Part shown: piece by piece, positions 1 through 64,000 of the stretch | Position numbering within the stretch: position 1 is the first letter of the stretch | How the letters are laid out: each line of letters begins with the position of its first letter | NCBI GenBank assembly: GCA_051294905.1 | Contig: CM119371.1 | Span: 30,382,001 to 30,446,000, forward strand | DNA from: Botryllus schlosseri | Taxonomy: Eukaryota | Direction: 5' to 3' | Length of the DNA stretch: 64,000 nt | The notes under the pieces: generated by a model | Databases searched by the model: none | Seen by the model: the letters and a program-made list of their open reading frames with translations, nothing else | Told to the model about the DNA's origin: nothing | Program-made: the position numbers and the translations under genes

Positions 1-151
1 AGTGCTTCCATAGACGAAAAGTATGAGGATATGAGACACAGCTATCAAAGTGATCGAACTTTAGATACGAGTATACTATATCCATGTTCGTCAACTTTCA
101 AGTAGCATCACGTTCAGACGCTGGCATTGTATTAAGTATGCTATAACTTAC

Positions 152-195
152 GTTTTCGACAGCCTGTTTCATCTTGGCCGTCCTTGCAGTCAGCA
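152..195 (-). CDS. LDLa gene exon
   Basis: cgtag / gtaagt. Reads ADCKDGQDETGCRK, completing the LDLa repeat begun in the previous exon. Confidence 0.85.
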
Positions 196-3100
196 CTACG
201 CAACACAAGAACAGTTTAGTTACAGCTCTAGTATCCAACCTTTGACAGTACATATAGTCGGATACAATTTGCTTAAAATACAGCGCATAGTAAGTGACGT
301 GGGTATCCACCACTTTGGATGCATCACTTGTTGGTCTGATCAATATTTTTCGATACATACGTATCGCGAAAAAAGGTTCGTGGATCCAGACTTGGACAAC
401 TAGAAAATTTTCAGCTTTTCTGAATTAGATTAGAATTAGAATTAGAGCTCCACAGTTTTTTTTAAAACTAGATTAGAATTAGAATTAGAGCTACACAGTT
501 TTTCCAAATTAGATTAAAATTAGAATTAGAGCTCCACAGTTTTTTTCAAACTAGATTAGAATTAGAATTAGAGCTACACAGTTTTTCCAAATTAGATTAG
601 AATTAGAATTAGAGCTACACAGCTTTTTTCAAATTAGATTAGAATTAGAATTAGAGCTACTATAAGCTTTTTCAAGATTAGATTAGAATTAGAATTAGAG
701 CTACTTAGTTCGCAAAAACTTGGAAATTGAATGAGATTGTATATGGGAAATGAATACAGGAAAATGCAGTTCACATCAAATCACAGTACGTGGTGCAAAA
801 GGCCGTAAGGCGATAAGCGCCACATATTTTTGTTTAACAAACAACAACAACACGTTCGTCAAGAATAGAAAGGGCCTATGTCACATTTCATAGTTCTGAG
901 AAAATTCAATTTAAAGATTCTTCATATTCATTATGGAAAGATCTCAAAGCCTTTTCTGTTATTAGTTCTTTGATCCTTCTCCTTGTCAATCAACTTACTC
1001 TGGGAACAAATGTCCATTTTCAAATCAATTGGCATGTCGGGTTTTTCCTCCCCGAGTGTACATAGGCCGTGATTAATTCTCATTAACATACTGGGACAAA
1101 GGCCCATTCGACTCAATATTGGGACATAGGCCCATGTGTCAATCCTTTTCAATCCATCTTTTTAGACATTATGATGCCGTATTTTGTGAACAATGACAGT
1201 TAACTACTGAAACAAACGTATTTTCGCATTTTTCAACCACAAGTGTTGTAGACAACAGGTACCGAGTTCATTGGAATGTCGCAGTTTTATAGGTCTTGAA
1301 ATTGAAGCAAGTTCAGCAACCGAAATTGAAGCAAGTTCAGCAACCACCGTTTTTGTTTTATACAAACTTGAAACTGGGAAACGACTAAAATATAGTTGAT
1401 AACATACATCATGATTTCATTTACAATTTATGGTGAAGACATTTTACCTATTCCTAATAAATCTCCTCACTGTTTCGCCTCAAATGAATATCTCTTCAAG
1501 AAGCTGTATCCGTTGTGGCTGCATAAGAGTCTTTGAATGGACTCAAGTTAGCTTGTAATTACTTTTCATGTCATGTTTTATCCTGTTGCCTTCTGCTTTC
1601 TGTTTGCTATGCTTGCTATGAGAGTGGAGTATGATAGATTCCTATTGTACGAGGGTGGAAGTCTTCTTATAGCTTCTTTTGCAATCAAAGAAACTATAGC
1701 GCAACCGGCATTAATGCTGATAGCTGGTGTTTTGAAGGTTCATTTTTCCTGGAATGATTTTAACTGCTCAGATCAATGAATGTAGTGTGTTCCTAACCCT
1801 AGCTAGATTGCTCTTTCTGTAACTGAAAAATTAGATAGCGTTCATTGTTCCACATGAGCTAAAATAAAAATTTCGATTGTCCGTCACAATGCATCAACAA
1901 TAAAATGGGCCTATGTCCAATTCCTTACTTCAAGCAAGGTGATGGAAAAGGCCTATGTCCAAGAATCTTGGACATAGGCACCTTCTATTCTCAAATGTAA
2001 TCAAAAGTATTTGGCCTATGTCACATCAAGTCAAGGAACAGGCCCAATATATGAGAAGGTCTCATTGCCATCTGAAAGAGCTGTATCCTTATACCAGAAA
2101 AAGAAAAAAATAGTGAAATTATGATAAATGGACATAGGCCTTTTCTATTCTGGGCGAACGAACAGTGCATTCCCATAACCATGAGAATGGTTAACTTCTG
2201 TACACCAAGCTTGGCTCGATTTTTACGGTGGGCATCGCCCATGTTATAGTCAGAATGGCGATGTACTAACGTAAAGTTTTAGAAACTAGAATGTTGTTGG
2301 CAGACTACAAGCTACTCTAGCAGGCTATATTCGTCATAATATCTACTATGACTGCAAGGTGTAAGTAAGGCGATGGCGGCTTGGCACTGGATTTCCCTGC
2401 TCAAGACGAGATTTTCTTCTTAACTCACTGCAATAGTGCAATATGCCTCGGACAAAGAGGCATTTTCAGGAAAACAATAATTAGATTAGAACTAGAATTA
2501 GAGAATACGGAGATTTCACAAATTAGATTAGAATTAGAACTAGAGCATAAGGACATTTCACAAATTAGATTAGAATTAGAATTAGAGCATGGAAGCATTT
2601 CACAAATTAGATTAGAATTAGATTACTGGCATTTCGCTCTAATTTAGTGAAATTAGACAACTAGAATTATCTAGTTGTCCAAGTCTGCGTGGATCCCCCT
2701 TGTTCCTGTTATTAGAACAATAGTGGTCGGTGACACCTCTGAGGTCAGGAATCACGCGGGTAAAGGGAATGATTAGGGCAGACACCTGTCCAAGGTAAGT
2801 AAATAAACTGTTACCTACATGTTATCACAAACCATTGACGCAGCAACCGGTATTTTTGTTTCGTTGTATGATGATGGGCAAGAAGGCCCTGATGCTTGCA
2901 ACATCCCATCTGACAACATCAATGAAGCAATCATTACATTGTTTGTAGCGATAGTATTATCTAACGATCGCCTCACCAATAATCAGCTTGTAACAAATGA
3001 GTGGCCTGGTCCTATCTGCACAAAGACACTCGTCGCTAAAATCCGGGCAGTCCACAACTCCGTTACAAACGCTGGTAATTGGTATTACAAAGCCGGGGTT

Positions 3101-6100
3101 TGACAAACATCGAAAACACTTTTCATCCAGGAAATCTAAATAAAGAAATTGCATATCGTCCTGTCGTCACATCGATTCGACAATTCAGACGCACATTTTT
3201 GGTTCGCTCCGCATAAGCATTCATCAACATCTGAAAGAAAAGATATCTTCGTATCTTAGGATGAGGATAAATTAAAAATACGGTAGAGTCTAACCGGTAG
3301 ACGAATACTGGTTTAGGCCACTAAGTTAGGATATAACTGAGTATTCACTGTGGCATCGCGCATCTCATAAAACAAATGCCTCTAATTGGCTATATTCAAT
3401 CGTATAAATTGCGGACGTTAGGTGACATGTGCGGGTAAATTTATAGATAATATATCTTCAACTTTATTTACCTATATTCGAGAGAGCTTGTCACCCCCTA
3501 CCAGGGTTGTAACCAAGTCACAAAGCTTCGAGTCACAAGTCAATCTCACTTTTATAGTTTTGACTCGAGCCAAGTCGAGTCATTTTCAATTCACCACCGA
3601 GTCAAGTCCGAATCCAAGTCAGCGAGCAGAGGGGCGAATCCGAGTCATGGTATTGTGACTCGAGTCCGTGTCCAAGTCATTGTGTTGACTGCTCAGTTTC
3701 CAGTTAAAATCGTATTAAACCCACTTTTAATACCTCTATGTGGTAATATCGAATGGTTCGCAATTATAATATATTAACTTTCTCACTTTTGGTAGTTTCT
3801 GGTCGCATTTTCAAGTAGGCCTACCAGTGCCAATAGACGAAATCTCAATAGTATGGTTACTTTACTATTCTTCGAAATTACAATGAAATGTCGGTCTTGG
3901 CCGTCTGAGTCTCGAGTCTATACACAGATCGACTCGAGTCGAGTCATTTTCGTGTTTTGGGAAAATGACTCGAGTCAAGTCGAGTCATCAGAAAATCGTG
4001 ACTTGAGTCGGACTCGAGTCGAGTCATGACTCGAGTCATTACAACCCCACCCCCTACCCCTCGAAACTATCAATGACCCTAACACAGTATAGTTATCAAC
4101 TTGTGAATCATGTGGAATTGGTTGTCATGATAATAATAAAAAAAAGCGGGAACGGTGAAAAAACATAATGTGAACAGCATATGCCGTACTACAACATACT
4201 TTTTAACAGTATTAGAAAGAACTTTAATTATAACATAATCGGAAACCAACAGAACAGTAATGGAATCTATTCTTATGGTCACATGCAGGCCGTGTTATTT
4301 TTGGCATTTCAGGTGCCAGATGCCAAAACTGCCAAAAATAAAAATTTGAAAATGCCAAAAATAAGCAATTTTTGGCATATGCCAAAAATAACACAGCCTG
4401 CCAAATAGTGTATTTCTTTCATGGTGTTGTGTTAACATGACTGCGTTACAAGCGAGAAGAGCGTTTGTGAAAGGCAGGTTTCCTAATCTGGGTCCAGCCC
4501 ACCCATTAGGGGTGAAAGCACAGTGAAATTGAACGGCTGACTGCATTTGGTTTACGTCATACTTTCCATTTGTCCAAAGGAAATTTTACGACCATTTTTG
4601 ACCGGCTTGTTGAGCGCTAAATTTGATAAAACGGGTATCAATGAGAAGCTGCCGCAGTACTGATTATTGAAATATAAATTATATTCTGCTCATGGAACTG
4701 GAACCCCCCAAATCAACCACGATTTGTGCATTGTGATCGAGTTGAACATTGTGACGCAACAAACTGTCTGGCTATTTCTGAGCTGGATAGTCTCGTTTTG
4801 CCAGACAGTCTTGTTGCGTCAATGTTTTTAAACAAGCTAACCTTCCCAGGACTCTTCCATGCGAGTTGGTAATATTAAAGCCACTTGAAGTGACAAAAGT
4901 CCTCCGAAAATATATCGGTAGACTGAAGGAGAAATGATAGTCGGGCTACTAAATAGAATGTGTTGAGAGACAACACAGGAAACTCCTGGAAAAGGATCGG
5001 GAAGAAAATTCTTTCCGCGATGAGATCGATGGCACTGGCGAAGTGATCTCTTTTCATGATGAATGGAAGTCGGTTCGGCCCTTCAAAGATTTTGAAGCTC
5101 TGTAACAATCAGCTATTGAGCGTGTTTGTTAGGCTTTTCTTTCTTTTTTTGCTTATTGGCACCGATTCCGATGGATACTGCACATTTTGTGGTTTCGTTT
5201 GGTATTATTAACCTATGAAATCGTTAGGTTTTTTCTTCTTATTATTGTTTGTTGGCACTGATTATACGTGGATGCTGCACATTTTGTGGTGTCTTTTGAC
5301 AAACTAGCCAAATAAAGCGTTTTGTGACTTATTCGAGGCTATAACTATCTATTTAGAGGACGATGCCAAAACTGCCAAAAATAAAAATCGAAAAATGCCA
5401 AAAATAAGTTATTTTTGGCAGTTTTGGCATATGCCAAAAATAACACGGCCTGGACTCATATGTGACATGCGGGTCAGAGGTTCATTCATCTGTCATTATG
5501 AAACCGCAAAGACGCAAATCTTAATATATTTTGAGTAGAAATCGCACACATTGAGCCATTGAATAATTTCAAATTGAAAGCGGCTTAGGAAATGTTAAAA
5601 ACCAATGCTAAGGACCGGACGTCACGTTCGAATTTGTACAATGCTTGCCATAGCACATAGTACTGGAACATTCTGGTGTGAATGGTGAATCACCTACCGT
5701 TAAGGCAGAAGCTTATCCCATCACATACATATTCCGACGGTTGCAAGCATGAATGCTGGCTCATCGGTGATGACTTCGAAGTACAGACTCTGCCTTCGAG
5801 AATCGGCTCAACTCCTGCTGGTACTTTTAGCTCGTCGCTACCATCCCTATATATGAAGGCGAACATGAGTAACTCCATTAGAATAGCAAATAAAAACGAG
5901 CGATTCGTTAGAAATTCTATGCGTCTTTGTATTTGGTGATTACAGATTACATTCTAATAAGTCTTCGTTGTGAGGTTTTAACGTATTAAAATCTTTCGGC
6001 GCCACGCAGTTGAGACGTGGTTATGTTAGATACGTCTGGCCTGTAAGTCTTTGGTAGTTGTCTTAGTAAAAGCAGGCAGACATGCTTGATGATGCACGGT

Positions 6101-9100
6101 CATATTGTAGTGCGGACCAGATCGACAAATTCTCTGGTCCGACTGCGATCCTTTTTTTCAATTCTTTGGTCCGGCTCCGATGCGACTCCGGCCGTATCAG
6201 GAAAAAGTACTGATCCGGCTCCAATCCGGCTCCAGCAAAAAATCAAAAAGTGCGGCCGGAAGTCCGGCCTAACACGGTACGGTGGTTCCGTGAATTTATA
6301 AATATGGCTCGTCTGTTTTCACACTGGCTTGGCGGTTACTTGCGTGTGGTTGGTTGGTAGCTATTTAGTTACAAACTTCATGCTTATTCATAAAGATTCT
6401 GGCCTTATCAAAAAAGTACTGATCCGACTCCAATCTGGCTAACGGCCGTATCAGAAAAGGTACTGATCCGGCTCCGATCCGGTCCGGCAAAAAATTGAAA
6501 AAATCCGGCCGGATATCCAATCCGGCTCCGGTCCATGCTCCGCAATATCATATTGCCGTACTTAACACTGGCATCAGCTCACAAAACTCGTCTAATCGAT
6601 GGGTATTGGCTGATTTTATTGCAGTACATTTAGCTGTTGAATTTAGCAGTAAGATATTCAACCGGGGTGTCGTTTTGGCGGACGAACGGTGCCGCGAGAT
6701 AAAGAGGCAGTGTTCCTTAACCGGTGTTCCTTGGTTCCATTAGCCAGCCTCAGGGATTCCGTGAAGGTCATGACTAGGGCAAGTTTTCGTTGCAGTCAGA
6801 TCCGTGTAAAGTTGCATTTATTTTTCACAAAATTGCACTAAAAAGTTGCGTTTATGGACAAGTTCCTTGGAATTATTAGGGTATGAGATACTCGAATCGA
6901 TCTGTATTCAAGAAACTGTAGCAAAGCGCAGTGTTGGCGACTTCAACAAAATCAATAACATGAAAAAATTCACCCAGTGAAAATATTACTTTCGGCGGTC
7001 TTGCCTGAATGTAAGTCAAATCATAAATGACCGCAAATTTAAACGACAGTGAAATAGTCAAGCGATCTATTTACATATAGTGCCAAATATTTCCAGCAAA
7101 AAGTTAGTTGCATGAAAGAAAGATCTAAAAACTTGAAAAATTTGCATGAAAAATCGAAAAAAGTTGCAAAAGGTTTCGTGAAAAAAATATACCAAAGTTT
7201 CAATATAAGAGGATCCTCTAAACAGCTTAAAACACCATACTACTGAGTATTCAATACTTCTGAGTATTCAGGAAGCTTTCGGAAGCTGTGAAAAAGTTGC
7301 AAAAGTGGCAAAAACTTGCTCTAGTCATGACCCTCAGTAAACTCGTACATATGATTTGTGATGATACGATCATCTTGGCCATTATTGGTTGCTTGTAATT
7401 AGACCCGGTCAGTATAGTCGAATTGTGACTGTTCTGTTGGTACGTCGTGTGCAGTGGCATACGTAGGAGGGTTTGTAGTTCGAAATCGAGACCAAGTCCT
7501 TTTGCGTCGCCGATTATATTTTCAATATATGCAATATATAATTACATTTGGTATCACGCTGTTGCGTTTCGACCGAACAATGCGACAACACTTTTAGATG
7601 CGAAGCCCTGTATTTCTTAACTGGTATCTGAAAAGTAACAACGGAAGTCGCACTGATTTGCAGTGAATATTCATTATAAAGTTTTCGTTTTGTGTGATAA
7701 TTATATTTTAATGGTATTGTTGGTTTAACGTACTGTTGACGTACATATATAGCAGGGGTCTCAGACACACCACCCGCGAGAACATTTTGTTCGGCCCGTG
7801 ACGGCATTTTCGATTTTCAAGTATTCAATACTCAGCCGCCACATTTATTTTTTAGAGTTGAGGATCTAAACTTCACTCTAAAACTACTCCAAAAACCTGA
7901 AATCTCATCAAACTTCACTATCACATCACTTTCAAAAGCTACCATGCGGTGGAGGATCAGCTTCATGTTACATTTCTGGTTCATGAAGATAAAACATAAC
8001 CTGTTGATGATTCCGGACCACGAGCAGATTAAAATTTATATTTTCGCAATCAGTACCGCGGTAGCTTTCGATTGATACCCGTTTTACCAAATTTCGCACT
8101 CGGTAAGCCGGTCAAAAATTACCGTCAAATTGACATTGGCCAAACGGAAAATTTGACGTAGACCAATTTCACTGAGCCGTGAGATTTGCTTGTGTCCACA
8201 CCATGTAGGACACTATGATTATACTGTATTTGTTGAATCGGTAGGTGTCGAAATACCGTACAATACAACTAATCTGACGGAGTGACGGTGTAATTCATTG
8301 TTACGTAAAAGTACTGTATTGCCTTCAGGAATAGCCATGAAACGAACAATTAAATTTTCGCTTGATTAGGACAAAACCATTCCCCAAAACCATTAAGCGG
8401 TGTCAAATAATTGTGTACATCCATCATACTGCAAGAATCGTAGTCTGCGGTAGCCCACTGCTACCATCAACAGTTACTTAGACCGAAATGAAATAGAGCA
8501 GTGACTGTTCAAAAACTAATTTGATGCGAATGTTGTGCCGCAATATGACCATACAACACCCAGGATTTCTGTTCTCGACGATCTGCAGTAAATACAGCCC
8601 TACATATCACCCGCTCAGATCAATCAGTCAGAATACTAATTTTGCCGATGGTAAAGATACGAGGGATTGAGACTTGCGTAAGGATGTCGCCATGGTTTAA
8701 TTTCGTCCGTGATTGCAATGTCATCGCCGATCACACTCACCGACAATCCTCTCGCTGATCACAAAAATTCTCTGCGTCGAGGCATCTGGATCCGACCAAA
8801 CAAGCATAAGCGCCGGTAGGGCAAGTTGAATCTGGAAAGATAGCAACTTGAATACCGCATCTTATCTGTACTCGAACGTCAACGTCTTATTTCAGGTGTC
8901 TGATGATGTCGCAACACATTAGTGATCCAAAGCCTAGTTTTTTTCGCCAGATGTATTTTCCGCCGCAACCCACACATTTACCCACTCTCCGGACCAATTT
9001 ATTTGGTTCGAGCCCAACCGATACCTGATTTCTTAGCTGATACGCCTACCTATATAAGGTTTTTCCCCGTATCCGAATGTGACATACCCATATTAGAGCT

Positions 9101-12100
9101 GCTTCTAATTGGCGTATCCAAAACCTTCATAAATTTACAATCAAACTCATAGCAAAGTAACAACCTTTTAGAACCTCTAGCCACACAGGCATGTATTGTA
9201 GTTCTGGAAACATATCTTTTCAGATTGTCACTATGGCTACGGCTGGGCAAACCCGAGCACCCGAGATTTGATTCTGACACACGTAACATGCTTCGAATCG
9301 AGTCGAATGTTCAGGTATTACTCATTATTATGATGATGAAATAACAATGTGTTATATGTCAAAGTTCAAATTGGTAAGTTTTACGCGTCTACAAAGAATA
9401 AAAATCCAGCATATCGAAGATACTTTGGTGGTTTTTCGACCATACCGATTTCATTGCTCTTCGTGGCAATATTGTAGGTTGATCATGATTTCAGAAATAT
9501 GTGTTTCCAGTAACCGTCGTAGCTTTGTATATCTGTTTCGTATGCGGAGATACGGCCAATCAAGGTTCCAAGGCTCTCACAGTGGAAAATAGCATCGAAA
9601 CTATAATTCTCGTTGATAAATGAACTTTCAGTGGCGAGGAGCGCGCAATTTCAGCACTCCAAAACATCGTCTTTTACTACTGGACTCAAACCATTAGAAT
9701 TAATACTTGAATCATTGTTACCGCCTCTAATTGTCACGACGAACTCAACTCTAACGGTCCCGATAAATTAATCGAATATTACTAAAGATATTAGCCCTAG
9801 GAAACACTGTAGTAGTTATAACATCGTTGAACAGGCCGATAATGGATATGAAAGTTGCTCAGTGGATAGTTATATTCTGCTGTCGTGATGCGGGATCTAC
9901 AACATACAGATCTATTCTTACCAGACTGACACAGTTTATCTTTCTGCGGAACGAGCTCATCTGGCAACACGCAAATGTAGCCCATGGCTGATTTTCCCTG
10001 ACAGAATGTCACGTTTGGTCCGTACGCAATTGTGTTGTCTCTGAACGCTGGTAAATCTGATCCGTCTCTAAAATAGGAAATCTGCGCAATCCGATACGAT
10101 CATGCTATCGGATCTTGGCCTCGGCCTGACAACATACAGCGTGCGATAACGCGTACAACATACAGTTAAATCACAGGTTGAATTATTTGCAGTAAACAAT
10201 ATTATGATCGACTAACAATACAACATAAATTATGTGATCACGGTCGATGATTGAGGTAGCCTACTCAGATTTGGTCAAAATATTTATTGTTCGCGCGTAC
10301 TTGCACGAGGAAGTAATAACGTAAATTTTTACACCAGAAAAAGTATATACGTCATACTACCTGAAGTAGACGTAGGAAAGATGTGAAAATACGGAGCGTC
10401 ACATACTTTTCTTATAGCCAATTCTCGGTAACAGCCTTCACAATTGCAGGATAATTGTTTGTGACGAACCCCGAACGACTATACTGCTGTCATTATTCTA
10501 TTTCGGTTAATCATGTGGTCAATCTGGAGCAGTGGTTCTTAACCATGTCGCCAGCGCCCCCTGGTGGTGATCTGGATTTCAAAAGGGGTAGAAACACTCA
10601 GCGGCGATATGGGGGCGCCGAAGAAAATTGGAGTAACAGTACAGATGATCAATGTTCCCTCTCATTTTTCAAGAGTCTGCGCAAACACGCCAACTCACTG
10701 CGCAGGCCCTCGGACAACAGTGCGCAATCACCCTCCAATAGGGTGATGAAACTGGCTTCTGGGGGGCTGAGCCCCCAGACACCTCTAGGCCTCTAGGCTT
10801 TTTCCGGTACTTATCATCTATAATGGGTGCCCAATTGGTAGTAGCCTCCCTAAACGCGTGAAGCGCGAAAAAATTCTTTAATTAATGATCGCATCGGCCA
10901 ATATGATCGGGAATTCCCTATATATTGCTATCAATAATGCTCACATAATCAGATTTCCCGGTAGAGCTGATCCAGTGAGGTGTGTTGGAATAGATTGGCC
11001 CTCTAAATAATAATAAAACATGTTCGGGCGTACCCGTTGATATAATGACTTCGTTACATGATGCTATTTCCTGACCCCCTATCTGCTATGTCAAAAGATA
11101 TTGAAATCGCCAAAACGTACTAAAGTAAAAGACGTACACGATTTCAAATTGGTATTTCTTAACTGGAAAGTAATGTTCCCTCGATATGGCATTTGTCTTG
11201 TTGTGGGACTCGGATCGCCAGGACAGGAACATTCGGCGCCAGCCATTTAGGCGACTATGGACATGGACAATTACGCAGATATTCGTATCAATTGTATATA
11301 TCGAAGTTTTTGGTCAGCACTGGGGCAGTCTTTTTCGCCCAAGGTTTTCTCGCTGCTGATCGTTCTGGCGCACTTCTTGGAGTCGCATGTTACATAGCCT
11401 TTAACTTCATATGTCTTGGCGCGTCATGGTGCGGTAATGGCCGACACCCAACTGCCCATTTTTATAAATCATGCGTAATTTTTGTTGGGAAAGGGTACCG
11501 AATAATCAGATATCTGACAATAATAAAACGCGCGTAGCGCGAAAAAAATTCCTGAAAAATTCCAAAAAAATACACTATGATTTATGTTAATTCTCGAAAT
11601 AATTTTGGACCCCCTTCGAGCTCGGCCCCTCCAATTGGGTGGTTTGGGGTGCGAAAGTTACGGTCCTGAGTAAATCTTACGCAATGTTCATGCCACGCGG
11701 AGCAGGCTATTCGTTAGTTTCTCGGAGATTAACTTCGAGCTAGCCCATTGTTATTGATCACTTTGTTAAACCATGTTATTACGCCATTTCCAGAAAATAA
11801 TGCGCTATTGAAATGATATCAGTATCGCTCACGCGTACGAGGCCATACTAAAAAATATCTTCCGTGAGGCGCACGTGATTGCGAATTCTTATTTCTTCAC
11901 GGTGCGCAATAGTTACCTTTGTGGGGCGCACTTGTACCTCGATTTCAGACTTCAGTGATAACACTATTTGGCCCTGAGAATGTTCCATCTTAATTTTCAC
12001 GAATATGCGCGCCTGCGTGGTCCATTGGACAACAGTGCGCAACAACTATAAAAAAAACATCATTTCTGATTTTTTGTGCGCAGCGTAGATTTTCAGTGCG

Positions 12101-12746
12101 CAGAGACCGTTTCAGCACTGCGCATTTGCGCACGTGCGCAGCTTAGAGGGAACACTGCTGCTGTCATTATTCTATTTCGGTTAATCATGTGGTAAATCTA
12201 GAGCAGTGGTTCTTAACCATGTCGCCAGCGCCCCCTGGTGGTGGTTGGGATTTCAAAAGGGGTGAAAACACTCGGCGGCGATATGGGGCGCCGAAGAAAA
12301 TTGGAGTAACAGTACAGATGATGTAGTCGTTTCCATATGGATACAAAGGTCTATAGTTCTAGATATTCTTGAGATCTCGTTGCAAATTTTTTTTATTCAT
12401 TCCAAACAAAACTCATCAATTATAATTATCAATTAACTGGATAGGGGTTTTCCCGACAACATGTTTTGAACTAGGTATTATATATTACTGCACACTGCGT
12501 CTCGAGAAGTGTCGGCAGTCCAAAACCATCACCATGTGAGCAAGTAATGCAGGGTGACGAAACCTACTTGTGTACTCGGAAAAAAGTAAAAGTACTTCGT
12601 AATAGAATATCGGCGAAAATAAGTTCAAAAGTATTGTTAACTATCGTTAACTTACGGGCAATTGCGAAACCCGTCGCAGAAACGCCAGGCTAAAATACAT
12701 TCTGATCCATCGGAACACGCGAATTCGTCGTCCTTACACGTCAAAT
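152..12746 (-). CDS. Partial gene for an LDL-receptor class A repeat protein (5' start not located; 3' part lies left of the window)
   Basis: complement(join(152..195,2819..2909,2977..3135,3195..3230,5698..5846,8741..8831,9922..10067,12656..12746)). GT-AG, phases consistent. LDLa motifs: CKDDEFACSDGSECILAWRFCDGFRNCPDGSD, CLDAENFCDQREDCRDGSDE, VCNGVVDCPDFSDECLC, VCDNIADCKDGQDETGC. Confidence 0.85.
387..2687. mobile_element. Non-autonomous hAT-type DNA transposon (2.3 kb) in an LDLa gene intron
   Basis: TIRs cagacttggacaactaga / tctagttgtccaagtctg; perfect 8-bp TSD cgtggatc (379-386, 2688-2695); subterminal ATTAGA arrays. Confidence 0.85.
424..705. repeat. Subterminal tandem repeat (~40-bp units, attagattagaattagaattagagctac...)
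   Basis: About 7 imperfect units; a similar array is at ~2480-2625. Confidence 0.8.
2819..2909 (-). CDS. LDLa gene exon
   Basis: gtcag / gtaggt. Reads GMLQASGPSCPSSYNETKIPVAASMVCDN. Confidence 0.8.
2977..3135 (-). CDS. LDLa gene exon
   Basis: tttag / gtgagg. Reads FLDEKCFRCLSNPG...VCNGVVDCPDFSDECLC. Confidence 0.88.
3195..3230 (-). CDS. LDLa gene 36-nt exon
   Basis: tttcag / gtgcgt. Reads DVDECLCGANQK, followed by a 59-nt intron. Confidence 0.7.
3502..4047. mobile_element. MITE of the gactcgagtc-rich family
   Basis: cagggttgtaa / ttacaacccc ends; internal gactcgagtc palindromes. Confidence 0.6.
4286..5452. mobile_element. TIR element (MITE-like)
   Basis: TIRs caggccgtgttatttttggcat / atgccaaaaataacacggcctg with tgccaaaa subterminal repeats. 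Confidence 0.7.
5698..5846 (-). CDS. LDLa gene exon
   Basis: tatag / gtaggt. Reads DGSDELKVP...CLQPSEYVCDGISFCLN. Confidence 0.85.
6102..6548. mobile_element. MITE with tccggctcc repeats
   Basis: atattgtagtgcggacc / ggtccatgctccgcaatat imperfect inverted ends. Confidence 0.5.
6766..7332. mobile_element. MITE
   Basis: TIRs ggtcatgactagggcaagtttt / aaaacttgctctagtcatgacc. Confidence 0.65.
8741..8831 (-). CDS. LDLa gene exon
   Basis: ttccag / gtgagt. Reads STCPTGAYACLVGSRCLDAENFCDQREDC. Confidence 0.88.
9922..10067 (-). CDS. LDLa gene exon
   Basis: ttttag / gtaaga. Reads DGSDLPAFRDNT...CQGKSAMGYICVLP...LCQS. Confidence 0.82.
10650..12157. mobile_element. TIR element flanked by a ~165-bp direct duplication
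   Basis: caatgttccctct / agagggaacactg ends; flanks 10484-10649 and 12158-12322 are near-identical. Confidence 0.7.
12656..12746 (-). CDS. LDLa gene exon
   Basis: tttcag / gtaagt. Reads LTCKDDEFACSDGSECILAWRFCDGFRNC. Confidence 0.88.
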
Positions 12747-15006
12747 CTGAAACAGGTAACAAATAATTGCGAAGTGCAGTCAGAGCGTATGTAGTGATTT
12801 CGTCACTGGGTTTCCAAGTCCTGATACCATAACCGAAGTGGAACTACTGGATTAAAATACCGGATTGGACCTGAAAGACTGGCCCAGATTTTCGGGATCG
12901 CGCCAGCCTGGTTTATATTCGAAGTTGAAACATATTCGGACTTGAATCGGCCCGAACGGCCAATCTGCAGCCAATGCTCATTCTGTAATCCGTATGACTT
13001 TATCAATTTATTTTCAATAACCGTTGTAGACGTTATTATCGCATGGTATGTGATTGCGTCATACCATAAGTGGCATAAGACTGACTAATCGTCAATAGTC
13101 GCAGGCTGCTACCAGTCAAGCACAGACAAAATGCAGATAACGGCCACTATATTTGTATTTGTATTTAATTGAACAATTTTTGGCGCTAATCGTCGATAAG
13201 GTCATTTGCGCCGATCATGAATATTGTCTTTTTGCTTGGTCTTTGCTTGTGGTACGATTTTTTCGGACTACGTTCAGTCACACTCTCATCCGCGTCACTC
13301 TTTGTCGCACGTGTCCTCGTCAGAGTCAGTTGCAGCCGATTTTCCTAAGCTCGACTTTACTTGCTTCATCTGGGCATTTTGTAAGACACTGCATATGCAG
13401 TGAGGTCAGCGATGAGGAGCCCAGATAAACCTCCGACACGTAGAAGGAGGTCCGAACAGGCCACTATATGCTCCACGGCGAACAGTAGAAGTATATCATT
13501 ATACGTGACGTATTGCGAATTTCTTGCCAATCCCAACTGTGCTTTATACAAAAACCGTTGGGATTGTAGTACGCTAATCTCACTCAATTCGTTGATAATA
13601 TTAAGATCTTATTGTTATCTATATCGTCTGCTATCAGTTCAACGAATTATTCAATTCATTGAATAATACTTCAGAGTCGCGTTTAATTACATGTCTATCT
13701 GTTCGATGCTTCAGCAATGACGGGTTTAGAAGTATCGTTGGGACATTTCTTTGCAATTTACGATGAGCGTATATCGACAGAGGTAGCTTCATATCCGATT
13801 GTCCCGTACCGTACAGCGGTAGCCAACCTTTTCAGCCCAAGGGCAACATTTGATTGACGGACTATTGCGCGGGCCACCAGCCCCGCCAAGCGCGAACATT
13901 TTTCAAAGTACATAATAGGTCAATAATATTGTCACTTGACTATATTGCGGGCCTGCTGTATATCGCAGGGCTCAGTTTGCAAGGAATGGACTATTCGGCG
14001 CCTGGACATATCGATATCGAAAGCTTCGATCAACATGAGTCAATCATTTTGTGCAGGGTTTCATAGTCGACGGTCTTTCTGCGAGCGCAAACGCAAGGTC
14101 ACATATGTTGAACACTTTGTCTCGTAATCGCGAATATAGGTAGACTCAATCTGATATATTAGGCGTTCTTTCATTTTCACAAAGGGGTAGCAATATTAGA
14201 AGCAGGAAATCGAGTGACAACATATTGCGCGAAGCGTGTAGAAAATTTTTACTTTTGATAAATCTATCGCAAATTATTCTGCTTTATTGTAGTGTAAGAA
14301 GATCGTCCAAAATGTGACTGGATCGTGGATCTGCCTATGCGTCGGAACTGACATTTTAGCCATCACATCTCAAGTGTTGCGGCCAGATTAATCAAAATTT
14401 TGGTTGGCCTTGCAATTTCAAAATCTGTGCAATCCATTTTTGATCATATTACTAATTTCGGAAATTACCTCGCGAGCCACTCAACACCTTCTCGCGGGCC
14501 ACATGTGACCCACGAGCCACGGGTTGCCCGGCCCTGGTGTACTATGTACTCGATTGCAGCAACAGAGCCATTGACAACTCTCACATATTGCGTTACGTCC
14601 AACGCCGAAACAGAAATATCTTTCAGTCGATTTTTTATTGATAGCAAATCATTCATCTTCAACTGTACGCTTTTTAGATTGCTTCGGATTTTATTTTCTG
14701 GGATGTTTGGTAACAGAGACCTTTCAAAATGCCTGAGCCCCGTGTTCGGGCTTCTGCGCCAGCATTATAATCATAAAATGCCAGAGTAACATTATGACTT
14801 AATCAATATCATGATGAAATAAAATAATATATTTACGTTTAATCACGTCGCTGCAGTCATTAGATTTTTGCTCCGCATTTTTTGAAAATATAATTTATTT
14901 AACGTATCTAGAGGCTTTCACGGACCGTAGTTTGTACACTCCTGTTTCATGCTCTTATGACGTTATAGTGAGTGATACTAGGCTGTAGACTCCGATATTG
15001 CGTAGC

Positions 15007-15396
15007 CTAGGTTTACCATACGTCCTCCTTTAGGAGGATTTGTCCTCCTTCAGGTTTTTGAAAATGCCCTCCGAGGACGCCTAAATGTGCTCCTTTTTGG
15101 CAATTCGTCCTTCTTTACAGCTTTCACAGCTAAGATAACGGACAGTGAAAATGGGCATAAATGACGTTCGAGCGGGAAATCGTGGTACGATCGAAAGTGA
15201 CGACCTTTTTATTTTTTAGTCAGCACCACTAAATTTAAGTAAAAGGTGTGTAAAATGGGAGTACGAAATTGATGACCATTTTTTTAGTCGACTCACCAAT
15301 TTTTACAACAAAAATAGCAAAATCGGTCTTGATAAACTAACTTTTCTGATTTGGTAAAAGTGTCCTCCTTTCCCGATTCCAAAATATGGTAACCCC
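15007..15396. mobile_element. MITE (taggg-ttaccata family; other copies ~30895-31322 and ~63250-63340)
   Basis: taggtttaccata / tatggtaacccc ends; shared gaggatttgtcctcc core across copies. Confidence 0.6.
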
Positions 15397-17993
15397 AACG
15401 TAGCCCTGTGCACGACACGAATTTTCTTATGAAACCAAATGAATTCCAGACATGAGATCGGATTTTGATTTGTAATCAACGAACATGATTTTTCAGCGGT
15501 AGCTTAAAATCGAACCTATGTCAACTAAAACGCGGAATGGCATTAGATGATTTTGCAAATCACGCAGCATACCGCTGGAACTGGAAAACGCTCACAGGAA
15601 GTACGCGTATGTCACGTCTCTTATTGATCATCGAGTAACGACAGCATCGATTAACGAACTTTGACATAGAAAGAGCGTGGTATGGTTCGCTGATCACTAC
15701 GGATTGCCACTTTATTATAATTTCATATGGTGAAGTACGTCATTCAATACTCGCCCAGCCAGCAATTGCAGTTAAGTTTGTGGTAGTTGTTTTTTCATCG
15801 TTTGTTATGTATGTATTGTATATGAACCAAAGCGAAGTGTTAGTATAGGCATAATTGATAACAACACGAGAGATTATTTGCGGCAATAATATGAAGAATA
15901 TTTCCATCCGCCATAAAATATATTTCTTGATTTTTACCAAACCGCCACTTCATAAACACAAATAATAAAGAATACATTGATATAGATAGGGTTTAGGGTT
16001 GTTTAGCACTTGGCTTAACTAGAATCAGACGACGAAGATACATCAATAGTTTTATTCTTCTTAAATAGTTTAACTTTGTCAAACCCGATACATGCCCCAG
16101 TATGTGTAGCTTGTGCGTGATGGCATGGAGGTTCGCCTGTGTTTTGATGGCCAACCCTTCAAATATCCAAATACTGTCTCGCCTCCCTCTCTCTCCCGAG
16201 TGATAGGCTACTTGTGTTTTGCATATGATTTTGAAAAATGAAGAAAGTTTGGCCATCCGCTAACACCAACCACAGGCTGAGATGGGAGTATAAATCAAAA
16301 TTTTGCTTCTGTTGACGCCAAGTCTACTCATAAACAAATATCTTGCTGAAAATAAGTCTGACTCACTTTGTCCATAGGCCGCAGCAACGAGTACTGGCAG
16401 AAACACGTAAAAATCCATACGACACAAAATTTACGAAGGTCTAAGTATATCTGGAACACCAATAAATTATTAGTATATTGTTATATAGCTTATATAGCAT
16501 GGCATCCTGGAATTGAGTAGGCCCTACATGTAATATATGCAATTTCTGGAGACTAAACTCAAACGTGGAATGCTCGAAGCGGCTTTCGACGCAATAAAAT
16601 ACCGGCTAATGAAATCTAACATTGGCATATTACATGCGTATAGCTCTATTCAGTATGAGTAGCGATTCCTACAGGGATTCGGAAAATCCCTGGTGACTGA
16701 CTGACTAAATCCAGTATCTCTTGTCCCGTGTAGGAAGGAACTGACCGGAACTACAAACCCAGTACATGTCATGAATACATAGTACATACATCATACAAAC
16801 AAGGGCGATAGTAATCTTCCAACGCTTGTTTCACTCGATTATTACAGCTTGCACGATTTCAATGAAAGTCGTGCATGACACTAACGTCAGTAATAATCGG
16901 GCGGTAGGCCTACTGTGTCGCAATCCATCAAGAGCCATGCTCGGAAAACCCAGACACCAAGTATTCAAGATTTTCATCGTAAAATTGTCGAAGCCTATAT
17001 ACCTGTGGTTAGAGCAAGTGTGGGCAGTTATTTTTTTTAGACGGGTCAAACGATAAGCAAATATAGGTTGGCGGGCCCAGCCAAACGTTTAAAATATATA
17101 TTCTGGGAGGTGTTTTATTTATAAATAGAAAACCGGGGCCAACGATATTCACGGCAGTTGAGCAAAACGTCGCTTGCATACTTCAGCGATACATTTGATG
17201 AAAAGTACTTGTGATCGAAGCTTATATGACTAAGTCACGCTTTTGTTTTTGCAAGTATTTCATAGGGAAATATGTACCAATTTATTCTTTACTTGATTTT
17301 CCATGCAATAAAATACTTTACATGAGCAAGTCGGAGTATTCTCAATATTTGCCTACTTGCTGGATAACTGCATCTGCGATGCTGACACTTGTCACTTTGT
17401 GTTTTTTGGGGAAAGTACGGCTTTCGCCTGTTATACGGCTCTGTTAGACTTATCCGAGGAAAGGCGTCTGATATCGAGAAGTCGTACATAATCGCTGATG
17501 CTGTTTTGTGAGCATCGGCCTGTTAGCTCTTGCAAACGTTTTGTGCCAGACAAGGCCGTAAATATCGTAGGTCCCGAGACAACAGTGAATTACATTATTA
17601 ACACAAGCTGTTATGTTGATGTGTTAAATTTAGGCTATGAGAAAGTGAGGGTTAATACACAAAAAAACTATTTATTCACTCAGAGTCATTATTCGAAACA
17701 ATGCGAAACATGAAACATTCCTTACTCATTCCTAAATCACATTAATCCCCGACCCATTTTTCTACGGAGTCGTCCAAACGTATGTAGGATGCTACAAAGC
17801 TGGTTTTCGTCCCGAGTGTGTAGCCTAGTATTTGCCTTGTTGTTTTGAGAGCTTTGCTGGCAGATGCCCTGAAATCCGCGCTCTCGCGGCCAGCCGACAA
17901 GTGTCAGTATTTCACTGCGTTTTTTCCTCTTATTCAAAAGGTATCCCAAACACGGCGACCTGCTCACCACAACATACAATGACGGGTTTCCCT

Positions 17994-18482
17994 CTGACTC
18001 AAGTAAAGCAATATTCAGTGCACTAAATCTTCTTCAAATGTCTGCATTCAGCCTCCACCTTTAATTTCTAACATTCTTGTTCATCGTTGTTGGGTGACCG
18101 CTACTCACGTGCACTGGTTGACTTTTTTTTACTTTTAATGGATTGGAAGCGTATGACATGACAATTTAAAAGCACAGACGTTCTGAACTATCCGGAAACC
18201 GTTACTTTCGAATTCAATTGTTGTGGCACACTTTGCTACATTCGCATTGTTTTGCATCCATATTATACGACCTACACGAAGGCTACGTAATCACTGCATG
18301 TGTATCTGTTCACAGATGAACAAGCTGACACGAAAGCAAACGCATTTCCGGTTCAGTTTATGCAGTTCATGGTTCCAGCTCACACACTAGCATTCAAAAG
18401 TAGGTTTTGAGTTTTAATTTCCATGCTGGATTTCGCGAGACACCCAGAATGTCGTCGCGGGCCGCACTTTGCACACGTCTGG
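17994..18482 (+). repeat. Dispersed repeat, second copy at ~61123-61650
   Basis: Colinear similarity, e.g. gcctccacct...gggtgacc...ctcacgtgcactg...cgcatttccggttcagttta...gccgcactttgc. Confidence 0.7.
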
Positions 18483-18905
18483 GTTGGAGGTACAAGGTAA
18501 TGAAATAGTTTTGTCAATTTTTCGAAAGTGAGTTTTATCTATACTTAAACTACTTATTACTCAACTGGCGATGTTTTAGACCAGCGTCTTTAACCGGTGT
18601 GTTTGGTACATGGGCTGCATCATTACGAAAGGGTGTACAATAGGGCTGTTCAAAAATGACCTTATTATTCAAATTGTACTGGCTATACTTGATAAAATTG
18701 TTCAGTTAAATAAAAATAAACGCTGCACACAAATTTTGGTACAATTCCAAACTAGGAGGCATTGCTATAAGAGAAAAAAAGTCCTGGATTTATTTATTAG
18801 AAACAACAAATTTGGATCAATTCAAACCACTGCAAGCAAAGTTAGTGGGGTTAGTTAGTTGGAAAAATAGTATTTACGGAGGCAAAGTATTTAATTATTT
18901 ATTAT

Positions 18906-20236
18906 TAGTGTTGGTATCAAGTCACTACCTTCGAGTCACGAGTCATCTCGAGTCATTGCACATTTTGACTCGAGTCAAGTCAAGTCAATCGATTTTCAAA
19001 AGTGACTCGAGTCAAGTCAAGTCACTCGTTTTTTGGAGGTGACTCGAGTCAAGTCAAGTCAAGTCACGAGTCAAGTCAAAATTCAAGTTAAATTGAATTT
19101 TCGAAGTATGAGTGATCATTCAAATTCATTATATTTTACTAGCTGTGTTAAAGAGATCAATTGGTCATTTATCTTGAGTCAAATAACGAATAGAAAGTTA
19201 AATATACATGCAAAAATGCGTTGTATCGGTCACGCACACGTAGAACTCCTAATAAAATAAGTTAGTAACTGAATAGCTACATCAGGGGTGTCAAACATAC
19301 GTCCCGCCAAATGATTTCATTCGGCCCGCGAAGAAATTCTGAGTATATGTTGAAATTGCGTGATTTTATCCAACACATTTCTCGAATTCGTAGTAAGAAA
19401 TATAACTAATAAATATTCCTTCAGGATAGCAAATTCCGAGTATTGTTTAGTTCATAGGCCACATTATAACCACCCGACAGCGGAGTTTGTGATTGTAGTC
19501 ATCGTCAGGAGAAAATCGCTGACATTGACACCCAATTCCGCGAATGCGAAAAAGTGCATATATATTGAGTTAAGAGTTAAAAACATTTTGTAATCATTTA
19601 ACTGGTGCGGCCCGAGAGTGATCTGAATATTTGACTTCAACCCGCGACGTCATTCGAGTTTGACAACTCTGAACTACATGCTACATTCTCTGATTATCAG
19701 CCAAAATAAAGGATCGAATGCGAAGCCTCGAGAATATGAAAGAAATTGATATGGTACAATACACTAGCCATCTATGCACAAGCACATCTGTGAGGATATG
19801 CATGCATAAAATTTGTTTGATCTAAATCATACATGTTGGTAACGGTGAGCGCCGTGCAATGTAAGGACAGAACCGTCCAATAAACAGCGATACGTTGCTA
19901 TTAAATTAATCTTCTACTACGACAATGCAAGCTGTGATCATTTCGTTTGCGGTTAGTGTTGTGATGTAACAATGTAGGATCAGTGAAACGTACAATCAGT
20001 GAATGACTGGTTGGTCTCACAAGTTACAACGGCATATCGTGAATAATCCGAACATGCACAAATACATTGATTTTGTCGACACCATTTACTTGATGACTTG
20101 AAATTGACTCGTAAATTTTGCTCCAAGTCACGAGTCAATCCACATTTTTGAAGCGCCGAGTCAAGTCAAGTCAAGTCATTTTTGCAAAGTGACTCGAGTC
20201 AAGTCAAGTCATTCGAAAAAGTTGACTCGAGTCAAC
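18906..20236. mobile_element. Non-autonomous TIR element rich in agtcaagtc/gactcgagtc; related copies ~21200-22660, 27245-28372, 29690-30656
   Basis: agtgttgg(g/t)atcaagtca left end, gactcgagtcatcccaacactg-type right end, shared internal sequence. Confidence 0.65.
19283..19671. mobile_element. Nested hAT-type MITE
   Basis: caggggtgtcaaac / gtttgacaactctg ends; 8-bp TSD agctacat / aactacat. Confidence 0.7.
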
Positions 20237-23200
20237 ATCTTGCATAGTACAAAGATTTTATTTAGGCTCGCGTCGTTAAGGCCATGGAATTTCAGTAGTA
20301 GAGGGTCGATATTAATATTTCAAGGGTCACAGTCACGCGATCACAGCGTTTGTATATATATATATATATACGCAATGGACATCTACAATATATCCTAATG
20401 AGATTGAATAACACCGGAGGAAAACATAAGTTTTCCCGTTTCTACAGATACTGCTCGGACCCCTCTGCCAGCCTTGGAAAACTAGATCATTCCACTTGTC
20501 CAATTACACCAATTATGCCTGTTATCCAATTCTAATCCAAATTTGAAATCTTTCTTTGCTCTAATTCTAATCTCATTTGCGAAATGTTTCTTTGCTCTTA
20601 TTCGAATTAGAATATATTTACTGATTTTCCTGAAAATTATACAAAAGAGCTGCACAACACGAAACGAGCCAAGTTTGCTGTGAAGAAGTCTTGTTGTGTT
20701 GACTAAAAGAAATGTCATCTTTCAGAATTGACTCCCGTATTACCCACTTTTCAACGAGACTGTCGTGCTGTTGACTGAAAATCTGGCATTTTGCAGTGAT
20801 ACTCACGAATTACCCGCTCGAACGTTCGCATGACCGTTTTCGCGTCATTTATACCGTTGCAGGCGATAAGGTGCCTGAATGCGACACGTTTCAGTTGAGT
20901 AGATGTTATATATGTAATAAAATGCTTCGCACAAATTCGAATGTTGCAAGAATCGTGATTTTACCTTTCCTGTGATGCTGTTATCGTGTCGAAAATGCGA
21001 TTTTCGATTGCAGAGTCAGAGACAACGGGTGCACGCGTTTCGAGATTACTCAACTGCTGTCATCGATGCTTATAGCACAGTGGTTCTTAAACTGTTTTGA
21101 GTGGGACCCAAATCTAAGTTTTATGTTCATCCCGCGACCCAAGCCTTGCACTTCTAAATAATGTATCTTTATAGTTATGCTATGCGTTTTCAAGGTCATA
21201 AGTGTTGGGATCAAGGTCAGTGTCTTCGAGTCACAAGTCATCTCGAGTCATTGCACAATTTGACTCGATTCAAGTTAAGTCGCTCGATTTTTGAAAGTGG
21301 CTCGGGTCAAATCGAGTCAAGTCAAATCAAGTCAAGTCACGACAGGGCTGGGCATTTTCGAGTACCTGAGTGACTCGATTCTGAATCACGTATTTTGCTT
21401 CGAGTCGAGTCGAGTATTCGAGTATCACTCATTATGACGTCATAACAGAATGTAATATGTCAAAGTTCAAATTTGTACCTCTTTATGCCACCACAAAGAA
21501 TATAATGCGTGCTATCCATCACATTAACCATACTTAGTATTTTTCGACCATCCCGATTCCATTGCCCTTTGTGACAATGTTGTGGGATGATCATGACTTC
21601 GGAAATGTGGTTATTTCCAGTAACGTTCGTAGCTTTGTACGTGTACTTCATACCCTGTTTTCTATGCTGCAATACGGATAATTAGGGTTTCATGGCTTCC
21701 ACAGTGGAAAATAGTATAGACGCTATAATTTTTGATGATAAATTAACTTTTAGTGGCGAGAAGCGTTTAATTTCAGTACTCGGAAAATTAGTCTTTTACT
21801 ACTCGACTCGAATCATTAAAATTAATACTCGATTCAGATTCGAGTACTCGAATCATTGTGCCCAGCCCTAGTCACGAGTCAAGTCAAAATTCAATTCAAG
21901 TTGCCTTTTCGAAGTACAAGTCATGATTACGTCATTGCATACTGCTAGCTGTTTGAAATATAGATTGAGCACTTGAGCAGTCATTTATTTGAATCGAGGA
22001 ACGAACTTAGAGTTAAATAGAAGCCTACCTGCAAAAAGGCGTTGTATCGCTCACACATACGTAGAACTGCTAAACTATACGTAGGTAATTGTATAGCCTC
22101 CGTCTATAATTATCCATTGAAATTGAGAATAGAATGCGAAATCTCGGAAAGTGAAAATAAATTGATATAATGTAATGCAATGCAATAGCCACCTAAGCCT
22201 ACGCCAATGGTCGATGAGTATTAATATATTCGAATTTCTTTTGAGGTTTGGTTAAGGTGAGAATAGAACACAATAAGCAGTCTATGGAACAGAGATAGAT
22301 ATTTTGCTGCTACATCACTTTGCTACAAGTTTACGACAACGTAAGCTGTAAGCTCCGATCACTTCGTTTGCGGTCAATTTATTTGTGATAGAACAGTGGA
22401 GGCTCAGAAAAACGCACGGTCACTGAATGATTGGTCGCTCTCACAGGTGACACCAGCCTTTCGCGAACAACTTGAACATATGCAGGATACAGTGCGTTTT
22501 ATCGACACCAAATAGGCCTACTCGATGACTCGAAATTGACTAGTAAATTTCGCACCAAGTCCCGAGTCAATCCACATTTCTCGTACGCCGAGTCAAGTCA
22601 TTTTCGCAAAGTGGCTCGAGTCACGTCAAGTCATACGAAAAAGATTACTCGAGTCCTCCGAATGCTGGGTCATATATGAAATAGAAACCGTGCAGATAAC
22701 CAGTTGTACGCAACTCAGCTCCAAGAAACATGTGTGGTGCACTTACTGTCAAATTGGGGAGCAATCGGTATAATCCAGTGCCGAGCATTTCCACGACCGG
22801 ACATATCAAAATCGAAGGTTATGGCCAACCAGCGACGATCATTTTGGGTCAAGGTTTTGTCGTCGCGGATTTGTTCGTCACCGCACTTTGCCCAGCCGCA
22901 TATTGGTCAAAACTTCATGTATTCAAGTGTTCTGACGCGGAAAGGGTCGGCTCCAAAATGTTTGTGTATTGTCTAATAGCTTCGCACTTGCATATTGCAC
23001 ACCCTAGTCCAGGGGTGGCCAACCTGCCGCCGTAGAAGGAAATTTGTGCGGTCGTGCACACGTAATTCAATTAGTATGTGTTAGCGGCTGTCGACATGCA
23101 GTTTGAATTTACGAATTGATTCCTGATTACTTGAAAGGTTTAATCAACGCGATTCAATGTGACATAATTTCTAGATTTTAATATGATAGCTCTCTTTGCA

Positions 23201-24016
23201 ATGAGAGCTCCGCAGTACCGATGCGAACAGCAGAGGAAAATGATGCGCCTCATATAGAAATACCGACCCGGAATCGTGTGCTCCTTACTATAACGACTAT
23301 CCTGATTTTTTTGATTTTGATAATAACAGCACGATCAAAAGAAAATGGGATGAATGTCGACCATGTCAATCAAGGTGATGAAGGAAAACGCCTAAACTTT
23401 AATAACGTGGGGCTGTGAATCATCATCCAGATAGCTCAAAACGATCAACCTATGTGTTAATGATAGCTGAAAACGTTTACCCTATGTGATAATGATGGGT
23501 CGCCACAATCATTAGTGATCTGTTCTAGTAGCGAGGAAACATGTTGAGTCAAATCGGGACCATCCATAATAGTTGCATCTTCATCTTGATCGATGGAGTT
23601 GTTTCTGCCAGCAAACTGGATCAGAGATGAGGGAATCTTTCGAATTCGATAGAGACTCCGGATTGCGCTTCGTTTGCGGTATCCCACCAGTGCCTCGGAA
23701 ATAGCAGCGGCATGTCACAGACAACAAACTATAGTATCCACGGCAAAACGCTAACATTTTATTGATTATCGCTCTTTGCTCTTTTACCGTCTGTCTGTCA
23801 AATAGCTGAACTGTAACGGTGCCGGTGACGAGATGCTATCTCCGGTTTATGTAAAATGTACAGGATTGTCCCGTTGGAAAATTTGTAAATTTCAAAATAA
23901 TCAATACAATCAAAATGGTAAAATCAAAATAAAAAATAAACGAAAAAAAACTGGTTTAAACCAGAACGCTAAACATGGCCATCAGTGACCACTTCCGGTT
24001 TCAGTGCGTATAGTAA
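20233..24016 (+). repeat. Local segmental duplication, copy 1
   Basis: Colinear with 26310-29681 from caacatcttgcat to tttcagtgcgtatagtaag. Confidence 0.85.
21343..21870. mobile_element. MITE present only in duplication copy 1
   Basis: agggctgggca / tgcccagccct TIRs; TSD (a)gtcacga; empty site in copy 2 near 27375; related copy ~9240-9720. Confidence 0.75.
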
Positions 24017-24324
24017 GCGGTGTTGGGATCAAGTCACCAGAGGTGGTCAAAGTAGTCAAGAAAACTACTGAAGTAGAAGTAGGAGTAGTGACGCAACAAT
24101 CTACTCAAGTACGAGTAGAAGTAGTACTTTTAAAAGCAGCATAAAACTACTTGAAGGAGAAGTGGAATTGACTGACTTTAAATCTACTCAAGTAAGTAAG
24201 TAGTTGTGAAAACGATCGGGACCGTTCCCGTGAATCCGCGCAATGAATTTGTTCATATATGTTATCCGGGTGGTGAATGCCGAGTGCATAGCGGAGGAGT
24301 GCATCGTAGTTAGCGTTGAGCGTG

Positions 24325-24945
24325 TTAGCCAGTTTCTCTGTCAGCGTGAGTGCTTCTATTTTCCGTAACGAAGAACCTGCTCGATACTGGCAAGGAAAAT
24401 ACAGGTCTTGAGCTGGGGTGAGGCACTTGAATGAAAGAGGCTATGTCGACGTCTTGCCGCGCCCCAGGCCTTTGCTCGACTCGCCTTGAGCGCTTTTCCA
24501 GAGTCCGCAACTTCAATACCGAGGTATGTAAAACTGGTTACGTTCTTAAGCCCGATTTCTCCCAGTTGAATTGGTGTCGCGTTCCCCGACCGAGCTGGTA
24601 TGGCCAGAACCTCAGTCTTCTTGGTATTGATCTGAATGCCAACAAGAGCGGCGGTCACCTCTCTAGCTGGTTGATGAGGCGCTGTGCCGCTGCGGTGTTC
24701 GTGGCTGCCATTCCAAGAAGTCTGTGTTGTCCGGGAAGGCCGTTCGTAGCACGAAGTCAAGGATGACAACGATCAGGAATGGTACCAGGGAGTCACCTTG
24801 AAGCACGCCAGCCGAAGTGTTAAAATCTCCTCTTGGCCCGTCATGTATTCGAACTCGCGCTCGTGTGCCAGTGTAAAAGGCCATGGCGTTCGTTATCGAC
24901 TCAGGAATTCCATAGAATCTGAGGATCACCTGCGTATCTCTAACA
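24325..24945 (-). pseudogene. Decayed non-LTR retrotransposon (RTE-like) reverse transcriptase fragment
   Basis: YGIPE...GVLQGDSLVPFL...VGIQINTKKTEVL...FTYLG...SIEQVLRYG; frameshifted, and the YADD segment is missing. Confidence 0.8.
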
Positions 24946-25484
24946 ATCCGAACATACACATGATACCGACACCGTTTACTTGATGACTTGAAATGGACTC
25001 GTGAATTTTTCTCCGAGTCACGAGTCAATGAACATTTCTGGAGGGCCGAGTCAAGTCAAGTCAAGTTATTTTCCAAAGGGACTCGAGTCAAGTCAAGTCA
25101 TAAAAAAAAGTTGACTCGAGCCATCCCAACACTGCGGAGCGTATGTTTGACAACCCGGCTCTTTACATTTATCAATTTGAGATTTGATGTTCGGCGTGTG
25201 ATTTTCGATAAGCAGTAATACCCATTGATACAACGTGAAACTCGGATTTCTGACATTTATTTCGGAACTATGACTATTCTGAAGCTGTAAACCAATGCAT
25301 TACATTCACGAATGGTGTTGTATTACATTACTTCAGATACGACAGAGCATATCAGAGCAATGTTTATTTTAAATATAAAGGAGTCAGTATGGACAAAATA
25401 CATCTTCTGAGTATTCGTTCGTGATATTTGGGATTTGCGATCTTTGGAAATTTTCAATTGATTCCTTCGACTGTTGTCGTCTCG

Positions 25485-26132
25485 TTACTTTCCTTCTGAA
25501 ACATAAAAGTGAAATTTAAGATATCGGCACTAATATCGCTACGATATACGATACGCTACATATCTATCTCCCAGATATATTAGAAACCTATTCTGGTCTA
25601 CTATCATGTGTGAAATAACCCGTTTGATTCGAAAGTGGCTTACGCGAAGTACAACTTTTGCTGTGTGTTTTGGATTTGTGATTAGTGTCATTTATACGAT
25701 TATTCCTTTAAATTTCATTACCACACTGAAATAGCCGAATGCATTTTTAAACTGGTAGCTCGTAATACGAGTATGCCGTGGTTGGTGTAAGATTGGAAAA
25801 CCGCATACGTGTTATGTGGTTGTTTCGACATCATCGTATATGACGTACATGTACATTAGTTCACTGTTCACATTATCAGATAATTATGTAACATGCACAT
25901 AAATTCCAATTCGAAAAGGGTAGGCTCACATATAGCCGACAATTTATATCGGGACTGTATACTATACCGACGAACCGGAATGCCACACACACAGATTTTC
26001 GTGTTCCACCAAATACGGTGCCACGGTCCACCCAGGTGCACGTCCTAGCAGCTTACTGTAGGGTCCGGACCCCCTTTCCACTGCTGCGGCAAGCACAATA
26101 ACCCCCAAAACAATGATCAGCAACAATTTCAT
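25485..26132 (-). CDS. Putative two-exon small secreted peptide precursor (MKLLLIIVLGVIVLAAAVERGSGPYKGK, 28 aa)
   Basis: join(25485..25495,26057..26132). ACAATG start context, textbook signal peptide, A|GTAAGC donor, ttttatgtttcag acceptor, AATAAA at 25363-25368. Unspliced, the frame from 26132 runs to 25962 (56 aa). Confidence 0.5.
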
Positions 26133-26309
26133 TGTCCCTTCCACGTTATGACTAGCGATACCTTGGTTGCAATATGGGATGGTTAGAAACTTACACTTAC
26201 ACATCTTGCATAGCTTCTTGGAGGTATACAGAACTTCAATATACAATTGAATAGTATATTCATAGTGAAATTAATATACTATACACACATTGAATATGGT
26301 TACACTATT

Positions 26310-29300
26310 CAACATCTTGCATGATACATATATTTCATTTAGGCTCGCACCGTTATGGCTATGGGATTTCAGTATTAGTAGAGGGTCGATATCAATATTT
26401 CAAGGGGCACAGTCAGCGATCACGGCGTTTGTATATATATACGCAATGGGCATCTGCAATATATCCTCATGAGATTGAATAACACCGGAGGAAAACATAA
26501 TTTTCCCCGCTTCTACAGATACTGACCAGACCCCTCTGCCAGCGTTGGACAACTAGATCATTCCACTTGTCCAATTATACCAATTATGCCTGTTATCTAT
26601 TTCTAATTCAATTTTGAAATCTTTCTTTGCTCTAATTCTAATCTCATTTGCGAAATCTTTCAATGCTCTTATTAGAATTCGAATCTAATTACAACACGAA
26701 GGAGCCAAATTTGCCGCAAAGAAGTCTTGTTGTGTTGAATCAAAAAAATTCATCTTTCGGAATCGAATCCCGTATTATCTACTTTTTACCGATACTGTTG
26801 TGCTGTTGACTTGAAATCTGTCATTTTCCAGTCATACTCACGAATTACCCGCTCGACCGTTCGCATTACAGTTTTCGCGTCATTTACGGTGTTACAGACG
26901 TTAAAGGTGCCTAAACGCGAGACGTGTGATTTGAGTAAATGTTATATATGTAATAAAATGCTTCGGACAAATTCGAATGTTGCAAGAATCGTGATTTTAC
27001 CTTTCCTGTGATGGCGTGATGCTGTTATCGTGTCGAAAATGCGATGGTCGGTTGCAGAGTCAGAGACAACGGGCGCACGTGTTTCGAAATTACTTTACTG
27101 CTGTCATCTATTATTATGTGGCAGTGGTTCTGAAACTGTTTAAACCGCGACCCCAATCTGGGTTTTATTTGCATCTCGCGACCCAAGTCTCGCACATCGA
27201 AATAATGTATCTTTATAGTTATGCTATACGTTTTCAAGGTCATAAGTGTTGGGATCAAAGTCAGTACCTTCGAGTCACAAGTCATCTCGAGTCATTGCAC
27301 AATTTGACTCGATTCAAGTTAAGTCAATCGATTTTTGAAAGTAACTCGAGTCAAATCGAGTCAAGTCAAGTCAAGTCACAAGTCAAGTCAAGATTCAAGT
27401 CAAGTTGCCTTTTCGAAGTACCAGTCATGATTGCGTCATTGCATACTGCTAGCTGTTTGAAATATAGATTGAGCACTTGAGCAGTCATTTATTTGAATCG
27501 AGGAACGAACATAGAGGTAAATAGAAGCCTACATGCAAAAAGGCGTTGTATGGCTCACACATACGTAGAACTGCTAAACGATACGTAAGTAATTGTATAG
27601 CCTCCGTCTATAATTATCCATTGAAATTGAGAATAGAATGCGAAATCTCGGAAAGCGAAAATAAATTGATATAATGTAATGCAATGCAATAGCCACCTAA
27701 GCCTACGCCAATGGTCGATGAGTATTAATATATTCGAATTTCTTTTGAGGTTTTGTTAAGATGAGAATAGAACACAATAAGCAGTCTATAGAACAGATAA
27801 AGATATTTTGCTACTAGATCACTTTACTACAAGTTTACGACAACGTAAGCTGTAAGCTCCGATCACTTCGTTTGTGGTCAATTTATTTTTGATGGAACAT
27901 GGAGGCTCAGTAAAACGCTCGCATCTTTGAATGATTGGTCGCTCTCACAGGTGACACAAACCTTCGCGAACAACTTGAACATATGCAGGATATAGTGCGT
28001 TTTATCGACACCAATTACTCGATGACTGGAACTTGACTCGTAAATTTTGCACCGAGTCACCGAGTCTTATATTCTCTGCATTGCTTTTCATTCAGTGTGC
28101 ATGCCTCTTCTTTACTTGGCCTAGGCAAAGGTGGGTTTCTGATCTCATGAATACGACTTCTGATCTCATGAAGACTACTGTTTCGACACCCTCCTATCTT
28201 TTCATTGTATCACAGTTTTGTGACGTTTTTAAAACGATGAAAATATCAATAAAACTGATTGACTGAGTCAATTCACATTCATCGTACGCCGAGTCAAGAC
28301 AAGTCATTCTTGCAAAGTGACTCGAGTCAAGTCAAGTCATACCAAAAAGGTGACTCGAGTCATCTCAATACTGGCTCATCTATGAAATAGAAAACGTGCA
28401 GATAACCAGTTGTACGCAGCTCAGCTCCAAGAAACAGCTGTGATGCACTTACTGTCAAATTGGGGATGAAATCGATATAATCCAGTGTCGAGCATTTCAA
28501 CAACAAGACATATCAATATCGAAGGTTATGCCCAACCAGCGATGGTCATTTGGGGTCTAGGTTTTGTCGTCGCCGATTTGTTCGTCACCGCACTTTGCCC
28601 AGCCGCATATTGTTCAAAACGTCATGTATTCAAGTGTTCTGACGCGGAACGGGTCGGCTCCAAAATGTTTGTATCTTCTTTAATGGCTTCGCACCCGCAT
28701 ATTGCACACCCTTGACCAGGGGTGGCCAACCTGCCGCAGTAGAAGGAAATTTATGCGGCCGCGGACACGCATTCAATTAGTATGTGTTGGCGGCCGTTGA
28801 CATGCAGTTTGAATTTACGAACTGATTCCCGATTTCTTGAAAGATTTGATTAACGCGATTCAGTGTGACATCATTTTTCGATTGTAACATAGTAGCGCTA
28901 TTTTCAATGAGAGTTCCACAGTACAGATGCGAACAACAGAAGAAAATGATGCGCCTCATATAAAAACACCAACCGGCAATCGTGTGCTCCTTACTATACC
29001 GACAATCCTGTTCTTTTTGATTTTAATAATAACAGCACGATCAAAAGAAAATGGGATGAATGACGACCATGTCAATCAAGGTGATGAAAGATAACGCTTA
29101 GTTTTAATAACGTGGGACTGTGAATCATCATCCAGATAGCTGAAAACGTTCAACCTATGTGTTAATGATAGCTTAAAACGTTTACCCTATGTGGTAATGA
29201 TGGGTCGCCACAATCATTAGTGATCTGTTCTAGTTGCGAGGAAACATGTTGAGTCAAATCGGGGCCATCCATAATAGTTGCGTCTTCATCTTGATCGATG

Positions 29301-29681
29301 GAGTGGTTTCTGCCAGCAAACTGGATCAGAGATGAGGGAATCTTTCGACTTCGATAGAAGAGACTCCAGATTGCGCTTCGTTTGCGGTATCCCGCCAGCG
29401 CCTCGGATATAGCAGCAGCATGTCTCAGACAACAAACTAGTATCCACAGCAAAACGCTAAAATATTGATTGACTATCGCTCTTCGCTCTTTTTCTGTCAG
29501 TCTGTCAAATAGCTGAAATGTACTGGTGCCGGTGACGAGATGCCATCTCCGGTTTATATGAAATGTACATGATTGTCCGATAATAAACCACATTCACGCA
29601 TCCCGTCCGAAAATTTGATTTAAACCAGAACCCTAAACATGACCATCAGTGACCACTCCCGATTTCAGTGCGTATAGTAAG
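26310..29681 (+). repeat. Local segmental duplication, copy 2
   Basis: Colinear with 20233-24016; lacks the 21343-21870 insert. Confidence 0.85.
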
Positions 29682-29803
29682 TAATGTTTGCTAGCTGTTT
29701 GAAATATGGTTGAGTGGTCATTGATTTTGAACCGATGAACGAATATAGAGTTAAATATACACGGATGAAAGCGTAAACTATGTAAGTAATTAGATAGCCT
29801 CAG

Positions 29804-30072
29804 GGTGGCGAGATGGCGCAGTGGTATAATCTGCGGCTAAACACCAATGGGTGCTGGTTCGAGTCCGACCGACGTCGACTTCCGAATTTCGATATCTAGG
29901 TGTTGGAGGTTTACCTAGGCTCCTCATCGGCGTCAGCGGTGTCTTACAAACGCCTAGAGGTGGGTCGTGCTATAAGTCGGCAATTGCGGAAAATAAGAAG
30001 AATATCGGCCTGGTGTAAATGATAATAGTAGTCGACAAACACCGTGAATACCCCAAAACAAACAAACAAACA
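29804..30072 (+). mobile_element. tRNA-derived SINE
   Basis: A box TGGCGCAGTGG, B box GGTTCGAGTCC, (AAAC)n tail, 12-bp TSD agatagcctcag (29792-29803, 30073-30084). Confidence 0.85.
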
Positions 30073-32410
30073 AGATAGCCTCAGTTTACCAGCCAAAATA
30101 GAGAATAGGGAAACATATTGATGACATGCAATACATTACCCACAACATGTTCATGTGATAGAATTCGAGCCTGCGCCAATGGTTGACGAGTATATATACC
30201 ATATTCGAATTAAATTGACCTAAAACTGGAGGTTTCGTCAAGGTAATACCAGAGAACAGGGATTTATATTTTGCTATTAAATTACTTTACTATTAGTTTA
30301 CGACAACGTAAGCTGTAAGCTCCGATCCCTTCGTCTGTGGTCACTGGTCAATTTATTTGTGAGAGAACAATGGAATCTCAATAAATCGCACGATTATTGA
30401 ATAAGTGGTCGCTCTCACGGGTTATACAAGAGCTTCGCAAACAATCCGAACATATGCAAGATATAGTGATTTTTGTTGACACAAATTACTTGATGACTTG
30501 AATTTGACGCGAGGATTTTGCTCCGAGTCACGAGTCAACCCACATTTCTGATGCACCGAGTCAAGTCAAGTCAAGTCATTTTTGCGAAGTGACTCCTGAA
30601 AAGTCAAGTCATGCGTAAAAGGTGACTCGATTCTGACTCGAGTCATCCCAACACTGATGTGATAAAGGTGCAGCCAAGGGTTTAAAATCGTGTAGGATTA
30701 TGACTAGGCCGGCATCACTATCAGATTAATCGAGGAAAGTCATATTATAGGTCAGGGCTCGGGGATGAACCATATTGACCCTATATTTTCAATTGTGATT
30801 CTGAAATAGCCATACCAGGGATCCAGTCGACCATCACGTGACAATTGAAGATTCGTGGCGTCATGGTGGCGAAAAATAGCAGTTCACTATACATTAGGGT
30901 TACCATACGTCGGTAGGAGGATTTGTCCTCCTTTTTCAGGAAATTGAAAATGTCCTCCAAGGACGACTAAATATCTTCCTTTTTGACAATTCGCCTTTAC
31001 AGCTTTTACGGTAGGATAATGGACACTCAGGCCTCAGAGTCAACTGAAAACCGGCATAAATGACGTGAAATAGGTGATATGGACGTTCGAGCGGGTCATT
31101 CGGGATTCGAAAGAAAGTGATGACTTTTATTTTTTTGGTCAAAAACACGAAACTACCGGAAAAGTGGGTAAATCGGGAGTCGAATTTGAGTGATGACCTC
31201 TTTTATGGCCAACATAAAATTTCTGGTAATTATAGGCCTACCAGCTGTTTTCAATTTCGATCAACTAACTTTTTTGATTTTGTAGTGTCCTTATTCCTCG
31301 ATTCCAAAACATGGTAGCCGTACTACGCATGGGATTCGTCGAATGCACCATATTTGCTGTTTATACACGCGGATGTGATGTTATAACGCCCGCACTAATG
31401 AAACCGGTTGTTCGACGTTTGAGCATGCGTCATAATGGAAGACGACAGTTGAGCAAGGGTCAATTTACCTTTGCTACACGGGCAGGAAACCTTTTGCAAG
31501 CGTAACATATTTACTTTATTTCCTTTAGACGAGTCGTATGATCCTTTTCAAAGGTTAAGGCCATTAAGATATACATTTTAACGTAAAACAACGATTGTAA
31601 AAAACAGTAAACATTAAACAACAGACAACAGGTAGGCTACCGTATTTGCCCTATTGTAGAATAATCAATTATATTTGACTGCATGATAATGAAATATTAT
31701 TAACAGCAAATATTAAGCATAAATTGTAAGGTTTTGAAAGGGGCTTTTGAGGCCTTAAAACCCTAAGAGTATGGCCCTGTCTTGGCCTCATAAACACTAC
31801 AACAAAGCTACAAGAATAATGATTCCAGCCGTATTCAAAATTTATTGAGAAACTGCGGCAATATCGATAAACAAGATGTGAATACAGTGCCAAATTATAA
31901 ATCCAAAATCGTCAATCGCAATTTTTACATAGCCCGCGAATTTGGAGGTACGCTACCGGGATCATGGCTTGCTTCGGCTCACTAAGGAGCAGAGGTGGTC
32001 GGTACCGCAGTACTGCTTTTTTGGATTAGTCAAATAAGTTTTGCCTACATGCGCTACTTGAATTTTGTTAGCCCAACGTAATGCCTTGAGATGAGTTTGC
32101 AGCACCGTGACGAGTGAAATTATCATGGGAACCACGTGAAATAACCAATGTATTACCTATAACTCGATATATTTTCGAAGATTGTACCTATTTGAAGTGT
32201 GATTGGTCCTTTTGCGTTAGTCACGTGGAAGCAAGGCTTTGGAGCCGGAGCCGTGTACTTTCAACAGAACCGGAGCTGGAGCTAATTCATGATAGAAGAG
32301 AGCTCCGGAGCTACAGCAGTTTAAAATTGACGCCAGCTCCAAAGCTGTGGTTGAAAGTATGCAACCTTTTAACCATTTTTAAAGCACTTCAATAGTTTTC
32401 AGGCCTTTCA

Positions 32411-32416
32411 TTTATT
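32411..32416 (-). terminator. Putative polyadenylation signal of the fusion gene
   Basis: AATAAA on the minus strand ~270 nt after the stop codon. Confidence 0.5.
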
Positions 32417-32681
32417 GCTTCGACTTGAGGTAATTTTGACATGTTATCGAATTGCTACTTCCTAGTGGAAATTTACGGCATTATACCTACGTCTACTTGT
32501 GTAGCATTGATGACAAGACCACATTTGCTCACAAGTAACGGAATTTAGAAAATTGAATACCAGTCAGCAAGCCGCCGGCCACCTTCAATTCCAATGTCTT
32601 CAATCGAAATTTATATATCTCCATCAAACATGAATGCACGCACCACCAGGATTATAGATTGCTACGATACAAGAGTCCAAG

Positions 32682-32913
32682 TCATCCACGGAACAGGTCA
32701 CTGCTCTCCGCCATGATAGCGGACACGCATTGGATGTAGGCGAATCTACCCAGGTCGCTGGCGAACTCATTCCAATCCTTGTTCGGCTCGGGAGTTTTGA
32801 TCTTCGGGGGAAGGTAGTAGGTGCAGGTTTGCGTTGTCTGACTGGTCGGCAAGTAAATGCCTGGACTTTCCGTGCGGAACGTGACAAAGTAGTCTCCGCT
32901 AGCTGGATCCAAG
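32682..32913 (-). CDS. Fusion gene exon 26 (terminal, TGA)
   Basis: ttttcag acceptor. Reads SLDPASGDYFVTFRTESPG...SSDLFRG*. Confidence 0.85.
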
Positions 32914-35900
32914 CTGAAAATAATCAAAAGTTGAAATAATGGGTAGTCCACAGTGGCAGGCTTGTACAAACTGCTGTATTTTCGAGCTGCGCAACCAGGG
33001 CTAGGGCTATTCACCATTCAAAACTCTCAAATAGATTGGAACTAACTATTTTCCACATGAACATCAGTACACATATGAAATGGGAAGGGGTTTCGACCCC
33101 CAAAACCAACCAAGGGTACACCAAATTTGGTAGTGATGACTGATAAGCTAGCAACTGCTGCAAGAACATCACACAACAGAGCAAGGGTATCACTGTAGAA
33201 ATTAAACATGGAACGGCTACGACCGATTTTGCAGCTTCGTTCCGCTTCGCCGAGGCTGGAATGGAGAATTGTTTTGCGTAAGGGACTGTAGGATTTCTGG
33301 CAATCCAAAAGCTATCCTCCCGAGCGCAGAAATTACTGAATCTGGTCTTGATCGAAAGCTACTGTTGCACCGATTCCAAAAATATAATTTAAAATATTGA
33401 TCAGGCTCTGATAGACCCAGAATCTGTCCTCCAAGTCTGAAATATCGGGATAGTTCATAACAATCGGGTAACCGCAACACAATGGCCATAACAATGACCC
33501 GCTGTGACTCTCCGATTGTTCGAACAATGCCAATATTTCAGACTTGTAGGACGGATTCTAAGTGGATCAGTGCCTGATCATTATTTTAATTTATATTTTC
33601 GGAATCGGTGCAACAGCAGCTTTCGATCAAGACCAGATTTAATAAGTTCTGAGCCCGGGAGATAGCTTTTGGATTGCCAGAAATCCTACAGTCGCTTACG
33701 CAAAACAATTCTCCACTCTAGCCTTGGCGAAGCGGAACGAAGCTGCAAAATCGGTCGTTGCCGTTCCATGTTTAATTTCTGTAGTATCACCATAGTGTCC
33801 TATATGCTGTGGACACAACCAAATCTCACGCCTCGGTGAAATTGGTCTACGGCGCACTTTATATATAGCTAAAGGCAATTTGACTGTACTTTTTGACCGG
33901 CTAGCCGAGCGTGAAATTTGATGAAACCAAACACCGTTAAAATGTAACATTCGAGGCTGATTTTGGGTGGTTCCGGGACCACGAGCAGACGGAAATTAAT
34001 ATTTTCGCAATCAGTATCGCGGTAGCTTTTGATTGATACCCGTTTCATCAAATTTCGCGCTCGGCAAGCCGGTCAAACATTACCGTCAAATTGGCTTTAG
34101 CCAAATGGAAAGTGTGACGTAGACCAATTTCACTGAGCCGTGAGATTTGCCTGCGTTCACACCATATAGGACACTATGGTATCACAATTCACGCCATACG
34201 ACGACACTCACCTCGCGTCAATAGCATCCGACAAAATCCCGCACTCCGGCACAGAAAAGCCCGACTCTCCTTTCACAGTAATTTTGACCGAGCTGTCCGG
34301 TTGAATCTTCGCCTTTTCTCCGTCACGCAGTGCGAAAGACACGTCGCTGACAACGTACGAACCGCCGCCAGGCCCGCGGCCTTGGAATCGGAGGTATAGC
34401 TTCTTGCCGTCTTCCGAAGGGACGCAGTAATCGTTATCGATTAGAACGCGGAAGGTGCCGACCAGTTCGCTCTGACTGCAAGTGTAAAGGGTCGTATATG
34501 AGACTTGTGTAAATTACTTGATTTTCGAAATGCGGAACCAGAACTAGAACTAGAACTATACTCATTTTTCAAAATATGCAACTAGGACTAGAACTACTCA
34601 AAAATCCAGGAGTTAGTTGACCGTTAACAAGCTAGATTATAGTTTGTACAAGTCTGTGGGAAATTCATTCGACCATACTTTGTTCTAACGGATAACCAGA
34701 GGTGGCCAAAGTCGTTACAATTGGAACTCGAGTAGAATTAGTGTTTCAGAGTAAGTAAAAAAGGTATATTCTTGGCCTAGTTTTGTCTAAAAGTCTGAAA
34801 ACTGCGAATAAGAAGTAGTGGTATGAAATAGCAGCTTCTTAAATATGCGGCCCAAGTCAGCAAAACATATTCGAGTACTTCGAAAAAGTATGAGCGCCTC
34901 TTTACTGACCGGCTTTGCGAATGACACTATTCAATGTACCATACATAGAGGTGCTCAGTAACGAAGTACACTGCAAGGCTGTCTTGCATACCTACACTAC
35001 TCGCTAAGTAGTTATATTTATACATCTACTTGTACTCCTTATCATTTTCTTCGGGAAATTTTACTTTCTTTTTGAATGAACTAGGATTGATTACTTGCAC
35101 AACGCCTTTCGCTTCCCACAAGATAGCGTAATGGTGGAGCGTCCGGCTTCTTGCTCGGGCGGTCGAGGGTTCGATCCTCGCCCAGGACAGACACTGGTAT
35201 CCATGGATTGTCCGCTTGGCGGCCAGCATTACCGGGACAGCATGGAGGGGTAGTGCAAGACATGTAAAGCCTTGCATGGCTATTCCTGTGCCTTCATAGT
35301 CCGCGGCATATGCAAATCATACACTGATGGCGTGCATATGCAGTATGCACAGATCGAGTGTATGTATATGATGAGTTGGTGTATATGCCGCAACAAACGT
35401 CAAGGAAAATAATATACTACGTCCTATTCTTGAGTAAGTTTTCGTTTATTTCGCACTACTTCCTCGAGTGGTTAGGTTTTTGACTACTCCCACTTCTACT
35501 TGGTATTTTGTAAAATAGGAGGTAGATTTGAGACATGCATAAATTGCTTACATAACTTTTACGAGTGAAATTGTCATGACAACTGGTCGAAAGAGCCAAT
35601 GTATCACAGTGACTGAATATGTATTCGAAAATCGCACCTATTTGTAGTGTCATGAGTTCTTTTGCGTTAGTCGCGAAGATACATCTTGCGATTTTGAAGC
35701 TATAGGCGCCGCCTAATCAGTGCTGATAACTCTGTTATTACGTGAGAAATTTTCTCCCAGTGTTGAGGTTTCAAAGTGGTCTGGCCTAACTTACATGTAC
35801 TCCGTGACTCCGCCAGGTGGGGCTCGCCTCAAGGTGCCGTCGTTGACACGGAGCTGGTCGAACGGAGACCAGATGTCCAGGGCCGCCACTGCAGGTGGTT

Positions 35901-38900
35901 CAGACACATCGTTCTCAATTATGAAAGTCTTGTAAGCTGCGTTGGTGATGTTGTCAAACGCAGACGGCACATCCATCTTGAAAAGGAAGTCAGATTTTAG
36001 CTGGATTTTACCAGAGGCAGCCTTGTAAGTGGGAGATACAAAATTTGCAGTAGGCTTATGTGGTAATGTAGTATAGAATATTTCCTCTTCATCACTTTAA
36101 GAATGAATTTAGTTATTGTTGTGACAACACAACAATTGTTCGAAATATCCCCTGTAACACTCCACGAGAAGGTTGCGCCTCTTTAAAGAGCCATCAGTCA
36201 TATTGTGTTAGTCACGAAATCCCATCTTACAATTTTAGAAGAAGCCATCACCGATCAAGTGCTAACAGTATGTGACCCGGGACCATATATACGTTTTGAA
36301 ACCAAGCATAGGCTACTTGAGTACGTTTCAGATCCTCATATTCTACATTCACTTGAATTAGTTTGAAATGCCTTCGAAAATTACGACGTTCCTTTCAATT
36401 CTATATTAGTATCAACGATTACGTTTTCACCTCAAGCTATTCCATATTCTCACAATAACTCCAAACGTAACTCACATACCTATATAGAACAATACCTTCC
36501 GACGAACGTAGTATTATTAACGGAAAACTTTAATCAGTGTCTCCCATACACATAACTGGATTAGACTGTCAAGTCGGAGATTAGAAAAATATATTGTCAG
36601 ACTTACGGGCTTGCCATTGTAGTACACCGGGTTGACGAAAGGATATCCCATGTGGCGGGAATCGGGGTAATCCTGTCCCTTGGCGCCACAGTAACTCATG
36701 CTCCCGCAGGACGTACGAATTCCAATACTGTCAATGTTGTTGTCGGTCGCCATGACGAACAAGACATATTCCTCTCCAGCCTGAAAAAAAACATCCGAAG
36801 TTGAAATACATAAACACGTTTACAATCCACCATTTGAAATGCTCATGCCACATAAGGCAGTGTGAAAAAACTGACAAAAATTTTGTTCATATTTTGTGAA
36901 ATCTACAATGGCGCAAAAAAATATTTCAATTACCTTGTGTTATTGACTAAATCAATAAAATTAAAAAGGCCTTCCTTGATATAAGCACTTTGCCGTGATT
37001 TTAATAACTAGGAATAATAAAATTGGAGCAACGAAATATACTTCCAGATTTTGACTATCACATGGGAAATATAGTAAGCCTGCTACTTCATTTCCTCTCC
37101 ATGGTTACCGATTTTAGTGAGGAAAGTAATCCATTTGCGAATTATATCGCTATCGGATTAACGAGGCTATCTCAATGAGGCTGACGAATTGTAAGTAATA
37201 TAATCATCGTTGTATGTTTGTCGTAAATATAAATCTCGAACGCAATGGGCACATAATCTCGTTACCCTAAAACACCGACTTTTGGTACGCGACTTAGCAT
37301 TCTAGTACGGGAATCGTGGTGCTCAGCATTACTGACGACACTTAACCAACTCGAGATTATAGCACATGTGGATTCGGATTCGGTTATGACAGCTGAGATT
37401 CAGAATTTTGATTGGCGATTTTACCTCAATGGTTTTTTTCGCCATTTGAGCGATCATTGTTCAAATATTCATGCACTAGATGACTGGATTCGTTGACAGA
37501 GTGAAATCTATGTCATCCTTGACGGGCCGTGGGTCTGTCAGTAGGAATTCTAATTTCATTGATACGTTGATGTGCGAGCATTTGTTATCCAGAGCGTTCC
37601 TTTGACGACGAGTGTACTTTCGACAATCTATTACGTGGTGTGATAGGTCATTGCCACACACGGATATTCGAAGAATCCGACAAACCTTATAGGTATACGG
37701 TCGACAAAATACCAAATAATCCTTTATTGTGACGTAGAACCGGCATTGTATGCATTATGGTAGCACAAAAGATACATATTTGAATTTACACATATTTTAT
37801 ACTGCTGTGACGTCATAATAATTGATACTCGACTAGACTCGTAGCCTAAAACCTGATTCATAAGAATCGAATCGCTAAGGTTCTCGATTTTGCTCATTGC
37901 TAGGCAGAACAATTGAACTCAAAGCAGATTACTAACAGTACCATGCCAATGATAGTCCTCACCTTTTTGCCTCTAGGCACCAACATGTTGTATGGCCATC
38001 CGCATTCGCAGAAGCCCGGGTTCTCTTTCACCATAGGCTTTTCCGAGTCAGGCCACTTGCCGGGTTCCATGTCTTCGTGAAGACGCTTGATCACGGAGGA
38101 GTGCACATCTGCGCGGGTCACTGTGAGATGATCCTTGCCGGCTGGTATTCTGACATGGACATGACGGTGGTAAGAGACGAAGCATGAAAGGGTCTTGCCG
38201 AAGTTGTAATGACTCAAGTCATGAGTCGACTCCGGTCGCGATTTTTCGGTGACTTGAGTTGGCTCAGGTCATTTTTCAAAATTACGGAAAATAGTCGACT
38301 TGATTCAATTTGTTTACTGTCTCGACTTGTACTCGAGTCATTGCGCATGGCTTTACCAAGTCAATTCACTCGAGAATCAAACGTTGAATACTGGCATTTC
38401 ATTGTAACTTCAAGGAATAGTAAAGTTACCGCATCGATATTTCGCCCGAAACTGGTAAGAGTGAGGAAAATTAATATACAGTATTATAGGTACGAGGCAT
38501 TCGATATCACCCAAGCAGAGCTGTAAAAAATTGAGTTGAACAACACTTGACCTCAAAACTGAATAGGGAACATGATGACTTTGGACTTGAGTCTCAATAC
38601 TATGACTCGGACTCGATCCCTTGCACGTGCACTCCGGCTCGGACTCGACTCGGTAGCGGATTGAAAATGACTCGACTTGACTCGAGACAAAACATTAAAA
38701 GTAAGATCATAATTTGGACTAGGGCATGGAATCTCTGAGAATAAACGATTTTCGTGCAATTTTTCAAAAAATCAGACATTACCAGTCATGGGCTAAAATT
38801 TACGCGAGGGAAATGAATTCCGGATGCCTAGATTTTAAGAAAATGAATTCAGTAAAATATTACTTCCGCCTAGCTCTACGACAAAAGAACGGCGCATACC

Positions 38901-41900
38901 CGCAAACAAACTTGTCCATTTCGATCCAACGGCGTCTGTCGTGCTGGACTCTTTTCGGGCAGATGAAAATCCGCATAGTAAGCTTGAGCTCCGTGTCTGA
39001 AATGCAAACAATTCAATCATAGCTGAGCAGTAACGAAATACTTCTACTTTTTGGGAGCAATCAAGTTGGTTTTGCGTTAAATGCTTTACTTACTTTAGTT
39101 GTTAGGTAAAACTACGTATTACTCTTGAATTTGAAAAATGCAAGGTTGTTTTGTGATAGTTTGTATCGCTTTATGGGTGAAATGCCCATTATAACCTTGT
39201 AAATGGCACCAGTATTACGGTAACTGAATATATTTTCGAAGATTGTACCTAATCGCAGTGCCGTTTGTGGTTTTGCGTTAGACGCGAAAATACAACCCCC
39301 AATTTCGAAAGCAACCAGCCCCGATTTACTGCTGAAGTATGCAGCCCTTGAACAAATTCTAATTTTTGAAACTACTTACTTGAGGATAGGATAGGACGAT
39401 GTATGTTTTCGACCTTGCTGTTTTTCTGGCATGAGCACTGACTCATGATTTACATACACAGGATTTGCGCGTATGCATACCATGAGTGCGTGATGTACAT
39501 GAGCAACTGGACAAGGAAGGTGCAGATGTAGCCTTGTACGATTTTCTAAGTCTTTTACCATCCCTCCATGCTATCCCAGTGATACGTTTTTTTTTCAGAC
39601 CATTTATTTTTTACTTGATGCAGTTTTGATATATTATAGATATCGATACTCGCACTGGAGTAGAAACTTACGACGTTGATTCTATATCTACATGAGAACA
39701 TACGAAAAAGTAATAAACTACCTCAACACTTATTTCAAGTAAAAGTTTAGGAGTCGTATTACTTGTTTGAGTACTTTTCATTACTCCCATGCCCTATTCC
39801 CATTTGAAGTACTTTGACGGTGTCTTGGAAATTGCTACCGGTACTTATAATTGAGTAGGAATGTACGGCGTGATGTCTACTTCTATATCAGTATTAACTC
39901 TTACTGATGAGTCTGACCACCTCTGTGACCATGAAGTAGGTTTGTAGGTTTACCTTATTTTGAGATCCGAAAAACTAGGATGCTTTCAAATATTTGTCAG
40001 CTATAACACCGGAGGAGAAAACGGGCGATTTAAAAATATTTTTCAGTAATAGTATTGGGTTGACTAAAAAATAGCATTTTTCTGATGTCGTTCCCTAAAT
40101 ACCCGTCGGGTGGTATTTCTCGTTTATTTTCTTGCCCACCCTGGCGTTCGGTGCGTGAAATTCCAGTTTGTGCTCGCATTCTAACAATTATTTTTCTAGA
40201 AAAAGAGGACAAATCCTTTTAAAACGGGACATGTTTTAGCCCTACCAAGTAGAGTAACTGGAAAGGCACTGGTTGCGTATTCCAAAGAAGTATTAGTATG
40301 CTAATTAACATAACCACTAAATTAAGAAGTGCCTTAAGAAAAGCCTAGTTGAGTTCTTGGGATATGAAGAAGTATACCTCAGTAATGACCACCTCTGTGT
40401 GTTTCCTACTGCTGCTAAAACAATATCACCCTCAAACATATGATGAAGAAATATAATAAAGATTTAACTTTGAATCTCCCAAATAAGTTCTGACCTCTCA
40501 TTTGTACTTCCACGTTAATAACTTTAGACATATCTTTACAATTGTTACTTCTAGTTCTATTTGAGTACTAGCGCTGAGTATGACTTTGACGACCACTTCC
40601 CGTAGGCGAGATCCAGTCAATACGAAACCAGATCAATACGACTCACTATTCGCAACTTCGGCGTTCCGTTTCATTCTCAAGTGGTAATAGAACCTTTGAT
40701 GAGACAGCTTGTTGTCCCATTCGTACTTCTTTCGTGCCGGCCCGAGATAGGTGCAGAGACGGGTGGTTTCGGACGGACCTTTGCTGGTCCACTGACCGTA
40801 AGATATCCTGGCGAACAGATAAAAAAAACACTGGACCATCTTGCTCAAAATCAATTGATCGTAATAAGAAAATCAAAGGAAACTTCTTTCTATTATGTTT
40901 AAGACCCCTGCGGTTACGATATGCACAACACAAAGCAATCTTATTGAAGATATGCGAGTTACACGGAAATCGTTTTCTTTACATTAACGACAGATTCGTA
41001 CAAACTACCAATCTAACTAGTTACCAGTCAAGAAACTACTGTTTTAAGAAGTTCTAATTACAGTTCTAGATGCGGATTTTGAAAGGTGAGTAATTTTAGT
41101 TTTAGATGTGGATTTTGAAAATTGGACAGTGTTAGTTTTAGCTGCGCATTGAAAAACACGAGACATCGTTTGGCATCAATCGTGATACTGGTGTTCTGCT
41201 GTGTTGCCATTGTTAGCTTAGAGTCATTACTACTAACAGTGGGGTAGCCAGGGGGTGGGTGTTGCGGGTCAACACCCCGTCCTTTTGAAATACCCTTCTA
41301 TTTCCGATATTTTCTCTCTCCATAGCAAATTCAGTGATTCGTATTATCAGTGCTGATAATGCTTCGGAATGGAGTCTAGTTATAGTTGTTTTAGTTGGTT
41401 AGTTGCGGATTTCTAAACTTCGTTAGTTCGAATTGAAAGTTTAGGCAAGTGAGTAGTTCTGGTTCCAGTTCTCGCCTTAAGCTAGATTCCATATCCTTCG
41501 AATATCGGTTGAATGTGTCAGGGTTATCGGCGAAGGTGCTAGAGTTATTGGATGTATCGCTATCGGCTCAAAAATCTGAAACCGGTCGGGCTTTATACTG
41601 ATCACTGACCACCTCTGCTGAGCAACCAGACTTCACACAACTCACTTTCCGAAATCCTTAGGCATTTGCTGCTCGCCGCTCAAGACAATATCATCAGCCG
41701 TGATGGTAACCGGTGGTCCGTCATGGCCTATTTCGCTACGGTAGCAATTGTTGTTCTTGATCCAAAGCGAGTCGATCTTTCGGTGCCAACGGTAAAAGAT
41801 GAGATCCCTTACCGCTGTGGCGGTGTCGTTCATATAGCTGGTTGCCTGATTAAAATAATGAGTAGTCTATTTAGTACTGTGCGATTTATGGAATGGTTTC

Positions 41901-44900
41901 AAAGAGAGAAGAGGAGGGACAGAAAGAAGGAGAATATAGAGCTTCAATTTACAATAAACCCGAACATTTTCGGCAGACACTCGTCAGGGATAATCGTCAT
42001 CAACTAGTGGAGAATTGGATAGAACATTGTACCCAATTCGGCATTCCGGAAGATCCAAACACTCCGTGACCTTGGTTATGGAAGCTGCCATATACAGCCT
42101 GATATTTTCCAGTAGACGGTTCCAAAATATGTCCAGCGATGTTAGGGACCATTTCTTCATCTGGCTCGGCACTGAAACATGATAAACCCATGGCAGTAGT
42201 AAGAAATGACATAAATTAATTTTCAAGGCTATAGTAACGACATATGGGAGGTGCAAGATTACAATAAAGCGGTGGTGCCAGAACTTGTTCGCAGTCGCAG
42301 CAGCATTTAATTCATAAAGCTTGATGGGGGTGCATCAGTAGACATAATTAATAGCAATCCAGTAAGGGCCAAGATGTTTTATGTGGGTACAATATGAAAC
42401 GTACACTTATCCTTGTCATAGCAATGAAGCGCAGTGGGAAAATGAAAACGTAAATATTAAATCCTTCCATCTCTAAAAGGTACATACCCAGGTTGTTCGT
42501 GCTCCACAAAGCCAGAGTCCAAGGCGCGCTGGTAGGCATATTCCCATTCTGTGAATTGATTTTTGGCCCACGCCGGCCACACCTGGGACGGCCTGGGGAT
42601 GTAGCGGCGCCACTGCTGGTCGTTGTGGAACTCGTAGCCGGCGTTGAAAGTCATGGATCTTTCGCCAAATTCCCATGGCTGGAATGCAACATAATAGAAA
42701 TGTGAGCAAATTATTCTCTGCCCGAGGTGGCGAAAGTAGTCAAGTCAGCGTTGCTACTCATGTAGAAGTGACGTCATAAATATTTACTCAAGCACAAGCA
42801 GATGTATTGATATACAAGCCATGACAAAACTACTTAAGTGGAATGGGAAACTTAAGGATAAAACTACTCGTATAGTGTCACATAGTAGATTTTTTCGAGG
42901 GGGCGCATGCCTTTAGCACAGATGTACTTATCATGGTGTCCACTGACGCCTTGAGAGTCCCCTGACAAATTTCAATGGGTCCATGAAAGGTCAATGTTAA
43001 AACTACAAGTATGAAACTACATTGTGCTTTATAACATATGTCATATTATCACTCGATGACCATTTTAACCTTCAGGCCGTTTTTTATACAACAACCAGAC
43101 CAGGTGGCAAGACGGCAAGATATAATTGGGGCTGGGTTGAAATCATGACCTTTTCAGTTTCCAAATTTAGAGGTTCACGCATTCAACTCAAGCATCTAGG
43201 AATATGCGCTCGGAAAGGTTAATAAACACCGCTTTGCCAGTTTATCAGAGGTTTATGCTTCCCAATTCACAAGTTGCATCTTGGCACCCAACGCAAAGTG
43301 GCTGATGATGTGACGAGTAGATGTGATATTCCAAAATATAATACATTCACGCGATATGGGGCTTTTTTAGCCCGGCTGTTGATAGTTTACAATTTAACAC
43401 ACGAAGGTGATGCAGACATATCACCAATCCACATTGCACATATATACAAAATTGAACGCGCAAAAACCAGCATTGTACTGACTCAAGTCGTAATTTTCCG
43501 TCGACTCGACTTGACTATAGTCATTTTCTATAGCCTAGCCTTAGTAAGCAGTGCAGGCAAGGAAAACCTACTGTGTAGCCCACTCTAATAAAGTAGAACT
43601 ATCTTCGTTACCGACCACCTCTGAGTTAGATGAATCAAAGTATGAAGCTCACCTTGACGGGGTCCAGTCCCCAAGACTCCCTCTCCGCGTCGTATCTGGC
43701 CAACATCTGCGAATGCATGTAGCCGAACAATTCGCCCTGACGTTTCAAGTGCTTCGGGGTTGCTTCGTCGAGCGCCAATCCTTCGGCGGTGCGGCGTAAA
43801 AACTGACTCACGACGTAGACGATGTGCCAGTGTCTGGGAGGATAGGTACATTGAATTAGGCGATTTCATCAGACTTGTACAAACTACTAATCTAGTTAGT
43901 TGTTGGTCAACTATCTATTGGTTATTTGAGTAGTTTAAGTTCTAATTGCGCATTTATATTAAAATTAGAAGCTAGCTCAGATTCGTCACTACTAACAGAG
44001 GCGTAGCCAAGGGTGGATTCGGATGGTCGAAACACTTCCCATTTCATGTTTCGGTTCAGTTCATGTAGAAATCCGACTCCGATGAAACAATAATTAATTG
44101 GTTGCTTCGTAATTGAAAATAGTTAGTTGTGTTTTAGTTTGTTGCGGATTTTTAAAGGTCGTTAGTTCTAGTACTAGCTCTGCGTTTTCAAAATCCACTA
44201 GATTGTACAAGTTTGGAATATATAATCTTTTAGATATTCGGAAGACGAGTCCCAAATGTATACAATGTATTCAGGAAGGCATCAATATGAATAGCTCTGT
44301 CAAATGAACATGAATAGTACGGCCATATTAAAGGCCCCCATCTATTTACTTGAAATACATGAAAAATTAGAATTCGCAATTTTACTGAATGAATACTAGT
44401 CATCCCTCGAATTTGCCGAACCGCGACCTGGCATATCGATCTCGCCTTCCGTCACATGCCATCTCGTTTTGTCGTTTGTCTTCTTTCAGCTTTCATTCAG
44501 TGTGCATGCCTCGCTTTTTTACACCGCCTAGGCCAGGTGGTGTCTGATTTAAAAGACTACTCCAAATCGTTTCGATACTTGCCTATGCTTTCGTTGTATC
44601 GCAGTCTTGTGGTGTATTGAAATGGAAATTATTAATAGTAAATTGTTTGATGGAATTGATTGATTGCAGGTTATGATATTTTACGATTAGGGACGTATCG
44701 GGATGAAAATGAGACATTTTCGAAGTTTTAACTCGCCCGGTTGACGAGGTTGGTTAAACCATCACCATCGGTATGACAGACTACATACAGTGCAGTCACA
44801 TTCAGGACAATCATCGATTTTCAGAAGGGCCAGTAATGAAGTACTACTACTTCAAGTGCGTTTTTACTGACACTACTAAAGTGGTCATTTTTAGGCGACT

Positions 44901-47900
44901 TACTTATACTTGACAATTTACTGTTTTATACACAAAACTAAGCCCGAAATACTTACTTTTTTACTTACTTACCAAGTGTGAATAATCCACCGGAAGATAG
45001 AAACTTGAAATTTCATGCTCAAAACCACACATCTCTAATTTCATGCATGCGTGTATACAACAATGCGCTTACCTATGATGGTAATTGAAGTCCGCGTCAC
45101 ACCTCCAGTAATTCATCCAGTCTTCCTGAGGTAGACCCTCACGTTTGGTGACCATCATGGCTGCTCCGGAATAAAGTGAAGGGTCTCGGTCCTCGGGTTC
45201 TGGATACCTGAATGAATGAAGCAGAAATGTTAGGAGAATGCCAATGCCAGTAGCAGTCTCTACTCTGTGGTTTATAAACTTTGAGCAGTACTTAGTCTGG
45301 TCGCACTATCTGAGGTGGTCAGTAATTAATATTTGCATACTTGCACTATATACTCGAGTACCAACAGGACTAATGTGACCACAGCTATATGCGGGTCTCC
45401 GATACGTACTTGATTCCAGCCTTCTTTGCGTCCATCGAGTGCACGATGAAGGCTTCCAAAGCCCATCGCAACACCATGTAGTTGACTTCGTAGCCCTTCT
45501 GCAGCTTGTCAGCGTAACTGACGGTGGCAATCAGGTCCTGCGTCTCGTCGTACTTTGTGAAGAGCATCTCGACGATCTTGGAAGCTTTCTGGATTTGATC
45601 GATATCGAAATTGCTGAACGGCCTGCCAAACAAGATATTTTATAGAAATGTCACAATGGAGGTAACACTTATTATTCAAGCAGGACTAAAAATAATCCAA
45701 TGACAGATATGTAATGCAAGGAGTTGCAGCTTGATAAAGTAGTCTGAGCATGTGTAAGTCTAAGTTGCTTTTTGCTGGACAATGAACACCTATTTGTACT
45801 GTTAAAATTCTACAAAATTACAGAACTTATGTCACATTGCAGCAGACGCATACGTTTTGCGTTATCTATCAGAAGTGCCAGGAGAATTTTCGTGACTAAT
45901 AAATTGAAGGAACACCTAATGGTACCATGTGCGGTTACATTTTGTAACTATTTTTAACCGTTTTTTTACGTCAATAAATATTGACTCTAGAAAGTTCGTA
46001 ATGTGAAATTGTAATTTGACTTAACATATGAGTAGAAAGGTTGAAGTCAAGGGAACTTGCCGAAGTTGTTCAATTACAGAATGAGCTACTTGAGTGTGTA
46101 AATGGGATTTATTGTGCACTACGTAACTACGACAGAGCAATAATTATTATCAAAAATTTCCCCAATTCATAATCTAATCATAGCGATGAATCTATTCTAT
46201 GAGAAAAATCCGACCAGTACCTCCCAAGACGTACGCCACTCAAATCGTCTTCGCCATCACCATCAGTGACCGGTGACCAAGTCAACACGCTGTTGACCCT
46301 CTTTTGCAGATTAGCGGAGGTGTACTTGTCTTCAACTTTGGCTGAAAATGAACATCATATATTATACGTGCTCTTCGTAATTTATTGCAATATGCAATTC
46401 TGTGTCCAATTGCGCGCGCTCATTTGATGGATATGCTCGCTGAATTTGGTGGTGAAACCTTGATCCGATTCGGGAACGGAAATGATGAAGATTAGCCTCA
46501 CAAAGGTTTGACTTACGAGGGTTTTTCAGCTTGTTCCAATTCTTGGTCAGCTTCGACAGGGCATCGTATTTCACGCCGCGGCTCATGAGGTCACTCAGCA
46601 TCTGGTTGAACTCGCTGTCCGCTTTGGCGGTGTTCTTTTCGGCCAGGTACAGCTTACCTCTGGCCAACACGAGATTGCCGTAATCCATATTATCCGATTT
46701 GGTGCCCTGAGAAAGGTAGGTTAGTAGGGAGTGACGAAATACTGTTAGAATTCATTTGGTCTGGAAACATTACCAAAGTAATGTGCTTCATTTGGACTGA
46801 AACTACGAGTTTCTTATTGAGCAAAATAAAATAGGTGTATACGGTACATCTTTTCCAAATTGATGCCCGCAGTCACAAATTTTAGTTGAAAAAAGTCATG
46901 TTCTACAGAATACAAAATATACAAAGTATATCAAAAGTAAGAAGTTTCACGTAAATAACTCTCAAGTTAAAAAAAAAGTATTGTAAAATCATAACCAGAT
47001 TGCTAAGTAATCCATGTAGGTAAAACCTACTTGAGTAATGTTAAAAAGTCGAAGTACTTCTTTACTGACACCTACTCACTACTCCCACTTCTACCTGACA
47101 GTTTTTCTGGCTTAATTACTAAATTTTACCATTTTGAATTTTAATAGTAGAAGATACTTTTGCGTCATCTTTTGACCACCTCAGTTTGTATATATAAGAT
47201 TACGACAGGAGAAGCGGGTGGCGAGATAGCGTAGTGATGTAATCTAAAGCTGCAACACCAATGCGTTGCGGGTTCGAGGTCGACTCCGGAAGAATTCCTA
47301 CCCAAATGTTGGATGTTTATTTAGGCTCCTCCTCGCCTCCTTGCGGTGTCTAGAAGTGGGCCGTGCTACAAGACGGCAACTACAGAATACAAATAAAGAG
47401 AATTGACCTGGTGTAAATGACCAATGACCACAGTAGTCGGCAAATACCTACAATACCACAAACAACAACAGCAATAACAACAACATCAACAAAAAGCCTT
47501 ACCTGCTTCTGGTAGTACTCGATGATGTCGTCCGTGTCTTTCAAAAGCTTGCCGCGCGACACCGCAGGCCCGCCCGTACCTACTTCCATCTGCCTGCGTC
47601 CACCTCTCGTTCTCTTCTTTCCCGTCACTCCCGCCTTTCGCGCCTTGTCTCTGGCGATGCCTTCAAAGAAAGCGATCATGGTCGCTACCTTTGATTTCTT
47701 CTTCTCGACTGGCTGCGACTCCATTTTCTTCCAGAAGTTGAGCGATTTCTGGAAGCGATCGTAACTGGACGCTTGAAGAGTGGCGGCGGTGACGATCTGT
47801 AATGGATGAGCCGTCGAATATAGCACCATGTAACAGCTAGGGTCAAGTGAAATCCATATCGGCAGCTTCAGAACTGAGCAGATGTGGAATTCGTGGTTAC

Positions 47901-50900
47901 GATCAGCGGCCTTGAAAAGCCATAAAGGGTAAACGAAATACGTGTACTTCGTCGATTCTCGCCCCACGGTAGGATGTCAATCGGGTTAACGGCGATTTCA
48001 GGTAAAATTGTGCTTTCACACCCTTTTGTGCTAGCGGTACACCCGCTCTTACAGAGATGTATCTCAGGGATGTAGTCGATGGTTGTAAACCTTTTTTTAC
48101 TTTCGTAGTTACTTGTTCCATCTAGTTCGATTGAAAGTAAATACACCAAATCATACATACACATATTACATTCGCATATATTGCCATACATATTGTTGCA
48201 TTATACCTGTAACAATATATATTTATTTGTTTTTATATTTATATTCATTCGATTTATAAAATAAGACATTGGTACGTTGCCATGAATATCGTAGCATCAC
48301 AAAATTAATATTCGGATGCGAAGATATGTAATTTTCGGTATATTTGCTACGTGCCTACCTACACCCATATATGAACGGCCGCCATCCAATGAAGACAGGG
48401 AGAAGCTCATAGTTTCAATTCAACAGTCACAAAGAGACTAGAAATATTTGATATCTCAGTGGAACGGCTTGAAACAAGTATGCCGAAGCCAGTCAAAATC
48501 TAAATACGGAGCTAAAATATGACAAGCCTACTTTGCGATCATTGCCAATTAAGGTTCATAATTCAAAGCAGATAATACCTCGTCTTTGGTCTCCTGATCC
48601 TCGTCATCATCATCCTCGACCGTAATGGAATACGATGCTGTGAGAACAAAAATCTCGGTATTATATATGATGTATTATATATAAGAGCGACTTTTGCTTC
48701 AGGACAGCAACAGGCAATAGTATATTCAATTGGTGTCAACGGCTGTTCATATCCATGCATTTCTCTACCACACTCTTAGCGAAAAGAGTGTGTTTTTCCA
48801 CCTGGGTACCACCCCCTGATATACGGGTGTGATTCAACACCCATGACACACGAAATCAGATCGTGTATCAGACTTATACCGCGGTATAAATAGAGTACAG
48901 CATTTTAATCCAAATTATTCATACACGAATAGGAACGTAGAAGTTATGACCACGATGCAATTCTGAGTTAGGTTCTGTTGTGTGCCACACTTTTAGGCCG
49001 TTTGGGTGTAAATACATAATCTTTTCGCTAAGAGTGCGCCTAGCCATACATGTAGCTGTGTTTTTACGAGACCAGAGCGGTTGGCTGTATATAAAATCGA
49101 CCAGCACGTATTTACTACCATCAAATGGCGCCCGGGTAAACATGCGAGAGTAAAAACAGCGAACAGAACGCACTATTTGAATGACTCGCCATTTTGAATT
49201 CGTCTGTACCATAACAGTCACTATTTTGAATAACTTCCTATCATGACATTCACTGTTATGAATTTCTCGCTATCACAACACTCACTTTGAACCCGGGGAG
49301 CCCCTTCAAATATACGCATGTAATCTGCGCAATAATCGAGAGGCAAGTAAGGAATGTCATTCAACATAAATCACGGAGATTTTACTGATTGTTAGTTAGG
49401 CAATGTATTCAAAGACTTATGATTATCGCAACAGTGAAATATCATACGGGTATCTGTAGCTGAAACTGAGATCAACAAACGTGCTTTTTGTATCATTCTG
49501 CCGATGCATTTCTCTCGCTCTGCCATTTAGTACATACTATTATTGTGTGATTTGTAGTATATGTATACGTTCTTGAATAGCATATTCATATTAAAATGAA
49601 CCCGAATATTTTCGGCTGACACTCGTCAGGGGTAATCCTCTCTACTAGTTGCTGACGATTACCCCTGACGAGTGTCAGCCGAAAATATTCGGGTTCATTT
49701 TAATATGAATATGCTATTCAATTGTATATTGAAGTTCTGTACCTCAAAGAAGCTGTTCGTATACGTTCTTGTGACACAAAAGATTTGAATGCGAAGCGCA
49801 TCACTGTGCTTTCCCATTTTGTTACATATATGTATGATGTACGAAGGACATGGAGTAAAAAAACAAGGTTAGTGATTGGTTATATGATTTGCTAACGATA
49901 TTCGCTTATTCACCAACGATTTGAATCCATACCAAAAATAAAGTCAGGAACGATTCGAGGCACTTGACTCGACTCGATCCAATTTTGCAATGGCTTGAAA
50001 TCGCTTGCGACTCAAAGGTATTTAGAGACATGATTCCAACACTGCTGTAAATATGGAAACGTTACTTACCAGATGTGACATTGTACCGTCCGCCGTTGTA
50101 AACAGCTCTGACTTTGTAAGTCCCAGGTACGTCAACTTGATATCCTTCAGATCCGGCACCAACGGTGACCAATTGACTGTACCTGTCCGGGCCATCTTTG
50201 GCCTCGGCAGTGTACAAGACCTTGGGCTTGCTGTATCCAGAGTAGATTGGCCGGACAAATGGATCCACAGCCTAAAATGAAATGAGAAATGAGAAGTTAC
50301 TGTTGGGCGCGAAAGGTGAGAAATTATGAGCATCAGGGGCAATATAATCGTTGACAACGTCGTATGATGGTTTCACTTTGACATCATAAACAAGAAACAG
50401 TGCGAAGTGCATCATAAAAGCAACACACCATTCTATTCATGATGTCAAATATATTTTCCCTGTAAAGATATCATAACGGAACAGTGAGATAAATTTGACC
50501 ATGTTAATCAGGAGGTCAAATTGTTATTCGGTTGCGAGATCCAAGAATGAGCAATGATCAACTGAGCATGGATATAAACTTTTAACTTCGGATTCGAACA
50601 TCTTAGTTGATTCCCAGATCATCGTGGAGCCAGTAAAGAATTTTGATTGAACATGAAATTTACGACGACACTGAATTTTCACAACGGAAGGACTATATTT
50701 CTGTCGATAGAAATTTATCATTCGATTGATACTACTCACAGAAATATCTGAATCTGAAAATATATAATGCCCTCATGTCACGATTGGGAAATGAACATGC
50801 AGTATTATCGGTTTATGAACAGATTTAATCATTCAAAAGTTGGCAATATGATGCAACCAACGATCTAACACACAAATTCTGCCCAACTCTTCGTCCATTG

Positions 50901-53900
50901 GGACAAATATATGTCATCACCATCCCAGAATATATAGATGACACGTAACTATAGGGTTGCATTTAAAAAAATCGTTGTTTAAGACACTATGTTTAGAACA
51001 TGTTTTAAACAGTGTTTTGAACAAAGGCCATTGTGTTTTTTTTTCAAGTTGTAAAATCACGCCATAATTGAGTAAATACCTTCCAAAAAACATGTTGTAT
51101 CAGCCTACGGACAATTACCACCCGATATAGCCCGCGTCAAAGAAGCTATATTCACCCTATATTTTCAATTGTAAATGTTAATCCACTGTGACGTCACAAT
51201 TGAATATCCGTGACGCCATAGCTTGAAAAAAACAAAATAAAACGTAAAAAAAACATGTTTCCAAAAAGGGACTAGTTTTAAACAGGTCTGTTTAAAACTG
51301 ATTTTTGTTTTAAATGCCACCCTAGACGTGATCCTTATCGCTGAAGTTAATCCGAAATTTTTAGATTAGCAGGACACGGCAAGGCCTCTCATGAATTGAA
51401 TAATATCCCAATGATAAACCTTGGTGGAGCCATCAGGTTTGGTGATGTAGACTTGCAGATTCCCAGACTCTACGGACAGATCTCCTTCGACAAGCGCCGG
51501 CAGTTTGCCCACATTCTTCACTCTCGCCTCGAAACTAAGCAGCTGGCCCTGAAAAGATATTTACAAGTTGAAATCACACTGACTCGATTTGAATCGGGTA
51601 CAGCGTCTTAGATTTAACGGGGTGTGAAGGGAGTCACGTTCTTTCACACATTTTGTGATTTTCATGATTTATATAAAACTGGAAACATGATTACGATCCA
51701 AGTTATGTTTGGAAATCCAGTTTTCATTAACCGGCATGGGCACATGCCTATCCGTTTTACAAGTTCAATGGTAAGTTTTGAATACGTTCAATTGTACTAC
51801 ACTATTTGTGAAAAGAGTGTAAAGGTGCGACGCGAAAAACGAACCTACTACAGAATTTAGAAACGCCGTTCACGGGGCTTCGATCGAATATTTCACCCGA
51901 TTTGTTAGCGTCTGAACAGCATTTCCTTGTCAGTGTCTTTGTTCTAAGTGCCCACGTTACTTCATACTCTATTTGTGCTTATTCTAATTTGTCAAGCATC
52001 ATTTGGATTAAAGTGTTTCATTTGACGGCTACTACGGTGCAACTGGTTCGAACAGGGCTGTAAATATGCCTTGTATTACACACACATTTGTCGAATCCGA
52101 ACGCACGTTGACGAAAGACACTCAGAACCTGTATACCAGTGGTTCTCAACCTTTTTGTCTTCGCGGACCCCTTTCGGACCGTCACGGAGCCCCACAAAGT
52201 TTCAGTTCAGATTTAGCTCAATTATCGAGCAATCGTCTTCTGTCTTGTGCAAATGATAACTGCAGGCTTAGTGATAAACAGCAAAAAAATGACTTTTCTT
52301 GAAAATAAGATCATACTATCCATGTAGAAATTGAGTTGACTTCTATTACTTCAAAGCGAATTCTGTAATTGCATTTCTTGAAATACGTGGTCGCGTCTTG
52401 AAAATCGGCGCCTTCGATAGGATATCAACGAGTGCCGAAAATGCAATTCCACAAATGTAGGTGGTGGCGAATGTAATAACAACGCGTAACGCTTCCGACG
52501 ACACATTTGGGTATGATCGCAACAAATATGACACCAAAATTGACAAACTAATTTTTTAATGACCATATAACGTCAAGCATGGTCATTTCTATCTAGGAGC
52601 TAATCTTGAAGTTATTATGGAAGAATGGTTATATATACCACAGTAAAAAAGGGATTTTTGTAAAAATTTCGAAGTCACCGTGATTGACCTTACCCATCCA
52701 ACTTTTTTCCACAATCGCCAACAAAACATCTCTAAACAGAAAAATGTGTGTACCCGAATAGGCTATTGGCAATTTATCAATTGAAATGAGTCTGCACAGT
52801 AGGATATGTCATCTCAGAGTGCCATTCTGTTGATGTGAGCTCTGGAGTTCTACTAGTAATGAAGCGAAACTGCCTCGTGATTTTCCGAAATAAAAAATAC
52901 ACAAGTTAGCTTATCAACTATTTTGAGGCTTCGCGGACCCCCGGTTGGGAATCGAACCACTGCTGTATACCATCACCTTTTGGTACTTCTCGGGTAATTT
53001 CAGATCGAGCGCTATTTTCCTGTTCGGCTTAGCCTTCGGCTTTGCCTGGTCTTGATACCCGGCTTCCATATCGTAATCATCGTCGTCGTCAGCTAGTTTT
53101 GCGTCTGGCGCCTCGGACTTGACGCTGTATCCCGGGCCCATGACGGAAGCCAACAGGTCTTCGCTACAGGCTGCTCTGAACACCTGGAAATGGGGAAGAG
53201 GTAGGTTATCAGAAGACACGTTAGTCAGTAATGATACATAATCTACTTTATCGGTATATCCTCCAGCATATTGTGAATGCTTGAGTAGTCATTTACGTTG
53301 GTACTCTACTTCTACCTGACTACTTTGACAACATCTTTAAGTAACGCAGTAATTGACAGGACGTAGTCGTAAGTTTTGCCAAGCAAACAATATAATATTA
53401 ACCAATATGCTTAATATTTATAATATCATCTAGAACAGTGCTCTTAAACCTTTTTTGGAGGGGTGCACCATTCAAAGTTGTTGCTTTGACTCATGCACCA
53501 TTGCCATGTCAAGCTACATAAATTGCGCGTGTCAACAACAAAAAAAGTCATCACTGTCATCCATTTGTAAGAAATAGATGTTCATGCTCCTTAATATATG
53601 TGTATTGTGTACCATTAAAAACGTCGTCACTTTACTGTGGCTGCCGAATATTGGTTCATTCATCAAGGCTGGTTATTGAAATTAGGTCGACAAAATCTCG
53701 GGTTTCAACCCCTGGATAAAAACTACTGACTTCAAGTGCAATGTTTCTCATGCACCCCTGTGCACTCTTTTGTGCATCCCGTGCTGTTTTCATGCACCAT
53801 GAGGTGCAGCTTACACACCGATTGGCGAGCACTGAGCTAGAGTTATCATCAGCGTTTTCTTTGCAATGTGCAGATTCATTGCTATAGCAGCGATTGTAGA

Positions 53901-56900
53901 CATTGGAATTCCATGCAAAAGTGTGACGTACCTTGGTGGGAGAGTGTCTCAGAATCATCAACTCCTGGTCGCTGAAAGTGTACGAGAAGTTTCGGTAAAA
54001 CGAGCCTGGCTCTTTACCGACGTCGTAGCGGTGCGCGTAGTTCATCCACGACAGTGAATCGGGAGCGCCTGTCACAAACTCAAATGTTATTTTGAAGGAA
54101 TGTAGCAAAAAAATCAAGTAACAATATATGGCCTATAGAAGTATTCCCAAACTAGCGTACTATACCTATCATATTTGTCCTCGTCTCATACCTATATATT
54201 CTTAGCGAGAAGAGTGTGCATTTACTGCCGAAAGGCGCTACAGCAAAACAGAATCCAGGGGGGATTCAGAAACCACCCCATTCTCGGGGTGTCGGTGGAA
54301 TATGTCACAAGATTTGTAAGCCAATGAACAGTATTTCCTTGTTTGTGCGTTTCAATTTAGAGCCAATTTGAGACAATCATCCTTATCAATCGGCATTTTT
54401 CTTTCTCTGTATGTATATATTCAAACGTTAGCTTGGTTCGTTTAGCTACTTTGCGGTAGACACTGTTCTGATTGATTCGTGTGTGAAGCATTGTTAGAAA
54501 TTCTACGTCCTGATATGCGGACATTCGTCCTTGCTCCGTTTGTGCTTATTGCAATTTGTCAGCATCATCCGGATTGAAAGTTGTGTTTGATTTAAACCTC
54601 GGTATAATTATGCGATGCGTTGTTTTCGTACACCACCTTTTGGGTGTGAAAACACACTTACTTCACAGCAGCCCTTCAGTAAGTGTGTACCCGCGAATAT
54701 AGCACGGCTTTCAAACTCAATAGAGAGGAAGGCACACTGTTCCAGCTTGATATCGAGGGCACGGGCTGCACAAATACAGCCCCGAGATCGGTGGAAGTCC
54801 CAACGATTTTCCGCGGAGGCAATATATTGGGTGGCGTAGCGGTATTGGAGTAGTTGGCTGTAGTAAGGCACCAAATTTTCGATTTAACTTACAAAAATTA
54901 ACTAGCCCTTGGTTTACGGTATACGAGGGAAATCGGGACGCATGTCATTATCGAGCTCTGTTGCGTATCAAAATAGTAGGGATGGTGTGAACCTCTGAAA
55001 GGTTCAGGTTCGTGTGAACGCGAACCTTTTTGAAATGTTCTGTGTGAACGCGAACGTGAACCTCATGACGTCACGTGACGTCATATTGCTAATTCCAACC
55101 CTACATTTCAGTGAAGTGATAGCCGATATTAAAGGGGCACTGCGCTCTAAAAATGATGTGGTCTCAAATTGAAGGTAAAAACGAACAAAAATTTTTGGCC
55201 GCAGCCATTTCCTTCAGAACGCCACCGTAATGGAGCTGCAATTTATTGAAATTTCTACAAGACCTGCTGCCGCGGCTGCTTAACCCGTTACATGGCACGA
55301 TGTCTTCATCGTCGCACTTGCTCGACGCGATTAGGCAGTCACGCAGAGAACGAATTTTAGATAGTTGTCAGCCGATGTTATGAAGGAAATGTGTCTAAGT
55401 TTCGTTCTCTGCGTGACTGCCTTATCGCGTCGAGCAAGTGCGACGATGAAGATATCGTGCCATGTAACGGGTTAAGCAGCCGCGGCAGCAGGTCTTGTAG
55501 AAATTTCAATAAATTGCAGCTCCATTACGGTGGCGTTCTGAAGGAAATGGCTGCGGCCAAAAATTTTTGTTCGTTTTTACCTTCAATTTGAGACCACATC
55601 ATTTTTAGAGCGCAGTGCCCCTTTAATGTGCACGATACCTAGCGACGCCTGAGGCCACATAAGGCCAGAATGCTGAAGTAGATGGTGACGTTTAAACGTC
55701 GCCAAATGTATCAACTGGAGCAAACAAATGATAATTAATCCCATAAAATTAATATCTTCCGTCGCTTTGACAACAATTTCGACGAGGACTTGCAAGGAAT
55801 ATAAGCTTACGCCTTAGCGGTCTCAGCCAGACCGGACAATGTATTCGGCATCTGAGTAGATTGCTATGGGCAGAGTGTACAACGGGTTTCTCTACTCGCT
55901 ACCGATATTACTCCGTTAACAAGTTATACAGCAGTAACCCACACCCCAATCGCACGGATTTGGTTTTTATGATACAATAAGCACATGAAATCAAGATTAA
56001 CCCCGTTCGCCGGCTAGATTTTTTACATCAGACAACGCTATCAATCTCATTGATTGGTTGAATAAGCATCATTCTCTGAATACCTTCATGTAGTGTATTT
56101 CGCTCTTGATGTAGTGTAATTGCGAATCAATCTCAACTTTTGTAACAAAGCAAGTACAATTTTTGATATTGTCAAGGTGCATGATCGTTTAGTGTTGATT
56201 TTTTACGCTGCCAGCGTCATGCATATAGTTGCCCGCAGTTTGAATGCAATAGATTTCATCCAGAGATGTTATAACGAAGTGAAAATTGTAATTTCTGAAA
56301 AAGGTTCACAGGCAGAACCAACCAAGGTTCTTTTGTGAACGTGAACCTCTAAATTTCTGAGGTTCACACACAGAACGCGAACGTGAACCTCGCGTTCACA
56401 CCATCCCTACAAAATAGTCTACTTTTCCCTGAAAAAAATTAGTTAAGTCTTGGAAACTACTACTTATTGTGGATTGGTAATATATGACACTACTTATTAT
56501 TGAACTGAATTATAGCTGCAGCTACCATGACTACATCAGCGTAATATGTGATTTAACTACAAAAATGGCTGTTAATATCGTCCCAATTCTACAACCACAT
56601 ACCAACTTCGAATGGGTGTTTCAGTCCCAGGCAGTGGCCACACTCGTGCACGAGATAATGCAGCAGACGGCGATGTGCCTCGGCCCTTCTCTTCGGACAA
56701 GACGCCTCCAGTCCTTTGAATGATCTGTGCCTAGAATATAACGATATTCAATAATGTATCTGGAATGAACATAGGGCTTTCTATTCCCATAAAACATTGA
56801 TCTTGCCAATGATCCGTTAGATCAATACTAATCCTTTATTTAATCTTGTTTATATTGCTGTTGTTTGTATATTCTCTAAACTGTTATAGTAGTTCTTGAA

Positions 56901-59900
56901 ATGAAAACAGCAACATTAGGTTGATTAGTTCCGTGTGATCCAGACTATATGCAATTATGCATATTCACCCACACATTATTAACAATCAAACTACACGGAC
57001 TGAAAATATTTCACTTTGAATTGACTCGAAATTGGAAAACATCAGAACACTTGATTTAGACTTGCGTCAAATTTGCGCGACTTGACGCATGACTTGACTT
57101 GAAAATTTTTAAAATGTATTGGCTGGACTCGAGTCAAAATATGCAGCGACTAGAAATGATTTGTGACTCCAAGGCAGTGACTTGATCCCTACACTGAATC
57201 GAGTCAACTTCAAAATTTGAGTGGCTTGACTGAAGACTTGGCAAGAAACAATTTCAAATGAATCGTTTTGTCGCGAGTAAAAATACGCAGTGACTAGAAA
57301 TGACTTGTGGCTTGAAGTTAGTGACTTAACCCTGACATCGGGTTCAACCTCAGTTTAAACGCAAGTTCCAGCTCAAAGAACGTTTCTGATGGTTGACACG
57401 TGCGGCTGTTGTCGGAAAGACTTTGCACAGTACTCACTTCGTGAACAGCCCAAATCCATGTTTGCCTCTCTTGTCAAACGAGAACCCCATGAACCTCTTG
57501 TCGGGTGGCACAGTGCCCAGCATGCACCAGATGTTCTCATCGGCACTCTCCGACTCGTCAAAGTAAGCCATCATCACCTCATACAGATCGGCCTTCGTCC
57601 ACGGATCGTGAGGGGTCGGATCGTCAACCTGAAAACGAATAGCGCTTCTTTATCAGCTGTTCTCATCTTCAACCGAAGTTGGAAAACTAGAAAATTTACA
57701 GGTTTTCAAAATTAGATTCTAAGTAGAATTGTAGCCACGCAGTGTCTACAAACTAGATTAGAATTAGAATTGCCGAATCAAAAATAGTCAACCGACTCAC
57801 AATTACAGCCTATCGCATAATGCTTGAAAAAATTCAACCCCATACTGAGGTATATCTCACTGCGCCCGTGGAAATGTCTCCGTGGACTTCGGAGAGATAC
57901 ACAGTTTAGAAATACGCCCCTTATACTCATAAGTGCCTGAAATGTTGACTTTTATGGAGAGCATACCTTTTCACAGTCGTTCTCGTTGAAAATCAGCTTC
58001 AAGCCGGCATCTTCAAAAGCAGAAAACGGATCGAGCTTCCTATCACGCAAAACGCGCGGGGTGTCGCGAAGATCTTTCAAGCTGATGGTGGGCCAGATGA
58101 ACTTATCGGTGTAGTCAATGTCCAACTTGACCTCCTTGAAGAACTGAAAAGGATGCATTACAACTTGATCAATCGGCATCTAGTCGATCTGCAATATTCC
58201 TTAGCCCATTTTCAATTCAGTAATTCCTATTATCATTTATAACAGCGGTTAACAACCGGGGGAAATTCCCCCCTTGGGGATAATTTTGGAATTTTTAGGG
58301 GGAATCTGGCTTTAGGGTTGCATCGGAAGATACATTGGGTTCACAAGGCTTTTAAATTTTTATGGTAGAACTGTTAAGCATGGAACTAGTGCCATAGTAG
58401 TTCTTTACAATTGTATGTTTCTTAGTTGGATTTTAAGCTAGGTAGATGCCTTCCGTAAATATTACACGCCCTGATAAAGTGAGGCCCGCGAGACGATTTC
58501 GTTGGGCCCGTGACAGCCTCTCGACCAAATTACTACTAAGCAGGAAAAAGTCAAGCCGAATTTTGCACAAGTCCGCTGGTAAAAACGTCTACCTTAAAAG
58601 CCAACACATGAGCAAACGTGAAACACATACCAAATTAATCGATTCAGCTCAAGGCCATGGTAAGCGGACTTGGTGATTTATTTTTCGTCAGCGGCTACCC
58701 GACCGGCAAAAACAAGTCAAATCGAGCTGTACCGTACTAAAGTGTAGTGCATGCGGTCCGCACTCGACAAAGTTCTGACGTATCTGAATATGTTTGGCCA
58801 TACATTGCTCAGTCAACAAATGGTTGCGCGTTAAAAACACCTTTTTTTAGCCACAGACAGCTTTTTCATAGGGTGGAATTTTAACTCAAATATTGGCCAA
58901 GGGGTCCACGAGACGAAAAAGGTTGGGAACCAGTTATTTATTAGTTCGTTGTGTTTTAGTTGGTTATTGTTGCGGAGTTTTAAAGGTCGTCAGTTGTACT
59001 TCTCGTTTTATAGTTGTAGCTTTTGAAAAGTGAGCAGTTTTCGTTCTAGTTTTAGTTGCACATTTTGACAATCCAGTAGTTTTTACAATACTGACACTAA
59101 CACACGCATACCTTTCCAGTTCTTTCCAGATCGTAAGACACTTTCTGTTGACCTTTGATCATGATGTCAAGTTTTGCCGTCCATTTCGTCCCAGCGTTCT
59201 GGCGTAGCGCGAGATTGATCTTGCCGCCGACACGCGAGCCTGTGCTGAAAACGGCCTTGATCCCGGCCGTCACCGTGTACGTATCGGGTTCGCCTCTGGT
59301 CACTTTCAGGGTCATCGGCATGATTTTGAAATACATCGACGCTGGCCTGCGTGACAAGTGCTATCATCGACAAGAATGATTTAGACTTAGTGAGATTAGG
59401 CACACTCAGAAAGCTTTCGTAACAATTATTTCACCACATACTTTTGTGTCCGAGCGAAAATGAAAGGCTGGCCTATATTTTTTTGATATATAGGCATTGG
59501 GGCTGTTCACAAAAGCCAGGGATATATAGAACTCTATATATCCCTGACAAAAGCTTTCATATTCCTACTACATTGTTGCGACAAAAGACACTTCCAGGTA
59601 TTGGCTTTCACTTGTTGAATACATTTTCTTATATTTTACCCGCTTGTCAGTGTAGGCTATTTCCTCTTCGAGGTTGCCAATTACAGTGTGGAAAGAATCT
59701 CAATTGAGAACTATATCACCATCGTTTGTAAAGGGCTATTTTATGAAAAATACTGCCTTCCAGCTGGTCAGCGTCGTGATTTCTTCTATTGTATGCAATT
59801 TCTTTATCTAAACCAGTGGTTCCCAACGCGGTCGATATTGTCCTCCAGCGGGCGATTTTTAGAAACAAGGGGGCGAAAATACCGAAGGGGCGATTGGGGG

Positions 59901-62900
59901 GAGGGAAGTGTTTGAGCTTCCAGTGATATATATTTAATTACCACGGCCAAAGTGCACGTGCAGACGGCTTATTCACGTGAACACAACGGGAAGCAGACGC
60001 GGAAACTGGTTTACCGAGCACCTACACTAGGAAAATTACTTTCTTGGGCCAATTCACCAGCCATTAGAGTTAGGTGAATCAATTTCCGTTTATACGTCCT
60101 CTTATTCGGATCCCTAATTATGGGGGAGGGGCGAAGATTTGTGTCGAGCATGGTAAGGGGCGACGAGCCGAAAATGGTTGGGAACCACTAATCTGAACGC
60201 TACCACAGGCGCATTTCCGGATGCAAATGCGTGAGAGGGGCATGCCCATTCATTCAGGCACACCTTCAACACGGTGTTTAGTCGTGGTGAAGTGACGAAA
60301 TTTGTCATCGTAAATACTATTATATCCAGACGCGGGCGGAATGTAAATTGTGATCAAAGTGACAAATGTCATGCTTCAAGTGTTACCTAATTTCTACAGT
60401 TTTGGATAGAAGCCTCGTATTCTTACCATGAATACGGGCCACTACTCCTTCTGCTGACTGTGCCGCTAACCATATCCAACGACTTGGTGTATTTGCCGGT
60501 TTTGTCAATGTCGACTATAAGCTGAATGTCTGCGGTGCGGTCCATGCCTTCGTAACACCCACTGCACGGATTTGCCACCGCTGTAACAAAGTAGAACACA
60601 TAAGCGCATGTTATCGACTTATCTCACGATGTGTGCTTGAAATACGTTAGTATGATGCAAGCATCCGTGCAAAATGGATGTGGAATACAGATGGCATGCT
60701 AGAAACGACCCTGCTCCTGCCGCCGTATGGCCATATTTCTCTATAGGCATTAGGCATATGAGTAGTCGACATGTTGTGATTATACAGGTATAAAGAGGCA
60801 GTTTTGCTAGTTTTGATTACCTGTCTTGTTGCTCAACGCAGAATGAAGATTACTGTGATGTTTAGTAGGCTACCCTACGCGTACCGGAGAAGTACATGTT
60901 GTGTATTTTAGGCCTGGATCTAATACACGAAGGTCACTTATTCTCTGTAACGTGATTATTCCTTTTATTTGGTAATAGAATTGGACTTTCGACTTTAAAA
61001 ATGTTTGGATTTTGATGGAGTTGGACTGAATTGAAAATGTCAGGACTGGATCAGGACTGAAAAATATCACAGTCCGCTCATCACTGCTGCTCACCACAAA
61101 GTAAAATGACAGATTTTCCTCAGACTCAAGTAAACAGATATTTACTGCTCTAAAGTGTCTTTAAATGATTGCCTTAAGCCTCCACCTCTGTATTTTAACA
61201 TGCCTGTTCATCGTTTTTGGGTGACCACAACTCACGTGCACTGATTGACTTCTTTTACGGATTCTGGATTGGAAACGTATGACATAACAATTTAAACACG
61301 GACCGAGTAATTCGTAATGTAACAATGACGACAAACAAGTTCAAAACATTTGGAAACCGTTACTTTTTACTTCAATTGTTACGAGGTACTTTGCTATATT
61401 TGCATAATTTTCAATCGAGATTATACGCACTATACGCGAGGCTACGTAATCACAGTATTAGCGCACAACAGTGTAGGCCTACACACGAGAACAACCAGCC
61501 ATAAACAACATGTTCAACGCATTTCCGGTTCAGTTTAGACAGCCTATATGGTTTTAGTTCAAACATTAGTAGTTTTTATGTTCCAAACTCCAGGCTAATT
61601 TTCGCGGGCCAGTCAGAATCGCGTCGCGAGCCGCACTTTGCCCAGGTCTGCTGTAGACCATTACCGAATTCTATTGATAGGTCTCGTAATGACCGTTAAG
61701 AATCTATTAGTGTGCAGCCTGCCGCCCGCGAATTTAGTTGGTGTGAAAAGTTTGAGACAAGCTGAGTGCGCTTAACAAAAGGCACAAACACACACTATAA
61801 TTGGCATATATGGATTTTGATGTTGAATAATTTCTTCAATGCTATGTTCGCGGGATTTGTGTACCTTAAAACCACAAATGTTTATCGAATTTTAGTGATA
61901 AGTCACGCCATCGCCGTTACTAATTGTGATCGTGGGTCCTGCAACTATTATACATTCAACGCGAATCCCGCGGTTTCAAGGCATGTTTTCATATCTGACT
62001 CACTTTTCAAAACGGTTGCACATCATTGCCGTAAATGATTTTAGAAATGTGGGTGTCACAACAAATGCAACAAATTCAGACATCATACATGCAGATATAA
62101 CAACAACCAACTTGAAGACCTGTTTCATCTTAGCTTATTGTGGACAAAAGGTGTCAGCGTAAAATAAATAATCTGTCTTTAATCGTGATGGCAACGCCAA
62201 ATCTGCGATGAGGCATCAAATTACATATTCAATCCTTCCGTCTATTTATCACTGCGTCAGCAGGGAGCGTACCACAGAGGCCATGTATTGTATACCATTA
62301 CCTCTGACTCTTGTCACCTGATACAGAACCAACTAACAAGTGCTATTCTCGAAGTCATATTCAATCAATTGGTCAAATTATCTTCAGTGTAACTTTCAAG
62401 TCGAACGCCAAATCCATTTCAAAACCACCAATACCTAGGATACCGCTTGTGTTGGGTTAAAGGGACATGATATTCGCGATTCCAACCCACAAAAATGAAA
62501 CGCTGCGATATCCAATGATGAATCAGGAGTCGACTCGCGAAGTAATTTGTGTCTGTTCACAAGTTTTGATCCATACCAAGTGCAAAGTTAGAGAGAAACC
62601 GAAACAAGATTCCCGTGCTTCACCACTCCACTAACCTAGTGGAACTTGTGTCCGGCGCGTAGGAGCGACTGATGTCCGTGCAATTTCTGACACATCACCA
62701 GAGCCCGAGTCTTCGATCCCAATACAAGCATTTAATATTAAAACCAAAATGAATCGGTTACCCCTGCAACTATTTCCACATTATCTACCATCACACTTTA
62801 CTCCAGGGGCGGGCAACTGCTCTAGTCGGCGAGCCGGATATAGGAAAATTAAGTAATTGGTAGGCCGGATTGCTGAATCGATAACATTATTCGCCCATTT

Positions 62901-63703
62901 ATCCACATATACAAGGAATAAATCGTGTTTAATGAATGTATTTTAATGACAGCAATGTCACTTCAAAGCCATTTCAAGCCGATAATTACGGACATAATTT
63001 GGATTTTGGATCAACATTGTCATACAGGCGCCGCCATGTCTGCTATTCTCTGATCAATTCACACACGGTGCAATCCTTGATTAAGATTTCAAGGCGTTTG
63101 ATAAACCCGGAACCCCAAATTTCCCAAGATATCAATTCATAGGGTTGAGTACATCGTAAATGCCGATAATGCAAGTTTCCTCGCTTCGACGAACTTACGC
63201 GTAAGCTCCACTATTACACGCTGTGCACACGTATATGATAACATACCGCTGGGCATATGTCCTCCTTTAAGAGGATTTGTCATCTTTTATAACTTTTTTG
63301 AAAGTGTCCTTGGAGGACGCCCAAATGTCCTCTTATTTGAGAATTTTGGTTAGATATAGGGCCAAATTAGACTGAAACACAATAAGTCAGCACTGTAGTA
63401 ACGCTCTGGCGGCTATTTCGGGAACTGGACCGGAAAGTAGACTTTTTTTATTTTTATTCAACCACCTGATGATATGAAAAACTGTATTTTTGAGAATTGA
63501 CCGAGAAAGTGACATTCAGCGGCTAAAATTTAACGTTCAAGGAAGTAGTGGGGAATCTCGGCAGAAGACGGGAAACTGTCCGATGACAGGAAAAAATCCC
63601 GCGGGCCGCATATGTTGCCCGTCCCTGCTTTACTCCGTTTACATAGTCACTTACCGTCATCCTTGTAGCGCTTCAGTGGTGGTGGGGTTTCTCGGTGTGA
63701 CAT
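32682..63703 (-). CDS. Multi-exon gene (26 exons, ~1548 aa): metzincin metalloprotease / arthropod-type prophenoloxidase (hemocyanin N-M-C) / C-terminal beta-domain fusion protein
   Basis: Manual model, complement(join(32682..32913,34212..34475,35795..35976,36607..36780,37963..38149,38900..38996,40647..40807,41646..41845,42033..42171,42488..42678,43653..43833,45073..45207,45410..45622,46221..46341,46517..46706,47503..47873,50070..50271,51420..51548,52977..53183,53932..54068,56603..56730,57438..57628,57967..58143,59112..59346,60427..60580,63655..63703)) = 4647 nt. All introns are GT-AG, phases match at every junction and there is no internal stop. Motifs: HECGHCLGLKH, SWMNY, NYHHRHWH, RQGELFGYMHSQMLARY, HNQGH, TAVRDLIFYRWH, CECGWP. 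Confidence 0.85.
33193..33784. mobile_element. Palindromic (foldback) MITE
   Basis: Arms of ~280 bp are near-perfect inverted repeats (tagaaattaaacatggaacggc... / ...gccgttccatgtttaatttct). Confidence 0.85.
33790..34179. mobile_element. Semi-palindromic MITE (other copies ~7940-8217, ~4500-4660)
   Basis: TIRs ccatagtgtcctatatg / catataggacactatgg. Confidence 0.8.
34212..34475 (-). CDS. Fusion gene exon 25: extra C-terminal beta-rich domain
   Basis: ttgcag acceptor, gtgagt donor. Reads QSELVGTFRVLIDND...KLYLRFQGRGPGGGSYVVSDVSFALRDG...ILSDAIDA; phase 2->2. Confidence 0.85.
35111..35415 (+). mobile_element. tRNA-derived SINE, second family
   Basis: A box TAGCGTAATGG (35124), B box GGTTCGATCC (35168), followed by non-tRNA body; antisense remnant near 39400-39580. 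Confidence 0.6.
35795..35976 (-). CDS. Fusion gene exon 24 (end of PO module, start of extra domain)
   Basis: Reads MDVPSAFDNITNAAYKTFIIENDVSEPP...GVTEY, gtaagt donor. The acceptor is ambiguous: in-frame exon starts are possible at 35976, 36000 or 36021. Confidence 0.8.
36607..36780 (-). CDS. Fusion gene exon 23
   Basis: ttttcag acceptor, gtaagt donor. Reads AGEEYVLFVMATD...SYCGAKGQDYPDSRHMGYPF, a typical PPO C-terminal motif. Confidence 0.92.
37963..38149 (-). CDS. Fusion gene exon 22: CxCGWP motif
   Basis: gtcag acceptor, gtgagg donor. Reads IPAGKDHLTVTRADVHSSV...FCECGWPYNMLVPRGKK. Confidence 0.92.
38900..38996 (-). CDS. Fusion gene exon 21: Hemocyanin_C-like
   Basis: tttcag acceptor, gtatgc donor. 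Reads TELKLTMRIFICPKRVQHDRRRWIEMDKFVC, matching the PPO pattern RIFxxPK...IELDKF. Confidence 0.9.
40647..40807 (-). CDS. Fusion gene exon 20: Hemocyanin_C-like
   Basis: cgccag acceptor, gtgagt donor. Reads ISYGQW...RLCTYL...KLSHQRFYYHLRMKR. Confidence 0.88.
41646..41845 (-). CDS. Fusion gene exon 19: CuB third His
   Basis: aatcag acceptor, gtgagt donor. Reads ATSYMNDTATAVRDLIFYRWHRKIDSLW. Confidence 0.93.
41959..41989 (-). ncRNA. Minimal hammerhead ribozyme motif in intron 18
   Basis: Minus strand reads cc-CTGACGA-gtgtctgcc-GAAA-atgt-TC-ggg. Confidence 0.55.
42033..42171 (-). CDS. Fusion gene exon 18: CuB site (HNQGH)
   Basis: tttcag acceptor, gtacaa donor. Reads AEPDEEMVPNIAGHILEPSTGKYQAVYGSFHNQGHGVF. 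Confidence 0.92.
42488..42678 (-). CDS. Fusion gene exon 17
   Basis: ttccag acceptor, gtatgt donor. Reads PWEFGERSMTFNAGY...YQRALDSGFVEHEQP. Confidence 0.9.
43653..43833 (-). CDS. Fusion gene exon 16: CuA site
   Basis: cccag acceptor, gtgagc donor. Reads RHWHIVY...KRQGELFGYMHSQMLARYDAERESWGLDPVK. Confidence 0.93.
45073..45207 (-). CDS. Fusion gene exon 15: start of CuA site
   Basis: ttcag acceptor, gtaagc donor. Reads YPEPEDRDP...EDWMNYWRCDADFNYHH. Confidence 0.92.
45410..45622 (-). CDS. Fusion gene exon 14: Hemocyanin_N-like domain
   Basis: ggcag acceptor, gtacgt donor. Reads RPFSNFDIDQIQKASKIVEML...WALEAFIVH, resembling the FSLF...ALxVAxxH region of arthropod PPO. Confidence 0.88.
46221..46341 (-). 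CDS. Fusion gene exon 13 (linker into phenoloxidase module)
   Basis: ttttcag acceptor, gtactg donor. Reads PKVEDKYTSANLQKRVNSVLTWSPVTDGDGEDDLSGVRLG; phase 1->2. Confidence 0.82.
46517..46706 (-). CDS. Fusion gene exon 12 (end of protease module, TPR-like helices)
   Basis: ttctcag acceptor, gtaagt donor. Reads GTKSDNMDYGNLVLARGKLYLAEK...KNWNKLKNP; phase 0->1, no stop. Confidence 0.85.
47216..47494 (+). mobile_element. tRNA-derived SINE, same family as 29804-30072
   Basis: gggtggcgagatagcgtagt...gggttcgag...taggctcctc...ctggtgtaaatga, with a (CAA)n-like tail. Confidence 0.75.
47503..47873 (-). CDS. Fusion gene exon 11 (helical region with basic stretch)
   Basis: Phase-1 acceptor ctcag at 47874-47875, gtaagg donor. 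Reads VLKLPIWISLDPS...KKRTRGGRR...DIIEYYQKQ. The 5' boundary is less certain than the others. Confidence 0.75.
49601..49632 (-). ncRNA. Minimal type I hammerhead ribozyme motif (inverted copy)
   Basis: Exact reverse complement of 49662-49693. Confidence 0.65.
49662..49693 (+). ncRNA. Minimal type I hammerhead ribozyme motif
   Basis: ccc-CTGACGA-gtgtcagcc-GAAA-atat-TC-ggg: conserved core, ccc/ggg stem I, palindromic AATATT stem III. Confidence 0.65.
50070..50271 (-). CDS. Fusion gene exon 10
   Basis: ttttag acceptor, gtaagt donor. Reads AVDPFVRPIYSGYS...DVPGTYKVRAVYNGGRYNVTS; phase 0->1. Confidence 0.88.
50953..51324. mobile_element. MITE
   Basis: TIRs tagggttgcatttaaaa / ttttaaatgccacccta. 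Confidence 0.65.
51420..51548 (-). CDS. Fusion gene exon 9 (beta-sandwich-like region)
   Basis: ttttcag acceptor, gtttat donor. Reads GQLLSFEARVKNVGKLPALVEGDLSVESGNLQVYITKPDGSTK. Confidence 0.85.
52137..52961. mobile_element. Decayed hAT (Charlie/Buster-like) element with transposase C-terminal remnant
   Basis: cagtggttctcaacc left end. Minus-strand SYPNVSSEALRVVITFATTYICGIAFSAL (~52420-52520) resembles the ZBED5/FAM200-type pattern YPxxxxxALxxLxPFxTTYLCExxFS. Confidence 0.6.
52977..53183 (-). CDS. Fusion gene exon 8 (acidic linker)
   Basis: ttccag acceptor, gtgatg donor. Reads VFRAACSEDLL...ADDDDDYDMEAGY...LPEKYQK; phase 0->0. Confidence 0.85.
53932..54068 (-). CDS. Fusion gene exon 7: Met-turn
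   Basis: gacag acceptor, gtacgt donor. Reads GAPDSLSWMNYAHRYDV...FSDQELMILRHSPTK. Confidence 0.9.
54977..56409. mobile_element. hAT-type non-autonomous element
   Basis: TIRs tagggatggtgtgaac / gttcacaccatcccta; perfect 8-bp TSD caaaatag; gtgaac subterminal repeats. Confidence 0.85.
55129..55626. mobile_element. Near-perfect palindromic TTAA-flanked MITE (Kolobok/T2-like) nested in the hAT element
   Basis: ttaaaggggcactgcgctctaaaa... / ...ttttagagcgcagtgcccctttaa; ~235-bp arms with few mismatches. Confidence 0.85.
56603..56730 (-). CDS. Fusion gene exon 6: metzincin zinc-binding motif
   Basis: ttctag acceptor, gtatgt donor. Reads HRSFKGLEASCPKRRAEAHRRLLHYLVHECGHCLGLKHPFEV, containing HExxHxxGxxH. 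This frame is missed by the ORF track. Confidence 0.92.
57438..57628 (-). CDS. Fusion gene exon 5
   Basis: ttttcag acceptor, gtgagt donor. Reads VDDPTPHDPWTKADLYEVMMAYF...FSFDKRGKHGFGLFT; phase 0->2. Confidence 0.88.
57967..58143 (-). CDS. Fusion gene exon 4 (start of protease catalytic region)
   Basis: ttttcag acceptor, gtatgc donor. Reads FFKEVKLDIDYTD...AFEDAGLKLIFNENDCEK. Confidence 0.88.
59112..59346 (-). CDS. Fusion gene exon 3
   Basis: cgcag acceptor, gtatgc donor. Reads PASMYFKIMPMTLKV...YDLERTGK; phase 2->0. Confidence 0.85.
60427..60580 (-). CDS. Fusion gene exon 2 (N-terminal region of protease module)
   Basis: ttacag acceptor, gtaaga donor. Reads VANPCSGCYEGMDRTADIQLIVDIDKTGKYTKSLDMVSGTVSRR; phase 1->2. 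Confidence 0.85.
63655..63703 (-). CDS. Fusion gene exon 1 (start codon; MSHRETPPPLKRYKDD)
   Basis: ATG at 63703 lies ~40 nt downstream of a TATA box. Strong G|GTAAGT donor; its phase 1 matches exon 2. No hydrophobic signal peptide. Confidence 0.7.
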
Positions 63704-63740
63704 CACAATGCCTGGCGATCTCGTAGTGTAGGAGAATAGC

Positions 63741-63751
63741 TATATATATAA
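63741..63751 (-). promoter_or_regulatory. Putative TATA box of the fusion gene
   Basis: TTATATATATAG on the minus strand ~40 nt upstream of the proposed ATG. Confidence 0.55.
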
Positions 63752-64000
63752 GCTGCAAATTTGATGGACAGGAAAACATAGATTAGGATTATGGTTACAA
63801 AAGGTATGCGCACTTGCGCAGTAGTGCGGTGGCAATGATGGAAGTCCAACTTCGGATAGGATCGCTACCTTGTAACTACAGACTTGTTCGCGAATTTTGA
63901 AAGTTCCCGATATGTTCAAATCAGCTACTATCCATCCACATTTCTCTTGACCCTCCCCGGTTACAAAGCGATTCCACGTTGCGATATCAAACGAAGGCTT

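Follow-up and report, generated by a model that had tools for sequence, protein, structure and literature searches.

Gene structure and transcripts

The window, a 64,000-nucleotide stretch of Botryllus schlosseri contig CM119371.1, carries on its minus strand a gene that runs from an ATG at 63703 to the end of a stop codon at 32682. The gene model, obtained by tblastn of Styela clava P0002 followed by a junction search and homology-guided assembly, comprises 27 exons in one open frame of 1542 amino acids, and all 26 introns are GT-AG with no stop throughout. Junctions of exons 1–8 and 17–27 were placed by homology alone. The features, with the evidence for each, are as follows.

63655–63703, minus strand: exon 1 (aa 1–17), start codon at 63703, hydrophilic N-terminus; best ATG/donor pair
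60427–60580, minus strand: exon 2, start of N-terminal β-barrel-like domain; tblastn, junction search, assembly
59112–59346, minus strand: exon 3, N-terminal β domain; tblastn, junction search, assembly
57967–58143, minus strand: exon 4, end of β domain and start of catalytic domain; tblastn, junction search, assembly
57438–57628, minus strand: exon 5, catalytic domain; tblastn (72% identity to Styela), junction search, assembly
56603–56730, minus strand: exon 6, zinc motif HECGHCLGLKH; tblastn, motif
53932–54068, minus strand: exon 7, Met-turn SWMNY; tblastn, junction search, family conservation
52977–53183, minus strand: exon 8, end of catalytic domain and acidic disordered stretch; tblastn, junction search, RNA pieces 52976–53181
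51420–51548, minus strand: exon 9, Ig-like β-sandwich; tblastn, junction search, RNA joints to exons 8 and 10
50070–50271, minus strand: exon 10, β-sandwich, apparent last exon of the protease proper; tblastn, junction search, RNA
48579–48637, minus strand: exon 11 (aa 537–556), acidic 59-nt micro-exon; RNA joints, AG/GT flanks
47503–47796, minus strand: exon 12, start of TPR-like helical region and a basic stretch of low conservation; tblastn, RNA
46517–46706, minus strand: exon 13, helical region; tblastn, junction search, RNA
46221–46341, minus strand: exon 14, last helix, acidic loop and SGVRLG (aa 752–757); junction search, RNA
45410–45622, minus strand: exon 15, opening with the placeholder-type motif PFSNF (aa 760–763, 45618–45607); junction search, RNA
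45073–45207, minus strand: exon 16, first CuA histidines at its end; tblastn, junction search, RNA
43653–43833, minus strand: exon 17, CuA site (HWH, YMHSQ); Hemocyanin_M (34.6 bits), junction search, RNA
42488–42678, minus strand: exon 18, copper domain; tblastn, junction search, assembly
42033–42171, minus strand: exon 19, CuB site (GHILE, HNQGH); tblastn, junction search, motif
41646–41845, minus strand: exon 20, third CuB histidine (YRWHRK); Pfam, tblastn, junction search
40647–40807, minus strand: exon 21; tblastn, junction search, assembly
38900–38996, minus strand: exon 22, start of Hemocyanin_C; tblastn, junction search, assembly
37963–38149, minus strand: exon 23, Hemocyanin_C; Pfam, tblastn, junction search
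36607–36780, minus strand: exon 24, Hemocyanin_C; Pfam (26.7 bits), tblastn, junction search
35795–35976, minus strand: exon 25, start of extra C-terminal domain; tblastn, junction search
34212–34475, minus strand: exon 26, extra C-terminal domain; tblastn, junction search, Glandiceps structure match
32682–32913, minus strand: exon 27, coding part, stop codon ending at 32682; tblastn, junction search, assembly
32411–32416, minus strand: AATAAA, 266 nt past the stop; motif

The AATAAA is a candidate poly(A) signal only, since the window contains this hexamer no more often than chance predicts. Exon 1 has no hydrophobic stretch and ends in the donor ACG/GTAAGT; its peptide, TPPPLKRYKDD/AVANPCSG, matches Styela GPPPSKRFRDTAIVNPCSG. 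The micro-exon peptide matches Styela residues 556–575.

The three junctions that link the modules (47503/46706, 46517/46341 and 46221/45622) had been proposed in the initial annotation; all were recovered by the junction search and all occur in spliced RNA contigs, which in two separate studies (X1 and X9) run from protease exon 10 towards the copper-enzyme exons. The RNA nature of these runs was only guessed by the tool, and we take them to be RNA because the contigs are spliced. X1 record 1 (1428 nt) spans exon 10, the micro-exon and exons 12–17, and X9 record 5 links exon 10, the micro-exon and exon 12; both begin in exon 10 and continue downstream. Joints are listed at 46341–46517 and 45621–46220 (cut +1), and 47503/46706 appears as two adjoining pieces of X1 record 1, 47502–47796 (contig 264–558) and 46517–46705 (559–747). 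From the exon 10 donor at 50070 the RNA passes to the micro-exon and on to the exon that begins at 47796, with both joints (50070 to 48637 and 48579 to 47796) seen in two runs; AG and GT flank the micro-exon. The initial annotation was right about a single GT-AG frame, but its count of 26 exons and ~1548 residues missed the micro-exon. It most likely used an acceptor at 47873, since the length then comes out at exactly 1548 aa; this acceptor is open in frame but has no RNA support.

The protease and oxidase modules

Residues 1 to ~740 belong, at full length, to an uncharacterised family with a metzincin fold whose members are mostly bacterial, and in which a β-barrel-like domain is followed by the zinc catalytic domain, an Ig-like sandwich and TPR-like helices. 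The HExxHxxGxxH motif and Met-turn reported earlier are present as HECGHCLGLKH (aa 297–307, 56648–56616) and SWMNY (aa 318–322, 54051–54037), so that the family motif HExxHxxxxxH is intact; its His, Glu, His and His and the Met are each at least 90% conserved among 70 family members, and the His-Glu-His-His residues and Met-turn are kept in all aligned ascidian and hemichordate sequences and in both paralogues. No curated family covers the module (best Pfam score 19.1 bits, below the cutoff of 24), and NCBIfam models gave no match to it. The predicted structure of the module (pLDDT 84.9, pTM 0.87) places the catalytic domain closest to ADAM-8 (Z 8.9, 166 residues aligned), adamalysin (8.7) and archaemetzincin (8.3), a similarity of Z 8.3–8.9 over 162–167 residues. 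As in these metzincins, the window has HExxHxxGxxH and a conserved downstream Met, whereas the consensus of the family has Asn in place of the metzincin Gly; the flanking domains also differ from those of adamalysin/ADAM and archaemetzincin and, unlike those enzymes, most of the family shows no evident signal peptide. Hydropathy analysis likewise revealed no signal peptide or membrane helix in the 1542-aa protein. Comparison of the protease exons with the paralogue gave pN/pS 0.284/0.778. The module is probably catalytically competent.

A complete hemocyanin/phenoloxidase of arthropod type, followed by a CBM-like end domain, makes up the C-terminal part, as the initial annotation had recognised for the copper protein. 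Hemocyanin_M and Hemocyanin_C were matched by Pfam in the exon ORFs, and Hemocyanin_N was undetected by Pfam in the fused protein. The oxidase has domains N, M and C, six copper histidines and an FSNF placeholder-type motif, and the copper ligands and FSxF are conserved among the aligned orthologues. A model of the oxidase from the hemichordate Glandiceps superimposes on Limulus hemocyanin with Z 38.1 (model 144–762, chain 2–628) and on Manduca prophenoloxidase (PPO) with Z 36.6. In the structure match the hemocyanin fold begins ~40 residues N-terminal of FSxF, which places the predicted start of hemocyanin domain I in exon 14; the region of exon 25 adopts a CBM-like fold in the Glandiceps model. 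Conservation does not extend to the Arg that precedes PFSNF in the window, which is Met in Styela and Met or another residue in orthologues; an arthropod-like Arg-Phe site is therefore lacking.

Distribution of the fusion

Fused models of 1501–1546 aa occur in Styela, Ciona, Phallusia and Clavelina, and P0006, P0153, P0161, P0164 and P0175 are further fused clusters. Against the 1546-aa Styela model the window protein reaches 59.6% identity overall, with 60.1% in the protease, 58.7% in the helical exons and 62.6% in the oxidase, and a second locus in the same genome is collinear with the window gene and also fused. In Glandiceps, P0005 covers Styela residues 24–557 and P0172 residues 621–1543, which together tile the fusion, and coding conservation of the exons that link the modules spans hemichordates and ascidians. 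The fusion is thus real and old rather than unique to this genome, and is likely to be present in acorn worms also. No description of a protease-oxidase fusion was found in the literature searched, in keeping with the initial annotation, but public predicted proteomes already contain the architecture without comment.

The stand-alone ascidian phenoloxidases (Ciona CinPO-1/2 and the haemocyanin-like proteins of Botryllus and Polyandrocarpa; papers cited in excerpts of PMC5465252 and PMC9395347) belong to the same gene family. Records and, in the excerpted texts, papers give an oxidase of ~750–800 aa, to which the genome, RNA and orthologue models add ~750 N-terminal residues with the protease module. 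The earlier view that tunicate phenoloxidase-like proteins stand alone does not hold, given the fused models in four ascidian genera and a 758-aa Botryllus record that begins inside the fused frame. This record (P0001) is 72–96% identical to the paralogue exon by exon, most exons lying at 91–96%.

Could the fused frame nevertheless be mostly a by-product, such that trans-splicing or an internal promoter gives the oxidase its own start near exons 12–15, a shorter transcript supplies the protease, and the bridging RNA is minor read-through? The 758-aa record starts at the exon 15 motif, as do two Ciona savignyi models at exon 15; in-frame ATGs lie in exons 12 and 13 (aa 581, 597, 626 and 661), among them MESQP at 47724 in exon 12, which is not conserved as a start; and in X9 the oxidase contig has a depth of 16.8 against 9.0 for the bridging contig, so that additional transcripts of the oxidase alone could exist. 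However, bridging contigs were found in both studies at a depth near that of the two modules (X1, 17.1 and 21.4; X9, 10.9, 9.0 and 16.8). Exon 14 has no in-frame ATG, as had been noted for this exon under the number 13, and the codon at the exon 14/15 junction of the window is AGG and not Met. In the second fused locus the Met codon at which the Botryllus record starts is split across that junction, which requires an mRNA that reaches further upstream. The conservation of the linking exons as coding sequence also argues against separate products, as does the finding that all protease-module matches in the genome (23/23) lie at the two fused loci; a genome search revealed no intronless copy of the gene. 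Separate products are accordingly very improbable, and the locus almost certainly holds one fused gene for one protein. The initial proposal of one gene and one frame joining both modules is borne out by the RNA, the linking exons and the shared architecture in other ascidians: the ascidian gene is genuine, is expressed and encodes a single polypeptide of ~1542 aa.

Possible workings of the fused protein

Arthropod PPO is activated by a cascade of clip-domain serine proteases. The ascidian protein shares with arthropod PPO Hemocyanin_M, Hemocyanin_C, the fold, the FSxF placeholder-type motif and the lack of a signal peptide by hydropathy, and latency would likewise be expected of it. It differs in lacking a conserved Arg-Phe site and a detected Hemocyanin_N, in its extra CBM-like C-terminal domain and in that the candidate activating protease sits on the same polypeptide and has a zinc metzincin fold instead of being a clip serine protease. 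We propose, with a probability that we put at roughly 0.4, a fused pro-enzyme from which the tethered protease frees the oxidase. The protein would be made in a latent form, and the metalloprotease, in cis or between subunits, would cut the acidic SG-x-x-LG loop just N-terminal of the placeholder Phe, at the position of the activation site of arthropod PPOs, to release an active oxidase of ~88 kDa. That the protease module may activate the oxidase to which it is joined is a tentative proposal, perhaps slightly more so than the pro-enzyme reading as a whole. A zymogen that cuts itself would require some means of staying latent, and the fused protein yielded no candidate for one. Latent plant, fungal and bacterial tyrosinases follow the same logic, a placeholder residue blocking the dicopper site until proteolysis takes off a shielding domain, but in them the shield lies on the C-terminal side and the gene is separate from that of any protease; they belong to another tyrosinase subclass, according to an excerpt of PMC3658974.

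Bacterial relatives bear on this proposal. A gene of the protease family abuts an acidobacterial tyrosinase carrying PPO1_DWL and DUF7868 at 12 of 80 bacterial loci, which represent few independent events because all are in one phylum; no tyrosinase lies nearby at the other 68, and a hemocyanin-like match, itself weak, was found at only one of the 80. In a metagenomic bacterial protein, Peptidase_S8 (subtilase) is fused N-terminally to a hemocyanin-like oxidase, the order seen in the ascidian protein. The pairings and the S8 fusion lend self-activation indirect support.

Two other readings accept the fusion. In one, the oxidase is not a target of the protease joined to it, and the same blood cells simply deliver both at once; the protease would then cut tunic, clot or microbial proteins, or Tyr/DOPA-rich peptide precursors for cross-linking by the oxidase. 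The conserved catalytic motif, which is under constraint, would suit this, and the CBM-like domain suggests docking to a matrix of polysaccharide that could serve as the site of both activities; DOPA-containing peptides and tunichromes are named as phenoloxidase substrates in the excerpted PMC5465252. Since 68 of the 80 bacterial members adjoin no oxidase, activating one is not necessarily the family's dedicated function. Yet the fusion point falls right at the loop that precedes the placeholder motif, and the order of protease then oxidase recurs in the unrelated S8 fusion, and we consider co-delivery unlikely, at perhaps one chance in a few. Somewhat more doubtful still is a role of the protease-like module as a large pro-region or scaffold, for latency or oligomers, that other, serine proteases remove. 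The prevailing view, as given in the excerpt of the review PMC5465252, is that serine proteases activate ascidian phenoloxidase, and the long, flexible and weakly conserved stretches between modules would be open to outside proteases: the micro-exon and exon 12 are only 38.5% identical to Styela, and pLDDT falls below 50 at Styela residues 407–425 and 762–775. A mere pro-region, however, would not be expected to retain an intact His-Glu-His-His and Met-turn, nor to evolve as slowly as the oxidase. Returning to self-activation, the fusion hints at a phenoloxidase that carries its own activator.

Structure and expression of the fused gene

The protease and the oxidase are encoded by one expressed gene, and the join between them, proposed in the initial annotation, is borne out by spliced contigs from two studies and by the conservation of the architecture. 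Two contig runs (X1 and X9) and two raw RNA runs (X17 and X18) were compared with positions 43600–54200 of the window. The first record of X1, a single contig of 1428 nt, lies on the segments 50270–50070, 47796–47502, 46705–46517, 45621–45407, 45204–45073 and 43833–43653, and joints in the contigs additionally display a 59-nt exon (48637–48579) and the exon 46341–46220. All of the skipped stretches end in CT..AC on the plus strand, corresponding to GT..AG on the gene strand. Record 5 of X9, which comes from a different study than X1, spans exon 10, the 59-nt micro-exon and exon 12. Contig depth was similar across the modules (17.1 and 21.4 in X1; 10.9, 9.0 and 16.8 in X9).

The identity of X1 and X9 as RNA is the tool's guess only; the contigs are free of introns, and no intronless copy exists in the assembly, with 27 of 27 oxidase matches and 23 of 23 protease matches lying exon by exon at intron-bearing loci, which argues that the contigs are RNA. 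They can be assigned to the gene in the window because they differ from it by 1–16 letters per exon, while its paralogue is far more divergent. X17 and X18 had a depth of 0 in every exon bin, with reads on intronic repeats alone, and are thus uninformative. In all four runs, raw reads and very high values of summed contig depth accumulated on the intronic stretches 44308–44661, 47140–47493, 49264–49971, 51034–51387 and 52096–53157, which probably represent dispersed repeats or pieces of transposons.

The window has the base composition of AT-rich eukaryotic DNA (GC 0.36–0.45). When the oxidase exon 45412–45621 was used to query a large protein library, two proteins were returned, namely a 758-aa phenoloxidase of Botryllus schlosseri (P0001) and a 1546-aa protein of Styela clava (P0002). 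Exon borders were located from 25 collinear pieces of P0002 (60584 to 32706; tblastn against the window), and the GT-AG borders and exon 1 were then set by junction searches. The final model consists of 27 exons from the ATG at 63703 to the end of the stop codon at 32682 and encodes 1542 aa, with 59.6% identity to P0002. The fused frame of the 26-exon, 1548-aa initial annotation stands; its exon set missed one exon and most likely included an acceptor, 47873, that the RNA does not support. The missed exon was found through the RNA contigs only:

48579–48637, minus strand: acidic micro-exon of 59 nt, equivalent to Styela residues 556–575, between the protease and linker exons

The acceptor at 47873, which keeps the frame open, tied for best in the junction search and gives exactly 1548 aa, is unused in the RNA contigs. 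An apparent membrane helix downstream of exon 12 (LFVDVVVIAVVV...) was rejected because this stretch sits past the donor GTAAGG (47503) and is therefore intronic; hydropathy revealed neither a signal peptide nor a membrane helix in the window protein. The sequence MESQP at 47724 was likewise rejected as a start of the oxidase, as Styela has VVSKP there, the residues preceding it show conservation and the RNA contig runs on beyond it in the upstream direction. Within intron 6, a peptide of ~67 aa can be read from both strands of a near-perfect inverted repeat (55164–55591). No Pfam match was found among the 75 ORFs of at least 75 aa in window positions 1–32400, and nothing recognisable was found beside the gene there.

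Conservation of the fused architecture

Public predicted proteomes already contain the fusion architecture. Besides Styela, named fused models occur in Ciona intestinalis (1501 aa), Phallusia mammillata (1502 aa) and Clavelina lepadiformis (1530 aa), and unnamed clusters with the fusion are also present in the library. A second locus in the Botryllus genome, ~190 kb away (G000:C1:30620271–30659251, plus strand; matches L009, L010 and L001–L007), carries protease, linking and oxidase exons collinear with those of the window. Its oxidase part is 72–96% identical per exon to P0001, with most exons at 91–96%. The start Met of P0001 corresponds in this locus to a codon split over the junction of exons 14 and 15, so the mRNA must extend upstream of that Met; two Ciona savignyi models start at the same exon. 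A comparison of the paralogues gave a pN of 0.28 and a pS of 0.78 in the protease exons, and since synonymous sites are saturated, constraint is evident from these values and an exact ratio is not. A third oxidase match, covering the C-terminus only (L008, G000:C1:30803907–30804143, plus strand), has 82% identity and one internal TGA and may be a gene fragment or pseudogene.

In the hemichordate Glandiceps, a 514-aa model corresponds to Styela residues 24–557 and a 962-aa model to residues 621–1543, the two being placed on contigs of equal reported size. The protease model of Saccoglossus stops in the acidic loop directly before the oxidase. On this distribution, the fusion looks older than the tunicate–hemichordate split.

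Oxidase, protease and C-terminal domains

Pfam analysis of minus-strand ORF pieces between 43865 and 36520 identified Hemocyanin_M (ORF 43638–43865, 34.6 bits against a cutoff of 20.8; 78.6 bits in P0002) and the Ig-like Hemocyanin_C (ORF 36520–36819, 26.7 bits against a cutoff of 26.4; 90.7 bits in P0002), and Hemocyanin_N gave no match at E ≤ 1 in P0002. The copper motifs HHRHWH, YMHSQ, GHILE, HNQGH and YRWHRK of the window are conserved in 18 aligned oxidases; the six histidines taken as copper ligands (CuA H..H..H and CuB H..H..H) are assigned after arthropod structures. The best PDB sequence matches of the oxidase are solved arthropod hemocyanins and prophenoloxidases (PPOs; E = 5e-45 to 2e-42). 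Bacterial hemocyanin-like 'tyrosinase family' proteins (P0178–P0288) match the Botryllus oxidase at 218–257 bits and solved chains of arthropod PPOs and hemocyanins at only 148–157 bits, the two ranges coming from different databases. The model of the 962-aa Glandiceps orthologue (pLDDT 83.5) superimposes on Limulus hemocyanin with a Z of 38.1 over 528 residues (model 144–762, chain 2–628) and on Manduca PPO with a Z of 36.6. From its sequence, the module is classified as an arthropod-type hemocyanin/phenoloxidase (type-3 copper, beta subclass) with predicted phenoloxidase activity.

In the window, exon 14 supplies the first helix together with an acidic loop whose last residues are SGVRLG, and exon 15 opens with PFSNF, which contains an FSxF motif that is at least 90% conserved among 70 tunicate, hemichordate and bacterial hemocyanin-like sequences. 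FSxF aligns collinearly, albeit weakly, with FSLF of Manduca PPO2 in HMMER, and the hemocyanin fold is predicted to begin ~40 residues ahead of it. The second Phe of FSxF is the candidate counterpart of the placeholder residue by which Limulus hemocyanin and insect PPO keep their active sites blocked. Whereas the zymogen of arthropods is activated at an Arg-Phe bond, the window has Arg-Pro before FSNF and its orthologues have Met, Gln, Ala, Thr or other residues; a conserved Arg-Phe site is absent from the N-terminal oxidase segment in the window protein and its orthologues.

The protease module carries the extended zinc motif HExxHxxGxxH/D as HECGHCLGLKH (aa 297–307), held in ORF 56592–56747, where Pfam gave only sub-threshold matches to Peptidase_M10 and DUF4953. 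Across 70 aligned members, conservation reaches at least 90% for His-Glu-x-x-His-x5-His and for the Met of SWMNY, the putative Met-turn downstream of the third His, and the Gly of the zinc motif is mostly Asn in the wider family. A HMMER search of 1.84 billion representatives retrieved 443 cluster representatives at E ≤ 0.001, mostly stand-alone proteins of 650–750 aa. The best of these are hemichordate proteins and the others appear to be bacterial; scanning of genomes confirmed 109 loci in bacteria of many phyla, 80 of which were kept.

The module exceeds the cutoff of none of the curated Pfam M10, M12B/reprolysin, M66 and DUF4953 models or of the NCBIfam families. Its best Peptidase_M10 score was 19.1 bits against a cutoff of 24 in the window (16.4 bits in P0002), Reprolysin models stayed below their Pfam cutoffs on the relatives, and NCBIfam gave nothing at or near cutoff for 14 of 14 proteins, with one archaemetzincin match at 16.3 bits against a cutoff of 145. 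No relative of the module was found among PDB sequences, and its ESM Atlas clusters are annotated as 'hypothetical protein' only.

In the model of the Styela module (pLDDT 84.9, pTM 0.87), a beta-barrel-like domain and an alpha/beta catalytic domain are followed by an acidic stretch that is disordered, and then by an Ig-like sandwich and a TPR-like helical region. A fold search of 48,161 chains, independent of Foldseek, matched the catalytic domain to ADAM-8 (Z 8.9, rmsd 3.7, 166 aligned), adamalysin (Z 8.7, 167 aligned), ADAM17 (Z 8.5) and archaemetzincin (Z 8.3, 167/180), Z scores near 8–9 being only moderately above background. The top Foldseek matches of the whole 775-residue model, the glycopeptidases Amuc_1438 and OgpA (E = 4e-6), were discarded, their TM scores being just 0.15–0.27. 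The zinc motif, the Met-turn and the modelled fold together mark the module as metzincin-like, with predicted catalytic activity.

The oxidase is followed by a further domain without a Pfam family:

32682–35976, minus strand: extra domain of ~185–220 residues after Hemocyanin_C, exons 25–27

The final ~185 residues of the Glandiceps model resemble the CBM-like domains found in carbohydrate esterases (7toj, Z 16.5), a hint that the C-terminal domain may bind polysaccharide.

Possible self-activation and its implications

One polypeptide combines an intact protease motif with a full oxidase, and between the two lies a flexible, conserved loop that corresponds in position to the cleavage site of arthropod PPOs. 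Cleavage of this loop by the tethered protease would unmask the oxidase, and from the arrangement of the sequence we regard self-activation, raised as a possibility in the initial annotation, as a good hypothesis. At 12 of the 80 bacterial loci (L013, L015, L017, L021, L023, L039–L043, L046 and L047; all Acidobacteriota), the metzincin-family gene directly adjoins a classical tyrosinase with PPO1_DWL and DUF7868, in two gene orders, either upstream and co-directional or downstream and convergent. Moreover, a metagenomic protein of 1234 aa (P0200) has Peptidase_S8 at 221–538 followed by Hemocyanin_M and Hemocyanin_C and is, from its domain matches, an independent protease-then-oxidase fusion. 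The tyrosinase-adjoining loci and P0200 thus provide two independent links between proteases of such kind and copper oxidases.

Against self-activation, most bacterial loci of the family have no oxidase neighbour, the Arg-Phe site is not conserved, and the field views ascidian phenoloxidase as activated by serine proteases (PMC5465252). A bacterial operon with a hemocyanin-like oxidase was considered and dropped, the match being weak and confined to 1 of 80 loci. A search for a shared neighbour in 12 bacterial loci yielded 73 heterogeneous ORFs and no common partner save the tyrosinase in L017.

Tentatively, with a probability of about three in ten, the metzincin-fold family may be of ancient origin and dedicated to activating latent type-3 copper oxidases; it stands beside tyrosinase in some Acidobacteria and would have been joined to a hemocyanin-type oxidase in a deuterostome ancestor. 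Ascidians and hemichordates would then run melanisation and cytotoxicity from one self-processing polypeptide with no arthropod-like serine-protease cascade, its CBM-like end aiming it at surfaces of polysaccharide, for example the cellulose tunic or microbial walls.

A full-text literature search found no paper describing a protease–phenoloxidase fusion. In the available portion of a survey of type-3 copper protein architectures, the word peptidase is absent (PMC3658974), and a 2022 paper on ascidian phenol oxidases counts the arthropod-like enzymes among established stand-alone sequences (PMC9395347). The architecture went unnoticed because the protease family is without a domain model.

These findings revise the gene model of ascidian phenoloxidase, since the usual sequences of ~750 aa seem to represent the C-terminal half of a protein of ~1500 aa, and they give a large, hypothetical-only protein family (443 representatives) its first functional context. 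Phenoloxidase has a central role in the cytotoxicity, allorejection and tunic repair of tunicates, and self-activation offers a testable alternative to the presumed serine-protease activation in the closest invertebrate relatives of vertebrates. The fusion, seemingly older than the tunicate–hemichordate split, also bears on the entry of the hemocyanin superfamily into deuterostomes and on its evolution there.

Follow-up and report, generated by a model that had tools for sequence, protein, structure and literature searches.

The phenoloxidase-activating protease of arthropods is a separate clip-domain serine protease, and the Ciona CinPO genes were reportedly described by Immesberger and Burmester in 2004 as ascidian 'arthropod-like' phenoloxidases. 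Limited proteolysis activates ascidian phenoloxidase, as described in PMC9395347; deuterostome beta-subclass type-3 copper proteins are reported in hemichordates and urochordates, and none in sea urchin, by Aguilera 2013 (PMC3658974), and Hemocyanin_M proteins also in sponge, ctenophore, fungi and amoebozoa by Martin-Duran 2013 (PMC3730353). Tunicate cellulose synthase, CesA, is an accepted bacterium-to-tunicate transfer (PMC10334666, PMC13390645) and, as there described, resembles the locus presented here in being a bacterial-type catalytic module that is intron-bearing, expressed, and situated within a fused multi-domain animal gene. CesA is tunicate-specific, whereas the protease module described here is also present in hemichordates and is therefore older than the CesA transfer.

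The gene is contained in a window of 64,000 nucleotides of the Botryllus schlosseri genome (assembly GCA_051294905.1, contig CM119371.1, positions 30,382,001 to 30,446,000). A first-pass annotation had flagged part of the window as a protease of bacterial appearance that is fully intronised and a candidate for horizontal transfer; what had been flagged turns out to be the first half of a large gene that joins a bacterial-type zinc protease module to an arthropod-type phenoloxidase.

Results

A protease-phenoloxidase fusion gene

The flagged stretch, 46517-60580 on the minus strand, corresponds to exons 2-13 of a single 27-exon gene encoding 1542 aa (Table 1), its limits 60580 and 46517 being exactly the exon 2 acceptor and the exon 13 donor. 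The gene starts with an ATG at 63703 and has its stop after 32685 (span 63703 to 32682), contains 26 introns, and is situated on a 41.8-Mb contig, 30 Mb from its start. AG/GT borders are present at 27/27 exons, joining the exons gives an uninterrupted reading frame of 1542 codons, and the model is 58% identical (896/1543 columns) to Styela clava LOC120329438 (1546 aa) along its full length, with exon 1 residues that agree with the Styela N-terminus PPPSKRFRDTAI.

Transcript contigs from runs X1 and X3, from two studies, contain at least the nine joints shown in Table 1, and all of the joints listed have CT..AC ends on the plus strand, that is GT..AG on the gene strand; together with the exon borders they confirm that the module is intronised. 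Because spliced contigs from the two studies, one of 1428 nt (X1) and one of 927 nt (X3), extend from exons of the module into those of the phenoloxidase, the two halves constitute one fusion gene. The protease first recognized is thus real; it does not form a separate gene, however, but makes up the N-terminal half of a protein whose other half is a hemocyanin-type phenoloxidase.

GC3 values are nearly equal in the module (0.66) and the phenoloxidase half (0.65), and 31 of the 40 differences listed between contigs and window are in module exons, 27 of them synonymous and 4 nonsynonymous. Matched GC3 and the synonymous excess support a domesticated acquisition as originally suggested, for which we infer a direction and a date below. 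A second copy of the gene is located 186 kb away in the same genome, and this paralogue keeps HECGHCLGLKH and SLSWMNY.

Table 1. Exons of the fusion gene, with transcript support and the minus-strand open frames that contain the module motifs (window coordinates).
Exon	Coordinates	Strand	Residues	Features	Transcript support	Open frame of motif
1	63655..63703	-	1-17	start codon 63703-63701; MSHRETPPPLKRYKDD plus 1 base	joint 63655/60580 in X1 and X3 contigs	
2	60427..60580	-	17-68	module N-terminal block SGCYEG..LIVDID..VSG	contig piece 60438-60580	60426-60623
3	59112..59346	-	68-146		X1 contig piece 59112-59328	
4	57967..58143	-	147-205	FFKEVKLDIDY .. AFEDAG	X3 contig piece 57989-58143	57955-58179 (AFEDAG)
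5	57438..57628	-	206-269	WTKADLYEVM .. MGFSFDK	X3 contig piece 57437-57626	57437-57649 (WTKADLYEVM)
6	56603..56730	-	269-312	zinc site HECGHCLGLKH, residues 297-307		56592-56747 (VHECGH)
7	53932..54068	-	312-357	Met-turn SLSWMNY and ..FSDQEL..LRH	joint 53932/53183	53659-54132 (PDSLSWMNY..QEL..LRH)
8	52977..53183	-	358-426	acidic linker	X1 and X3 contig pieces 52976-53181	
9	51420..51548	-	427-469	ITKPDG block	joint 51420/50271	51369-51560
10	50070..50271	-	470-537	PGTYKVRAVY block	X1 record 1	50065-50271
11	48579..48637	-	537-556	short, acidic	joints 50070/48637 and 48579/47796	
12	47503..47796	-	557-654	Lys/Arg-rich portion of module C-terminal region	X1 record 1 piece 47502-47796; joint 47503/46706	
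13	46517..46706	-	655-718	module end NMDYGNLVLARG..LSDLMSRGVKYD	joint 46517/46341	46365-46751 (NMDYGNLV.ARG..LSDLMSRGV)
14	46221..46341	-	718-758	linker joining the two halves	joints 46517/46341 and 46221/45622, one contig each in X1 and X3	
15	45410..45622	-	758-829	phenoloxidase half starts; Botryllus PO P0002 (758 aa) begins here	joint 45410/45207	
16	45073..45207	-	829-874			
17	43653..43833	-	874-934	CuA region (HHRHWH .. ELFGYMHSQM); Pfam Hemocyanin_M 34.6 bits, cut-off 20.8		
18	42488..42678	-	935-998	acceptor set by alignment to P0001		
19	42033..42171	-	998-1044	CuB His pair (FHNQGH)		
20	41646..41845	-	1045-1111	third CuB His (FYRWHRK); Pfam Hemocyanin_M E 3e-4		
21	40647..40807	-	1111-1165			
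22	38900..38996	-	1165-1197	Hemocyanin_C region		
23	37963..38149	-	1197-1259			
24	36607..36780	-	1260-1317	Pfam Hemocyanin_C 26.7 bits, cut-off 26.4		
25	35795..35976	-	1318-1378			
26	34212..34475	-	1378-1466			
27	32682..32913	-	1466-1542	includes stop codon		

The protease module

The N-terminal ~700 residues are predicted from their HExxHxxGxxH site and Met-turn to be a metzincin-type zinc protease module, and the three His and the Glu of the zinc site, as well as the Met of the Met-turn, are invariant in 69/69 aligned family members. All of the motifs named in the first-pass annotation are present at the places it gave, and the absences that it noted hold: the N-terminus MSHRETPPPLKRYKDDAVANPCSG read by eye shows no hydrophobic leader or signal peptide, a regular expression for the PRCGxPD cysteine switch has no match in the gene model, and Pfam identifies no MMP, ADAM or astacin ancillary domains in 5/5 full-length orthologues.

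The best solved-structure match of a profile of 69 family sequences is ulilysin/pappalysin (MEROPS M43; PDB 2cki; E 3e-4), whose zinc motif HEIGHxxNLxH recurs in the bacterial members and in hemichordates, and whose Met-turn FMNY is likewise shared; however, the match spans only about 43 profile positions, tunicate members have Gly where the ulilysin motif has Asn, and ulilysin lacks any equivalent of the module's flanking N-terminal block, second conserved block and C-terminal region. The MMPs and serralysins (M10) have HExxHxxGxxH and the Met-turn in common with the module, but the profile matches them only weakly (MMP-8, MMP-12 and serralysin, E 0.002-0.02), and the module differs from M10 in having no cysteine switch, signal peptide, hemopexin or RTX domain. 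The family scores far under the Pfam cut-off for Peptidase_M43 (15.2 and 13.7 bits versus 23) and under that for Peptidase_M10 (19.1 and 16.4 bits versus 24).

Over its entire length, residues 17-718, the module can be aligned with stand-alone bacterial proteins of about 700-800 aa that belong to an unnamed family; this likeness, put forward in the first-pass annotation, now comes from BLASTP, profile, tblastn and hhalign searches. The module is 26% identical over 726 columns to an ORF of an Anaerolineales MAG (BLASTP, query 21-707 of 709, 177 bits), its exon 2 block aligns to bacterial SGRYEG..LRVDVD..ISGD, and homology to bacterial proteins stops at about residue 707; hhalign of the animal against the bacterial profile gives a probability of 100 and an E value of 4e-72 over 467 aligned profile columns. 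A profile of 7 animal modules, run on proteins of 279-1225 aa among 8000 word-sharing candidates that cover eukaryotes only indirectly, identified 15 further proteins (669-793 aa, E 7e-103 to 1e-31), of which 15/15 are bacterial-type and stand-alone, 2 of them annotated as MAG proteins from Gemmatimonadales and Acidimicrobiia. The same search yielded no stand-alone eukaryotic homologue among its 18 matches.

Prokaryote genomes gave 532 pattern matches, 215 confirmed by tblastn, and 80 were kept; these represent at least 11 phyla, consist of one uninterrupted ORF in 80/80 cases, and include loci in complete Streptomyces and Simiduia chromosomes with ordinary bacterial genes as neighbours. When 301 genomes were sampled in each of two bacterial phyla, 5 and 4 of them, counting the centre genome, had a member; in bacteria the family thus behaves as a rare accessory gene scattered over at least 11 phyla. 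The expectation that the best non-self matches would be bacterial and the animal ones patchy is largely borne out, in that outside a small tunicate, hemichordate and further eukaryotic ortholog set every relative found is of the bacterial stand-alone type. Counting against a bacterial origin, the exon 5 profile alone matched 10 of 1.84 billion representatives at E <= 0.001, and the 9 examined include no bacterial-type homologue (7 are animal-type and 2 apparently unrelated repeat proteins; P0045, the tenth, is outside the 9). As a lead only, the listed ESM Atlas rows at score >=0.9 (21 unnamed-cluster rows and 2 with a minority Peptidase_M10 label, among 30) are 87-100% bacterial clusters.

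The phenoloxidase half

By homology, the C-terminal 820 residues are assigned to the arthropod-type (beta-subclass) hemocyanins/phenoloxidases, and through the orthologue P0001 this half can be matched to scorpion hemocyanin 3ixv (E 8e-45) and to Manduca phenoloxidase 3hhs (E 3e-35). In the gene model the six copper-ligand His positions can be recognised, and this half is cytosolic-type, without a signal peptide. Arthropod prophenoloxidase/hemocyanin resembles this half in sequence, in its copper-ligand His positions, in its lack of a signal peptide and in the activation by limited proteolysis reported for ascidian phenoloxidase, but its N-domain is not detected by Pfam in the fusion orthologues, and whereas arthropods have a separate activating serine-protease cascade, the fusion gene has a metzincin on the same polypeptide as the phenoloxidase. 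The published-type Botryllus schlosseri PO record, P0002, belongs to the same phenoloxidase family and clusters in the tree with Styela and the window gene (SH-aLRT 100). Its initial Met corresponds to the start of exon 15, so that the record contains just the C-terminal half of what genome-based models show as a 1500-aa protein.

Distribution and phylogeny

The fusion architecture is also present in Styela, in Phallusia (1502 aa), in Clavelina (two proteins, of 1530 and 1505 aa) and in a further cluster (1496 aa), and probably in hemichordates. Tunicates and hemichordates are the only named eukaryotic holders of the module, but further eukaryotic sequences carry the fusion (the P0010 cluster; P0003/P0007/P0065; locus L012, in which a single 683-aa exon runs across both halves; and L015), so that the eukaryotic range is wider than the named records, possibly much wider. 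With hemichordates and these further eukaryotes as carriers of the module, the event is not restricted to tunicates.

In the module tree 12/12 animal-like rows fall on one side of a branch (SH-aLRT 100), and this group attaches between bacterial groups B (9 or 11 rows) and C (61 or 32 rows) under both LG+G4 and LG+C20. The tree is unrooted with its midpoint root on the animal stem, and is thus compatible with reciprocal monophyly of animals and bacteria; it places animals between two bacterial groups but does not show them nested inside bacteria, the arrangement that would have given support. The phenoloxidase-half tree has the same subgroups. Group B, the nearest to the animals, contains members of five phyla whose identity to P0072 is 53-83%, except for the Gemmatimonadota member L026 (42%), and such mixing points to transfer rather than to a deep vertical history.

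Discussion

An ancient bacterium-to-animal transfer followed by fusion to a phenoloxidase is the best reading of these observations and quite probably the correct one, and it is in this form that the proposal of horizontal transfer is supported. An animal genome would have acquired the module from a bacterium before the tunicate and hemichordate lineages separated, since hemichordates carry the same module, which would have been fused in frame to a resident phenoloxidase gene, gaining introns and adopting host codon usage; thereafter the fusion would have been vertically inherited, with loss from many lineages and duplication in tunicates. Identity to bacteria, at only 24-26%, is too low to name a donor.

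Vertical descent, with the module going back, as an ancient family, to early eukaryotes or the last common ancestor of cells, retained in few animal lineages and lost elsewhere, is rather improbable. Reciprocal monophyly under midpoint rooting, the vertical appearance of within-animal relationships in both protein halves, and the further eukaryotic carriers, which indicate an under-sampled range, are all consistent with it, but it requires losses in most eukaryotic groups, and the lack of stand-alone eukaryotic homologues among the profile matches, the rarity and scatter of the bacterial gene, and the mixed phyla of group B argue against it. Passage of an animal or other eukaryotic gene fragment to bacteria, with subsequent spread among them, is very unlikely: one rooting of the tree does place animals as sister to group B, but bacterial diversity is far larger, with deep groups B and C, and the bacterial form is complete and stand-alone, with no trace of phenoloxidase and no introns; with the root in group C, the ancestor of animals and group B would be bacterial by parsimony. 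That neighbouring genes were wrongly joined is scarcely credible, even given the short P0002 record and the separate annotation of N-terminal and C-terminal hemichordate models, as single contigs in two runs span exons 10-16 with exact joints, splice phases are continuous across the gene model, the databases contain five fused proteins of full length and in L012 one exon covers the junction; the two Glandiceps models abut in the alignment, each on a contig of 29,028,597 bases, which suggests a split annotation; bacterial contamination is excluded by the introns, spliced transcripts, length of the contig, and orthologues in other tunicates.

We found no description of a protease-phenoloxidase fusion in print; the 14 loci of a 2026 Ciona HGT survey (PMC13390645) do not include it, and the words phenoloxidase, hemocyanin, metalloprotease and peptidase do not occur in the main text of that survey. 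We infer a tentative function: the protease half might process the linker of its own or a neighbouring subunit and so activate the phenoloxidase, a suggestion we consider somewhat doubtful. The fusion protein would then be a self-contained pro-phenoloxidase, without need for a separate activating protease.

A protease-phenoloxidase fusion gene

The motif series reported for the protease module in the first-pass annotation is present in full, in short minus-strand open frames between 46.3 and 60.7 kb of the window. The exon chain was traced by translated alignment of the window with a second gene copy 186 kb away on the same contig, splice sites being picked by frame and consensus, and conserved colinear blocks continue past 46517, down to about 32.7 kb. 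Exon 1 was located via the transcript joint 63655|60580 and its sequence then read directly; its start codon is the ATG at 63703 and its product is MSHRETPPPLKRYKDD. In its final form the model comprises 27 exons with 4626 coding bases for 1542 residues, with AG/GT borders at every exon and phases that are all consistent, and the interval originally annotated corresponds exactly to exons 2-13 (residues 17-718). The full model aligns with the Styela clava orthologue P0001 at 58% identity over 1543 columns, from residue 17 to the end.

The protease and phenoloxidase exons form one gene, not two. Spliced joints of at least nine introns, including the three that link protease to phenoloxidase exons, are found in transcript contigs from two public runs belonging to two studies, and one contig of 1428 nt covers exons 10-16. 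The RNA label of these runs is a guess, and the spliced contigs must derive from RNA because all 31 genome matches to the gene lie in two intron-bearing loci with no processed copy (30 of 51 candidates scored). Raw-read depth in two RNA runs (X15 and X19) falls almost solely on repeats and is zero on most exons, and says nothing of expression level. On the eukaryotic contig L012, a single exon of 683 aa extends from the catalytic region of the protease into the copper A site. In P0002, the Botryllus phenoloxidase record (758 aa), the initial Met stands at the position matching the start of exon 15, and by this alignment the record covers the C-terminal half only of the predicted fused protein.

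That C-terminal half is assigned by its domains to the arthropod-type hemocyanin/phenoloxidases, of the beta-subclass of type-3 copper proteins. Single window exons reach 34.6 bits for Hemocyanin_M (Pfam cut-off 20.8) and 26.7 bits for Hemocyanin_C (cut-off 26.4), and P0001 scores 78.6 and 90.7 bits and matches scorpion hemocyanin (3ixv, E 8e-45) and Manduca phenoloxidase (3hhs, E 3e-35). The model has the six CuA/CuB copper-binding histidines (HHRHWH, YMHSQM, FHNQGH, YRWHRK), whose motifs align with the histidines of 3ixv via P0001, the ligands being assigned by eye. Queried with exon 17, a search for longer proteins found 42 matches among 118 candidates, including, at about 1500 aa, P0001, P0004 (Phallusia mammillata), P0006 and P0008 (Clavelina lepadiformis), and the P0010 cluster, which is 1496 aa long and intron-free, on contigs of 6-9 kb and one of 1.38 Mb. 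For P0010, a metagenome scan yielded distant relatives only, and the protein-language-model atlas gave no cluster of its own. Many metagenome proteins of about 559 aa (P0013-P0041), labelled 'tyrosinase' and containing both Hemocyanin_M and Hemocyanin_C, have about 53% identity to exon 17 and form the outgroup of the phenoloxidase tree.

The module is integrated in its host, as seen in its introns, host contig, transcripts, and orthologues in related species. The window has a G+C content of about 36-45% and lies within a 41.8-Mb contig of a 495.5-Mb assembly, and the two halves of the gene hardly differ in GC3 (module 0.66, phenoloxidase 0.65). Among the coding differences listed between transcript contigs and window, 33 of 40 are synonymous (there are 101 further differences), as are 27 of the 31 listed for the module. 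In the paralogue the zinc motif HECGHCLGLKH and the Met-turn SLSWMNY are intact, and its exons have 42-86% amino-acid identity to the window gene. Ka/Ks was set aside for the pair, since synonymous sites would be saturated at amino-acid identities of 53-75%.

The window also contains several repeats (see table), and no open frame of at least 180 aa is present in positions 1-32000. The inverted repeat looks like an abundant hairpin-forming mobile element, and the three intronic or upstream repeats of very high depth are probably transcribed or multi-copy families; the exons of the gene, unlike these repeats, have low depth in the same four runs.

Coordinates of the features of the window, its contig and bacterial loci carrying the metzincin family
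Feature	Location	Remarks
Fusion gene	window 63703-32682 (-)	27 exons
Protease module	window 46517-60580 (-)	exons 2-13
Paralogue	G000:C1:30620271-30659248 (+)	second colinear fusion-gene copy (L003-L007), opposite strand, about 186 kb away
Inverted repeat	window 55128-55361 / 55394-55627	exon 6-7 intron; 234-nt arms, 98% complementary, 32 nt apart; very high contig depth; related sequence upstream of paralogue
Direct repeat	window 20000-23700, 26400-30650	two copies at a spacing of 5.5-6.1 kb, 83-96% identical; unit about 4-6 kb
Pieces related to direct repeat	window 18.9-19.1 kb, 24.9-25.1 kb; C1:30675096-30676240	
High-depth repeats	window 49057-50358, 51010-52962, 62728-63378	intronic/upstream; depth of contigs and reads very high in each of the four runs
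TIR-domain protein	L019:5083-7269	adjoins a bacterial metzincin gene
SIR2-TPR protein	L021:11375-13351	adjoins a bacterial metzincin gene
Small ORF (139 aa)	L021:7308-7724	directly upstream of metzincin gene, same strand
Small ORF (136 aa)	L024:7401-7808	directly upstream of metzincin gene, same strand
Planobispora rosea ORF (1562 aa from longest in-frame start)	L027:5289-9974	about 900 extra N-terminal residues, no Pfam match, before metzincin family region

The module as a predicted metzincin

Its zinc motif and Met-turn identify the module as a predicted metzincin. The motif HECGHCLGLKH (residues 297-307) fits HExxHxxG/NxxH, and its third His is followed downstream by the Met-turn SLSWMNY. 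All 69 sequences of an alignment of animal and bacterial members have the same three His, Glu and Met, and the Asn-Tyr that follows the Met-turn Met is kept in at least 90% of them. A profile of these 69 sequences has as its best match among solved structures the M43 protease ulilysin (E 3e-4), followed by MMP-12, serralysins and MMP-8, and a profile of the seven animal sequences matches MMP-8 at E 0.005; all these structure-profile matches span the zinc site and Met-turn only. Ulilysin and the module family have in common the pattern HEIGHxxNLxH...FMNY.

No Pfam match above cut-off was found outside the hemocyanin domains in five of five full-length orthologues, which have weak matrixin- or reprolysin-like matches at the HExxH site, and single window exons likewise give weak matches around HExxH only. 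Peptidase_M43 (PF05572, cut-off 23) scores 15.2 bits with the window exon and 13.7 with the protein record P0082 and is not listed by Pfam for the animal orthologues; matrixin M10A (PF00413, cut-off 24) reaches 19.1 and 16.4 bits. Reprolysin_4 (PF13583, cut-off 22) is exceeded by two of 43 bacterial ORFs (28.3 and 24.0 bits) and by one further bacterial ORF of the neighbourhood set (30.1 bits); it gives 11.5 bits (E 0.24) with the window exon and is not listed for any animal orthologue. Neither NCBIfam (9 proteins) nor PADLOC (7 family members) has a model for the family, and no member, bacterial or animal, is described in the full-text literature searched.

As had been noted at the outset, the window gene lacks both a signal peptide and a cysteine switch: exon 1 gives an N-terminus without signal-peptide-like sequence, and a regular-expression search of the full model finds no PRCGxPD. 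A leaderless N-terminus of this kind fits the beta-subclass of type-3 copper proteins, described as cytosolic in sections of Aguilera et al. 2013 (PMC3658974). Going by sequence conservation, our guess at the module layout is an N-terminal block, then the catalytic domain, followed by an acidic linker and another conserved block (ITKPDG...PGTYKVRAVY), and at the end a probably helical C-terminal region (...LSDLMSRGV).

Relatives of the module in animals and bacteria

A profile of exon 5 searched against 1.84 billion representative proteins gave ten matches at E <= 0.001, seven of them animal-type, including uncharacterised hemichordate proteins of Saccoglossus kowalevskii (618 aa), Glandiceps talaboti (514 aa) and Ptychodera flava (700 aa), and two resembling unrelated repeat proteins. 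No bacterial-type homologue is among nine of the ten (all except P0045), the region being too short for this profile to detect the bacterial family, and a word-indexed search with the exon 5 peptide for longer proteins gave nine candidates, none of which scored. The three hemichordate models contain the module only. P0009, a Glandiceps 'hemocyanin F chain-like' protein of 962 aa, begins within the C-terminal region of the module, and the contigs reported for it and for the 514-aa model are equally long; Glandiceps thus probably has the fusion too, divided by annotation.

The bacterial affinity proposed in the first-pass annotation is confirmed by profile searches, a prokaryote scan and alignments. 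A profile of seven animal modules, searched against proteins of 279-1225 aa, recovered the three hemichordate proteins and, at E 7e-103 to 1e-31, a further 15 proteins of 669-793 aa, of which two are named as Gemmatimonadales and Acidimicrobiia MAG proteins; the bacterial-type matches have the same motif order as the animal modules, from SGRYEG..LRVDVD to ..LKARGV at the extreme C-terminus. When each prokaryote species, represented by one genome, was scanned for the pattern, 532 matches turned up; 215 could be confirmed, and the 80 that were kept come from Chloroflexota, Acidobacteriota, Bacteroidota, Actinomycetota, Pseudomonadota, Gemmatimonadota, Planctomycetota, Cyanobacteriota, Thermodesulfobacteriota, Bacillota and Krumholzibacteriota. 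The 80 loci include complete isolate chromosomes, and every one has a single uninterrupted ORF. The window module aligns over residues 21-707 with an Anaerolineales MAG ORF (26% identity, 177 bits), and comparison of the animal with the bacterial profile gives a probability of 100 and E 4e-72 over 467 columns. As a lead only, the clusters nearest the Styela module in a protein-language-model atlas have 87-100% bacterial members among the matches listed. The family is rare within bacteria, occurring in 5/301 sampled genomes of the phylum of its Streptomyces carrier and 4/301 of that of its Maribellus carrier (centre genome counted in each sample; at most three candidates scored per genome).

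The neighbours of bacterial members vary, and no conserved operon is seen among 57 ORFs at eight loci. No hemocyanin or tyrosinase gene lies beside the metzincin gene at any of the eight; for want of such a neighbour and of an operon, a linkage of the two activities dating back to bacteria was rejected. The TIR and SIR2-TPR neighbours, at two of the eight loci, both match anti-phage defence models, a hint that part of the family sits in a defence-island setting. The small ORFs of L021 and L024, both group B loci, are alike, both end in PFGYG and have no Pfam or PADLOC match; they may encode a partner protein of the metzincin. The Planobispora rosea ORF, as predicted from its longest in-frame start, may be a different, bacterial-side fusion.

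Phylogeny and origin

Trees were built from 82 rows (12 animal-like and 70 bacterial, near-duplicates above 75% identity removed; LG+G4) and from 55 rows under the site-heterogeneous LG+C20 model. Both place all 12 animal-like rows on one side of a branch with SH-aLRT 100, and in both this branch joins between a small bacterial group B (support 96 and 93) and a large group C (98 and 97). Group B, mostly Anaerolineae with single Vicinamibacterales, Maribellus, Competibacteraceae and Gemmatimonadales rows, contains the bacterial sequences nearest the window, at 24-26% identity versus about 20% for group C. As regards the earlier expectation that animal sequences would nest among bacterial ones, the animal group attaches between groups B and C; the trees are unrooted, with the midpoint on the long animal stem, and only about 40 columns can be aligned with other metzincins, which thus do not serve to root them. 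Nesting inside bacterial diversity is compatible with these unrooted trees. Among the animal-like sequences the P0010 cluster comes first, followed by the tunicates and then by the hemichordates, which are grouped with the P0065/P0007 cluster; there are two tunicate lineages, with a Clavelina member in each. The tree of the phenoloxidase half gives the same subgroups, which argues that the two halves have moved together since a single fusion.

Sequence searches find the nearest relatives of the module outside the animal group in bacteria, and we think it probable that a bacterial gene entered an animal ancestor. The source would have been a rare, mobile accessory gene, transferred at the latest in the ancestor that tunicates and hemichordates share and joined in frame to the 5' side of a beta-type phenoloxidase gene already resident there; introns would have been acquired, and the gene lost in lineages without this phenoloxidase class. 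The sea urchin is described as having no type-3 copper protein at all (PMC3658974, in part). The transfer first proposed from the sequence is thus supported, the event being older than was implied, since it predates the tunicate-hemichordate split. Vertical descent with massive loss, which we consider improbable, draws on the lack of a root in the trees and on the existence of several further eukaryotic carriers, which indicate that the eukaryotic range is under-sampled; neither the animal-module profile (proteins of 279-1225 aa) nor the exon 5 profile matched the module in other eukaryotes. The bacterial family is so broad and so deep that the reverse route, from eukaryotes to bacteria, is unlikely. 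On the proposed transfer into an animal ancestor, the finding contributes a module of bacterial type that predates the tunicates and is shared with hemichordates.

Proposed function and significance

Arthropod-type phenoloxidases are made as latent pro-enzymes, those of ascidians and hemichordates are central in blood-cell cytotoxicity, tunic repair and colony rejection, and the mechanism of pro-phenoloxidase activation in deuterostomes is not settled. The metzincin on the phenoloxidase chain is conserved and apparently competent. Residues 538-654, first acidic and then Lys/Arg-rich, and the acidic linker of residues 718-758 separate it from the oxidase; this arrangement suggests that the module may process the fusion protein itself, in cis or between subunits. 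Limited proteolysis raises ascidian phenoloxidase activity in vitro, according to parts of PMC9395347. Alternatively, the fusion protein could be an effector with two functions, its protease targeting foreign or tunic proteins. A non-catalytic regulatory cap is less likely, since the catalytic residues are invariant.

What is chiefly new here is the fusion to phenoloxidase. The portions consulted of PMC3730353, PMC3658974, PMC11803259 and PMC9395347 mention no protease domain on these phenoloxidases, and the window gene is not among the 14 loci in the main text of a 2026 survey of horizontally transferred Ciona genes (PMC13390645), whose screen, as described there, is a whole-protein BLAST in which the hemocyanin half would dominate the result. 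Such screens miss the module because the other half has good animal matches, and surveys of gene transfer into animals need domain-level screening. Database and cDNA records of about 750 aa, our model suggests, describe only half the protein. The work also defines a sizeable bacterial metzincin family, those 215 confirmed matches in species-representative genomes, without a Pfam or NCBIfam model of its own.

Finally, the presence of a conserved and apparently active zinc protease on the oxidase chain leads directly to a hypothesis for pro-enzyme activation. In a broader form, which we offer tentatively and as rather doubtful, the 'arthropod-like' phenoloxidase of deuterostome invertebrates would be a one-protein activation cascade: a cytosolic metzincin of bacterial origin, acquired before the tunicate-hemichordate split, would keep the oxidase latent and, upon a trigger, cut the Lys/Arg-rich stretch or acidic linker in cis or between subunits, standing in for the multi-step serine-protease cascade of arthropods, and its bacterial relatives, such as those with TIR or SIR2 genes beside them, would be triggerable intracellular proteases of conflict systems. 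If this is true, the animal gene would count as one more part of animal immunity derived from bacteria.
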